A stretch of 64,000 nucleotides of DNA from the NCBI GenBank assembly GCA_963846445.1, contig CAWJWM010000027.1, positions 250,302-314,301 of the forward strand. The letters are read 5' to 3'. Position 1 is the first letter of the stretch, and each line of letters opens with the position of its first letter. Shown here piece after piece: positions 1 through 64,000 of this stretch. Source of the DNA: an uncultured Verrucomicrobiae bacterium. Its GTDB lineage: Bacteria > Verrucomicrobiota > Verrucomicrobiia > Limisphaerales > J093. Below the pieces are notes generated by a model. The model did no database searches. It had not been told where the DNA came from and was given only the letters and a program-made list of their open reading frames with translations. The position numbers and the translations under genes are program-made.

Positions 1-461
1 TGGATGCCGGACTGCAACTTGAGCAGGGCGGACTCGATGTAATGGGCTTTGGCGGCGAGTTCATAGCTGGTCAGCGATCGCCGGCCCAGCAGGTCGAGCG
101 CACCCAGCAACGCGACCGACACCGACGCCGACGTACCGGTCGATGCCCCCGCGGGCGCAGCCGAGAAGATCGTCACGTCCAAATGCAAGCCCGCCGGCAA
201 TCGGAACAGGCGGAAACCGGCTTCGATCAGCGGGTGTTTGGTCCACGTGCGCGCCCGCCGTTTAAGCGCATAGGTATCCCGGTAATTCTCGGCGTGAATG
301 GTGATTTGCGGATCGCGCGGACGCTTTGATCCGGCCACCACCGTCACCTCGACTGGCGGGAAGACCGCGATATTGAGGACCTTGCCCGAGCCGGCAAACC
401 ACGTGTCTGTCCATCCGCCCAGATCGCAAATCCGGATCGGCGCGCTGCATTGTATGATCAT
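1..461 (-). CDS. GHMP-family sugar kinase (HddA/heptose-7-phosphate kinase-like), runs off the left edge
   Basis: Manual translation from ATG at 461 gives MIIQCSAPIRICDLGGWTDTWFAGSGKVLNIAV, and later the GHMP glycine-rich loop PAGASTGTSAS. Confidence 0.8.
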   Translation of the reverse strand, partial: MIIQCSAPIRICDLGGWTDTWFAGSGKVLNIAVFPPVEVTVVAGSKRPRDPQITIHAENYRDTYALKRRARTWTKHPLIEAGFRLFRLPAGLHLDVTIFSAAPAGASTGTSASVSVALLGALDLLGRRSLTSYELAAKAHYIESALLKLQSGI

Positions 462-464
462 GTT

Positions 465-626
465 TAGAATCCTTGACCGGTCAAAGGTGCTGTGAACAAC
501 TCAAGTTTGTGTGCTCCGTTGAAGGGGTCAAGGATTCTCCAGAGCGAGGCGCAAAAGAAGCGTGAGGGAAAACACGGGTCTGATTCATAACAGTGAGCAT
601 TGGACTGGTCTGAGGCGCGCCTCGCT
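465..626. repeat. Bipartite hairpin MITE/REP-like element (units B+A), copy 1
   Basis: TAGAATCCTTGACC...GGTCAAGGATTCT (465-538) followed by AGCGAGGCGC...GCGCCTCGCT (543-626). The same element occurs at 28509, 41517 and 43432. Confidence 0.85.
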
Positions 627-659
627 GGAATCGCAGGGTGCGGCAAACTCCCGACGGCA

Positions 660-10357
<9,698 letters not shown>

Positions 10358-10958
10358 GTGGCGAATCAAAAAACGCTTGTTCTGAGCAAATCGCGAGCCA
10401 GAGTGATTCCCTTTTCTCGAGGCTGTTGTCAATGAGCCCGGTGTCTGCCCCGCCCCGCAGCGCTCTGGAGTTTGGACCTGTTTCGCGTTGGACTTCCTCG
10501 CGACCCATGATTGCACAGTTCGTCGATCTGTGGCGAACAGCACCAAGAGCGAGGAGGGTCTCCCTGGACAGATGGGAGGGTGTACGACAAGCGCTCGACA
10601 ACGCGGTATGTCTGGCGCAGCACTCCCAGTCCTGGGACAAACGACACGGGGTGACCGATCAGTTGTTGCGCGCTTCTCTGGACCCAATTGCATCGATGCT
10701 GCGTGGCTTGGTCTCGGGCTGATCGAACAGAGCCTGCCCGACGATGAAGTGCGTGATGAGGTGTGCGATGAAGACCCTGCAACCACATCGACAAGCATCA
10801 AGAATGTCTGAACTCCAAATCGAGTTGCGAAAGCGGCTTGGCGCGGGTATGTCTTGCCCATGACTCGGGCCGAGATTTGCGGGTCGGCATTCGATCTGTT
10901 TTGGACGCAGGCGGCGTTGGGCACGTGCGTGAGCGGCCGGACTGAGAACCGTGTGCGC

Positions 10959-12098
10959 ATGAAGACGCCGCAGCCTGTGTGGGTCGCCACGACGCGCGAC
11001 CGCGGCGGTCGGGTTTTGCGCACTCCGGAGAGCCCGCTGGCGGAGGCATTGGACCGGCACACGACGGTTGGGCGGCTCTGGCGGGCCGAGGGCGACAAGG
11101 TTCGATGTGTCGCTTGCGGTCACCGCTGCCTGATCGCGCCGGGCCGGCGGGGCGTGTGCAAGGTGCGCTACAACGACGCCGGGCAGTTGCGCGTGCCCTT
11201 CGGCTACGTCTCGAGCGCGGCGTGCGATCCGGTCGAGAAGAAGCCGTTCTTCCACGTGTTGCCTGGCAGTGGCGCGCTGACTTTCGGGATGTTAGGCTGC
11301 GACTTCCACTGTTCCTACTGTCAGAACTGGATCACCAGCCAGGCATTGCGCGACGAGTCCGCCGGGGCGCGGATCCAGCCAACGACCCCCGAACAGTTGG
11401 TCGGGGCGGCGCAACGCGAGGGAGCGCGGCTGATGGTGTCGAGCTACAACGAACCGCTCATCACGGCCGAGTGGGCGGCGGAGGTCTTCGCGCGCGCCAA
11501 ACCGGCGGGCCTGGTGTGCGCTTTCGTGTCGAACGGCAATGCCACGCCGGAAGCGCTCGACTTTCTGCGGCCCTGGCTGGGCGCGCTCAAGATCGACCTG
11601 AAGACCTTCGACGACCGCCGGTACCGATCGCTGGGCGGCACGTTGGCGCGTGTCACCGAGACGATCCGCGAAGCGCATGCCCGCGGAATCTGGGTCGAGG
11701 TGGTGACGCTTGTGGTTCCCGGGTTCAACGACACCGAGGCGGAATTGCGCGCGATGGCGCGTTTCCTGGTTTCGGTGAGCGCGGATATTCCGTGGCACGT
11801 GACGGCATTTCATCCGGACTATCGGATGACAGGGCCGCGCGCCACCGAGGCGGACGACCTGGCGAACGCGGCGGAGATCGGCGTAGCGGAGGGCCTGCGT
11901 TTCGTTTACGCGGGCAACCTGCACGGACGTGTCGGTGCCTGGGAAGACACGCGGTGTCCGGGATGCGGCGAATTGCTGGTGCGGCGTCGCGGATTCCAGG
12001 TGATCCAGGACAGGCTGAGCCCGGGCGGATGTTGTCCGCGCTGCGGACGGGTGATCCCCGGGATCTGGAGGGCGGGGGACAAGCCGGGGCAGGCCTGA
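10959..12098 (+). CDS. amrS: AmmeMemoRadiSam system radical SAM enzyme
   Basis: VRCVACGHRC..GVCKVR, DPVEKKPFFH, CxxxCxxC motif GCDFHCSYCQNW, SYNEP, C-terminal CPGCG/CPRCG. Confidence 0.9.
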   Translation: MKTPQPVWVATTRDRGGRVLRTPESPLAEALDRHTTVGRLWRAEGDKVRCVACGHRCLIAPGRRGVCKVRYNDAGQLRVPFGYVSSAACDPVEKKPFFHVLPGSGALTFGMLGCDFHCSYCQNWITSQALRDESAGARIQPTTPEQLVGAAQREGARLMVSSYNEPLITAEWAAEVFARAKPAGLVCAFVSNGNATPEALDFLRPWLGALKIDLKTFDDRRYRSLGGTLARVTETIREAHARGIWVEVVTLVVPGFNDTEAELRAMARFLVSVSADIPWHVTAFHPDYRMTGPRATEADDLANAAEIGVAEGLRFVYAGNLHGRVGAWEDTRCPGCGELLVRRRGFQVIQDRLSPGGCCPRCGRVIPGIWRAGDKPGQA

Positions 12099-12104
12099 GG
12101 GCGA

Positions 12105-12959
12105 GTGAACTTCTACGACGCCCACAACCACCTGCAGGATGAACGCTTCGAAGGCCGGCAATCGGCGCTGATCGCCGATTGCGTCCGGGTCGGAGTCAGG
12201 CGCATGGTCGTGAACGGTTCGTGTGCCGGCGACTGGTCGCGCGTTCTGGCCCTGGCACGGCAGCACCCACAAGTCATTCCCAGCTTCGGATATCATCCCT
12301 GGTATGTCGGCGAGCGCACGTCCGACTGGACGTCGGACCTGGCGCGGTTTTTGGATGCGGTTCCTTCCGGGGTGGGCGAGATCGGACTCGATCGGTGGAA
12401 ACGTGGACTGGCTTATTCCTCGCAAGAAGCAGTATTCGCCGACCAACTGCGCGTGGCCGCGGAGCGCAACCGTCCCGCGAGCATCCATTGCCTGCAGGCC
12501 TGGGGGCGGCTCGAATCCTTGCTCGAGTCAAACCCGCGTCCGGCGTGCGGATTTCTCCTGCACAGTTACGGGGGGCCGCTGGAGAGGGTGGCGTCCTTAG
12601 CGCGGCTCGGCGCCTATTTCAGCTTTCCCGGCTATTTCGCGCGACCGGGAAAGGAGCGGCAGCGGCAGGCGTTTCGGGCTGTGCCCCCGGAACGGTTGCT
12701 GATCGAGACCGACGCGCCGGACCAGTGTTTGCCGGATGAACTGACGCAGTTTCCGCTGCGCGCCGGTAGCGCCGAGGAAACGGCGATTCCGCCTGGCGAG
12801 AGTTCGGTGGAGACTCTGTCTGTTCCGCCGCGTCGGCTGAACCACCCGGCGAACCTGGCCGCCGTGTACGAGTATGCCGCCCGGATGCTGGGCGATCCGG
12901 TCGAAACCCTGGCGGCGCGGGTCGAGGAGAATTTCCATCGATTATTTCGCGGGCTGTGA
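12105..12959 (+). CDS. TatD-family hydrolase/DNase
   Basis: DAHNHL, GYHPW, GEIGLD, SIHC, LHSY, LIETDAPD, NHPANL motifs. Confidence 0.9.
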   Translation: MNFYDAHNHLQDERFEGRQSALIADCVRVGVRRMVVNGSCAGDWSRVLALARQHPQVIPSFGYHPWYVGERTSDWTSDLARFLDAVPSGVGEIGLDRWKRGLAYSSQEAVFADQLRVAAERNRPASIHCLQAWGRLESLLESNPRPACGFLLHSYGGPLERVASLARLGAYFSFPGYFARPGKERQRQAFRAVPPERLLIETDAPDQCLPDELTQFPLRAGSAEETAIPPGESSVETLSVPPRRLNHPANLAAVYEYAARMLGDPVETLAARVEENFHRLFRGL

Positions 12960-12975
12960 TAGAGCCGCTCCCGCC

Positions 12976-13611
12976 ATGACGAGTCGTTACGTTCTCGAAC
13001 AGTGTGGTGTCGGTATCGCCGCGATCACCGGCGTCATGGCCGCGCGAGGCAAGCAGGTGGACCTCTTCGGGGTGATCGTGCTGGCCCTGGTCACGGCCTT
13101 CGGAGGCGGCACCATCCGGGACGTGGCAATCGGTGATCATCCCGTGTTCTGGGCGAAGGACGCCCATTACGTCTACACGGCGGCCGGAGCCGCGGTCGTG
13201 ACGTTCTTCCTGGCGCGTACGCACGAGATCCCTCTGCGCTCGTTGCAGGTGGCCGACGCGTTCGCGCTGGCGCTCTTCACGATCGTTGGGCTGGTGAAGG
13301 CTTACAGCTTTCATGTCCCGCCGGCCATCGCGGTCATGCTCGGGGTGACCACGGGGGTGGCGGGAGGCATCCTGCGCGATCTCCTGTTGAACGAGATTCC
13401 CCTGGTCTTTCGACCGGACATCTATTTGTACGCCACTGCCGCCTTCGCCGGAGCGGTGCTTTACGTCATCCTGCGGTTCATGCAGATCGATCCCCTGACC
13501 AACATGGTCGTTTCGGTGGCGGCGATCCTCCTGGTGCGTCTGGCGGGCATCCAGTGGAAGCTCGCCCTGCCCGTGTTCAACCCGAAGGACCGATCTCCAG
13601 GCCAGACTTGA
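12976..13611 (+). CDS. Trimeric intracellular cation channel family (UPF0126/YadS-like) membrane protein
   Basis: DLFGVIVLALVTAFGGGTIRD and TGVAGGILRDLLLNEIPLVF duplicated motifs. Confidence 0.88.
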   Translation: MTSRYVLEQCGVGIAAITGVMAARGKQVDLFGVIVLALVTAFGGGTIRDVAIGDHPVFWAKDAHYVYTAAGAAVVTFFLARTHEIPLRSLQVADAFALALFTIVGLVKAYSFHVPPAIAVMLGVTTGVAGGILRDLLLNEIPLVFRPDIYLYATAAFAGAVLYVILRFMQIDPLTNMVVSVAAILLVRLAGIQWKLALPVFNPKDRSPGQT

Positions 13612-13649
13612 GATTGCGATCCAAGAAATCCGAGGGCACCATTGCACTC

Positions 13650-14540
13650 ATGCGCATTCTCATCGGTCTGATCGGAGTCCTGATGCCGGCGTGCCTGTGG
13701 GCCGCCGACGGCCCGGCCTACCGCGCCGCGCGATCTGTGCACCTGGGCTACCCGGCGCCCGAAGGCGACCTGTTCTTTACCGAGATGGTGATCGAGGAAT
13801 CGGTCAATGGCAGTTACTTCATGGCGTGTGGATGGAACACGGGCTATTTCGGCCTTCAACAACTCTGGAAGCCGGAGGACAAGGTGGTGATCTTCTCGGT
13901 CTGGGATCCAACACAGGGCGACGACCCCGGCGTGGTCAAGGCCGAAGACCGGGTCGAGGTCCTCCACGAAGGCGAAGGCGTGCGGATCAAACGCTTTGGC
14001 GGCGAGGGCACAGGCGGGCAATGCATGGCGCCCTTCTCCTGGAAGCTCGGCGGGACCAATCAGTTTCTCCTCAGCGCAGAAGCACAGGACCAAAAGACGG
14101 CCTACACGGCTTGGATCTTCCGCCCTGAGACACAGGCGTGGTGGAAGCTGGCAACCTTCCGAACGCAGACCGGTGGACAGAAGCTCAAAGGATATTACTC
14201 GTTCGTCGAGGATTTTCGGCGCGACGGCAAGAGCGCCCTCGAAGCACGGCGTGCGCGCTATGGCCGCGGCTGGGTCCGCGATGGCGCCGGCGGCTGGACC
14301 CCGCTGGCGAAAGCGCGCTTCACCGCGTCCGGAGCGAGTTGGGAGGCGAAAGAGACAATCGATGCAGGACTGATCGACGGGTGGTTTTACCTGGCCACCG
14401 GCGGCGCGACCCGTCCGTCGCGCGCCCTGCGCAGCATGATCGAGTCAACGAACGCGCCGATCGCTCCGCCTGACTGGTTGCGCGATTTCTTCGCTCCTGC
14501 GCCTCGAAACAACCCGGCGCAGACGCGCCTCGCTCCTTAG
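13650..14540 (+). CDS. Secreted DUF3472/DUF5077-like protein
   Basis: Signal peptide; ARSVHLGY, SYFMACGWNTGYFGLQQ, VIFSVWD, FGGEGTGGQ, YSFVEDF. Confidence 0.75.
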   Translation: MRILIGLIGVLMPACLWAADGPAYRAARSVHLGYPAPEGDLFFTEMVIEESVNGSYFMACGWNTGYFGLQQLWKPEDKVVIFSVWDPTQGDDPGVVKAEDRVEVLHEGEGVRIKRFGGEGTGGQCMAPFSWKLGGTNQFLLSAEAQDQKTAYTAWIFRPETQAWWKLATFRTQTGGQKLKGYYSFVEDFRRDGKSALEARRARYGRGWVRDGAGGWTPLAKARFTASGASWEAKETIDAGLIDGWFYLATGGATRPSRALRSMIESTNAPIAPPDWLRDFFAPAPRNNPAQTRLAP

Positions 14541-14662
14541 AATCCTCCGTTCCGCTTCGCGGAACACTTGACTGTTTTGTTCAGATGTTGGGCAGATGGA
14601 GCAGGTTAGCGAGGCTCGACCGTGAATTGATCACACCCAGCTCAGGGCTTCGAGGATTCCAG
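14525..14662. repeat. Degenerate copy of the A/B hairpin element
   Basis: CGCGCCTCGCTCCTTAGAATCCT (the A/B junction, supplying the TAG stop of the upstream gene), AACACTTGACT interior and AGGATTC end. Confidence 0.55.
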
Positions 14663-14668
14663 CGCGGG

Positions 14669-15220
14669 TCACTTCACGAAGCCGCGCGCCTGCAGCCAAA
14701 ACACGCAGTCGCGCGCCCATGGGTGGACATTGTGGAAAGGCGGCTTGTCCGCGAGTCCGATGCCGTGTTGTCCCTTCTGGTACACGTGCAGATCGAAAGG
14801 CACCTTGGCCTGGCGGAGCGCCGCGGCGAACTCGAGGCTGTTCTCGACCGGCACACCCGCGTCTTCCCACGTGTGCCAGACGAAGCAAGGCGGCGTCTCG
14901 GGGGTGACCTGCAACTCGTTTGACAAAAGGCGGACCAACTCGGGCGAAGGGTCTGGGCCCAGGAGGTTTCGCTTGGTTCCCTGGTGGGTGTGTTGGCCGA
15001 AGGTGATCACCGCGTAGCAGAGAATCCCCAGGTCGGGGCGCGAGCTTTCCCGTTCGATGGGGTCGTTCGCATCCGCCTGGCCCGCGTCGAAATGCGTGAG
15101 CAGCGTCGAGGCCAGGTGCCCTCCGGCGGATAAACCCATGATGCCGACGCGCCGCGGGTCGATGCCCCATGCGGCGGCCTTGGCCCGGACCAACCGAAGT
15201 GGCGCCGCTGCACGGCGCAA
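14669..15220 (-). pseudogene. Alpha/beta hydrolase (acetyl/feruloyl esterase-like), N-terminus missing
   Basis: GIDPRRVGIMGLSAGGHLA (GxSxG), D..VPVENS, HGIGL. The usual N-terminal ~100 aa are absent. Confidence 0.75.
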
Positions 15221-15374
15221 AAACTTGACTCAATGACGACAGATTTCATCGAGGGAGTCATTCTAGCCGATTCCCGGCCGGCAGGGAAGCTCGATCCCAG
15301 AACGAAATGAAGAACGAAATGAAACCTTGCATCCGACCGCAAAAGGTCTATTGTCGCTCCTGCTTTTTCGGGAA

Positions 15375-15451
15375 GCGAGCGTAGCTCAGTCTGGTAGAGC
15401 GCAACCTTGCCAAGGTTGATGTCGAGGGTTCGAATCCCTTCGCTCGCTCCA
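15375..15451 (+). tRNA. tRNA-Gly (GCC)
   Basis: GCGAGCG acceptor stem pairs with CGCTCGC; D arm TAGCTCAGTCTGGTAGAGC; anticodon arm CAACC-TTGCCAA-GGTTG; T loop GTTCGAATC; encoded CCA. Confidence 0.97.
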
Positions 15452-15498
15452 TTCTCTACCAGCCACTTGCGTCGATTTTTTGACGTCAGTTCCAATGC

Positions 15499-15522
15499 GC
15501 TTCTATACTGTGCTTCTATACT
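15499..15522 (+). promoter_or_regulatory. Tandem 11-bp direct repeat, probable integrase arm-binding sites
   Basis: GCTTCTATACT at 15499-15509 and 15512-15522, between the tRNA and the integrase start. Confidence 0.5.
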
Positions 15523-15531
15523 TTCGGAGTC

Positions 15532-15808
15532 ATGAAACAGCACGCGCGCAGTGGACGATTCGTCCGGGTGGCCGAGAACCTTTACCGGTATTCCAGCAGC
15601 AAAACCTACTACGCCGTATTCCGCCGGCGTGGGCTTGGCCGAGTGCGCCAACTTGAAGGGTGAGCAAATCGACTTCGAGGGGGGCAAGATCTGGCTTTTC
15701 CGAAGCAAGACGGACACCGGCTATGCCATCCCGATCTTCCCCCAACTGCGCGGCTTGTTGGAACGGTACGATACTGAGGGTCGGCTTGAGACCGGTCTCT
15801 GCTCATGA
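15532..15808 (+). pseudogene. Tyrosine integrase relic with large internal deletion
   Basis: N-terminus MKQHARSGRFVRVAENLYRYSSSKTYYAVFRR joined out of frame to the catalytic-core fragment AECANLKGEQIDFEGGKIWLFRSKTDTGYAIPIFPQL; located just 3' of the tRNA. Confidence 0.75.
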
Positions 15809-16956
15809 GAATCTGGTGGCGGATCTGGACATTCGTGTTCTGCGCGGTTGCTGCGGGTGCGGCGGCTCAAACAAACGTGGTCTTCAACGCTTCGTTTGAA
15901 TCCAGCGCGCCCAACTCGGACGCCCCCGACGGCTGGTCGTCCGCAGGCAATCCCGCCGTGAAGCAACAGCTTGTCTTCGACACGGGCCGCGACGGTCAGC
16001 GTTGCGCCAAGCTCGAATGCACCGACTTCAGCGGCGACGACCCGGATTACCACGCGATGATCTGCCAGTCTGGTACAAAGGAACGGGCGCGCTTTGGATG
16101 GACGACGTGGAACTCGTGGAGTCGGGGGTGGGCCAGCAGTGGTTTCCGCAAATCGCGACCGACGGCGTGAAGAATTTCGTGCCGAACAGTAGCTTCGAGT
16201 GCGGGGCGGGAAACTGGGGCAGCTACACCTGGGGATTGAGCGGCTGGGCGGGCAACCTGTACCGGCTCGAAGGCGTACTCGATGGTGCCGTGGCCCAACA
16301 ATGGCCGGCACTCGCTTCGGATCTCGCTGAACGCTTCAACACTGCCTGTGTTCTGGTTCGATTATTACGAGCCGGTTCGCCAACCCGTGCGCCGCGTCTT
16401 GGCGGCCAACCGCGGCTGGTTCCGGGTGAAGCCCGGTGAGCGGCTCACGCTGTCGGCCTGTCTGCGGGCCGATGTCGACGCGGTGACCGCGCAACTCGCT
16501 GCCGTGCAACCCGGCGACCGCAACCTGTGCAAGGCTGCTGTCGTTGGGCGCGAGTGGACGCGGCAGGAGTTCAGCTTTGTCCCGTCACAGCCCTTTCTGT
16601 TCGTCGCCGTCGGCCTTGACTTGGAGGCCTCCAAAGTCGACGCGGCGAGCCTGTGGGTGGATGCGGTTCAGTTGGAGCGGGGGGCGCAAGCTACCGCCTA
16701 CCACCCACGCCAACCGGCGGAATCGTTCCTTGAGTCCCACGCAACGGGGAACATCTTCACCAACGTGCCCCAAGGTTGCGGGTTCACGGTGCACGCGTTC
16801 AACGATGCTGACACATCGACGGAGGTCCGCGGTCGACTGGTGCTGACGGACTTCTTCGATCAGCGAGTCTTTGGGAGCGAACCGAGGATCAAGCTTGCTG
16901 CGCACTCCGGCGGAAGCGTTGCCGTGCAGGGCGCACTCGCGAACCGGTCTACCTGA
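15805..16956 (+). pseudogene. Secreted carbohydrate-binding-module protein fragment (frameshifted, truncated)
   Basis: Signal peptide; repeated N.SFE galactose-binding-like starts; LWMDDVEL and LWVDAVQLE motifs spread across frames. Confidence 0.55.
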
Positions 16957-17467
16957 TCGGCGCCAGTGCTGACGTGATCGAGCGAGCACTGCCTTGAACG
17001 ATGCCGCTGCCACCCGTAGGCACGGTTGCCGGCAGTCAAACACCATTTGCGGTGTCGCGCAGGCGAGTCAGGCCTGGTGCCTCATAATTGACAAGGTGCG
17101 AATGGACCGATTTGCCCTTGCGGAGACCAACGAGGACAGATGCCTCGCCAACGACATCTTGGATGGGACTCGGCGAGAACCGAAACGGACTCCGATGGAC
17201 CCACTTTGGCGGCTCGAGTATCAAATCTCAGTATCAGATCGCAACCGCGAGCCGGAAGCTACCGTGAGAGGGCGCGGTGCAATCCACAGGCCGCGTCCTG
17301 CAAGATCGAGGCGGTGAGCCTGAGTGAGCGCATTGAACACATGGTCTTCAGGCTCAGGTCGGGACATGAGGCAGGCGACGGTTCGGACTCGGCCTGCTGC
17401 GTACCGGCCACGCAGTTGACGTCGTGGCCAGCAGCTCGGGTATTGGCCACCGATCTTGAAGGAGGAA

Positions 17468-17835
17468 TCGGCAGACCGATGATCGCGGTCGGGTTGCCGT
17501 CCTGGTAGGTGGCGACCCGCTTGGCGATTTCCTCGGCCAGGATGGTGAACTTGAAACCATGCACCACGAAGACACGAAGGTCGCGAAGGCTGGCGTGAAA
17601 GGGGGTGGAGCGGCAAGCCGTGGCCAGACCTCAGCGACAGATGGGAGTCCGGACTTCGTGCTCTCGGTGCCTTCGTGGTGGCTCTCTTGTCGAAAGCCAG
17701 ACTTGCTGACGCGCCTCGTTTGTGCGATACGTCCGCCATCGCCACCACGAGCCGCTGACTCGCTTCGGTTCAGCCAACGACCCGCGCGCAAGGACAAATG
17801 GGGAGACAACCATAAACTGATCCCGCTATGAAGAC
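17468..17835. repeat. ~370-bp direct repeat R copy 1 (5' tail-gene relic 1 + palindrome + start of cargo gene)
   Basis: Aligns by eye with 19721-20088 at offset 2253. Contains the CACCACGAAG...CTTCGTGGTG palindrome (17562-17680) and ends in ATGAAGAC. Confidence 0.9.
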
Positions 17836-19484
17836 GCGAAACGCGATCAAGAGGTCAGCGAAACCGGACAACACGCCAACCAATCATTCACACTGCCGAG
17901 CTTGGCGGCTCCTGCCGCTGCTGCTGCTTTTGATGTTGGCGGCCACGGTGCAGGCCCAGTGCAACTACACCGTCAGTCAGGGCAAGGTTGCGATTACGGG
18001 ATACACCGGCCCCGGCGGTGACGTGACCATCCCGGACACGATCGAGGGCCTGCCGGTCACCAGCATCGGGTACGGGGCGTTCTCTTCGTGCACCGGCCTG
18101 ACCAGCATCATGATCCCCGACAGCGTCACCAGCATCGGGGACCTGGCGTTCTCGTGGCTGCACCGGCCTGACCAGCATCGCGATCCCCGACAGCGTCACC
18201 AGCATCGGGGGCGGGGCGTTCTATGGCTGCACCAGCCTGACCAGCGTCATCGATCGGCAACGGCGTCACCAGCATCGGGGAGGAGGCGTTCAGGGACTGC
18301 ACCGGCCTGACCAGCATCACGATCCCCGACAGCGTCACCAGCATCGAGAACGGCGGCGTTCTCATGACTGCAGCCGGCCTGACCAGCGTCACGATCCCCA
18401 ACAGCGTCACCAGCATCGGGGACTCGGCGTTCTCTGGCTGCACCAGCCTGACGAGCGTCACGATCCCCGACAGCGTCACCAGCATCGGGGGCATGGCGTT
18501 CTCTTCCTGCACCAGCCTGACCAGCATCACGATCCCCAACAGCGTCACCAGCATCGGGTACGGGGCGTTCTCTTCGTGCACCGGCCTGACCAGCATCGCG
18601 ATCCCCGACAGCGTCACCAGCATCGGGGACGGGGCATTCGCGAACTGCACCGGTCTGATCAGCATCGAGATCGGTAACGGTGTAACCGCAATCCCAGGCA
18701 GGTGGTGCTTCCTTTTTTGTGGTGGCTGTTATGGACAAGGATTGCTAGAAGGATGCAGCGTCCTGACCAGCGTGACGATCGGCAACAGCGTCACTAGCAT
18801 TGAGGGTTGGACGTTCGCAGGCTGCACCAGCCTGACAAGCATCACCATCCCCAACAGCGTTACGCTCCTCGGGGGCCACGCGTTTGAGGGATGCACCAGC
18901 CTGACGAACGTCACGATCCGGGAAAAGCATCACCAGCATCGCAGAGAGGACGTTCTCTGGTTGCACCAGCCTGATCGGCATCATAATCCCCGACAGCGTC
19001 ACCAGCATCGGGGACTCGGCGTTCGAGAACTGCACCAGTCTGACCAACGTCACGATTGGCAACGACGTCACCGGCATCGTTGGTGCGCGTTCGCAGGCTG
19101 CACCGGCCTAGGGAACGTCTACTTCCAGGGGAACGCGCCCGAGGATTGGGGGACATTCGCCGAGTGTCCGGCGACGATTTACTACCTGCCGGGAACCACT
19201 GGTTGGGGAACGACGTACAGCGAACGTCCGACGGCGCCCGTGGGTGCGCCCTGACCCAGTCGATCCTCGATTTCGGCCCGAGCTTCGGCGTGCAGCCCAA
19301 TGGATTCGGCTTCCGGGTCTCCTGGGCCACGAACGCCAACGTGGTCGTCGAAGCTTCAGCGGACCTCGCCAGCCCAACCTGGTCCCCGGTGAGCACCAAC
19401 ACCCTGACCGATGGCTGGGTCGACTTCACCGACGCCGAGTGGGCGAAGTACCCGGCCCGGTTCTACCGCGTGCGGGGGGAGTGA
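17828..19484 (+). CDS. BspA-type leucine-rich repeat (LRR_5) surface protein with C-terminal FYRV module; frameshifted
   Basis: Signal peptide; ITGYTGPGGDVTIPDTIEGLPVTSIG; ~23-aa repeats TSITIPNSVTSIGxxAFxxCTSL; ends FTDAEWAKYPARFYRVRGE. Confidence 0.88.
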
Positions 19485-19492
19485 CACACACC

Positions 19493-19820
19493 TCACGCCG
19501 CCGGCACCTCCCACACGTACCCGCCGGCGTGGCGCTTGATGTGGCCGGTGGTGACGTTCAGGATCAAGTACCCGGTCGGGATCGTGCCGGTCGACGGATC
19601 GGCGGTGACCGCCGCCGGCCTGATCTGGATCCACGTCCCCGGCGTGCCGGCCACGGTGCAGCCGGCACTCCCCGCCCAGCGCATCGCGCCAGAACTCGGC
19701 CAGGACGAGCGTCCCGGAGGTCGGCGGGCCGATGATCGTGGTCGGGCTGCCGTTCTGGTACGTGGCGACGCGCTTGGCGATTTCCTCGGCCAGGATGGTG
19801 AAGTTGAAACCATGCACCAC
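19493..19820 (-). pseudogene. Phage tail-fibre-like gene relic 2
   Basis: AEEIAKRVATYQNGSPTTIIGPPTSG..EFWRDALGGE..CTVAGTPGTWIQIRPAAVTADPSTGTIPTGYLILNVTTGHIKRHAGGYVWEV. Confidence 0.7.
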
Positions 19821-20088
19821 GAAGACGCGAAGGTCTCGAAGGCTGGCGTGAAAGGGGGTGGAGCGGCAAGCCGTGGCCAGACCTCAGCGACAGATGGGAG
19901 TCCGGACTTCGTGCTCTCGGTGCCTTCGTGGTGGCTCTCTTGTCGAAAGCCAGACTTGCTGACGCGCCTCGTTTGTGCGATAGGTCCGCCACTGCCACCA
20001 CGAGCCGCTGACTCGCTTCGGTTCAGCCAACGACCCGCGTGCAAGGAGAACTGGGGAAACAACCATCAACTGATGCCGTTATGAAGAC
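19721..20088. repeat. ~370-bp direct repeat R copy 2
   Basis: Near-identical to 17468-17835. Confidence 0.9.
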
Positions 20089-21172
20089 ACGATCCTGGAA
20101 ACGTCGACTCGACTCGCTTTGGTGCTGGGCCTGGCCGGTTGGGCGGCGGGGCCGCCGGCTTGGGCGCAGGAAGCCCCGGTCCTGGAGATCGCTCTGTATC
20201 CCGGAATCCGGGTGACCGGCGAGGTCGGGGCGACGTACGTGATCGAGAGCACGACCGACGTGGAGGGGGATTTCTGGCTGACGCGGGGGTGGATCGAGCT
20301 GACGACGCCGACGGCGATGTGGATGGACCCGGTGCCGACGGACTCGCCGCGACAGGGTTTACCGGGCGGTGAAGGTGACCAAGCCGGTGGTGCAGACGAT
20401 CCCGAACATGGTGTGGATTCCGCCGGGGAGGTTCGTGATGGGGAGCCCGGAGGGCGAGCGAGGGCGGTGCGGACTGGGAAGGTCCGCAGACGCGGGTGAC
20501 GTTGACGAAGGGGTTCTGGATGGGGAAGTACGAGGTGACGCGGCGGGAGTACCTGGCGGTGATGGGGAACAACCCGTCGTCGTATCGACCCCGGAGAACC
20601 CGGGCGACCTGGATCGGCCGGTGGAGCTGTGTAAGCTGGGATGATGCGGTGGCGTACTGCGCGAAGCTGACCGAGCAAGAGCGGGCGGCGGGGCGGTTGC
20701 CGACCGGGCATGTGTATCGGCTGCCGACGGAGGCGGAGTGGGAGTATGCGTGTCGGGCGGGGACGACGACGCGGTATTCGCTTTGGGGACGCGCTGGGGT
20801 GCGATGACGGATGTGAGTACTGTGCTCTGTTGGATTCGTACATGTGGTGGTGTGGGAACTCGGAGGGCAACTGCACCGAGTGGGGCAGAAGCTGCCGAAT
20901 CCGTGGGGTTTGTACGACATGCACGGGAACGTGTGGGAGTGGTGCCAGGACTGGTGGTCTGGGACATCCTATCCCGGGCGGGATGGTCGTTGACCCCCAG
21001 GGGCCGACCACGGGCTCGGACCGTGTGATCCGCGGCGGCTGCGACTGGGACGACTGGCTCGGCTGGGACGGCAGCGCCAGGCACTGCCGGTCAGCGTACC
21101 GCGACAGCTACGACCCGGGCTGCGGGTACGACTACCTCGGTTTCCGGGTCCGTGCTGGCCCCAGGTCAGTGA
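20081..21172 (+). CDS. Formylglycine-generating-enzyme (FGE-sulfatase/SUMF1) domain secreted protein; frameshifted
   Basis: [61 protein letters not shown]...GFRV..APGQ. Confidence 0.88.
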
Positions 21173-21339
21173 GCCAGGCGGTCAAGCGGAGCTGTCCGGA
21201 GCAGGCTGGCGGAGCGAGGGACGACGCGGAGCCGAGCCTGCGGAGGGGCAGCGTAGCGGGGTGTTGACAGGCGCGTGCGACGGTCTGAGGCAAAAGGAAA
21301 GCCCCGCGCAGCGGTCGCGATTTCGTGCGAGTGCAGCCT

Positions 21340-21730
21340 CTACGCCCCCGGCACCTCCCACACGTACCCGCCGGCGTGGCGCTTGATGTGGCCGGTGGTG
21401 ACGTTGAGGATCAGGTACCCGGTCGGGATCGTGCCGCTCGACGGATCGGCCGTGACGGCCGCGGGCCTGATCTGGATCCACGTCCCCGGCGTCCCCGCCG
21501 CCGTGCAGCGCAACTCCCCCGCCTGACCCGCATGCTCTATAGACTCTTGACCACCACGAAGCCGCACACTCAGAAAGAGGGATGGATGCGGGCCAGCCCG
21601 GATCGCAGACTGCACGAAGCTCTGCGAAGGATCCGGGCTTGGGCGTCGCGCCCGAACTCATCGAGGAACATGCGTCCCGCTGGCCGGCGGGCCGATGACG
21701 GTCGTGGGCGAGCCGTTCTGGTAGGTGCCT
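21340..21730 (-). pseudogene. Phage tail-fibre-like gene relic 3, interrupted by a ~120-bp double-hairpin insertion (~21522-21642)
   Basis: TYQNGSPTTVIGPPASGTH...[insert]...CTAAGTPGTWIQIRPAAVTADPSSGTIPTGYLILNVTTGHIKRHAGGYVWEV. Confidence 0.7.
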
Positions 21731-22042
21731 TCACGCTTGGCGGTTTCGGCGGCTGGGCCATCGTTGATCGCCCGGACCTGCGCCCGCGTTGACGGATCCT
21801 CACATCACCGTAGATGCGGTAGGCTCAGAATGACCCCGTCGCACAGCGCATGTTGCTGCGCGATATGGGAAACTCCCGCCGGCGAGATCGCTTCGATGCA
21901 GTATCTATCCAGCTCATCGCCAAACTTCTTGTCTTCCAATTGAATGAGCCGCTCTTTGCTCAGCTCTTGAATGACTTCGAGAGGAAATCCGCACTGGCGC
22001 AGCGTTGGCCGCACGCCGAAATACAGCAGATCGCGCAGGCGA
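21356..22042. repeat. ~690-bp direct repeat S copy 1
   Basis: Matches 36446-37130; the 21733-22042 portion is almost identical. Confidence 0.9.
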
Positions 22043-22074
22043 ATGAGAGCTACCCGTTTGTCCTTGTCGTTCAT
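21805..22074 (-). CDS. Small hypothetical protein
   Basis: MNDKDKRVALIRLRDLLYFGVRPTLRQCGF...; its 3' part is duplicated at 36893-37130. Confidence 0.55.
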   Translation of the reverse strand: MNDKDKRVALIRLRDLLYFGVRPTLRQCGFPLEVIQELSKERLIQLEDKKFGDELDRYCIEAISPAGVSHIAQQHALCDGVILSLPHLR

Positions 22075-22188
22075 GGGTTCGGCAGACCGAGTCCTACCCA
22101 CCGGACTCGGCCCACATCCTTCTGATACGTAGCCGGCGAAGGACTTTGCCACAGTATCCGCCTGCCGCTCACAGACGTCAACATGGTC

Positions 22189-22347
22189 TCACGTCTTTGC
22201 CGCCGTGCCTTTGGTCGAGGGCTGATCGGGAGCGCTTATGGGCTGCAGCCCCTCTTTACCAGGCTTACGTTGGCGCTTCGCTTCCTGCTTCTTCTGTTTC
22301 GCTAGCTCCCTGCTGCGCTTTTCATACTGGTAGTTTGGCGTTGTCAT
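22189..22347 (-). CDS. Small basic protein (PNYQYEKRxRELAK type)
   Basis: MTTPNYQYEKRSRELAKQKKQEAKRQRK, with an AGGAAGG RBS-like sequence upstream. Confidence 0.65.
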   Translation of the reverse strand: MTTPNYQYEKRSRELAKQKKQEAKRQRKPGKEGLQPISAPDQPSTKGTAAKT

Positions 22348-23325
22348 CGTCGTTCCTTCCTGTTGGTCTGCTCGATCACTTCGGCACGGCATCGCGGGGG
22401 CGTCTCGCCACCGGGGCCGGGTTCAGGCTGGACCGATGTGCTGGCAGATTCGAGCTTTTACTCCTTCAGCACTCACCGTTCTCTCGACAGCCTTGCTGCA
22501 CGGTTCTCAGAGACACTGTCAGAAGGTCATCGCCACGCCGAGCACCCGCGCTCCAGATCACCAAGGCGCCGATTTCATCGCGCAGGCGAATAGGGGCGAC
22601 CAACCCGTCTTTGCCCGCCCGTCCCTGGTCCTTTGTCATTCCGTCGCTGGCCGGTCCAGTCCGCTCAGGTCGGTCCCCGCCCGGAACCGGCCCGAAGGGA
22701 TGAGGGTCACGGACGGGCGTTGGACTGATACTGGCCGACCTCTCATCTGCGAAAACACTTGTGGCGAGGTGTTTTGAGGTGTCCGCTGGCAGCCCGGCTG
22801 TCCTCACCTTCCCGAACGAGCAGAACTCGGGAAACGGCCTGCCACGGCCCTCGGTTCAGCCAGGTGGGCCATCCTGGAAGGGATCGGGCTTGCTGGCTGA
22901 ATTCAAAAGCCGTGGGGACATGGTGTTGATCGAGCGCTCGCCGCGACCGACCCGTACTCGCTCTCACGACCCTGGCCCTCGCTCTGCTCGCCTAACCGAC
23001 GATCGCGGAAGGATCGTCAGTCACCGCCTGAAGAGCCGCAGGTATAAACCGGCGGGTGAAGCCGTTCGAGTCAATCCCCGCATCCACGTCATGCTTCGGG
23101 GGCAGGGTAATAGCTCAAGGCTGCCGCAGGCCATAGTGGTTTTGGGGATTGCCTGGTTCGCCTGGTCGTCCCTCTCGCTTACCTGCATCAGGGTTTCACC
23201 AATCGGAAGAACTCCGCCGCGTTGGCCACTGGAAGCGTGATAGTCGTCGCTGTCTCCGATCCAGGAACGTCTTGCCAGAGAGGGTTGATGACCGAACTGG
23301 TCCGTTGGAGTTTTGACCCCAGGGC

Positions 23326-23406
23326 CGAGTCAAGCCACTCAAGCCGCACGCCCGTTTGTGTCAGCGTAACGCGGACGACCGTTGGCTCAATTCGTTATGG
23401 TTAGGC
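23326..23406 (-). other. Degenerate attC-like site downstream of the methyltransferase cassette
   Basis: Minus strand: GCCTAAC 12 bp after the stop, then CGAATTGAGCCAACG (also present at 31768-31782), then a weak complementary box GTGGCTTGACTCG. Confidence 0.5.
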
Positions 23407-23418
23407 GGCATGCGGTGC

Positions 23419-24051
23419 TTATTCATGTCGTTGCCTGAAGAAATAGCGCCCGACGCGTCTGGAGTAATCTCGATAAGCATCACCGTAAAGTCCCGTGAGA
23501 AACCGCTCCTCTCGATCCATGATTGCATGTAGCAGCGGCACCCAAACCAAGGCGAGCACCAAGAAGGCATAGCCGACCGATCAGCAAGAACGTCCCCATG
23601 AACCAGAGGTCGAAGGCAACGTATATGGGATGCCGTGTCCAGCGGTAGACGCCTCCAGTGACCAGAGGTCCAGGCGCACTCCGGTCGAAACCCAGCCGCC
23701 ACGACGCCCCGAGGTCGCGGAGCGCGAGGACGTAGAGTATCACTGCCCCGGTAACGATCAGGGCTCCCAACGCCTGGCTGGCTAGCCCATCAACCACCGA
23801 ACCGTGTCCAGAACCGATGGTCCAATGTGAAAACGAAGCTGCCACGCATACGCAATGATCTCGTAGGCGAAGGCCAGCAGACACGCAACCATCACCGTAT
23901 CGGCCAGCATCTGCCAGCCGGTCCGCTGCCGATCGCCCACGAAGACCGACACTCCGCGCGCCCGCAACATGAGAGCACGCATCAGGCCGAGACCCATCAA
24001 ACACGTAAGCGCGCCGAAGGCAAACCACTCAGAGAATCGTGACGTTGTCAT
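23419..24051 (-). CDS. Isoprenylcysteine carboxyl methyltransferase/PEMT family membrane protein; frameshifted
   Basis: LGASWRLG..LVTGGVYRWTRHPIY...EERFL..LYGDAYRDYSRRVGRYF; preceded by GTTCGGC just before the ATG. Confidence 0.8.
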
Positions 24052-24140
24052 AGCGCGCGCGCTCGAGCCGAACTCTGATTGTATGACGAGCGGTTTATGT
24101 ATTGAAATCCAGCGAAAAAGGGGTCAGTCCCGAATGGCAG

Positions 24141-24488
24141 TTAGTTAAGCCCTAACGTTTTCTTGGAGAGTCGTTTGCGTCGGGTGGTGCTGGGCAGGTT
24201 CTTCCACATGTAGGCGACGGTCTGCCGCTGCATTTCCAGGAGGATATCCCAGACCTGGCGCTGGTTGGCGATCGCCTCCTTGAGCCAGGCAAACTGCTCG
24301 GCGCTCAGGGCCACGGTCACCGTCTTGCGGCCCACCCGCCGCGACCACTGGTAGCGGGGGCCACCCTGGCCGGGCCGGCTCCGTTCCAAGACGCTGCCCA
24401 GCGCGATCCAGCCCACCTGGCTGAGTTGGTCGCGGAGCCGGCGATAGGCCGCCGGCAGTTCGGGCGGCGGAGCGGATTTCACTTTCAT
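24141..24488 (-). CDS. IS-associated small protein (DUF6788-like)
   Basis: GWIALGSV..GPRYQWSRRVGRKTVTVALSAEQ..LKEAIANQR; stop lies in the left TIR. Confidence 0.6.
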   Translation of the reverse strand: MKVKSAPPPELPAAYRRLRDQLSQVGWIALGSVLERSRPGQGGPRYQWSRRVGRKTVTVALSAEQFAWLKEAIANQRQVWDILLEMQRQTVAYMWKNLPSTTRRKRLSKKTLGLN

Positions 24489-24538
24489 GCAGAAAAGTAT
24501 AGACACCGTGTCAATAGGACAGTATAAGCGCTGTCCAC

Positions 24539-26007
24539 ATGACGACCCCAGACCTCCCCGCCTTCGCCCCCCTCTTCGCCCAGCAACTCCAACAGCTCCG
24601 CACCGCCACCCAGGCCGCCCTCCACCAGTTCCAGGCCCTCTTCGAACCCTGGATCGCCCCACTACCGCCTGGCCCAGCAAGACGAGGGTCCCCACTCCCG
24701 CAACCGCTGCTGGAACCTCCGCCTGGTCTTCTGGACCTTCCTGTGGCAAATCGCCCAGGCCGGCGCCTCCTGCCGCGAGGCCATCGACCAAGCCCGCAAC
24801 CTCTGCCACCTCCAGAAACGTCCCCAGCCCCCCGACAAGACCAGCCCCTACTGCCAAGCCCGCGGCCAACTCCCCCTCGAACGTCTGGATGACATCCACC
24901 AAGCCGTCGTCACCGAAGCCGAGGCCGCCAGCGCCTCCCGCGACCTCTGGTGCGGCCTGCGCGTCTCTCGTCGTCGATGGCACCACCCTCACCGCCCCCG
25001 ACACCCCAGAGAACCAAGCACGCCTTTCCCCAACAGAAAGGGCAACGTCCGGGTTGTGGCTTCCCGATCCTGCGCTTGGTCGCTTTCTTCGCCCTGGCCA
25101 CGGGGATGATCACCGGCTGGATTCACGGGGCCTATGGCCAGAGCGAACTGGCTCTGCTCCAGCACCTTTGGGAAGAACTGCGCCCGGGCGAACTGCTTGC
25201 TGGGGGACCGCGGCTTCTGCACCTGGGGCCTGCTGGCCCAGTGCCAGGCCCGTCAGGTCCACGCCGTCTTCCGCGTCCGCGGTTCCCGCCGCCGCGACTT
25301 CCGCCGCGGCAAACGCCTGAGCCGCGACGAACGCGAAGTCCGCTGGGCCAAACCCACCCAGCGCCCCAGGACCGTCACCGCCGAGGAATGGGCCACGTCT
25401 GCCCGACGTCCTCTGTCTGCGCTTGGTCCGCTGCCGCGTCAACGTCCGGGGCTTTCGCACCCGCCAAGTCATCCTGGTCACCACCTTGCTCGACCGCGAC
25501 GCTTACCCCCTACACGCTCTCTCCGAACTCTATCTGCGCCGCTGGGAGATGGAACTGACCCTGCGTCACCTCAAGGTCACCCTCCAGATGGACCACCTGA
25601 GCTGCAAGACCCCGGAGAACCTCGAACGCGAAATCCGCCTGCACCTCCTCATGCACAATCTGGTCCGCCGCGTCATGCTCGAAGCCGCCCGTCGTCACCG
25701 CGCCCCCTTGAACCGTCTGAGCTTCGCCGGCGCACTGGCCGCCTGTCGCCGCTGTGGCGAAGCCCTGCTCCAGGCCCGTTCCCAGCGCCAGCGTCAGGAA
25801 CTGCTCGACGAACTGTTCCGCGGCATTGCCGCCGACTTACTCCCCGATCGTCCCGGTCGCCGCGAACCCCGCGCGGTCAAACGCCGCCCCAAACCCTACC
25901 CGCGACTGACCTGTCACCGCAGTAAGTTCAAGGAAATCCAACATCAAAACCGCTACTACAAGAACAGTCCCTACGCCGGGAAATACCGCAAATCTTCGAG
26001 GGCTTAA
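24539..26007 (+). CDS. IS4-family DDE transposase (frameshifted)
   Basis: VVDGT, LGDRGFC, YLRRWEMELTLRHLK (YREK motif), RPGRREPRAVKRRPKPYP. Confidence 0.9.
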
Positions 26008-26045
26008 CTAACTGCCATTCGGGACTGACCCCTTTACTGACCCCT

Positions 26046-26300
26046 TTACAGCCGCGATCCGGCGCGTTGCCACGCGATGACCGTTTCGGGTTGGAAGATC
26101 ATCAGCGCGCTGCGCCATTTGGGCCACGCTCGTTTCAGGACCATCCAGAAGACGCGGTCCTGGCCTTTGAGTCGAGGCTTGTGGCCCTGGCGCTGGAGCA
26201 CGGTGTGCTGGTGCCGCAACGCGATGTTCTCCAAGCCAAGCTCATGGCGGGCTCGGAGCCAAGACAGAAGGGAGCGCAGAAACAGCGACGCAATAGCGAA
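26046..26300 (-). pseudogene. N-terminal fragment of an integrase-core (rve) type transposase
   Basis: ELGLENIALRHQ..VLQR..DRVFW..WRSALMIFQPETVIAWQRAG; cut exactly at the TAAAGGGGTCAG repeat. Confidence 0.7.
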
Positions 26301-26380
26301 CACGCCCGAGCAGCTTGGCGACAAGTCACCCGGAATCAACGACATCCTTGCCGACGGAGTTTCTGCCACCCACAGGATCC

Positions 26381-28087
26381 TTATCTGAGTTTGAACCAGA
26401 GAACGCGATCAGGGATGATGTTGTTATAGGAAGGGCCGGAACGGGTGGCGGGATTAAGATAGGCGCGATAGCCCACAAAGGCCGGGTAGTCGAACGGGAT
26501 CCAATCCGCCAGCTGGTAAGGCGAGGGGAGCGGGTCGGGCGGGTTCGGCAAGGGGACGCAGAAGTCGGGTAGCCGCACGCGGTAGAATGCGCGCGCCGAG
26601 TCGAAGGAAACGACGCAGCTCGGGGCCGCGGTGCCGTGGACCGCCGACCAAGGTCCGCTCACGTCATCCGCGGCTTCGAGTGTTCCGTAGCTCCAGCCCA
26701 GCACGAGCCCGTCACCGCTTCGCTGGGCGACGAGCGTACTGCGCACGACCATCACGGCGTAGAGCAGGTTGGTGGCGACGGGGTCGTCGGGCAGGTATTG
26801 CGCGGCGCTGCCGGCGTACGAGCGGTTGTTGAGGCCCACGACGCCGTTCCAGATCGGGTCGCCGCAGCCGAACGTGTAGAAATCCGGGTCGCCGAACTGT
26901 GCGGTGCAGGAGGACAGCTTCCAGTCGCCGTAAACCGCGAAGTTGGCGTAGGTGGCGAGACCCGAAGCGGCGTGGTTGACGCCGTAAACGATGATGGCAT
27001 CGTTGGTGCCGAGGTTGAAATTGGTCGCCAGGCCGGCTTCGGTTGCGGTCCGCAGGTAAGTGGTGTCGGAACTCTCGCCGGCAGCGAACTGGCGATAGGC
27101 CGGCGACGCGGGCTTGTCCGCCAGCACGTCGCGGGAGTTGACGAACCAGCGGGTCGAGTTGAAGGACTTCACCGCCACATGGGGCGTGCGGCTCACGATC
27201 GCCTGCTTCAACTGGTCCAGCGTGTTCGTGACGTCCCATCCGGGGGCGCGCTGCGCGATCAATTCCCACTCGTTGGTCGATTCCAAGTCCCGCCAAGCGG
27301 GCGTTGGCAGGGCATTCAGTTCCCGAGCTGTCCTGGGTGTCACCCGGTACACGGCAGCGTAGTTTGCATTACTCAGGTAGGCCCGACCGGCCGCGGCGTC
27401 AGTAAAGTTCGCCGTGCGCAGAACCCCGACGAACGTGTCGGGGCGTGTGCCCGGTTCCACGCCCAGGTAGAGCTCGCTGGCCGGGAGGGTATAGAGGTTG
27501 AGCATCGAGGCCGGGTAACCTGCCCGTTGCGCGGCATTCGTGACCGCCGCGTAGGTCGTCTGGTCGGCGGTGAAGATCACCATGGTGTTGACGCCAAACG
27601 GCTGGCTTGGCCCGGCCTCGGTCTGGATCCGCGCGTTGTTCAGCGGGTCCCGGATCGACGCGAACAACCAATCGCCCCTTGGCACGATCGAGTTCGTGTT
27701 CCGGACAAACAGGAACAGGGTGAAACTGAAATAGTCACAGGGTGGCGGCGTCGGACCGAGGTACAGCACCGCCTCGTCGGGTCGCAGCCGGAACATGTCC
27801 AGGGCGTGGTCCACGGGGTTGTCAGGCGGCCCCCAGGGATGCATGGGCACCTCCAACCGTTTATAGGGCTGCGTGGCCTGGTTGCCGGCCGCCGAGTCGA
27901 TCCACTTCTCGTTCACCATTTGGATCAGATCGGTGGCCTCGGTCTTGCCGCTCGTGCTGACGATAAACTCATTAGTGAGCGCCGCGCAGAAGGCTGACCG
28001 GCGGGCATCATCAGGTTGCGCATGAGTTGCGATGGCCCACAAGACGACGCCGGCGCTGGCGAAGGAGCGGATCTTGAGCTTAATCAT
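26381..28087 (-). CDS. Secreted hypothetical protein with an internally inserted FYRV module
   Basis: Intact 568-aa ORF with signal peptide; module STLVAQRSGDGLVLGW..TLEAADDVSGPW..AFYRVR lies ~60 aa before the C-terminus. Confidence 0.75.
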   Translation of the reverse strand: MIKLKIRSFASAGVVLWAIATHAQPDDARRSAFCAALTNEFIVSTSGKTEATDLIQMVNEKWIDSAAGNQATQPYKRLEVPMHPWGPPDNPVDHALDMFRLRPDEAVLYLGPTPPPCDYFSFTLFLFVRNTNSIVPRGDWLFASIRDPLNNARIQTEAGPSQPFGVNTMVIFTADQTTYAAVTNAAQRAGYPASMLNLYTLPASELYLGVEPGTRPDTFVGVLRTANFTDAAAGRAYLSNANYAAVYRVTPRTARELNALPTPAWRDLESTNEWELIAQRAPGWDVTNTLDQLKQAIVSRTPHVAVKSFNSTRWFVNSRDVLADKPASPAYRQFAAGESSDTTYLRTATEAGLATNFNLGTNDAIIVYGVNHAASGLATYANFAVYGDWKLSSCTAQFGDPDFYTFGCGDPIWNGVVGLNNRSYAGSAAQYLPDDPVATNLLYAVMVVRSTLVAQRSGDGLVLGWSYGTLEAADDVSGPWSAVHGTAAPSCVVSFDSARAFYRVRLPDFCVPLPNPPDPLPSPYQLADWIPFDYPAFVGYRAYLNPATRSGPSYNNIIPDRVLWFKLR

Positions 28088-28427
28088 AGAGTGTCACTTT
28101 CACCTGCCGTCAAGGACTTGGCTGCGGCACCCTTGTAACGGAAAAGCCAGTGTGACCGCAAGCGTCAGGCGAATCCTCCGGTGACGAGGAACGCCCGTGG
28201 CGGATAGTGCCCGGCAAGTTCTGCAAGAACGGAACGGGTCAGGGCAGGGGACCCGGGGGGTGAGAATGAACCCTGGCAAACGAAAGGCCCGAACGCTGAC
28301 CCGAAAGGAACGAGAACGCAGCGGCAAGAAGGTAAGGATGGATGTGGCGGACGAAAAGGGGTCAGTCCCGGAAAACAGGAATATTCGGCTTGACGCTGGT
28401 TCTTTGACGAGGTCGCTGCTGTTGGTC

Positions 28428-29610
28428 ATGGCGCGAAAGGTGCGAGTCGAATATCCGGGCGCGGTTTATCAGGTGATGAGCCGGGGCAATCAGGGCCACG
28501 CCATTTTCCTAGCGAGGCGCGCCTCAGACCAAATCCCAGTCCTCATAGGCATGAAAAGTCCCCGTGTTTTCCAGCCCCTCTCTCCCGCGCCTTGCTCCTT
28601 AGAATCCTTGACCCCTTTAACGCAGCACAAACACTTGACTTGTCTACAACACATTTGACCGGTCAAGGATTCTAGCGGACCGTGACGGCAAGCTCTTCCT
28701 GGATACCTTGGGTGAAGGTTGCGAGAAGACGGGCTGGATCCTTCACGCCTATGTCCTGATGGCCAATCACTATCACCTCTTGGTGGAGACCCCGGAAGGG
28801 AACCTGGCGGCGGGGATGAAATGGTTCCAGGGGACGTATACGCAGCGGTACAACAGGCGGCATCGGATCTTCGGCCATTTGTTTCAGGGGCGGTACAAGG
28901 CGCTGATCGTGGACGGGAGCGCGGACGAGTATTTCCAGGTGGTGAGCACGTACATTCACCTGAACCCGGCGCGGGCGGGTTTGATCCGCATCGGGAAGGA
29001 CGCGTTGAGCGTGTATCGGTGGAGCAGTTACCCCAGCTACTTGTCTCGACCGTCGTGTCGGCCCCCCTGGCTGCGAGTGGCTCGGGTGCTCGGCAGTGTG
29101 GGCATTGGGGCGGACGACAGGATCGGGCGCCAGGGGTACGAAGCGTATGTCGAGGGGCGAGTGCTCGAGTTGGGGAAGCAACAGAGCCGAGAAGCGCTGA
29201 ATCAGGAATGGAGGCGGGTCCGGCGTGGGTGGTACCTGGGGCAAGGGCGATTTCGACGGCGGTTGGAGGACTTGCTGGAGAAGGCGCTGGCGGGCAAAGC
29301 GCGGGGGTCGCATTCGGGCGAGGCGCGGCGGGCACACGATGGAGCGGCGGCGGAAAGGTTGTTGGGGCTGGGGTTGGAGGTCGTGGGGTTGAAGGAAGGG
29401 GACTTGGCCGGGATAGCCAAAGGGGCGAAGGAGAAGCAAGTCCTGGCGTGGTGGTTGCGGAAGCGCACGGTGGTGTCGCGGGGGTGGGTGAGTCGGCGTT
29501 TGGAGATGGGGGACGAATCGCGGGTGACCCAGGCGGTGGCGGCGGTGAGGCGCACGCGTGATCGCGAGGTGTTGGCGTGGCGCGGGCGATTGGAGCGGCT
29601 GAATTCGTGA
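28428..29610 (+). pseudogene. REP-associated tyrosine transposase (RAYT), interrupted by a 163-bp hairpin element
   Basis: MARKVRVEYPGAVYQVMSRGN, HAYVLMANHYHLLVETP (HUH), GHLFQGRYKA, YIHLNPARAG, YRWSSY. Removing 163 bp restores a 339-aa ORF. Confidence 0.88.
28509..28677. repeat. A+B hairpin element inserted in the RAYT gene
   Basis: Inverted copy of 465-626, with CTAGCG at both junctions (28509 and 28672). Confidence 0.9.
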
Positions 29611-29747
29611 ATGTGCCTCTGCACTCGATTCCAGTAAGCACCGCCGGTGATGCTGCGTTCGCTCGTGGGAATACCACAGTCCGTGCATCGCGAACGCAGC
29701 CGGAGGCAACTGAATACTGACGTTCCTGAATTCCGGGACTGACCCCT

Positions 29748-30527
29748 TTACGTCGTGGTTCCCCACTCGAACCACCCTATCGTACTCATCCCATTGAGCG
29801 CGATGCGGCCATACAACAATGCTGACGTCGATTCGACCTGTCCGCCAGATATGGTTGTGACAAATGGGCGTGCCGCTAATGTCCGAGTAACTTGGTCATC
29901 GCCCCGGCTCAGGCCGTGGGCGTTTTCGGCTATCAAACGGAAGTGGTACTCGGTGTACGGCAGGAGACCCGGCAAGACGCTACTGTGAGGTATAGCCACC
30001 GTCGAGTCCCCCATATTGACCTTGGCCGTCACATTCCCGTAGTAGACGCCCCCACCCCACTCGAACCAGGCTTGTGTTGTGGCACCCCAGGCAGTCACCT
30101 CGCCGCGCAGCTCCGCAGAGGTGCTTGTGATTTTTGGGGCGGACATCGTACTGCCTGTCGGTCCGAACGGCACGCCGGACGTGTCAAACCGCGGCACGCC
30201 AACGAGCTCACCGGTGTGGTGATTCCCATCAAGGCGGTAGAGGCTGGGTTGGTTGCAGTCCCAGTACTCCACCAAGCCCGGCTCCGTGTGACTCACGGGT
30301 CGACGCATCGTCGATCGAATCTCGTTCAGCCCACGCTCGCGGGACCACAATCGGATTTCATCCAGCCCACCAACCATCCCGTAGCCCACCGACCCCGAAG
30401 ACACACAAGCACCAATGAACAGTCCATCGGGGGAGTTGTGCATGGCAGGCTCGCGCCAACCACCGATGCCACCGTCTTCGACACCGTTCAGGTACCCTCG
30501 CTGCATGGCCACGCTGTTCAACAACAT
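29748..30527 (-). pseudogene. LamG-like/fibronectin-III repeat protein fragment, truncated at both ends
   Basis: YLNG..LFIGA..GGLDEIRLWS (LamG); TSAELRGEV..WFEWG..LLPYTEYHFRLIAEN; the stop codon is supplied by the RAYT inverted repeat. Confidence 0.7.
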
Positions 30528-30607
30528 CTGCGGCTTCCAGCGTGAGTTGGCTGAAACACTCGACTCCCGCCCCGTGTTTGGGCACTCTGCGGCTCACGTT
30601 GAACAAA

Positions 30608-31240
30608 ATGACCGCCGCCGCCATCCGGCATCTCTCGACCGTCGACCCGATTCTGGGGGCGTTGATTGCCAAAGTTAAGCCATGCGACCTCAAGCCAGAC
30701 CGCGTCCAGTCGCCGTTCCAGGCGCTCGTTCAAGCTGTGGCGCATCAGCAACTCAACGGCAAGGCGGCAAACACCATCCTTGCCAGGTTCATCGCCCTGT
30801 TCCCGCATGGTAGATTCCCGTCGGCCAAAGAGATTGTTGACTTGAACGCCAGTGCCCTGACCGGTGTCGGGTTCTCGCGGGCCAAGGCCGCGTACGTGAG
30901 GGAGATCGCCCGCCTGGCGCTGGAAGGAGTGGTGCCGGGCAATCGCCAGATCAACCGCATGTCGGACGACGAGATCATCGCCCGGCTCACGCAGATCAAA
31001 GGGGTGGGCCGCTGGACGGTCGAGATGCTGTTGATCTTCAGCCTGGGCAGGCCCGATATTCTGCCGGCTGATGATTACGGAATCCGACAGGGCTTCGCCA
31101 TCGCGTTCGGCAAGCGCAAGCTGCCGGAGCCAAAGCAAATCCTGAAACACGGCCAGAAGTGGAGGCCATATCGAACAACCGCATCCTGGTATCTGTGGCA
31201 GGCAGTTGATCTCCGCGAAGGGCGGCAAAAACCCTGGTGA
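30608..31240 (+). CDS. DNA-3-methyladenine glycosylase II (AlkA/HhH-GPD family)
   Basis: FQALVQAVAHQQLNGKAA, GFSRAK, LTQIKGVGRWTVEM, DILPADDYG, WRPYRTTASWYLW. Confidence 0.9.
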   Translation: MTAAAIRHLSTVDPILGALIAKVKPCDLKPDRVQSPFQALVQAVAHQQLNGKAANTILARFIALFPHGRFPSAKEIVDLNASALTGVGFSRAKAAYVREIARLALEGVVPGNRQINRMSDDEIIARLTQIKGVGRWTVEMLLIFSLGRPDILPADDYGIRQGFAIAFGKRKLPEPKQILKHGQKWRPYRTTASWYLWQAVDLREGRQKPW

Positions 31241-31411
31241 CACGCCCGCAAAGCGAAACTGCGGTATACCGACCCGCGTCGGCAATGTGCTCGTCGTCGT
31301 TAAGGTCACAGGGACACTGCGAACGCTGTCGACCCGGCGCGGCACGTGAAATCAGGTTTCGGGCCGTACTAATCCCGGATCAGTACGTAGACGGTGTGCG
31401 GCACATCGCGT

Positions 31412-31592
31412 TCAGGAGCCTGATAGCGGCCACCGGTCCGTCCACCAAGCGTACCTGCGCCCGTATGGGCAGCCGCCGGTGGTCTGCGAAGCGTAGGTGG
31501 CGGCGCCTTGGTTCGGCCCGGCCCGCTGGGCGGTCGGCGTCGCGCCGTCGAAACCGACCTTGGCCGACGTACCCGCGCCGATCGTGATCTCC
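31412..31592 (-). pseudogene. Phage tail-fibre-like gene relic 4 (3' part)
   Basis: EITIGAGTSAKVGFDGATPTAQRAGPNQGAATYASQT, homologous to the continuation in relic 6 (EIAVSANATAKDGFHGQTPTAQRAG). Confidence 0.6.
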
Positions 31593-31686
31593 TGCGAGAA
31601 CAGGTCGAGAAGCCCGCCGACTTTCAGGAAGGACAGAACGCCGCCACCGGGGCGCTTTGGCAGCGCCTCGCGGTGCCTTGGCGCGA

Positions 31687-31795
31687 GGAGAACGCCGAGC
31701 GAATCAGTCACGATCCGTCGGGCCGCGGGAGGGAATCACAGGCGCAGAGGCAGCGGGCCGGCGATGCCGTTGGCTCAATTCGCACAGGGTTAGAC
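31687..31795 (-). other. attC-like site downstream of the DUF1232 cassette
   Basis: Minus strand: GTCTAAC ... CGAATTGAGCCAACG ... CGTGACTGATTCG ... GTTCTCC, i.e. an R''-L''-L'-R' layout starting 4 bp after the stop codon. Confidence 0.6.
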
Positions 31796-31799
31796 CCGC

Positions 31800-32073
31800 T
31801 CATGATACAAGCGCCCGCCGATGCTCCTCCAACAATGGCTTCGGAATCGTCTTGAGCGCCAAATAGACCAAAGTGGGAACGATGACGGCATCGTCCAGAT
31901 ACCCTACTACCGGAATGAAATCGGGGATGATGTCCACCGGCGAAAAGGCCTAGGCCACCGCCGAGCCGAGCAACCACTTCGTCAGCTTTGGCGTCCGTGG
32001 GTCTGCCAAGAATGTTCCGGTAAAGCTGAAGCTCTCGGTTGAATCTCAGGATTAGTTCTTTGAACTTCTTCAC
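31800..32073 (-). pseudogene. DUF1232/YkvA family protein (frameshift and in-frame TAG)
   Basis: [36 protein letters not shown]. Confidence 0.8.
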
Positions 32074-32354
32074 GTCTATCGTTGATCATACGAACTGCCG
32101 GTTCGTATACAGAAATTCGCTCTCGGGACGGCAAGCTCGCCCCGGACGCCTTGCCGCCTGACGGCAAGCACGACCTGCCCCAAACAGCCGGGGTGCTGGC
32201 TTTATGCCGCGACTCTAAGCCCGAGCCGGGTCTGACGGCAAGCCGGCTTTGGCTCAGCGGCGCCAGCCTACGCCCCTCCGTTGACAACGCCCCCCCTCGA
32301 CGAGCGCCGTCTGGGTCTCGCGGAGGAGCGCCACCGCCACCGTCGCGCCGTGAT

Positions 32355-33179
32355 TCAGCGTTTGATCTCGCTGAACACGTAGCGGATCACATACGCGACG
32401 GGCTGCGCTTCGTCGTCGCTGCCCGAAGCGCTGACATTGAGCAGGACCAGGGCTTTGCCGAACCGGGGCACTTCGCTGTGGCGGAGCTCCATCTTTCGCG
32501 TGCGGGTCGCCTTGCGCTGGGGGGAAATCTCCACACCGCTCTCGGCCAGAACCGACAACTCGAAGTTCACCTGGACGCAAAGCTCCCGGGCGGGCGGGGG
32601 TGGGCGATCCAGCGGCGCACCGGCAGAGAGATGAACGATCAGCCCCGTGTCTTGGTAGGTGATCGAGTTGATCGATGGGCCGGAGTTCCTGCCCATTGAG
32701 CCGGTAACCATCGGTTCGCTGGTGCCCAGCATGATGCTCTCGTCATAGAGGTTGACGGTCTGATCGATCTTGTAGAGCACCCTCGTCTTGCCGAACTCGG
32801 CCAGGGCTTTCGCCAGATCTTGGGCGGTGGCGGCCTTGGCTTCGAGCGCCTGCGCGTCCAGATCGGCGATACGGTGCTCGGGAACCTGAAGCTCGAAGAC
32901 CGTTACCTCGAGACGAGCCGGAGCGATTTGGCCCGGGGGTTGCGATGCCGGTCTCGACTGCCGCATGGGGTTCATCTCGGGAGGGCGAACCCGCTCGATG
33001 GGCACTCCGGCTCTACCACCGGGCATCGCCGGGCTGCGCGTGAGGACAGGCGGCGGGGTTGGCTCAGGCGGCGGGGGCAGTTCCTGGGCTTCCGAGCGCC
33101 ACGAGGCCAGAGGGGTGAGGCCGATGGCCACGATGGCTGCCGTCGCCAGAACCGTCGGTCTAGCTGAGTGGGTTTTCAT
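32355..33179 (-). CDS. Secreted hypothetical protein with Pro-rich linker and a secretin-C-terminus-like segment
   Basis: Signal peptide MKTHSARPTVLATAAIVAIG; QELPPPPEPTPPP; SITYQDTGLIVHL. Confidence 0.55.
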   Translation of the reverse strand: MKTHSARPTVLATAAIVAIGLTPLASWRSEAQELPPPPEPTPPPVLTRSPAMPGGRAGVPIERVRPPEMNPMRQSRPASQPPGQIAPARLEVTVFELQVPEHRIADLDAQALEAKAATAQDLAKALAEFGKTRVLYKIDQTVNLYDESIMLGTSEPMVTGSMGRNSGPSINSITYQDTGLIVHLSAGAPLDRPPPPARELCVQVNFELSVLAESGVEISPQRKATRTRKMELRHSEVPRFGKALVLLNVSASGSDDEAQPVAYVIRYVFSEIKR

Positions 33180-33526
33180 GGGGTTGGCCGGAGGGTGCCG
33201 GGAAGGAGACGCGCTGAACACGCGGGTGGGGGGAACGCGGAAACGCCCTGCGTCGCAGACCGCCCAGCTCTTCGCTTCATGGTCCGACTGTATCTCGATG
33301 CGGCCCTCGCGGCAAGGCATTTGGGACTTCGCCGGATGGCTGGGCACGGGATCAGGCCTCTGAGGGCCGCCGAAAAACCGCCGAGCGGGACCTGCGATGA
33401 CGTGGCTCCTGCACCGGCGCCGCCCGGCTCTCGCTCCGCAGCGTGACGGTGGGCACGGCCTGCTCCCACGTCGGCGGGTCGGTGAGGATCTGTGAGATTG
33501 GGTAGGAAGCGGGACGCAGGCCATGA

Positions 33527-33925
33527 CTACGGCCCAGCGTGGTGATTGTGACCATGCCTTCCGATGGTGATGGCGGCAACACCGCAGGCCACGCACACGC
33601 TCAAAACGCTCGCCACGAGATCCCACCTGTCAAACCTGTATCGGACCTTCGCCAAGATCCCGGGTCGGGGGAGGAGTTGAGCGAACTCCAGTGCGAGTGC
33701 CATCGCCAGGATCAGCAAAGTGGTCTGGAGAAGGGAGCGCCGCGTCAGGCTGCCTTTGCTGGAGAGCCACAGGAACAAAAAGCCCGCCGGGCCAAGCAGA
33801 CTCGGCGCGACGCTGACCAGGAACGCGCCGCTGCCGTTCAATCCCAACCCACGCGCCGCCTTGACGGGAATGATCAAAAGGAGGAGCAACGCCCCAAGCC
33901 ACCCGTGGAACTTCGCAACTCTCAT
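33527..33925 (-). CDS. Small membrane protein
   Basis: Hydrophobic ORF MRVAKFHGWLGALLLLLII...LEFAQL...FDRWDLVAS. Confidence 0.6.
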   Translation of the reverse strand: MRVAKFHGWLGALLLLLIIPVKAARGLGLNGSGAFLVSVAPSLLGPAGFLFLWLSSKGSLTRRSLLQTTLLILAMALALEFAQLLPRPGILAKVRYRFDRWDLVASVLSVCVACGVAAITIGRHGHNHHAGP

Positions 33926-34124
33926 TCGTTCTGATGTTCCGCTCTGCAAGTGCACCTCCGAGCCATCGCCATAATCCTTCTGTAATCTTGTAGGAACGTA
34001 CCGGAACGGAAGGTGGCATTCAAAGCGAAACGGTCGGAATTGCTGCTCAGTAAGGTGTGTGTGCCAGCCTCCCCGGCGCGGCCTGGCGGGGATCGGGTAG
34101 CTGCGTGGCTGGCGGTCTGCTGGA

Positions 34125-34480
34125 CAGTCGGCGTGACGCTTCACCGCCCCGTCGGTGACGCTCCAGACCAGGTACCCGGTCGGGATGGTGCCGCTGGCGG
34201 GATCGACGGTGACGGCTGCCGGCTTGACCTGCTGGCGGGTCCCCGGCGTCCCTGCCCCGGTGCAGGCCCACTCCCCGCCCAGCGTGTCGCGCCAGAACTC
34301 GTTAGGACCCGCGTCCCGCTGGTTGGCGGGCCGATGATCTTCGTCGGGCTGCCGTTCTGATAGGTAGCGACTCGCTTGGGCACTCCCTCGGCCAGGACCT
34401 CGAAGTTGTCCTGGACCAGCGCCATGAAGTTCGCGGCGTTCTCGACATCTTTCAGTCGTGGGTGTGGAGGGATGGTAGCG
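34125..34480 (-). pseudogene. Phage tail-fibre-like gene relic 5 (retains N-terminus)
   Basis: RLKDVENAANFMALVQDNFEVLAEGVPKRVATYQNGSPTKIIGPPTSG..EFWRDTLGGEWACTGAGTPGT..GYLVWSVTDGAVKRHAD. Confidence 0.7.
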
Positions 34481-34485
34481 ACAGG

Positions 34486-34795
34486 TCAAGTTTTGCGGAC
34501 GGTGATTTCATCATAGTCGAGGCTGCGGAACCCGTTGCTTTGCGAGTAGGCCCGCAGGCTGAAGGTGATCTGGGAACCAAGCGCCGCGACCAGGTCGGCG
34601 TTGGCGATGGTGGCTAGTCCCGACGCACCCGTCACAGTGATTTGCGCCAGTTCAACTCCCCCGGTCGTGGTGATGACCAACAGAGTGTGGTGGGTGGACG
34701 GGGCGAGTGTCTCGGTCGGTGGGGTGAAGCTGCGCGTGTCGCTTGTCGGGTCCCACTGCACGACCAAGTTCTGGCCGGTGGTGTAGGTGGGGCAC
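34486..34795 (-). pseudogene. C-terminal fragment of a probable phage tail-tip protein, directly upstream of relic 5
   Basis: PTYTTGQNLVVQWDPT...ITFSLRAYSQSNGFRSLDYDEITVRKT*; Thr-rich, beta-strand-like; no 5' part. Confidence 0.45.
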
Positions 34796-34928
34796 CAACG
34801 ACCGAACAATCGGTGGTGTGCCATGCTGAGACACAAGGAACCTGAATGATCCCAAGCCTTCGTTCCTTGTGGGTTCAGCATCTCTTGACTGGCGTCCTGT
34901 GCCAGTTTACGAGAGGCGACCACTGAAC

Positions 34929-36164
34929 GTGCACTCCCGACATTTAGGTGGTTCGCCGTGTCCCAACAGCCCGCCTGCGGCCTGGCGGGCTCTGCCCGCT
35001 GGCATTTGGGCGTTGGGCTTCGGCTCGCTGCTCATGGATGCCTCCTCGGAGCTGATCCACAGCCTCCTACCGGTGTTTATGGTCACTGGGCTGGGGGCTT
35101 CCGTGGTGACGGTCGGCGTGATTGAGGGCGTGGCGGAAGCGACCGCCGCTGTCATGAAGGTCTTCTCGGGCACCCTCAGCGATTACTTGGGCAAACGCAA
35201 GTTCCTGACGGTTCTCGGCTATGCACTCGCGGCGTTCACCAAACCGGTTTTCCCGCTCGCCACCTCAATCGGCTGGGTATTCACGGCGCGTTTTGTCGAT
35301 CGCGTCGGCAAAGGGATCCGCGGTGCACCACGCGACGCGCTGGTGGCCGACATGACGCCGCCGCAACTGCGAGGCGCGGCGTACGGGCTGCGCCAGGCGC
35401 TCGATTCGGTTGGCGCGTTGGTCGGCCCGCTGCTGGCAGTCGCGCTCATGAGTTGGCTCGCCAATGACATCAGAGCAGTGATGTGGGCTGCGGTGGTGCC
35501 GGCTTTCACCGCAGTGGCGTTGCTGATGATCTATGTCCGCGAACCCGAGCCCGCACACGCGCACGGCCCCACGGCCCGGTTCACGGTTGCGAATGTCCGA
35601 CGTTTGCCGTGGCGCTACTGGCTGGTTGTGCTGCTGGGGGCGGTTGTTACACTAGCGCGCTTCAGCGAAGCGTTTCTTGTGCTGCGCGCCCAGGATGCCG
35701 GGCTCGAACTCAGGTACGTGCCGCTTGTGATGATCGTGATGAACGTCTTTTACGCCGGAGCCGCCTACCCAGCCGGGGCCGCCGCCGACCGAGTCAGCCA
35801 GCGCACATTGCTGTTCCTCGGGCTGGCTCTGCTGATTGCCGCGGATTTCATGCTCGCCTCTGCCGCATCGCCGTTGTTTGTGCTCGGGGGTGCCGCGCTG
35901 TGGGGCCTACACATGGCCTTCACGCAAGGGCTGTTGTCGAAACTTGTTGCGGACACTGCCCCCGCAGAGCTACGCGGGACGGGTTTCGGGATATTCAATC
36001 TTGTGAGTGGCAGCACGTTGCTGTTGGCGAGTGTCATTGCCGGCGCTCTATGGAGCGCTCTTGGGCCGTCGGCCACGTTTCTGGCCGGTGCCGTCTTCGC
36101 GGTCATGGCGGCCATTGGTTTGCTGGCCACCGTGCGGCAGCGCAAGCCAGAAGCCGTGAAATGA
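34929..36164 (+). CDS. MFS transporter
   Basis: Many hydrophobic segments; LMDASSELIHSLLP, SGTLSDYLGKRK, DRVGKGIRGAPRDALVAD. Confidence 0.9.
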   Translation: MHSRHLGGSPCPNSPPAAWRALPAGIWALGFGSLLMDASSELIHSLLPVFMVTGLGASVVTVGVIEGVAEATAAVMKVFSGTLSDYLGKRKFLTVLGYALAAFTKPVFPLATSIGWVFTARFVDRVGKGIRGAPRDALVADMTPPQLRGAAYGLRQALDSVGALVGPLLAVALMSWLANDIRAVMWAAVVPAFTAVALLMIYVREPEPAHAHGPTARFTVANVRRLPWRYWLVVLLGAVVTLARFSEAFLVLRAQDAGLELRYVPLVMIVMNVFYAGAAYPAGAAADRVSQRTLLFLGLALLIAADFMLASAASPLFVLGGAALWGLHMAFTQGLLSKLVADTAPAELRGTGFGIFNLVSGSTLLLASVIAGALWSALGPSATFLAGAVFAVMAAIGLLATVRQRKPEAVK

Positions 36165-36279
36165 TGCCTGTGTGGCAGCGGTCAGTTCGGTCCAACAGCG
36201 TGTCTGAAAACAGCATGGGGTTCTGTTTTCGTGGCAAAGGCATGATGGCGAGGCACGAGGAGGGAGGATACCCGTAGCG

Positions 36280-36815
36280 GTCTCTGGCCGACGAGCCCGT
36301 CCTCGACCTCCTGCGCCTCCGTCGGCGGGGCGCCGATGGTCTGCGTGCAGCAGGTGACCGCGGCCCGGTTCCCCCGGCGCGCTGAGCCGTCGGAGTCTGG
36401 CCGTGGAATCCGTCCTTTGCCGTAGCGTTCGCGCTGACCGCGATTTCCCACGAGTACCCGCCGGCGTGGCGCTTGATGTGGCCGGTGATCACGTTCAGGA
36501 TGAGGTAGCCGATCGGGACGGTGCCGGTTGAGGGATCGGCCGTCAACGCCGCCGGGCGGATCTGGATCCACGTCCCCGGCGTGCCGGTTCCCGTGCAACG
36601 CCACTCCCCGCCTGGCCCGCATGTTTCATAGAATCTTGACCGCCGCGAGGCTGCAGACTCCGACGGAGGCATGGATGCGGGCCAACCCAGATCGCAGACT
36701 GCGCGAAGCCCTGCGAAGGATCCGGGCTTGGGCATCGCGCCAGAACTCATCGAGGACATGCGTCCCGTTGGTAGGCGGGCCGATGGCGGTCGTGGGCGAG
36801 CCGTTCTGGTAGGTG
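36280..36815 (-). pseudogene. Phage tail-fibre-like gene relic 6, with the same double-hairpin insertion (~36612-36731)
   Basis: TYQNGSPTTAIGP..EFWRDA[insert]GGEWRCTGTGTPGTWIQIRPAA..HAGGYSWEIAVSANATAKDGFHGQTPTAQRAG..QTIGAPPTEAQEV. Confidence 0.7.
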
Positions 36816-37130
36816 ACGACTCGCTTGGCGGTTTCGGCGGCTGGGCCATTGTTGATCGCCCGGACCTGCGCCCGCGTTGACGGGTCCTCACATCACCGTA
36901 GATGCGGTAGGCTCAGAATGACCCCGTCGCACAGCGCATGTTGCTGCGCGATATGGGAAACTCCCGCCGGCGAGATCGCTTCGATGCAGTATCTATCCAG
37001 CTCATCGCCAAACTTCTTGTCTTCCAATTGAATGAGCCGCTCTTTGCTCAGCTCTTGAATGACTTCGAGAGGAAATCCGCACTGGCGCAGCGTTGGCCGC
37101 ACGCCGAAATACAGCAGATCGCGCAGGCGA
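36446..37130. repeat. ~690-bp direct repeat S copy 2
   Basis: Matches 21356-22042. Confidence 0.9.
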
Positions 37131-37498
37131 TAAAACCGGTGCGAACCGTCCGCGTCCACCGTGGTAGAAAAGTCGTCACCGGCGGCGGTCACGGCATTCG
37201 TAACGGCGCTCCAGCCAGCGGCGGGCAACGCGGCGGCAAACTCGAGAACGCAGTTGGTGAAATGCGTCGCCCACGCAACGCGAAGCGATCCGTTTCCTGC
37301 CTGCGTGACGCTCAACTGCGGCAGCGCCACAAGAGTGATGTTGGAGATGGTGACGTACCAGGCGTGTCCGCCTGCCCAACCTGTGATTCCATTCCACACG
37401 ACACCTCCGTTGGTCGGCATCGAGAATGTCCAGTCGAACAGGTACTGCGTTCCTGAAGGGTAGAGATTCCGTACTCGAACACGCGACTGTCGGTTCAC
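36893..37498 (-). CDS. Chimeric ORF: FYRL-module protein fragment fused in frame to the 21805-22074 small gene
   Basis: ...TTVDADGSHRFY|RLRDLLYFGVRPTLRQ...; the junction coincides with the end of repeat S. Confidence 0.6.
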   Translation of the reverse strand: MNRQSRVRVRNLYPSGTQYLFDWTFSMPTNGGVVWNGITGWAGGHAWYVTISNITLVALPQLSVTQAGNGSLRVAWATHFTNCVLEFAAALPAAGWSAVTNAVTAAGDDFSTTVDADGSHRFYRLRDLLYFGVRPTLRQCGFPLEVIQELSKERLIQLEDKKFGDELDRYCIEAISPAGVSHIAQQHALCDGVILSLPHLR

Positions 37499-38130
37499 GG
37501 CGTGATCCGGTGGGCGACGAACGTGCCGTTGGTGCGCTCACCGCCAAACGTGCTCCAGCCCCAACGTCCCTGGAAAATGGTGCCGTCGTAGACGCCGTCG
37601 AGAAACACGTTGTTGTCCGCCCAACCCCTATTCAGGTTGATCGACAATCGGCTGCCGTCCCAGTGGCCCTCCAACTCACCTTGCCCGATTTGCGGGCCGA
37701 TGTCGCGACCGGCCGTCTCCGGGCTGCCCGGCCCCACATAATCAAACGCCCACGTGCCTGAAACCACGTTGGTTACCCACTCAAGGTGAAGCTGCCCTGT
37801 CACCAACAGGATACCCTCCGGGTTGAAGCCCTGATAGGCGAATCGCCCAGGCTGCGGCGGTGCATCCGTCCAAACGACCCGGTAGAACATGGGCACGGTA
37901 ACGGTCACGGTCGCGTTGCTGGCCTGGACCCGGGACAGGTTCGTGAGCGCCTCGAACTGCTGCCAGGGGCCGGTGGCCGAACTGGCCCATTCGACCCGAT
38001 AGGTCGCGTTCCTGACGGTGTTGGTCCACGTCAATTGGCCGTGGCAGTCCAACGAGGTGATGGTCACGTCGGCGGCGCTGACTGCAACGGCCAGCAGCTC
38101 ACAGAGACCCACGGCAATTGGAATCTTCAT
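37495..38130 (-). CDS. Secreted hypothetical protein with N-terminal FYRV module
   Basis: Signal peptide; GQLTWTN..ATYRVEWASSATGPW..PMFYRVVW; then a beta-rich domain (NLNRGWADNNVFLDG). Confidence 0.7.
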   Translation of the reverse strand: MKIPIAVGLCELLAVAVSAADVTITSLDCHGQLTWTNTVRNATYRVEWASSATGPWQQFEALTNLSRVQASNATVTVTVPMFYRVVWTDAPPQPGRFAYQGFNPEGILLVTGQLHLEWVTNVVSGTWAFDYVGPGSPETAGRDIGPQIGQGELEGHWDGSRLSINLNRGWADNNVFLDGVYDGTIFQGRWGWSTFGGERTNGTFVAHRITP

Positions 38131-38295
38131 AAGACATGCGGTGATATTCCAATTCCAAGATGGCCGTGTTTTTCTGAGAGTCAATGGGAGACATCGTCGA
38201 CCGCCGGTTGTGCCGCCAGCCTGTCTGCTCTTGGGAAACGGCCCGCCAGGGGCACGCGTCCGACAAGGCGCGCCATCCTGGCAGGATGCCGGGTT

Positions 38296-38482
38296 CACCA
38301 GTCCGCTCCCGCCTGGCGCCTCACCGCGCCGTCGGTGACGTTCCACACCCAGTACCCGACCGGGATCGTGCCGCTGGACGGGTCGGCGGTGACTGCGGCG
38401 GGCCTGATCTGGATCCACGTGCCTGGCGTGCCCGCCACCGTGCACCGCCACTCCCCGCCTGGCCCGCATGTTTCATAGAATC
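38296..38482 (-). pseudogene. Phage tail-fibre-like gene relic 7 (mosaic), marks the right end of the island
   Basis: GGEWRCTVAGTPGTWIQIRPAAVTADPSSGTIPVGYWVWNVTDGAVRRQAG; begins with the same insertion end as relic 6 (CCTGGCCCGCATGTTTCATAGAATC). Confidence 0.7.
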
Positions 38483-38491
38483 AGAGCCTCG

Positions 38492-39778
38492 CTAAACGTC
38501 GAGTTTCCACGGCGCACGCATGGGCTGGGAGATGTAAGCGTTGGCCTGATCGTCGTCCGCGAAGCGCTGCGTCTTGGAGTCGAACCGGAGGGGACGACCC
38601 GTCTGCACCGCGATCTTGGCGAGATTGACCAGGGTGCAGGATCGGTGACCGTTGATTTCGTTCAAGGCGAATTTCTTCCGCGACCTGACCGCCTGAATGA
38701 AATCGGTCAGTTGCGGCTCAGGATCGGGCAATTCGCGCAGCTTCTTCTCCAGGTCGGCAATATCGCTCTCGAAATCGCGGCTGAGCTTGCCCTTCGGGCC
38801 GGCAAGGAAGGGGGCGGTGTCCTTGTTCTCACCGTCCAGGATGATCTCGCAGCCGTCGGCGTACTTCAACCGAACGCGGCGCCAGGGCAGGACGGCGTCG
38901 GGATGCTGCGGGTCGGTATCCGCTTCGATCTGGACGGGGCTTTCGTCGTCTTTGCCGAGGATGTACTGGACCGGGTCGAGGTAGTGCTGGCCCATGTCGC
39001 CCAAGCCGCCGCCGTCGTAGTCCCAATACCCGCGGAAGGTGGCGTGCACACGATGGGGGTGATACGGCTTCACGGGCGCGGGCCCCAGCCAGAGGTCGTA
39101 ATCGAGTTCGGGCGGCACCGGTTGGGGAGTGAGATCGGTGCGGCCGCACCACTGATTCTGTTTCCAGTCGAAGCCGGTAGGACCACCGAGCGTGACTTTG
39201 AGCGGCCAGCCCAGAAGCCCAGCCTGGACGATCTTCTTGATCGGTTTGACGGTCATGCCCATGCCGTAGAAACCGCCCTCGAATCGGAACCAGGTGTTGA
39301 GCCGGAAAATGCGGCCATGCTTGGCGATCGCGGCCTTGACGGCTTCCCCTTCGCCGATGGTGCGGGTCATGGGTTTCTCGCACCAGATGTCCTTGCCGGC
39401 CTGGGCGGCGGCGATCGAGATCAGCCCGTGCCAGTGCGGCGGCGTGGGGATGTGGACGATGTCGATGTCCTTCCGGGCCAGCACTTCGCGGAAAGTCCTT
39501 GTAGGCCTTGACCCCCTCGCCGCCGATCTTCAGCGCGGCCTTCAGGTGGTTCTCATCCACGTCGCAGACGGCGAGCAGTTTCGCTTCGCGGGTTGATGAT
39601 TTCAGATGGCCTTGCCCCATGCCGCCGACGCCGATGACCGCCTTGGTCAGCACTTCGCTCGGCGGGGTGTATCGCCCGCTCCGCCCAGGACGTGTCGGGG
39701 CACGATGTTCAGTGTCGTGATCGCTGCGACCGACGTCTTGACGAAGTCGCGCCGAGTGAACAGGTGATTTCGCTTCAT
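38492..39778 (-). CDS. Tat-exported Gfo/Idh/MocA oxidoreductase; frameshifted
   Basis: TRRDFVK twin-arginine signal; IGVGGMG; TPPHWH; CEKP; DMGQHYLD. Confidence 0.9.
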
Positions 39779-39844
39779 AGGCTGGGCTGTGTGTGCCAGA
39801 AACCGAGCCATAAAGCCACGAAGAATCTCCTCGAACCCGATTGC

Positions 39845-41437
39845 CTACCGGGCGAGGTCGGTGAACTGATCGGTCTGCTCCTGCCAGGCGCGTTCGAGTT
39901 CGCTCACCTTGTCCGGCATTTGCCCGGCCAGGTTGTGTTGCTCGGCGCGGTCCGTCTCGAGATCGTAGAGATGCCAGGGATCGCCTTTGGCTGCGACGAG
40001 CTTCCAGTCGCCCACACGCACGGCGCGGTTGCCCTCGTGCAGCCACCAGAGACTGTCGCGGGCGATGCCGATGTCCTTGGCGAAAGCGCCTGCCAGACTC
40101 CTGCCGGGCGTTCGAGGAACGGGCTGACCATCCAAGCGACTCGGCTTCTCGATGCCTGCCAGTTCCAGGACGGTGGGCACGATGTCGATGACATGCGCGG
40201 GGGTATGGCGCAGTTCGTTCTTCGCCTGGATGCCGCTCGGCCAGTGCGCGATCAGCGGGGTGCTGATGCCGCCTTCGTGCACCCAGGTCTTGTGCCGGCG
40301 GAAAGGAGTGTTGCAGGCGCTCGAGAAACCGGGGCCCAGGCAAAGGTAAGTGGCGGCGCTGCCGGGCGTGGCCTCCGGATCGTGGCCGCCGTCGCGCACC
40401 ATGATCTCGGCGCTGGCGCCGTTGTCCGAAGCGAAGAAGATCAACGTGTCGTCCCATACGCCCATCTCCTTGAGTTGGCCAAGGACGCGCCCGATCTCCT
40501 GGTCCATGCGGTCGATCATGGCCGCGTGAAGAGCCATCTTGGTGGCTTGAAATCGGCGCTGGGCGAGGGTGAGTTCGCTCCAGGGCAGCGGGCGGTTCAC
40601 CTCGCCGGGGCCGAGCTTCGCCATCGCCTCGGGGAACGCGTAAGGCGGACCCACCTCGGGCTCGAGCGCCGAGAGCGTGGTGCGAACAATCCCCATGTCC
40701 TGCTGCCGCCCGAACCTGGCCGCGCGCATTCTTTCCCATCCGTCAAGATAGCGGTCCCGGTACCTCGCGATGTCCTGTGGAAGGGCGTGAAGCGGAAAGT
40801 GCGGGGCAATGAAGGCGAGATACTGGAAAAACGGTTTGCCGGCGTGGTTCGCGGCGTGGTCTTTCAAACAGGCAATGGCGTGATCGGCGGTGGCGGTGGT
40901 GACGTAGTAGCCTGATTCGTCGGCGGCGGGCGTCACCGGCCGGTCGTCGCGCAAGTTGCCTTTGGCGGTGAAATAGTTGCCGTGATTCCTGACTTGCAGC
41001 GAACGGTCGAAGCCGCCTTCGAGCACACGACCATCGATGTGCCACTTGCCGCTGTGATAGCACCGATAGCCGGCTGATTTCAGGAACTGCGGCAACAGCG
41101 GCGCCCACGAGGGCCGCACTCCTTGGCCGCCCCCAGCCACCTCGGGAAGGGCGTCGCGACGAATCTGCTGGGCGTAATAACCGGTCAACAGGGCGCCGCG
41201 CGTGGGCCAACAGCGCGCGGTGTTGTAGAACTGCGTGAATCGCAGGCCGTTCCTCGCCAGGGAATCGAGGTGCGGCGTCTCGATCTCGCCCCCATAACAG
41301 CCCAGATCGGAGTAACCCATGTCGTCGGCGAGAATGAACAGAACGTTGGGGCGCGTTGCGGCAAAGCACGGGCCGCAAAAAAGCGTCAGGAGTCCAAGCC
41401 ACAGGAGAAAAACCTTCAGGTGCCGCATGGGGTGCAT
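39845..41437 (-). CDS. Arylsulfatase (S1, Cys-type)
   Basis: PNVLFILADDMG, CWPTRGALLTG, GKWH, SDNG. Confidence 0.92.
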   Translation of the reverse strand: MHPMRHLKVFLLWLGLLTLFCGPCFAATRPNVLFILADDMGYSDLGCYGGEIETPHLDSLARNGLRFTQFYNTARCWPTRGALLTGYYAQQIRRDALPEVAGGGQGVRPSWAPLLPQFLKSAGYRCYHSGKWHIDGRVLEGGFDRSLQVRNHGNYFTAKGNLRDDRPVTPAADESGYYVTTATADHAIACLKDHAANHAGKPFFQYLAFIAPHFPLHALPQDIARYRDRYLDGWERMRAARFGRQQDMGIVRTTLSALEPEVGPPYAFPEAMAKLGPGEVNRPLPWSELTLAQRRFQATKMALHAAMIDRMDQEIGRVLGQLKEMGVWDDTLIFFASDNGASAEIMVRDGGHDPEATPGSAATYLCLGPGFSSACNTPFRRHKTWVHEGGISTPLIAHWPSGIQAKNELRHTPAHVIDIVPTVLELAGIEKPSRLDGQPVPRTPGRSLAGAFAKDIGIARDSLWWLHEGNRAVRVGDWKLVAAKGDPWHLYDLETDRAEQHNLAGQMPDKVSELERAWQEQTDQFTDLAR

Positions 41438-41516
41438 GGAGGGACTTTCCTTCGATGCGCACGCGGAATGCAAGGCCGATGTCCGGTCATGCCGTCGCCC
41501 ATCGCAACGTCGGCAC

Positions 41517-41918
41517 TAGAATCCTTGACCGGTGAAACATGGTGTAAACAAGTCAAGTTTTTGCGCTGCGTTAAAGGGGTCAAGGATTCTAACCCGGATT
41601 TATCACCACCTGAAGGAATCATCTGAAATCCGGGCTGTGGCAGAACCGCGCCGGGACAGGGAGAAATGAGGATCTGGTCGTGCAGGAAAACGCAGTCGCG
41701 ACACCGACACTCTGTTGCCTTCGTCCCTTCCTCCACCCCGGCGCGGTTTTGCTTTCTTAGCGCGCATGAGTGCACCTTTCGATGACATCGGCTCCGCGTT
41801 CTTCAGAAGTTGGTGAGAAATGCGCGCTAAGGAGCGAGGCGCGGGAGAGAGGGGCGGGGAAACACGGAGACCTTTCATGCCGATGCGGACTGGGATTTGG
41901 GTTGAGGCGCGCCTCGCT
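41517..41918. repeat. Stacked hairpin array B-C-D-E-A
   Basis: Five adjacent inverted-repeat units; the C-D-E block is inserted at CTAA between B and A. Confidence 0.8.
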
Positions 41919-41940
41919 CAAAGTCCGCAATTCCTACCGC

Positions 41941-43371
41941 TTACTTCGTCCCACTCTCCGCGCCGGATTGCCAGCGTGGCTCCCACTCGGGCAGCGGCGT
42001 CCGCGCAGTCTTGAGGTAGGCGCCGATCCGCTGGGCGATGTCGGGATGCTGCGCGGCGACGTCCGATTGTTCGGCGATGTCGTTGTGCAGATCGAAGAGC
42101 CGCACGGGCGCCTCCGGCCCGCCACTGCGGATGCCCTTCCACCGGCCCCGATAGAGCGCGGCTTGCGTAAACCCGCCTTCGTGGAATTCCCAGTACAGAA
42201 ACTCGTGTTGCGGTTGCTGCCCTGCCTTGCCGAGCAGCGTGGGCACAAGGCTCAGCCCGTCGGTTCGCTCCGGCGCGGGCGCTCGAGCGAGCTCGACGGC
42301 GGTCGGCAGCCAGTCGGCGAAATAGCCGACATGCCCAGACTCGGCGCCGGCCTTCACGTTGCCGGGCCACCACGCCACCAACGGCACCCGGATGCCGCCG
42401 TCGGTGAGACTGCGCTTGATGCCGGTGAACGGGCCGCTCGGGTGAAAGCGCGCGAGGTTGTGCCGGCTCTCGCGGTGCGGACCGTTGTCGCTGGTGAACA
42501 GGACGAGCGTCCGTTCCGCCAAGACCGAGTTGCCGCAATTGCTCGAGCAGACGGCCCACATAGCCATCCAGGCGCGTGATCATCGCCGCGTGCCCTTTGT
42601 CCTGGGGAGGCCAATCTTCCTGGGCGTAGGGCCCGTAATCGGGGACATGCGCCCCGTCCCCGAGAGCGCTCGCCCGCTCGTTGTTCGCGTGCGGGATGAC
42701 CAGGCTCCAATAGAGAAAGAACGGGCGCTCCGGTTTTCGCGGACGAACTCGACCACTTCGTCGGCGAACAGGTCGTCGGCGTACACCTTTGCTTCGGTGG
42801 CGTAACCGGCGCCGTCTTCGCCGACGCGCGTGACGACATTCGGGAGCGCCACGCGCTCTTCTTCGCGCCAAAGAAACTCGGGGAAGTGATTGTGCGCATG
42901 GCGCTGGTTCAGATAGCCGAAAAAGGAATCGAAGCCCTGCCGGCGCGGCAGCCCTGTTTCGGCGGCGCCGATGTCCCCCAAACCCCATTTGCCGACGAGC
43001 GCCGTGCGGTAGCCAGCGCCCCGCAACAGCCCCGCCACGGTGACATCGCCGGGCTGGAGGGCCTGGGCGCCGGGATTCGATCGCCCCGCGTTGCCGCGCA
43101 CGCGCGTGTGGCCGTGGTGCAGGCCCGTCATGAGCACGCTGCGTGACGGCGCACAGACGGTGGCGCCGGCATAGAAGTGGGTGAAACGCATCCCTTCCGC
43201 CGCCATCCGGTCCAGGTGCGGCGTGCGGATGATCTTCTGGCCGTAGCAGCCGAGTTCGGCATAGCCGAGATCGTCGGCCATGATCCAGATCAGGTTCGGT
43301 CTGGCGGCGCTCGCGCCGGGGACAGCGCAAAGCACGATCAGCACAGCCAGCAGGGTGATGTTGTTTCTCAT
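41941..43371 (-). CDS. Arylsulfatase (S1, Cys-type); frameshifted
   Basis: PNLIWIMADDLG, CAPSRSVLMTG, GKWGLG, FTSDNGP, LYWEF. Confidence 0.9.
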
Positions 43372-43411
43372 ACTGGTTCGTCGGGAAGACACACGACACA
43401 CACGCCTCGCC

Positions 43412-43876
43412 GGTCTGAGGCGAAGCCTCGCTAGAATCCTTGACTGGTCGAATATGTTGCGGACAAGTCAAGTTTCTATGCCTCGTTGAAGGGGTCAAGG
43501 ATTCTAAGGAGCGAGGCGCGGGACAGAGGGAAGGGAAGACATGGCGACTGTTCGTGAAGTCGAGGATCGCAAATGGTCCGGGGCGCGCCTCGCTAGCCCG
43601 CATTTCTCACCAACTTTCGATGTCATCTGACCGGTCACCGTCACAGTTTACCTGAAATGCGGGCTCTGAGAAACCCGCGCCCCAAACAGATGGACCCAAT
43701 CTCGACCACACTGTGTCCGCGTGCCCGGGTCGCCCACGCGGCAGGGGCGCGTCCCGGCGTTGATGAACCGATGAGCCAATTCTGCTTGCTGGGCGCGGGT
43801 TTCATGGACCCGGAAATCTCACCCGCGGACTGTCAGGTAGGCCGCGACCGCCCCACTGGTGAGATTTCCGGGCTAG
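43412..43876. repeat. Stacked hairpin array (half A)-B-A-E-D-C
   Basis: Same unit ends as 41517-41918 in a different order; CTAG at 43431, 43593 and 43873. Confidence 0.8.
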
Positions 43877-43918
43877 AGTGACTTGCTTTGTAAAATCTGT
43901 TGTCAATGAGTCAATTTC

Positions 43919-45429
<1,511 letters not shown>

Positions 45430-45433
<4 letters not shown>

Positions 45434-47061
45434 AATCCGCTCAAGGCGATGGCTTCGGCGACGGTCTTGATGCCCGCGGGTTGTTTGCCGTCGAAGGGGC
45501 CGTCGGCGCTGCTCGCCGGGCCAGGTGGCGGGGTCGGCGTATTGGCCGTCGTCCTGGTATTCCTTTTGCAGGCGGGCGATCTCGGCTTTCAGCTCGGCGA
45601 ATTTGGCGGCGATTTCGGGCTTCGCGGCATCGGCTGGGGAATGGAGGAGGTTGCGCTGTTCGGCGGGGTCCTGGGTGAGGTCGAACATCTCGTAGGCGTC
45701 TTGTTTCCAGTAGTGGATGAGCTTGTGGGTGGCGGTGCGGACGCCGAGATGGGCGGCGGTGTTGTGATGGCCGGGGTCGTGGTAGTAGCGGTAGTAGAGG
45801 CTCGTGCGCCAGTCGGCGGGCGCGTCGCCGCGCAGCAGCGGGACCAACGAGCGACCCTGCATCGAAGCGGGAACGGGCAGGCCGGCGAGATCGAGGAATG
45901 TGGGGGCTAGGTCGATGTTGGCGACGATCTGCGCCGGGAGGCAGCCGGCCTTGATGCCGGGGCCGCGGACGAGCAGCGGGACGCGCAGGCCGGGCTCGTA
46001 CATGAAGCGTTTGTCGTAGAGGCCGAGATCGCCGAGATACCAGCCGTTGTCGGCGGAGTAGATGACGATGGTGTTCTTCGCGAGGCCGGTTTGGTCGAGG
46101 TAATCGAGCACCTTGCCGACGCCGTCATCCACGCCCTGCACGCAGGCGAGGTAGTCCTGCATGTAGCGCTGGTACTTCCAGCGGACGAGTTCGTTGCCGG
46201 TCAGCCTTCTGCCGTCGACGTCCAGTTCCATCGGCTTGACGTTGAGCCATTGGTTCCGAGCGGGGCCTTCGAGATCGGCGGGCGGCTCGAGCTTGAGGTC
46301 GCGGCGCGTGAGGTCGCGGGCGACGGTCTGCTCGTTGCGGGGCAGGGCGGCGGGGCGCGTGGCGTAGTCGTCCCAAAGCGTGTCCGGCTCGGGGATCACT
46401 TTGTCCTTGAAGAGCGCCCGGTTTCGCTCATCCGGCTCCCAAGCCCGGTGCGGGGCCTTGTGATGCAGCATGAGAAAGAACGGACTTGTCCAGCGGCCGT
46501 GTTTTGAGCCACTCGAGACCGAGATCGGTGGTGATGTCGGTGCAGTGGCCCTGGATGGTGAGCCGGCGCCCGGGGACGAGGAAGGCCGGATTCCAATAAG
46601 CGCCCTGGCCGGGCAGAACGATCCAGCGGTCGAAGCCGGTGGGATCGGAGCCGAGGTGCCACTTGCCGATCATGCCGGTGTGGTAGCCGCCCGCCTGCAG
46701 CCGCTTGGCCACGTGGTCGCGCGCGCCGTCGAAGCGGTTGAACACCGGCACGCCGTTGAGGTGCGAATACTGCCCGGTGAGCAGCGTGGCGCGGCTGGGC
46801 GTGCAAATGGAATTGACGACGAACGAGTTGACGAAGCGCGCCCCTTCCCGGGCCAGACGATCGATGTGCGGCGTCTGATTCACCTTCGACCCGTAGGCGG
46901 AGATGGCGTGCTGCGCGTGGTCGTCGGAGAAGATGAACAGGATGTTGGGCGCAGCCGGTTTCGGCGGCGCGGGATGACGCGACGGCCAGGGAGAACAGGA
47001 CGACGACCAGGCAGCAGGCGAACCGAGCAGCGGTTCGTTCGGGTTAGCGGAGTCGTTTCAT
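45430..47061 (-). CDS. Sulfatase (N-acetylglucosamine-6-sulfatase-like); frameshifted
   Basis: [41 protein letters not shown]; the stop overlaps the next ATG (ATGA). Confidence 0.88.
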
Positions 47062-48592
47062 GGTTCAGGGAAGTTTTGGTTGAAGCGGCGTGCGACGGTC
47101 CGGATCGACCGGATAGACGGCTTGGTGCTGTTCGAGGGAGGCGATCAGCTTCCGCAAGAGGCGGCGCACCTGGCGGATCTCGGAGCTGGCCAGGTTGTTC
47201 TGCTCGAACGGATCGGTCTTGAGGTTGAAGAGTTGGTAGTGCGCGGTTCAGACGCGAGCCGCGGGAAGTAGTGGTAGATGACCTTCCACTCGCCGTCGCG
47301 CAAGCTCGTCCAGTAGTCGCTGCGATGCGGCGCGTGCGGGTAGTGCATCAGGAACTGTTCCTTGCGGCTGCGGATCGCGCTTCCCGGCGAGCAGCGTGTC
47401 GAGCTCGACCCCGTCGACCACATGGCCGGGCGGCGAGGCGATGCCGGCGAGGCTGCAGGATGGTGGGAAACAGATCCTGCACGGCGGCCTGTTGGCTCTG
47501 GATCGCGCCGGCGGCGATCGGGCAGGCGTCTCTGGTGCGGGTTGCCGGCGCTGGCTTTCGCCCACGCGGCGATGAACGGCACGCGCATGCCGCCTTCGTA
47601 ATGCGCGCCCTTCTTGCCGCGCAACGGCGCGGCGCAGGCGACCTCGTGCGGATGACCGAGCGGGGCGTCGGAGCCGTTGTCGCCGAGGAAGACAGACGAG
47701 CGTGTTCTCCGCGACGCCGAGTCGGTCGAGATGATCGAGGACGTCGCCGAGCGACTTGTCCATGCCCTCGATCAACGTGGCGAAGCGCCTGGGCCTGGGG
47801 CGGCTTGCCGGAGTCGGCGTAGTGCGCGGCGAAACGCGGATCGGAGTCGAACGGCGCGTGAACGGCGTAGTGCGCGAAGTAGAGGAAGAACGGCTGGCCG
47901 GCCTCCACGGCGTCGCTGACGCGCGCGTTGGCTTCGAGGGTCAGCGCCTCGGTGAGGAGACGTCTCGGTGCCGTGGTACTTCTCCAGATGCGGCACGGCC
48001 GGCTGAGGCGCGCGGGGTGCCGTGCCCGTAGTTCATGGTCGCCGTAGTAGCTGCCGGGCGCGCCGATCGAGGCGCCGCCCACGTTGACGTCGAAGCCGAG
48101 GTTGCGCGGCTCGGCCCCCTCGGAATCCCGCGGGCCGAAGTGGCCTTTGCCGACGTGGATCGTGCGGTAGCCCGCGCCGCGCAGCAGGCCGGCAGGGTGA
48201 CGTCGCCCGCTTCAAGCCGCGCCAGTTCCAATCGGGCGGGCCGTTCGGGCCGGCGTTGTCCTGGTCGGGGTTGATCCAGTTGGTGGTGCGATGGCGCGCG
48301 GCGTTCTGGCCGGTCAGGAGTCGAAATGCGCGTGGGCGAGCAGACGCTCATGGCGCAGAAGTTGTTGAACCGGATGCCGCGCGCGGCCAGTCGCTCCATG
48401 TTCGGCGTGCGGTAGTAGTCGTTGAGCGGATAGCGCTTCGGCTGGCCGGACGCGTCGGTGAGAAACGGCACGCGAGGTGTCCATCACGCCCATGTCATCG
48501 ACGAGGAAGACGACGATGTTGGGCTGGCCGGCGGCGAAGCTCTGGCCAGCGCAGACCACCAGCAACGCGACAAGGCAGAAGATTCGCTTCAT
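47058..48592 (-). CDS. Sulfatase (S1, Cys-type); heavily frameshifted
   Basis: Signal peptide; PNIVVFLVDDMG, CSPTR, HYAVHAPF, RGKKG..YEGGMRVP. Confidence 0.85.
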
Positions 48593-48744
48593 AGGTCAGG
48601 TCACGCCGGTTGACAATCTGGCGCGGCGATCGCCCGATTATTGCCCGGGAACGTCCACCGAGACGAGCGAATTCCGTTGCACCCTGGTCGCGAGGATGGC
48701 GGCGGGGATTGTCAGGCGACACAGTTTCAGGTATGCACATCGGC

Positions 48745-50223
48745 ATGCCGCAACGCGTATTGATTGTCGGAGCCGGTCCGGGAGGTCTTGCCACCGCCAT
48801 GCTGCTGGCCAAGGCCGGGCACGAAGTCACGGTGGTGGAGAAGGAGCCGCGCGTGGGAGGGCGCACCTCGCTCATCGAGGGACAAGGCTACCGGTTCGAT
48901 TTGGGCCCGACCTTTTTTCTCTACCCGCAGATTCTCGAGGAGATTTTTGCGGACGTGGGACGCGACCTGCATCGCGAGGTGCCGATGCAGAAGCTCGATC
49001 CGCAATACCGGCTCGTTTTCGGGGCAGGCGGGGAGCTGCTCTGCACAACGGATGTCGAGCGCATGGTCGCCGCGATCGCCAAGTTGGCCCCGGCGGACGC
49101 TCCGCAGTTCCGCCGGTTCATGAACGACAACCGGGTGAAGCTCCAGAAATTCGCGCCGTGTCTGCAGTCGCCGTTCCTGAGTTGGACAGATCTCGTGCAG
49201 CCGCGCCTGCTTGCCGTGCTGCCGTATCTGAAGCCGCTGAAGTCGCTCCATGCCGAGCTGGCCGGGTACTTCCGCGATCCGCGCCTGCAACTGGCCTTCA
49301 CGTTTCAGTCCAAGTACCTCGGGATGTCGCCCTTTCAATGCCCGAGTCTGTTCTCGATTCTCTCCTATCTCGAATACGAACACGGCATCTGGCACCCGAC
49401 CGGCGGGTGCAACGAACTCACGCGCGGCATGGCGCGGGTGGCTCAGGAGCTGGGCGCCCGCATCCGGCTGGCCGAACCCGTCCAGGAAATCCTGTTCGAC
49501 GGCCGGCGGGCAATCGGCGTGCGGACCACGCAAGGGGAACACCGCGCCGATGCAGTGGTGGTGAACGCGGATTTCGGGCACGCGATGACCACACTGGTGC
49601 CGAACCGGCTGCGTCGCCGCTGGACGGACACCGCGATCGCCCGGAAACGGTTCTCGTGTTCGACCTTCATGCTCTATTTGGGCGTCGAAGGACGATGCGA
49701 CGAACTCCAGCACCACAACATCTACATCGCCAGAAACTACCGCCAGAATCTCGAAGACATTGAACAGGGCCATGTCCTCACGGAAGACCCGTCCTTCTAC
49801 GTCGAGAACCCGTCCCGCCTCGACAAGACCATGGCGCCGCCGGGCCACAGCGCGCTCTACGTGCTCCTGCCGGTCAGCCACCAGCATCCGAACATCGACT
49901 GGAACCGCGAGCGCGATCGCTACCGCCAGGTCGCCTTGCGGCAACTGGCCAAACTCGGTTTGACCGACATCGAGAAGCGCATTCGATTCGAGCGGCTCGT
50001 GACTCCCGTGGATTGGGAACAGAAGGTCGGGATCTATCGCGGCGCGACCTTCAACCTGGCGCACAACCTGGGTCAAATGCTGCACCTCAGACCGCGCAAC
50101 CGGTTCGAGGAAGTCGAGCGTCTGTACTTGGTGGGCGGCGGCACGCACCCCGGTAGCGGACTGCCCGTCATCTTCGAATCCGCGCGCATCAGCAGCCGGC
50201 TGCTGTTGCAAGATCTGCGATAA
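48745..50223 (+). CDS. crtI: Phytoene desaturase family (CrtI/CrtN-like) FAD oxidoreductase
   Basis: IVGAGPGGL, GGR, FDLGPT, FQSKYLGMSP, LYLVGGGTHPGSGLP. Confidence 0.85.
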   Translation: MPQRVLIVGAGPGGLATAMLLAKAGHEVTVVEKEPRVGGRTSLIEGQGYRFDLGPTFFLYPQILEEIFADVGRDLHREVPMQKLDPQYRLVFGAGGELLCTTDVERMVAAIAKLAPADAPQFRRFMNDNRVKLQKFAPCLQSPFLSWTDLVQPRLLAVLPYLKPLKSLHAELAGYFRDPRLQLAFTFQSKYLGMSPFQCPSLFSILSYLEYEHGIWHPTGGCNELTRGMARVAQELGARIRLAEPVQEILFDGRRAIGVRTTQGEHRADAVVVNADFGHAMTTLVPNRLRRRWTDTAIARKRFSCSTFMLYLGVEGRCDELQHHNIYIARNYRQNLEDIEQGHVLTEDPSFYVENPSRLDKTMAPPGHSALYVLLPVSHQHPNIDWNRERDRYRQVALRQLAKLGLTDIEKRIRFERLVTPVDWEQKVGIYRGATFNLAHNLGQMLHLRPRNRFEEVERLYLVGGGTHPGSGLPVIFESARISSRLLLQDLR

Positions 50224-50363
50224 GCATCGGGGAATTCACCGTCGAACTCCCGGTTGCCGCCGTCGCGTGCGGAGGTGTTTCCTTGCTGCGACTGAACGGC
50301 GAACCCGGGCGCCCGTCACGCCGCCGCGGATCGAGATGCGCGAAGGCACGTCGATCGGCTCTC

Positions 50364-51540
50364 TCAACCTGTTGACTCGCGCCGAAGCACGAACCTGAAG
50401 ACCGCCCCCCCACCTGGCCCACTTTCGGCCCAGACGCGCCCGCCGTGGGCCTGGACAATATGTTTAACGATGGAAAGGCCCAGCCCCGTTCCGCCTTCTT
50501 CGCGCGAGCGCGCCTTGTCGACTCGATAGAACCTCTCGAACACACGGTGCACGGCCTCAGGCGGCAGTCCCGGACCGTCGTCGGCGATGTGCACTTCGAC
50601 CTCGCCCGCGGACGCAGCCCGCGCACCGACGCGCACGGTGCCGCCGGCGCGCCCGTACTTGATGGCGTTGTCGACGAGATTCGAAAGCACTTGGTGAAGC
50701 CGGTCGCGGTCCGCCGAAACGACAAGCGGCGAGAGAACGCTCGTGAGACTGACTTGTTTCGCAGCCGCGGGAGCCTGGAATTCCTCGAAGACCTCGGCGA
50801 CCAACGACGCGAGGTCGACGGATTCGAGGTTCAGTCGCGAGCGACCAGACTCGAGTTCCGAGATCGTCAGCAGGTCCTGGATCAGGAGGGCCAGGCGCTG
50901 GGCGTTGCGGTCGATGATGCGGAGGAACTTCTCGTTGAGCGCGGGATCGTCCTTGGCGCCATCGAGCAGCGATTCCACGAAACCCTGGATCAATGAGAGC
51001 GGGGTGCGAAGTTCGTGACTCACGTTCGCCACGAATTCCTGCCGGGTGCGCTCGAGGTGTTTGAGTCGCGTCAGGTCCTGGAACACGAAGACCAAACCGG
51101 CGACGGCGTCCCCGCCCTCGAACAGGGCGGCGGCGCTGACCGTGATCCAACGCTCTTCGTCGGCCGGCAGCTTGAGTTCGAGACCGCGGACCACGGGCTC
51201 ATGGGCAAGGCGCTCGACCAGGGCGGCGAGTTCGTGCGATCGAACAACCTCGATCAGAAGGCGCCCGCGGAAATCACCGGTGAAGCCCAAGAGACTGGCG
51301 CACACATCGTTCGCAAGCCGGATGCGCCCGTCCGCATCGAGCAACAGGACCCCGTCCACCATGCTGTCCAGCAGGGCCTGCTGCTGGCGGTGCACCCGTC
51401 TCGCTGCTTCCGCGTGGCGCTGTCGCAGGGCATCGAGTTCCGCCTGCGCGCGCGTCTGTTCACGTTCCAGCCTGCGGCGCCAGCCCAGGTGGGTCGCCAC
51501 CAGGGCCACAGCCAGCAGAAGCAATCAGCGGCAGTTCCAT
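50364..51540 (-). CDS. PhoR-like PAS histidine kinase
   Basis: TM segment, PAS, FVANVSHELRTPL, NLVDNAIKY, DDGPG, FERFYRVDKARSR, GTGLGL. Confidence 0.9.
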
Positions 51541-51847
51541 CAGACAGCCGAAGCTGCTCGATCCAATGTGCCTCTTCCAGGAAAAAGGCAATGGGGTCGC
51601 ATCTAAAGAGTTGACAAATAGGTGTCGCGGTTTTGTGTTCGGGGCCTATGGCGAGGCCGTGGCGGATCGAGGTCGCGGACCACAGGTTGCCCCAGACAGC
51701 GCGGCGTCCATCGAACTCCCCTTCGCAGACGGAGCTCCCGGAGCATCGAACATCTGAAGACTTCGGTTGCGGCTCCGAGCCGCGCTGTGGCTGCGCGCCT
51801 CTATTGCCCGTTGTCTCGATGCGTGGTCTAATGCCGGGGTGACCACG

Positions 51848-54800
51848 ATGCTTCCTTTGCTGGGCCGGACACTCCCCTGCCTGATCCTCGCCATGGCGAC
51901 ATCGGCGGGGGAACCTGGGCAGCCATCTTCGAGCTTCGTCTCGGGTGCACACGTCGATGTAGCGCCCTGGGGCGAACGCGCTTCCTGGGCGAACGGGCGC
52001 GACGCCGGCCTCTGGTGGGAGGATCCGCGGGACATTCACCGGTGGCAGTGACGTTTGCCGAGACTCCGCCGCCGCACGACCAGGCCAAACTCGAATGGTG
52101 GCAGTCCCAATGGCCGGAGCACCGGGTTCCGCGAGATGAACCCGCCGGCGCCGGCGAGTCCGGGTGGGGGCACCTGGGCGACCTCTATCAGGGCCGGTGG
52201 CGCCAGGCCGACGCGGACGTGCAGGTGGCGGGCAAGACCTGGACGTACACGTTCCGCCCCATCGACGAGAAGGAGTTCGAACGACTCGAGGATTTCAAGG
52301 CTCAGTACCGCACCACAATGCGGCTCCGGCTTCTGTTTTCAGGCCAGGCGCCCACGGTCGAGAAGATCGAGGCGTTCACCGACTCGGTCTGGCGATCGGT
52401 GGACGTTGGCATGGAATGGGGCAGTGGATCCGCCGGCGACCAGACCTGGGACGGACACCTCAGCATTTTCAATGGTCACGTCGAGACGCTCGCCCCGTTG
52501 CTGACGGGTCCTGGCAGGAAGCCGCGTCGAAATCACCGGGCCGACGCAGTGGAAATCGAGCGTGCGCGATGTGCCGGATGGACGTTCGTTGTCGGGTCTG
52601 GTTCGCCCAGAGTCCGAATGTGAACACGTTCGATTCGACCGTGGTGACTCTTCGCGGTGCGTCGGGCAGTTTCAGCTTCGACCCGGCGTCCGTGGCGAAG
52701 GGCACAACGATTCTGTGCCCGATGCACCACGTCGTTGTGGGACCCGCCGATCAGATCCTCCTCGAACACCGCAAGCGACGGACAGACGGCACGGTCGACT
52801 GGTCCGCCTTTCGGGCCGCGGCCGAGCGAGCCAAAACCAGTGGCACGCCCACCCTCTATGCCCGGGTGTTCGACGAACCGGAGCAATCACTCGCCCGTGC
52901 GCTGGCCGAGCAGCCGCCCAAGCACGGTCGCATGTACCTGCCCGTCGGGCTCGAGGGCGGGCGCCAGCGGTTTGGTATCGATCCGGACGGCTCGGTGTTC
53001 TGCGTCAACGACCGGATTGACGAACCGCCGGGCAAGGACACAGCGCGGAGGACTTGGGGCGCTCAGCGGCTCGACTACGACTTTGACCTGCCCGAGTCCG
53101 CCCCGACGCAGGCGCTGGATCGAGGACGATTGCCTGCCGATCCAACATACCGAATGGGAACACGAGGGCATCCGCTACAGTCAGACGGCCTTTGCCACGC
53201 GGCTGGACACGGGCGGACTGGGTTATCCGGACACGCAGGCCGACGACACCACGGTCCTCATGGTCAAGATCGCCGGGCGCAACGTCAGCCAGGAGTACAA
53301 GGCCGCTCACGCGGGACTGACGCTGCGTGCCGATGGCCGGCGCGTGCCGCTTCGCCTCGAAGAGGGCGTGGTCCGGGCAAAGCTGGGCGAGCGCGAGGTC
53401 ATCCGTGCCTTGATCGAAGGCCAGGGCCATGCTAACCCGCCCGAGATCAACGGCGAAATCAAGTACTTCGGGAACATGCCGCCCGGCACCGACGGCTTCA
53501 TTGTGGTGAAGATTCCGTTCATCACCCTCGACCAACCGGAGGAGATCGAGCGTCTGCGCAACCTCGAGTTTGACCGGGAATTCGGGCGAGTGAAGAAGTT
53601 CTGGAACAGCCGCGTTTCGGCGAGCACCCGGATCGCCACCCCAATTCCCGAGTTGAACCACTTCTACCGCGCCCACGTGTCGCACCTGCTCATCAACTGC
53701 GGACGGGAGCCGGGGGCGGATCGGCTGGCGGCGAGGGTTGGCGGTTTCTCCTACGGCGTGTTCGGGAACGAATCGTGCATGATGATCACCGATCTGGATC
53801 GCCGCGGGTTGCACAGGGAGGCCGAGCGGTGTCTGGACACGTTCCTGCACTACCAAGGGACCGTGAAACTGCCGGGCGACTACTCGGCCCAGGACGGCAT
53901 TTTCAACGGTGCGTTCGGGTGGGAACAGGGCGGGTACAACCAGCATCACGGCTGGATCATGTGGGCGATGGCCGAGCACTACTGGTTCACCGGCGACAAG
54001 CCTTGGCTCGCCCGGCACGCGGACAAGCTCGTCAAGGCCTGCCACTGGATCACGGGCGAGCGCGTCCGGACCAGGAACCTCGATGGCCTGCGCCGGATCG
54101 AGCGCGGCCTGTTGCCGCCCGGCTCGCTCGAAGACATCGGCGACTGGCGCTGCTGGATGTCCAATAATGGCTTTAGCTGGTGGGGATTGGACGCCGTGGC
54201 GCGCGCCCTCGATGACATCGGTCATCCGGAGGCGAAAGCCTTGCAGGCGGAGGCGGAGGCCTATCGACGTGGCATTCTCGAGGCGTTCGGGGAGGCGATG
54301 GTGCGATCGCCACTGGTCCCGCTGCGGGACGGCACCTGGATCCCGCAAATCCCCTCGGAGGTCCATCGACGCGGGCGGACGTTCGGCTGGATCACGGTCA
54401 CGCTCGAAGGGCCGATCTATTTCCTCCGCACCGGGCTGATGGCGCCCAACGATCCGATGGCGGCGCCGATTATGCAGGATTTCGAGGACAATTTGTATCT
54501 GTCCGAGCGCTACGGTTACTCGTGGGAAAAGCACGGGGCGCAGTGGTTCAGTCGGGGGGGCATCTCGATGCAGCCGAACCTGCTCTGCTCGCCTCATCCG
54601 TACCTGCTGCGGGACGAGATCAAGCACTTCCTGCGCGCCTACTTCAATGCGTTCGCTTCCTGCTACTATCCGGACACGCAGATGATGTGCGAGCATCCGT
54701 TGCCCGATCTCGGCGATTGGAGGGGCGACCACTACAAGGCGAGCGACGAGTCCAACTCGACCTACTGGCTGCGCCTGATGTTCATCGAGGACGACCGGGG

Positions 54801-55134
54801 CGACGAGGTGCTGCGGCTGGGGATGGCCCTGCCGCGCACCTGGCTGGCGGATGGCCAAAACCCCGCCATCGAACAGGCCGCGACGCATTTCGGTCCAATG
54901 ACACTGCGGTACGAGTCGAAGGCCACGAGCGGCTCGATCATGGCGGTTGTCGAGCCGCCGACGCGCCGGGCGCCGAAACAAGTCCTGCTCCGGTTTCGTC
55001 ATCCCGAGACCAAGCCCATCCAACGTGTCGAACTCGATGGCCGGCCCTGGTCAAAGTTCGATCCGGACAAAGAGTGGGTCGAACTCCCGAAAGCGGAAGC
55101 GGGACGTCCATGGACCATCGTGGCCTTCTACTGA
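51848..55134 (+). CDS. Large secreted protein with probable (alpha/alpha)6 glycosidase-like domain; frameshifted
   Basis: Signal peptide; Trp/Tyr-rich helical region (WAMAEHYWFTGDKPWL, GLLPPG); C-terminal beta-sandwich (ATHFGPMTLR). Confidence 0.6.
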
Positions 55135-55236
55135 ACTCACCAGCCGGTTCATGGGCAGTTCTCCAGCAGCACGCAGCTTCGTGAGCCTCTCAAGGCTTCA
55201 CTTCGTGAGCCGCTCGATGTCCGGGGCCGGTGGCCG

Positions 55237-56106
55237 TCAGTTCTTCCGGCGTGGGCCGCGGGCGCGCGTGATGTCCCGCATGAACTTCACGCTGGCGTCG
55301 GTGTTCTCGTCCGATCCGTAGCATTCGATCGAGACCACACCGTCCCATTTTGTCTCGCGCAGGTAGTCCATGCAGCGTCGGATGTTTTCGGCGTTGACGC
55401 CGCCGCCGACTGGGACGATGGAACTGCCGATGCCGGTCTCTTCGCCGCGGGCTGCTGCCGCCAGGTCGGCGCTGACGTCTTTGATGTGGCAATGGACGAT
55501 GTAAGGGCGGAGCGCCTGGCAGTATTCGAGCGGGTCGTGGCCGGCGATGAACGTGTTGCCGGTGTCGAAATTGCAGCGCAGCCACTCGGAGTCGAAATGC
55601 TTGAACAGGCGCTGCATGAAGTCGAGGTCGTTGGTGTACGGCCCGTGCGGTTCGACATTGATCACCACCCGGTAGTCCTCGGCCCAGGACAGGCACTGGC
55701 GATAGTTGTCGCAGGTGATCCGGAACACCTCCTTCCGGCTGAAACCGGGCGTCTCGAATGCGCCATCGACGGTATCGACCATCGGACACCCCAACTCGGC
55801 GGCGAATCGAATGCTCTGGGTGACATACTGCACCCCAAACGCAGACCCGTTAGGTCCCATCATTGGGTAAGACCCATCGATCTGTGAGACTTCCAGGCCC
55901 AGACCTTCCAGAAAGCGGCGGATGGCGCGCGGACTCGATTGCAACGACACGCCCGGGTCGTACCCCAGGGCGGCGATGAAGTTCTGGCCATGGATGGCCG
56001 CGAACTCGAGGTGCTTGAGGCCGGTGCCCGCGATCTTCTGACAGGCGCCCTCGAACCCGACGCTCAGGGGCCTCCAATTGTCGGTGTGCAGACCAAGGTG
56101 AATCAT
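55237..56106 (-). CDS. Sugar phosphate isomerase/epimerase (xylose-isomerase-like TIM barrel)
   Basis: INVEPHG, NFDTGN, HCHIKD, VSIE metal-binding motifs. Confidence 0.88.
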   Translation of the reverse strand: MIHLGLHTDNWRPLSVGFEGACQKIAGTGLKHLEFAAIHGQNFIAALGYDPGVSLQSSPRAIRRFLEGLGLEVSQIDGSYPMMGPNGSAFGVQYVTQSIRFAAELGCPMVDTVDGAFETPGFSRKEVFRITCDNYRQCLSWAEDYRVVINVEPHGPYTNDLDFMQRLFKHFDSEWLRCNFDTGNTFIAGHDPLEYCQALRPYIVHCHIKDVSADLAAAARGEETGIGSSIVPVGGGVNAENIRRCMDYLRETKWDGVVSIECYGSDENTDASVKFMRDITRARGPRRKN

Positions 56107-56160
56107 GGGTCTGTGCTACGCCGCGGCCCGCCAAGCGTCAATCCGATTCCGATCCGAAGC

Positions 56161-56287
56161 TCACCACGAAGTCACGAAGGCCACGAAGCCGAGCGACGGG
56201 GCAGAATGGGCGCTTCGGCTCTTGTCGCTGGAACGGCCATCGGGTTGGCTGAGCGCGGATCTTTCGTTCTTCGTGTCTTCGTGGTGA
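56161..56287. repeat. Intergenic palindromic element TCACCACGAAG...CTTCGTGGTGA
   Basis: Same ends as the palindromes at 17562-17680 and 19815-19933. Confidence 0.75.
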
Positions 56288-56364
56288 ATCCCAGTGGTTC
56301 CCAGACAGCTAAGGCGATACTCGGAGGATCGCCTCCGGGATTGCTTCCGACAGTCCGATGAGGC

Positions 56365-57625
56365 ATGAGTTTTCCGATCATGAACATTGGGAAGACACTG
56401 GTGAGCTGCGGATTGCTCGCGGCCGTGGCTCAGGCCCAGCAATCTCTGACCGAGGTTGAAACCAACGCGCTCGAGGCGATCCGAGCGCAGCGCACCGACG
56501 GCCTGATCGCCGTGCAACCCTGGACCCAACTGCTTGGCGCGGGCCGGTTGGGTGTGGGCTGGATCACCGCGCACCCGTCCGACGGGGTGGTGGACTGGAC
56601 GCAATCGGAGGCTGGGAACTCATGGCAGCAGGCGTGGTTTTCGGAGGACGGATTGCGTCAGGCATACTCCACCGTGCAACGCGCGATCATTGCCGGATAC
56701 GACCCGACGAAGCCGATTCGATTTCGGGCCCGGTCGCGCGCCATCACCGCGTTCAAACCCTACAGCGTCGCGTTCGGCGAGCCTGCGATCTCGCAGGAGC
56801 GCCGCTTGCCCGCGGCGGCACGCCCCAACGGCGCAGTGTCCTTCCTGGTGTTCAACGATATCCACAACCGGGTGTCCATGTATCCTGTGCTCACCGAGCG
56901 AGCGGGGGCTCCGGTGGATTTCGCGGTGTTCAACGGAGACGTGTTGAACGATCCGCAAACCGAGCGGGAGTTGACGGACTGCCTGCTCCTGCCGATGGCC
57001 TGGTTCGCTTCGAGGTCGATCCCCTGCTTCTTTTTGCGCGGCAATCACGAAACACGCGGCGCCTTCGCCCGACGACTCAAGGAGTACCTGGTCCTGCCGG
57101 AAGGACGGTACTACACCGCCATGACGTTCGGCGCCGCGCGGGTGCTGTTCCTCGACACGGGCGAAGACAAGCCCGATACAAGCGCGGAATACAGCGGTCT
57201 GGTCGATTTCGATTCGTACATCGACGAGGAGTTGGCCTGGCTCCGACGCGAGATTGCCGGCGAGGCATTCCGTCAGGCGACCTGGCGCCTGGTGGTGATG
57301 CACATCCCGCCGGACTGGCGCAAAGAGGAGTCCAAGCTGTGGCACGGCGAGCGCCGCGTGCGGGAACGGTTCGCTCCCCTCTTCGACGAAGGCGCGATCA
57401 GCGCGGTCATCAGCGGGCACACCCATACCCCCGACGTCATCGAGCCCTGTCCGGACAAGAGTCGCGGCTTTCAATGGCCGGTGTTCATCGGCGGCGCGCC
57501 GTCGATGGTCAAGGCGACGGTCTTTCGAGTCGACGCCGACGCGACGATGCTCAAGATCGCGCGTTTTGCCAGCGATGGCAGCGTCGGCGCCGAGCGACGT
57601 TGGACCAAGTCAAGGCGCGCGTCCC
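56365..57625 (+). CDS. Secreted metallophosphoesterase (purple-acid-phosphatase-like); 3' end approximate
   Basis: NDIH, NGD, RGNHE, DTGEDKPD, SGHTH. The long ORF tail past ~57.6 kb overlaps pbpC and looks spurious. Confidence 0.82.
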
Positions 57626-57628
57626 GGC

Positions 57629-59899
57629 TCATTCCACCGCGATCCGCACGCAGTCGCTCACTCCCCCGAGCGTGCTGCAGACGATCTGGTGCGTGCCCCG
57701 CTCGAGCGGCCAGAACAGGGGTTCGTCCGACACGCGACCTCCCGACGGGCCGGTCGTCGACGAACCAATGCAGGGGATCGCCCGCGCGGTCGCTGGCGGC
57801 GTCGAGCGCGAGCCGCTGGGCATCGACTTCGAGGTCCGGCATCCAGCGGTACGTGCTGTCCGCGCGCGGGCGAGCCGGATGCGCACCGAGTCGGCCGGCT
57901 CCGCCGGTGCCGGTGCCGCGCGCACGCGTTCAGGAACGACGCCACCGACGGAGGCCAGGCCGGCCTCGAGTGCCGCTCGCGATGCACAGGGCAGAGTCTC
58001 GTGCCGCGACACCTTCGCGATGGCCCAGTCCTCGATCCGATGCTCGCAATGCGGTCCCGGCGCGCAGCCGCTCTCGGCGCACACCGTGCGTGGCACGATC
58101 CCCGCCGGACGCGCGAACCACGGCCCTTGGTTGTCCGGATACAGCCGCCGCAGCAAATCCCACGCGATGGGCGTGGCGATCTTGCGCCCCACCAGATCGT
58201 CCGAGGCGGATCCGTCCGGAGTTGCCCACCCAGACGCCAATCACGACGTCCGGATTCCACGCCACCGTCCAGGCGTCGCGCAGACCCGCGGAGGTGCCCG
58301 TCTTCCACGCCATCGGCGGCAGGCGCACGTCGGCGGCATGTCCGGTCGTGTCCATCGCGCGCTCCTCGCCGCCCAGCATGTCGCTGATCAGCCAGCAGGC
58401 TTCGGGCGAAAAAATCGGCTTCGTCGCCGGCGGCGTCCGGCGGACTCCACGAATCGCGCCGGAGCCCAGGCGCCGCCGCGCGCCAGGCAGGCATAGGCGT
58501 TCGCCAGATCCAGCAGCCGCACCTCCGCGTTGCCCAGCACAAGCCCGAGGCCGTAGTGCGCCGCGGGCTTGGAGATCGTCGAGAACCCCAGGGTCGCGCA
58601 GGGTGGCGTAAAACCGTTCCTGCCCGACCCGCCGCTCGATCTCGATGGCCGGCAGATTCAGCGACAGCACCAAGGCGTCGCGCACGCTGACCAGCCCCCG
58701 GAAATCCAGCGAGAAATTGCGCGGATCGAAATCGCGGAAGCGCGCCGGCACATCGGCCATCACCGTGGCGGGCGTGACAAGCCCGCGGTCGATGCGCCAG
58801 CGCGTAGGCGAACGGCTTGAGCGTCGAGCCCGCCGCGCGCGCGGCGACCGCGCCGTTCACCTGTCCCGCGCGGCGCGCGGCGTAGTCGGGCGACCCCACC
58901 AGCGCGCGCACCGCGCCGGTCTTCACTTCGATCACGACGACGGCGCCGCCGTCCACCGGGCCGCCCTGCAAACTGCCGCCGCAGGATGCCTTCCGCCAGG
59001 CGCTGCAAGTCCGGCATCCAGCGTGGTGCGCACGTCGACCCCCCGCGGGAGGGGCGGGCACGCCGACGAGATCGCAGAAGTGCGGCGCGCGGAACGGATA
59101 GGTCCCGGGGCGCGCCTCCAGCGGCTGCGCGAGCGCCTCCGCCCGTTGGCGCGCCGTGATGAATCCCGCAGGCTTCCATGCGCTCCAGCACGTAGGCCTG
59201 CCGCTGCCTTGGCCCGCTCCGGATGCCGGTCGGGCCGCAGACGCGAGGGCGATTGCGGCAGCCCGGCAAGCAACGCCGCCTCGGCGAGGCTCAGTTGCTC
59301 GGCGCCCTTTGCCGAAATAGCGCCGCGCGGCAGCCTCGATGCCGACGATGTTGCCGCCGAACGGCGCGCGGTCCAGATACTGCGCCAGGATCTCGCGTTT
59401 GCTCAAGCCGCCGCTCCATCTGCAGCGCGCGAAAGGCCTCGATCGCCTTGGTCGGCAGCGTGCGCCGGCGCGGCTCGATCATCCGGATCACCTGCGTCGA
59501 GATCGTCGAGGCCCCCGACAGGCGGCGTCCGGACAACAGGTTCTGGGCTACCGCGCGCGCGATCGCCAGGCACATCCACGCCGGGATGCGTCCAGAAGCG
59601 CCGATCCTCCGCCGCCACGATGGCCTTCGCGATCCAGTGGTCCGGCTCAGGTTCGTAGCCCGGGCGGCAATCGAGCCCGCCCGCGGCCAGCCGCACCCGC
59701 AGCGGCTCGCCGTCGCGATCGGTCAGCACCACCGAGGCAGGCAGCCGCGCCAGCACGTTTCCTCGGGAAACGGCACCCAGCGCACCGCCGCGGCAAAAGC
59801 CGCGGCGCAGGCGGCTCCGGCCAAGACCGTCCGCAACGCCCACGCTCGTTTCCTGTCGGGGCCGCGTTGACAACGCGGTGTCGTTGCCGTTCGCTTCAC
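57629..59899 (-). CDS. pbpC: Penicillin-binding protein 1C; frameshifted
   Basis: EDRRFWTHPGVD, GASTISTQV, APFGGNIVG, GSTLKPF, SLN, KTGTS; directly downstream of alpha-2-macroglobulin with a GTGA overlap. Confidence 0.88.
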
Positions 59900-62800
59900 G
59901 GAATCACGCGCACCTGTCCGCCCGCGGCCACGCCGCGGATTTCCGGCTCGTACATGCCCGACACCGTCGACCGGCGGCAACGCATAGAGTGCCCGGCGTC
60001 ACCGCGCGCACGGCGTAGTGGAAGCTGGCCGTCGCCCTGGATCGGCCCGGTGAACACCAGCATCCGGTCGTCGCGCGCGTCGCGGTGCCGGTCGGCTTCC
60101 TCCTTCTGCTTGAGCCAGCCGAATTGCTGCGACGTGGCCAGATTCGGATTCTCGATCTCCCACCCGGCCGGCAGCAGATCCTCGATCACCAGTTGGTCGA
60201 GGCATCCGGCCCTTCGTGTCCACCGTCAGTCGCACCACGATCAACTCGCCCTGCGGCAGCTCGGCGGGATCGATCGGTTCGCCCGTCCGATATCGAGAAA
60301 TTCGCGCCGGATGGAGACTCCCTGCTCCGACGCCTCCTCGGGCGCGGACGAGACGCCTTCGTGCCGCGACCAACAGATACAGCTTGCCGGGGCCGTCGTT
60401 CTTCACCGTCACCGCGCCGCCCTCGCCCGGCGCCGAGCGACCAGGTCACGTCGTTCGTGCCCGAGAACGCGCGGACCGAATCCGTCCGGCAGCGTCAGCG
60501 TTCCGGCAAACGGCTGTTCCTCGGCGGGCAGATGCCGCGCCAGCTTGCCGAACGCCAGCAGCGCCAGGGCGTTGTCCTGCGTGTTGCCCCAGTGTCCGTC
60601 GCGCTGGCGGTCGCGCAGGTATTGCGCCAATTGCGTCACGGCTTCGTTTTCCGGATCCACGTCGAGCCAGGCGGCAAGCAGCAGCGCGGCGTCGCGCACG
60701 TCGCTGTCCAGCAGCCGCCCCGGCACGCGCGCCCGCGTCGCCGGCAGCACCATCGATTCCATCAGCGGCAGCGCCCGGCGCGGCTCGCCCGCCAGCAGCA
60801 GCGCGGCGGCCGCGTGCGCGCGGGCCGCGAAGTTCAGCCGGGCGGATTGCTCGCGCAGGCGCGCATTCCAGCCGGCATCCGGACGCCCGGCCAGCGCGAG
60901 GATGTGGCACAGATAGGCGCGGTCCTGCATCGCGACAGTCCAGTCGCTTCTCGGTGGCGTCGGCTGGACACCGGCGCGATCCAGCCGGCCGCGCACCCAG
61001 TCCAGCGCCACGTCGAGCCGGTCGGCGGGCACGTCGAAGCCCGCCGCCTTCGCCTCGACCAGGAAATGCACGGCATAGAGCGAGGCGTCCTGCGCCGACG
61101 CCGCGCGAGAACGGCCACAGCGCGAAGCCGCCGTTCTCCTGCTGCATCGACAGCACGCGCGCAATCGCCGCCGGCACCCAGGCCGACACGTCGCCGATCG
61201 CCCGGTCGGACGGCAACAGACGTGCCGGCCCACTCGCCGGCGTGCAGCAGCGGAAACGCGCCCGACACCGTCTGTTCGAGGCAGCCATACGGATAATGCA
61301 CCACGTAATCGAGCGCGCGGCCCATCTGGAGCGACGGCATCGCCGACATCGCACCCGAGACCGACAGCGACGCTTCGGCAGCCAGTCCGCCGGCGGCGTC
61401 GATCGTCGCGCTTTCGCCCGCCGCCAGCACGCGGTTGACGGCCTCGACGCGACTGCCCGCCGCCGGACGCACCGCCAGTTCGATCGTGTCGCGGAACGAT
61501 TCGCGCCGGCCTCGACCTCGATCGTGCAGAGCGCCTTGCCCGGGCCCGGGCCCGCCGCCAGCGGCAGCGCCACCTGCGCCGAACCGCCCGCCGGAATTTC
61601 GATCGTCTGCTCCGCGATCGTCCGCCCGCAACGGCCCGCCGCAGGTCGCGCGCACCTTGACCGTCATCGGCCGCCCCGCTCTCGTTGTGCAGCGAGACCG
61701 ACGCCTCGCACGGGTCGCCGATGGCCAGGAACCGCGGCAGCGCGGGCTGCACGACCAGATCGCGCTTCACCTTCACCGGCGTCGAGGTCGATCCGGTCTG
61801 CGCCGCGTTGTAGGCCACCGCCATGAGCCGCAGTTCCCCGCTGAACTCGGGCAGATCCATCTGGAACTGCCGCCTGGCCGTTGGTATCCAGCGGCAGCGC
61901 CGCCTGCCACAGCGCCACCGGCTTGAACCGGTTGGCCTTGATGGGATTCAGCCGCTCGCCGCAAGCCGTCCTCGCCGTCGCCGCCCGGCGCGGGCGCGCC
62001 TTCCACCTGCTCCTCGGTCACCGGCATCAGCTCGGCGTACAGATCGTAGGCGTCCACGCCCAGCGCCCGCTGCGCCGCGAAGATCTTCGCGGGATCGGGC
62101 GTCTCGAACGCCGTCAGCATGCAGATGGCCTCGTCCACCGCCATCACCGTCACCGCGCCCTGCGCGGGCTTCCCGTCCTCGTCGCGCACGGTCACCGTCG
62201 CCGGACAGCTTCGTCTGCGGACGCGCCACGGCGGGCGCGTCGAAGCGCCACCTGCAGGCCGTGGCCGGGCCGGTCCACCGGCAGCGCGATGGCGCCCGAT
62301 GGCGCGGTGCGCGCTCCAGACCGCCTCCGCCTGCGCGGGCCGGATCAGCGTCAGCGTGCAATACGCGTTGGGCGCATCAGCTCGCGCTCCACGGGCACTT
62401 CGATTTCGGCGGTGTTCTTGTCCAGCGTCACCACGCGCGCCTCGCGCACGCGGTCGGTCTCCACCGTCAGCAGCGCCGGACCCGGCGAACGGCGCGCGCA
62501 CCTGCAGACGCGCCGTCTCGCCGGGCACGATAGCGCTCCTTGTCCCACGCCAGTTCGACGCGGCCCGGCTTCTCGCGGCTCCACGCCAGCCACTCCGGAT
62601 CCGCCGAGCCCGCGTAGAACGAAAGGCGCGTCGAAGCGCCCGAGGCCGGATCGGCCGCCGCCAGCATGTAGTCGCCGGCGCCGTCCACCGCGAAGGCCCA
62701 GTCGTGCGCCTCGCCGCCCGCCGCCAGCGTGTCCTGGCGGATCTCGACGACCTGCCGCTCGGATTTCCACTCGTAGCGGCCGCGGCTGTTGCGCCGCAGC

Positions 62801-64000
62801 ACCGAATTCCACGTCACCCGCGACAAGCGTCAGCACCAGCGGCTTGCCCTCCGCCACCGGCGAACCGTCGGGCGCGACTTCGACCACGGCCACGCGCTGC
62901 GTCTCGCCCGCGCGCACCGCGCCCTCCCACGCCGGCTTCAAGCCCGACGTAGAACGGATAGGCATCCAGCAGCGACGTGCCGTAGGCCGTCACCGCCCGC
63001 CCGCTGGCTTCCATCACCGTCGCCTGCTGCACCATCTGCAGCGCCGCCGGCGGACGCCAGGCCGCGCGGCTTTCCGCCTCGAATTCCGCAGCGGCCATCT
63101 TCATCCAGCGTCGCCGTTCCCAGATTGCGATAGACGGACGAAAAGTCCTTTTCGCTCGTCGCCGAACTGCCATCCCGGCCAATTGGTCGGCGCGAACGGC
63201 GCCGGCCTTGAACGTCGCCGCTCCGCTCACCTTCAGCCCGCTCGCCGCGCGGCCGAACAGATGGCGCGCTCCGCACGCCGAAGCCAGCACGTCGCCCGCC
63301 TCGCCGCGCTCCGTCCGGCGGCTCCACGTCCACGCGGATCTGCGGCGGCACGAAATCCTCCAGCGCCACCGAGGTCTCGCCCCAGCACCGTGAAGGTGCC
63401 CGGCATCGCCAGTTCGAGCCCGTAGCGCCCCGTGGGCAGGTAGTCCGGCAACTTCGCTTCCGCCTTGCGCCGAGCCGTAGTCATCCAGTTCGACCGGGAA
63501 TGTCCTGGAAGATGCGCCCGTCGGGCCGCCGCACGCGCAGCAGCGCCGGGAACGGCTCGGGCGCGCGCATCTGGCCGTCGCGCACGAGCGCCTGCATGAA
63601 CACCGTCTCGCCCGGGCGGTACACGCCGCGATCGCTGAACACCGCCGCCTCCACCTCGCCGGCTCCAGGATAGCGCGCTCCCGCCGAGCCCTTCGCCCTG
63701 CTCCACGCGCGTGCCGGCTCAGATCCACGTAGGACAGGTCGCCCTCCAGTTCCGCCGTGATCAGGAACGGCTCCGATCTCCTCGTCCGCCGGCCACTCCA
63801 GCTGCGCCAACCCGCGTTCGTCGGTCGTGCCGCGCGCCAGCACCTGGTTGTTGCGCGCGAAGACCGTCACCGCCGCCCCCGCCGCGGGCTCCGCCGTCCG
63901 CAGCGAGTTCACCCAGACCAGCGCCCCGCCCCGGAACACCCGCGCCGCGATGCCCAGATCCGTCACCACCAGCAGCCGGCTGTCGCCGCGCGCCTGCTTG
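59896..64000 (-). CDS. Bacterial alpha-2-macroglobulin (YfhM-like), 5' part outside window; frameshifted
   Basis: VTDLG, DRGVYRPGETV, EDFVPP, LPEFSGELRLMAVA, thioester YPYGCLEQ, WGNTQDN, DLLPAGWEIEN, MYEPE. Confidence 0.9.

Follow-up and report, generated by a model that had tools for sequence, protein, structure and literature searches.

Fragments of a phage tail-fibre-type gene mark recombination endpoints in a variable island of an uncultured Verrucomicrobiae bacterium

In rhs genes and T6SS effector-immunity loci, as described by Kirchberger et al. (2017, PMC5361080), C-terminal displacement has been proposed to proceed by homology-facilitated illegitimate recombination: modules enter via a constant 5′ region, replace the 3′ region, and leave older versions downstream as co-oriented, 5′-truncated orphans. 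Other work describes chromosomal prophage remnants that persist and trade DNA with related phages through relaxed homologous recombination, leaving residual homology where the exchanged segments meet their surroundings (De Paepe et al. 2014, PMC3945230), and the swapping of tailocin tail-fibre loci within a genus, driven by homologous recombination in the conserved sequences on either side (Pardeshi et al. 2026, PMC13195805). Here, we describe an island, lying in an analysed window of 64,000 nt from an uncultured Verrucomicrobiae bacterium, that can be compared with each of these. As in the rhs/T6SS scheme, a constant 5′ region precedes a replaceable 3′ region, modules appear to have entered via the constant part with older versions downstream as truncated orphans, and one joint falls at a 15-nt microhomology while the other end lies in a homologous fragment. 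The constant region, however, is a phage tail-fibre domain and no toxin core; unrelated genes on either strand, instead of toxin tips with immunity genes, make up most of the displaced DNA; and this genome is without an intact main gene, while some arrays carry truncated copies upstream. De Paepe et al. assayed defective-prophage remnants experimentally, with lambdoid phages of E. coli as recombination partners, whereas here the hosts are Verrucomicrobiota, a single contig can carry as many as nine fragments of the one gene, and neither a partner or donor phage nor a recombination event in progress was observed. In the tailocins the cluster is intact and its position conserved; here, by contrast, this genome has lost the tail module and fragments accumulate.

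The stretch at 17.4-38.5 kb contains seven partial copies of one gene, all on the minus strand, and tblastn recovered every one of the seven co-oriented pieces listed in the initial annotation. The repeat search returned two direct-repeat families, of 168 nt (at 19495, 21342, 34099, 36432 and 38279) and 105 nt (at 17449, 19702, 21665, 34304 and 36753), and self-blastn two long duplications (17461-17839 versus 19716-20092, 93.9% over 379 nt; 21356-22042 versus 36446-37130, 91.6% over 687 nt). To map the pieces, we used a relative's intact 200-aa homologue (L005/L019) as the tblastn query (E 1e-10 to 1e-47). The sole window copy with a true 5′ end is c34 (34130-34482; aa 1-117), and c31 (31466-31600; aa 120-164) is apparently its displaced 3′ part, the two reading as a single gene interrupted by ~2.5 kb. 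Two copies are simple truncations: c17 (17367-17549; aa 26-~52), whose DNA homology to c19 stops near 17470, and c19 itself (19490-19805), a short form of aa 25-126 plus stop with one frame change as assembled. The remaining three are composite. The copy at 21352-21753 (c21) consists of a short aa 163-177 piece, aa 30-~60, a 118-nt insert I, aa ~71-124 and a stop; c36 (36290-36841) of aa 30-66, insert I (36613-36730; 118 nt), aa 68-146 and aa 150-177; and c38 (38172-38482) of half of insert I followed by aa 68-~118 (tblastn 38459-38172). Gene fragments span about 90-550 nt, and the repeated linkers combine these coding pieces with elements H, U, I and V, those placed below being likewise on the minus strand. 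H joins the gene at nt 72 in its first copy (17550-17839), which is 95% identical to the second (19806-20092); U (31601-31720) also borders the gene in other genomes, there at nt 120. A further segment, Y, adjoins c21 (21754-22152), where it encodes a 115-aa ORF that drew no match in Pfam and PHROG searches, and recurs beside c36 (36842-37130).

The protein reconstructed in the initial annotation matches intact homologues in relatives, and the intact copies that it proposed to look for lie in tail modules. There, the gene encodes ~200 aa and closes a siphovirus-type tail module, immediately behind the gene for a J-like tail-tip protein; a J-like gene followed by the tail-fibre-type gene was found in L013, L019, L020, L021, L035, L037, L041, L042 and L176. 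In L013 the intact gene follows a J-like protein recognised by PF13550 (1e-7) and phrog_1101 (2e-83), and in L035 it stands at the end of a complete module that encodes a chaperone, tape measure, tail assembly proteins, minor tail protein and J. Relatives are encoded at 57 IMG/VR viral-contig loci, the six closest of which match aa 1-200 at 55-58% identity or aa 1-127 at 80% and lie 0-4.3 kb from a contig end. This tail-module context, together with the viral contigs, supports the earlier claim that a single gene of phage tail-fibre type gave rise to the pieces. The first ~124 aa of its product make up a conserved domain, to which homologues attach differing distal parts. A homologue search returned 169 matches, with the domain at about residues 67-130 in many long ones (329-1205 aa), and L037 holds a 455-aa long form. 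Ten homologues, long or short, were scanned for families: P0062 adds a pectate-lyase beta-helix and tailspike PHROGs, P0088 adds Laminin_G_3/CBM, and five matched no family. The window pieces themselves matched no Pfam or PHROG family, and the one family match of the intact form is a weak one to phrog_1219, tail needle (E 2e-3 to 7e-3); an AF2 model of the protein (pLDDT 60) has a gp53-like tail fibre as its best Foldseek match (E 6e-4, TM 0.25). Docking on the tail tip is probably the role of the conserved N-terminal domain, behind which comes a replaceable distal part.

Directly upstream of c34 lies a C-terminal remnant of a J-like tail-tip protein (34486-34923, minus strand; E 2.9e-13 to residues 674-772 of 773), and the window thus holds a remnant of a second phage gene. 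It comprises the C-terminal ~100-145 aa, all that this genome keeps of J, and ends in a motif that is also seen just ahead of the intact gene in L013, L019, L020 and L035. Neither a full-length copy of the gene nor an intact J was found in the assembled, incomplete genome. A silent-cassette system of the pilE/pilS type is not supported: the intact expressed locus that would receive sequence from 5′-truncated copies was not found in this incomplete assembly. Co-oriented arrays occur in 15 of 24 genomes of the same family, and by our count the copies are co-oriented on 20 of the 21 contigs that have at least two. Where an array bears a J remnant, a copy starting at aa 1 comes first and 5′-truncated copies follow in five of six cases (G008:C82, G008:C96, G006:C5, the UViG L037, and this window, where c34 is followed by c31, c21, c19 and c17). 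In the exception, G019:C37, J is preceded by four truncated copies, and in the window c36 and c38 also lie upstream of the remnant, so downstream displacement from one main gene is not the whole story. A few junction types recur across genera, at nt 72, 88 and 120, as an insert at nt 199/202, and as an end right after one stop codon.

Domain searches bear out the reported alternation of these pieces with unrelated cargo. On the plus strand are a BspA-type LRR protein (17828-19484; PF13306 LRR_5, 1.4e-55; three frames as assembled) with 69-nt tandem units and a homologous module in G005, a genome of the same genus; an FGE-sulfatase-domain protein (20119-21267; PF03781, 3.4e-19 for 20496-20807; several frames as assembled, with a 1-nt difference at 21149 in three of four runs); an AlkA-like HhH-GPD base-excision repair protein (30542-31240; PF00730, 3.1e-15); and an MFS transporter (34869-36164; PF07690, 2.1e-49). 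The minus strand carries an ICMT/PEMT-like membrane methyltransferase (23480-24028; PF04140, 3.6e-8), a small membrane protein (33527-34100; weak VanZ-like match, PF04892, E 0.16) that is shared with G005 and 83% identical to L017 12428-13041, and secreted proteins A (37495-38130) and B, for which domain searches returned no family; their block (37131-38130) is shared with G005 and 92-94% identical to L017. To the earlier list we add DDE transposase fragments (25134-26004, plus strand; PF01609, 2.4e-8 and 7e-3) and an IS200-like Y1 transposase (28708-29610, plus strand; PF01797, 1.5e-8) that adjoins a high-copy repeat (28506-28674). Most of the window's cargo is not a fibre tip, and the LRR gene (towards c19) and the FGE gene are convergent with fragments.

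Recombination endpoints fall in or at the fragments. Three tracts of 155-250 nt are 100% identical, namely Y at c21/c36, H at c17/c19, and H at c19 and on contig C10, where a second island sits; each ends in or at fragments just 80-87% identical. Taken together, fully identical flanks lead into fragments of 75-87% identity. The Y tract is identical for ~245 nt (to 36886-37130), falls to 93%, 84% and 80% inside c21/c36, and at its other end is fused to the end of gene B at the 15-nt microhomology. The H copies in the window share a 100% core (17585-17740), and 155 nt of the second are identical to C10:66785-66939; the fragments adjoining the H tracts have dS 0.26-0.33. Between this genome (G000) and G005, gene A has dN 0.032 and dS 0.128, c38 has dS 0.52, and identity along the mosaic c38 switches from 93-99% to about 75% near 38345: a crossover inside c38 has joined the A-B block to a different fragment allele. 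The comparison of cargo order suggested in the initial annotation shows that block order differs among G000, G005 and a metagenome contig. These observations agree with its view of the fragments as homology anchors. Its phrase that the linkers serve exchange is sound for an anchor role in rearrangement; nothing shows that exchange is their purpose rather than a by-product.

We consider it moderately likely that the island arose by rhs/T6SS-like displacement, through homology-anchored recombination at an eroded prophage end; the fragments resemble the scars that recurrent recombination at such an end would leave, and its anchor points. The island would comprise a siphovirus-type prophage tail module worn down to its 3′ end and, behind it, a series of recombination products of the last gene. 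Incoming phages or further copies within the genome would supply DNA with a related copy; this DNA would repeatedly pair with the conserved domain, and the other end would be resolved illegitimately at microhomology, each event adding new downstream DNA and leaving a 5′-truncated, co-oriented copy. The blocks would later be reshuffled by gene conversion and segmental duplication among the copies, those in the second island on C10 included; cargo would be whatever neighboured the recombining copies, and the fragments would be passive substrates without a dedicated machine. The data show the identity and setting of the gene, the layout of the arrays, the breakpoints within fragments and the lack of an integrase on the contig; the donor DNA, the order of events and the lack of a selected function in this genome are inferred. 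Measured against a displacement array, the family shows the intact-5′ copy ahead of truncated ones (G019:C37 excepted), breakpoints in the constant region and an illegitimate joint at the other end; displaced alternative 3′ tips with cognate partner genes were not encountered, most copies stopping at aa 124-126.

Passive scars should decay. The low dN/dS of the copies and their recurrent junctions call for selection on the fragments, or else for live phage alleles that keep overwriting them. Selection is central to an alternative that we regard as possible but unlikely, in which many of the copies form a live family of small conserved-domain genes (about 85-126 aa), acting for example as adaptors for binding proteins encoded elsewhere or as decoys that disturb the tail assembly of infecting phages. 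Truncated copies in relatives have dN/dS of about 0.16-0.20 at dS 0.4-1.2, versus 0.125 for intact copies, and about two thirds of them are unbroken single-frame matches. Thirteen copies from five genomes finish at one conserved stop codon, after which homology is immediately lost; beyond the usual stop, unrelated genes come next, often convergent. Metagenome gene calls of 70-150 aa likewise span just the conserved domain. Nor are the window's broken frames a reliable guide: rpoB of this assembly contains six frame switches, and because the assembly is full of frameshift errors, broken frames in the pieces prove nothing and are probably errors themselves. Together with the mostly synonymous divergence of relatives' truncated copies, this undercuts the description of the pieces as relics of a dead gene. 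Yet the 5′ ends of copies vary (aa 19, 25, 30, 41 and 68) and share no start codon or upstream signal, several relatives' copies hold in-frame stops or frame changes, and the low dN/dS may derive from phage alleles overwriting the copies.

Separate prophage insertions, each fragment being the rest of a complete prophage that integrated by tRNA-Gly and decayed to the terminal gene, are in our judgement improbable. In prophages and UViGs the gene comes last, in relatives it is preceded by J remnants of widely varying length (145-945 aa), the window fragments are different alleles (dS 0.3-0.85), and a tRNA-Gly(GCC) (15375-15451, plus strand; ARAGORN) marks the left edge of the variable region. 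That tRNA, which had been taken as a hint of integration, lies 1.9 kb from c17, yet no repeat of it longer than 13 nt occurs in the island and contig C27 has no tyrosine recombinase, and we reject a tRNA-integrated island on the same two counts. Same-genus genomes keep the tRNA-Gly flank and have no fragments within 16-20 kb of it; no empty site was found among those compared. A history of separate insertions also sits poorly with the single J remnant in the window, with fragments that begin inside the gene at recurrent points joined to common linkers, and with two pairs that are local duplications.

The initial annotation favoured a dedicated, integron-like cassette platform with the fragments as functional linkers, and co-oriented repeated linkers alternating with varied, unrelated genes in many family genomes, recurrent junction types, and endpoints inside the fragments do recall integrons. 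We find this very improbable, however: of the genome's six PF00589 matches, contig C27 carries none, nor is there an intI-type recombinase on it; the linkers are gene fragments of varying length and end point; cargo, transposases included, lies on both strands, at odds with cassettes that share one orientation and one promoter; a shared promoter is not evident, and no attI/Pc-like common end was recognised; and none of ten tested cargo ORFs matched a PADLOC defence family. What stands of that annotation is the fragments, their tail-gene origin and their anchor role, and what finds no support is its integron-like, dead-relic and tRNA elements. That repeats from several strains or loci were wrongly assembled into this array is extremely unlikely: the assembly is an indel-rich metagenome bin scored 68% complete and other runs' contigs join blocks in other orders, but the copies differ by 8-25% with third-position changes in excess, similar arrays occur in at least 10 other assemblies, and short-read contigs from two runs match island stretches at ≥99% without gaps. 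Long-range island order is nonetheless unverified, because no single contig spans the island.

A further proposal, which we hold to be rather doubtful, is that the truncated copies are no scars but a lineage-wide family of maintained "anchor-domain-only" genes in Pedosphaerales/Limisphaerales-type Verrucomicrobiota, either docking competitors or a fibre-module library. If so, the conserved stop codon and the recurrent junctions would be functional boundaries. A free anchor domain would compete for tail-tip docking of infecting siphoviruses, a form of defence by assembly poisoning; alternatively, the copies would provide a standing library for phage and host fibre-module swaps.

Seven copies of one sequence, which we name c17, c19, c21, c31, c34, c36 and c38 by their kb position, lie in the island in the same direction on the minus strand, as recovered by repeat search, self-blastn and tblastn. 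The repeat search of the window resolves two direct-repeat families, one of 168 nt (19495, 21342, 34099, 36432 and 38279) and one of 105 nt (17449, 19702, 21665, 34304 and 36753), and self-blastn adds two long duplications, 17461-17839 against 19716-20092 (93.9%) and 21356-22042 against 36446-37130 (91.6%). When the intact ~200-aa protein of relatives is mapped onto the window, no complete copy of its gene appears; in positions on that protein, c34 spans residues 1-117, c19 residues 25-126 and then a stop, c21 residues 30-~60, an insert, residues ~71-124 and a stop, c36 residues 30-66, a 118-nt insert and residues 68-146 and 150-177, c38 residues 68-~118, c31 residues 120-164 and c17 residues 26-~52. 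The seven co-oriented pieces of one gene described in the initial annotation are thus confirmed by repeat families, self-blastn and protein mapping alike. Of J, the J-like tail-tip protein that precedes the intact gene, this genome (G000) keeps a single C-terminal remnant, the last ~100 residues at 34492-34794. A second fragment island, with at least four further copies on one strand, occupies 66.8-89.5 kb of its contig C10, and single copies also occur on contigs C26 and C20. The C10 region (62000-92000) carries a tyrosine recombinase at 73357-73875 and, read by eye, a terminase-like fragment, a RadC-like ORF and a GxxExxY-type ORF. The lone C26 fragment (aa ~57-146; C26:216651-219663) sits just 3' of an 830-aa ORF with an N-terminus that looks TIR-like by eye and three near-identical ~95-aa repeats.

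Context and domain architecture, rather than fold, argue that the parent of these fragments was a tail-fibre-type gene. An 80-aa in-frame stretch of c36, searched against 40 related genomes, matched 15 of 24 from the same family and none of 16 from other families of the order. Several relatives hold a ~200-aa open frame that agrees with the protein first reconstructed from the window, and directly 5' of the intact gene they encode a J-like tail protein (locus L013, 6769-9603: PF13550, 1e-7; phrog_1101, 2e-83). At locus L035 the gene is the last of a complete siphovirus-type tail module, after a tail assembly chaperone, a tape measure, two tail assembly proteins, a minor tail protein and the J-like protein. 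Relatives are encoded at 57 IMG/VR viral-contig loci; in the six closest, the distance between gene and contig end is 0-4.3 kb. HMMER returned 169 relatives at E <=1e-3 from 1.84 billion representative proteins, many of them long (329-1205 aa) with the domain at about residues 67-130. Ten homologues were scanned: a pectate-lyase beta-helix with tailspike PHROGs is present in one, a Laminin_G_3/CBM match in another and a head-decoration family in a third, and five matched no family; the window pieces likewise matched none in Pfam or PHROGs. For the intact form, AlphaFold gives a model with a pLDDT of 60 and a beta-rich core at residues 41-125 (71-87), with weak, tail-fibre-like Foldseek matches (TM 0.25). 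The J-adjacent context, the viral-contig relatives and the distal domains bear out the proposed origin in a phage tail-fibre gene. By title, 78 of 79 genome loci are MAGs called Verrucomicrobia/-ota/-ales/-iae, Limisphaerales or 'uncultured bacterium', some of the 79 titles naming Pedosphaerales or subdivision 3, and one title is Gammaproteobacteria.

Traces of recombination lie at the fragments. Beside c21 and c36, a segment we call Y is 100% identical over ~245 nt, identity then falling to 93%, 92%, 84% and 80% inside the fragment; at its other end, a 15-nt microhomology fuses Y to the end of the secreted-protein gene B. In c17 and c19, linker H, which abuts the fragments, has a core of ~155 nt at 100% and the fragment only 82%, and another 155 nt of H at 100% is shared by c19 and C10:66785-66939, where the adjoining fragments have a dS of 0.33. 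Within this genome, H and a second linker, U, are confined to the two islands, as is the 118-nt insert but for two partial and weak hits (contigs C36 and C6). Comparison with the same-genus genome G005 yields common blocks in a different order: the block of secreted-protein genes A and B (37131-38130) is 92-94% identical, the segment at 22073-22747 96%, a membrane-protein block 83% and the LRR module 73%. One metagenome contig has a G005-like block order. Between G000 and G005, gene A has a dS of 0.128 and the adjoining c38 a dS of 0.52, and identity switches near 38345, inside c38, from 93-99% to about 75%.

Array structure was counted from the relatives' match table, an array being at least two copies within 20 kb on one contig. 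Copies are co-oriented on 20 of 21 such contigs, G001:C181 being mixed. In five of the six arrays that keep a J remnant (G008:C82, G008:C96, G006:C5, the UViG L037 and the window), a copy starting at residue 1 follows J, with 5'-truncated copies downstream; G019:C37, the exception, has truncated copies upstream, and the window, too, has c36 and c38 on the upstream side of its remnant. We suggest that the island is best explained as an eroded prophage end in which the conserved domain of the terminal gene keeps recombining.

Frame breaks in this assembly bear little on whether the fragments are dead. The rpoB gene of the same genome (C20:115108-118936, outside the window) comes as seven pieces that switch frame six times, none of them reaching the family cut-off, the cargo genes for the LRR and FGE proteins are spread over at least three frames as assembled, and one base at 21149 is missing in three of four metagenome runs; frame breaks here are no proof of pseudogenes. 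Indel errors are pervasive in the assembly and may also account for its 68% completeness score. Truncations and joints are structural and so do count as informative. In better assemblies of relatives, truncated copies are mostly single-frame matches that diverge mainly at synonymous sites. Over codons 71-118 (37-48 codons per pair, dS 0.4-1.2, the related genomes not being independent), median dN/dS is 0.17 for copies starting near nt 120 (15 pairs), 0.16 for short-form copies (36 pairs), 0.20 for all truncated copies (190 pairs) and 0.125 for intact copies (six pairs). With frame breaks unreliable and truncated copies of relatives at dN/dS 0.16-0.20, the earlier label of a dead gene is not supported.

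Junctions also recur. Thirteen copies in five genomes share a short end motif and stop codon at residue ~127, homology being lost immediately 3' of the conserved stop in short-form copies. Across genera, copies repeatedly start at nt 72, joined to linker H, at nt 120, joined to linker U, or at nt 88, where a short piece of residues 164-177 precedes the start. Recurrent ends fall at nt 354-356 and nt 369, and the 118-nt insert, which has inverted ends, recurs at nt 199/202; in several genomes it occupies the same codon (66/67). This ~118-nt insert was noted, whole or in part, at 36613-36730, 21520-21642 and 38460-38482 in the window, at C10:83150-83271 and at loci L011 and L022. At the short-form end (C10:68503-68850; L022, 8965-9245), TAG in one copy shares the reading frame of the gene sequence behind it, and another copy has CAG instead; either read-through or a recent nonsense change is possible. 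The copies would be either overwritten continually by live alleles or selected. In another reading they are maintained as anchor-domain-only genes; the recurrence of boundaries and the signal resembling selection keep this in play, and we consider it improbable. Simple neutral decay fails because of the synonymous-biased divergence, the shared stop and the recurrent junctions.

The suggestion that the fragments acted as homology linkers stands as history, in the tract ends and crossover within them; its integron analogy does not, since tyrosine recombinase PF00589 is unmatched on the window's contig (one match each on C10 and C26) and cargo, transposase genes included, lies on both strands. 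Nor did the hint of tRNA integration hold, the island containing no repeat longer than 13 nt of tRNA-Gly(GCC) (15375-15451), the sole tRNA reported. The left flank with this tRNA and the gene at 39845-41380 are kept in same-genus genomes on different contigs, with no fragments within 16-20 kb of either, and these genomes offer no empty site by which to delimit the insertion; base composition has no sharp boundary, and GC3-based gene calling is a rough guide only. PADLOC assigned none of ten cargo ORFs to a family, and PHROGs found no phage structural family in ten unknown ORFs except one weak match. This is a 224-aa plus-strand ORF between the tRNA and c17 (16282-16956; tail-fibre phrog_4492, E 5.7e-4), with no Pfam family. 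The Gfo/Idh/MocA oxidoreductase at 38492-39484 is matched best, as DNA, by genomes from the order's other families (79% in G028), with no same-genus match at that level among the matches listed, and may be part of the variable region or transferred. By eye, the C-termini of many secreted cargo proteins resemble one another in the motif F/Y-[FY]-R-[VL]-R-x-x (19440-19484 and 37131-37160; loci L016, L017 and L020), possibly a sorting or fold signal that they have in common.

Short repeats are also present. Two are high-copy: a 76-nt repeat (14534-14609), found at no fewer than 11 further places of this genome (91-95% identity), and a ~70-nt repeat (15197-15268) that recurs here and in many places in same-genus genomes. 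A further family (72-91% identity) lies at 465-630, 28506-28677, 41516-41592, 41827-41933 and 43429-43606; its 28.5-kb copy adjoins an IS200-like Y1 transposase ORF, with which it could be a REP/RAYT-like pair, and is covered very deeply by metagenome contigs (depth reaching 957 in the bin at 28296-28959). The four runs compared come from other metagenomes as Logan contigs, chiefly of relatives at 90-99%, and parts that they leave uncovered are uninformative; no contig spans the island, and long-range order rests on an error-prone assembly scored 68% complete. Fragment-to-fragment joints in these runs (19693 to 21675 and 34281 to 36731, among others) are short-sided or carry additional letters, may stem from paralogous copies in other organisms, and were not counted as deletions.

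The island's outcome resembles the C-terminal displacement of rhs genes and T6SS effector-immunity arrays, as presented in PMC5361080, and recalls exchange between temperate phages and defective prophages (PMC3945230) and between tailocin fibre loci (PMC13195805). Our literature search found no description of tail-fibre fragment arrays; it was not aimed at them or at Verrucomicrobiota, and is no proof of absence. For this assembly, frame breaks should not be read as pseudogenes. The purifying-selection signal in truncated copies is the part most worth pursuing: if live phage alleles keep overwriting the copies, these would be a record of phage traffic, and otherwise they would have a function of their own. 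If the island is indeed an eroded prophage end, a tail-fibre gene's conserved docking domain can persist after its prophage is lost and serve for a long time as a landing pad at which unrelated genes accrete and are reshuffled. This would extend the displacement logic of rhs/T6SS toxin loci to phage structural genes and to a little-studied phylum, and one class of variable islands in Verrucomicrobiota of sludge-type habitats would become easier to explain.
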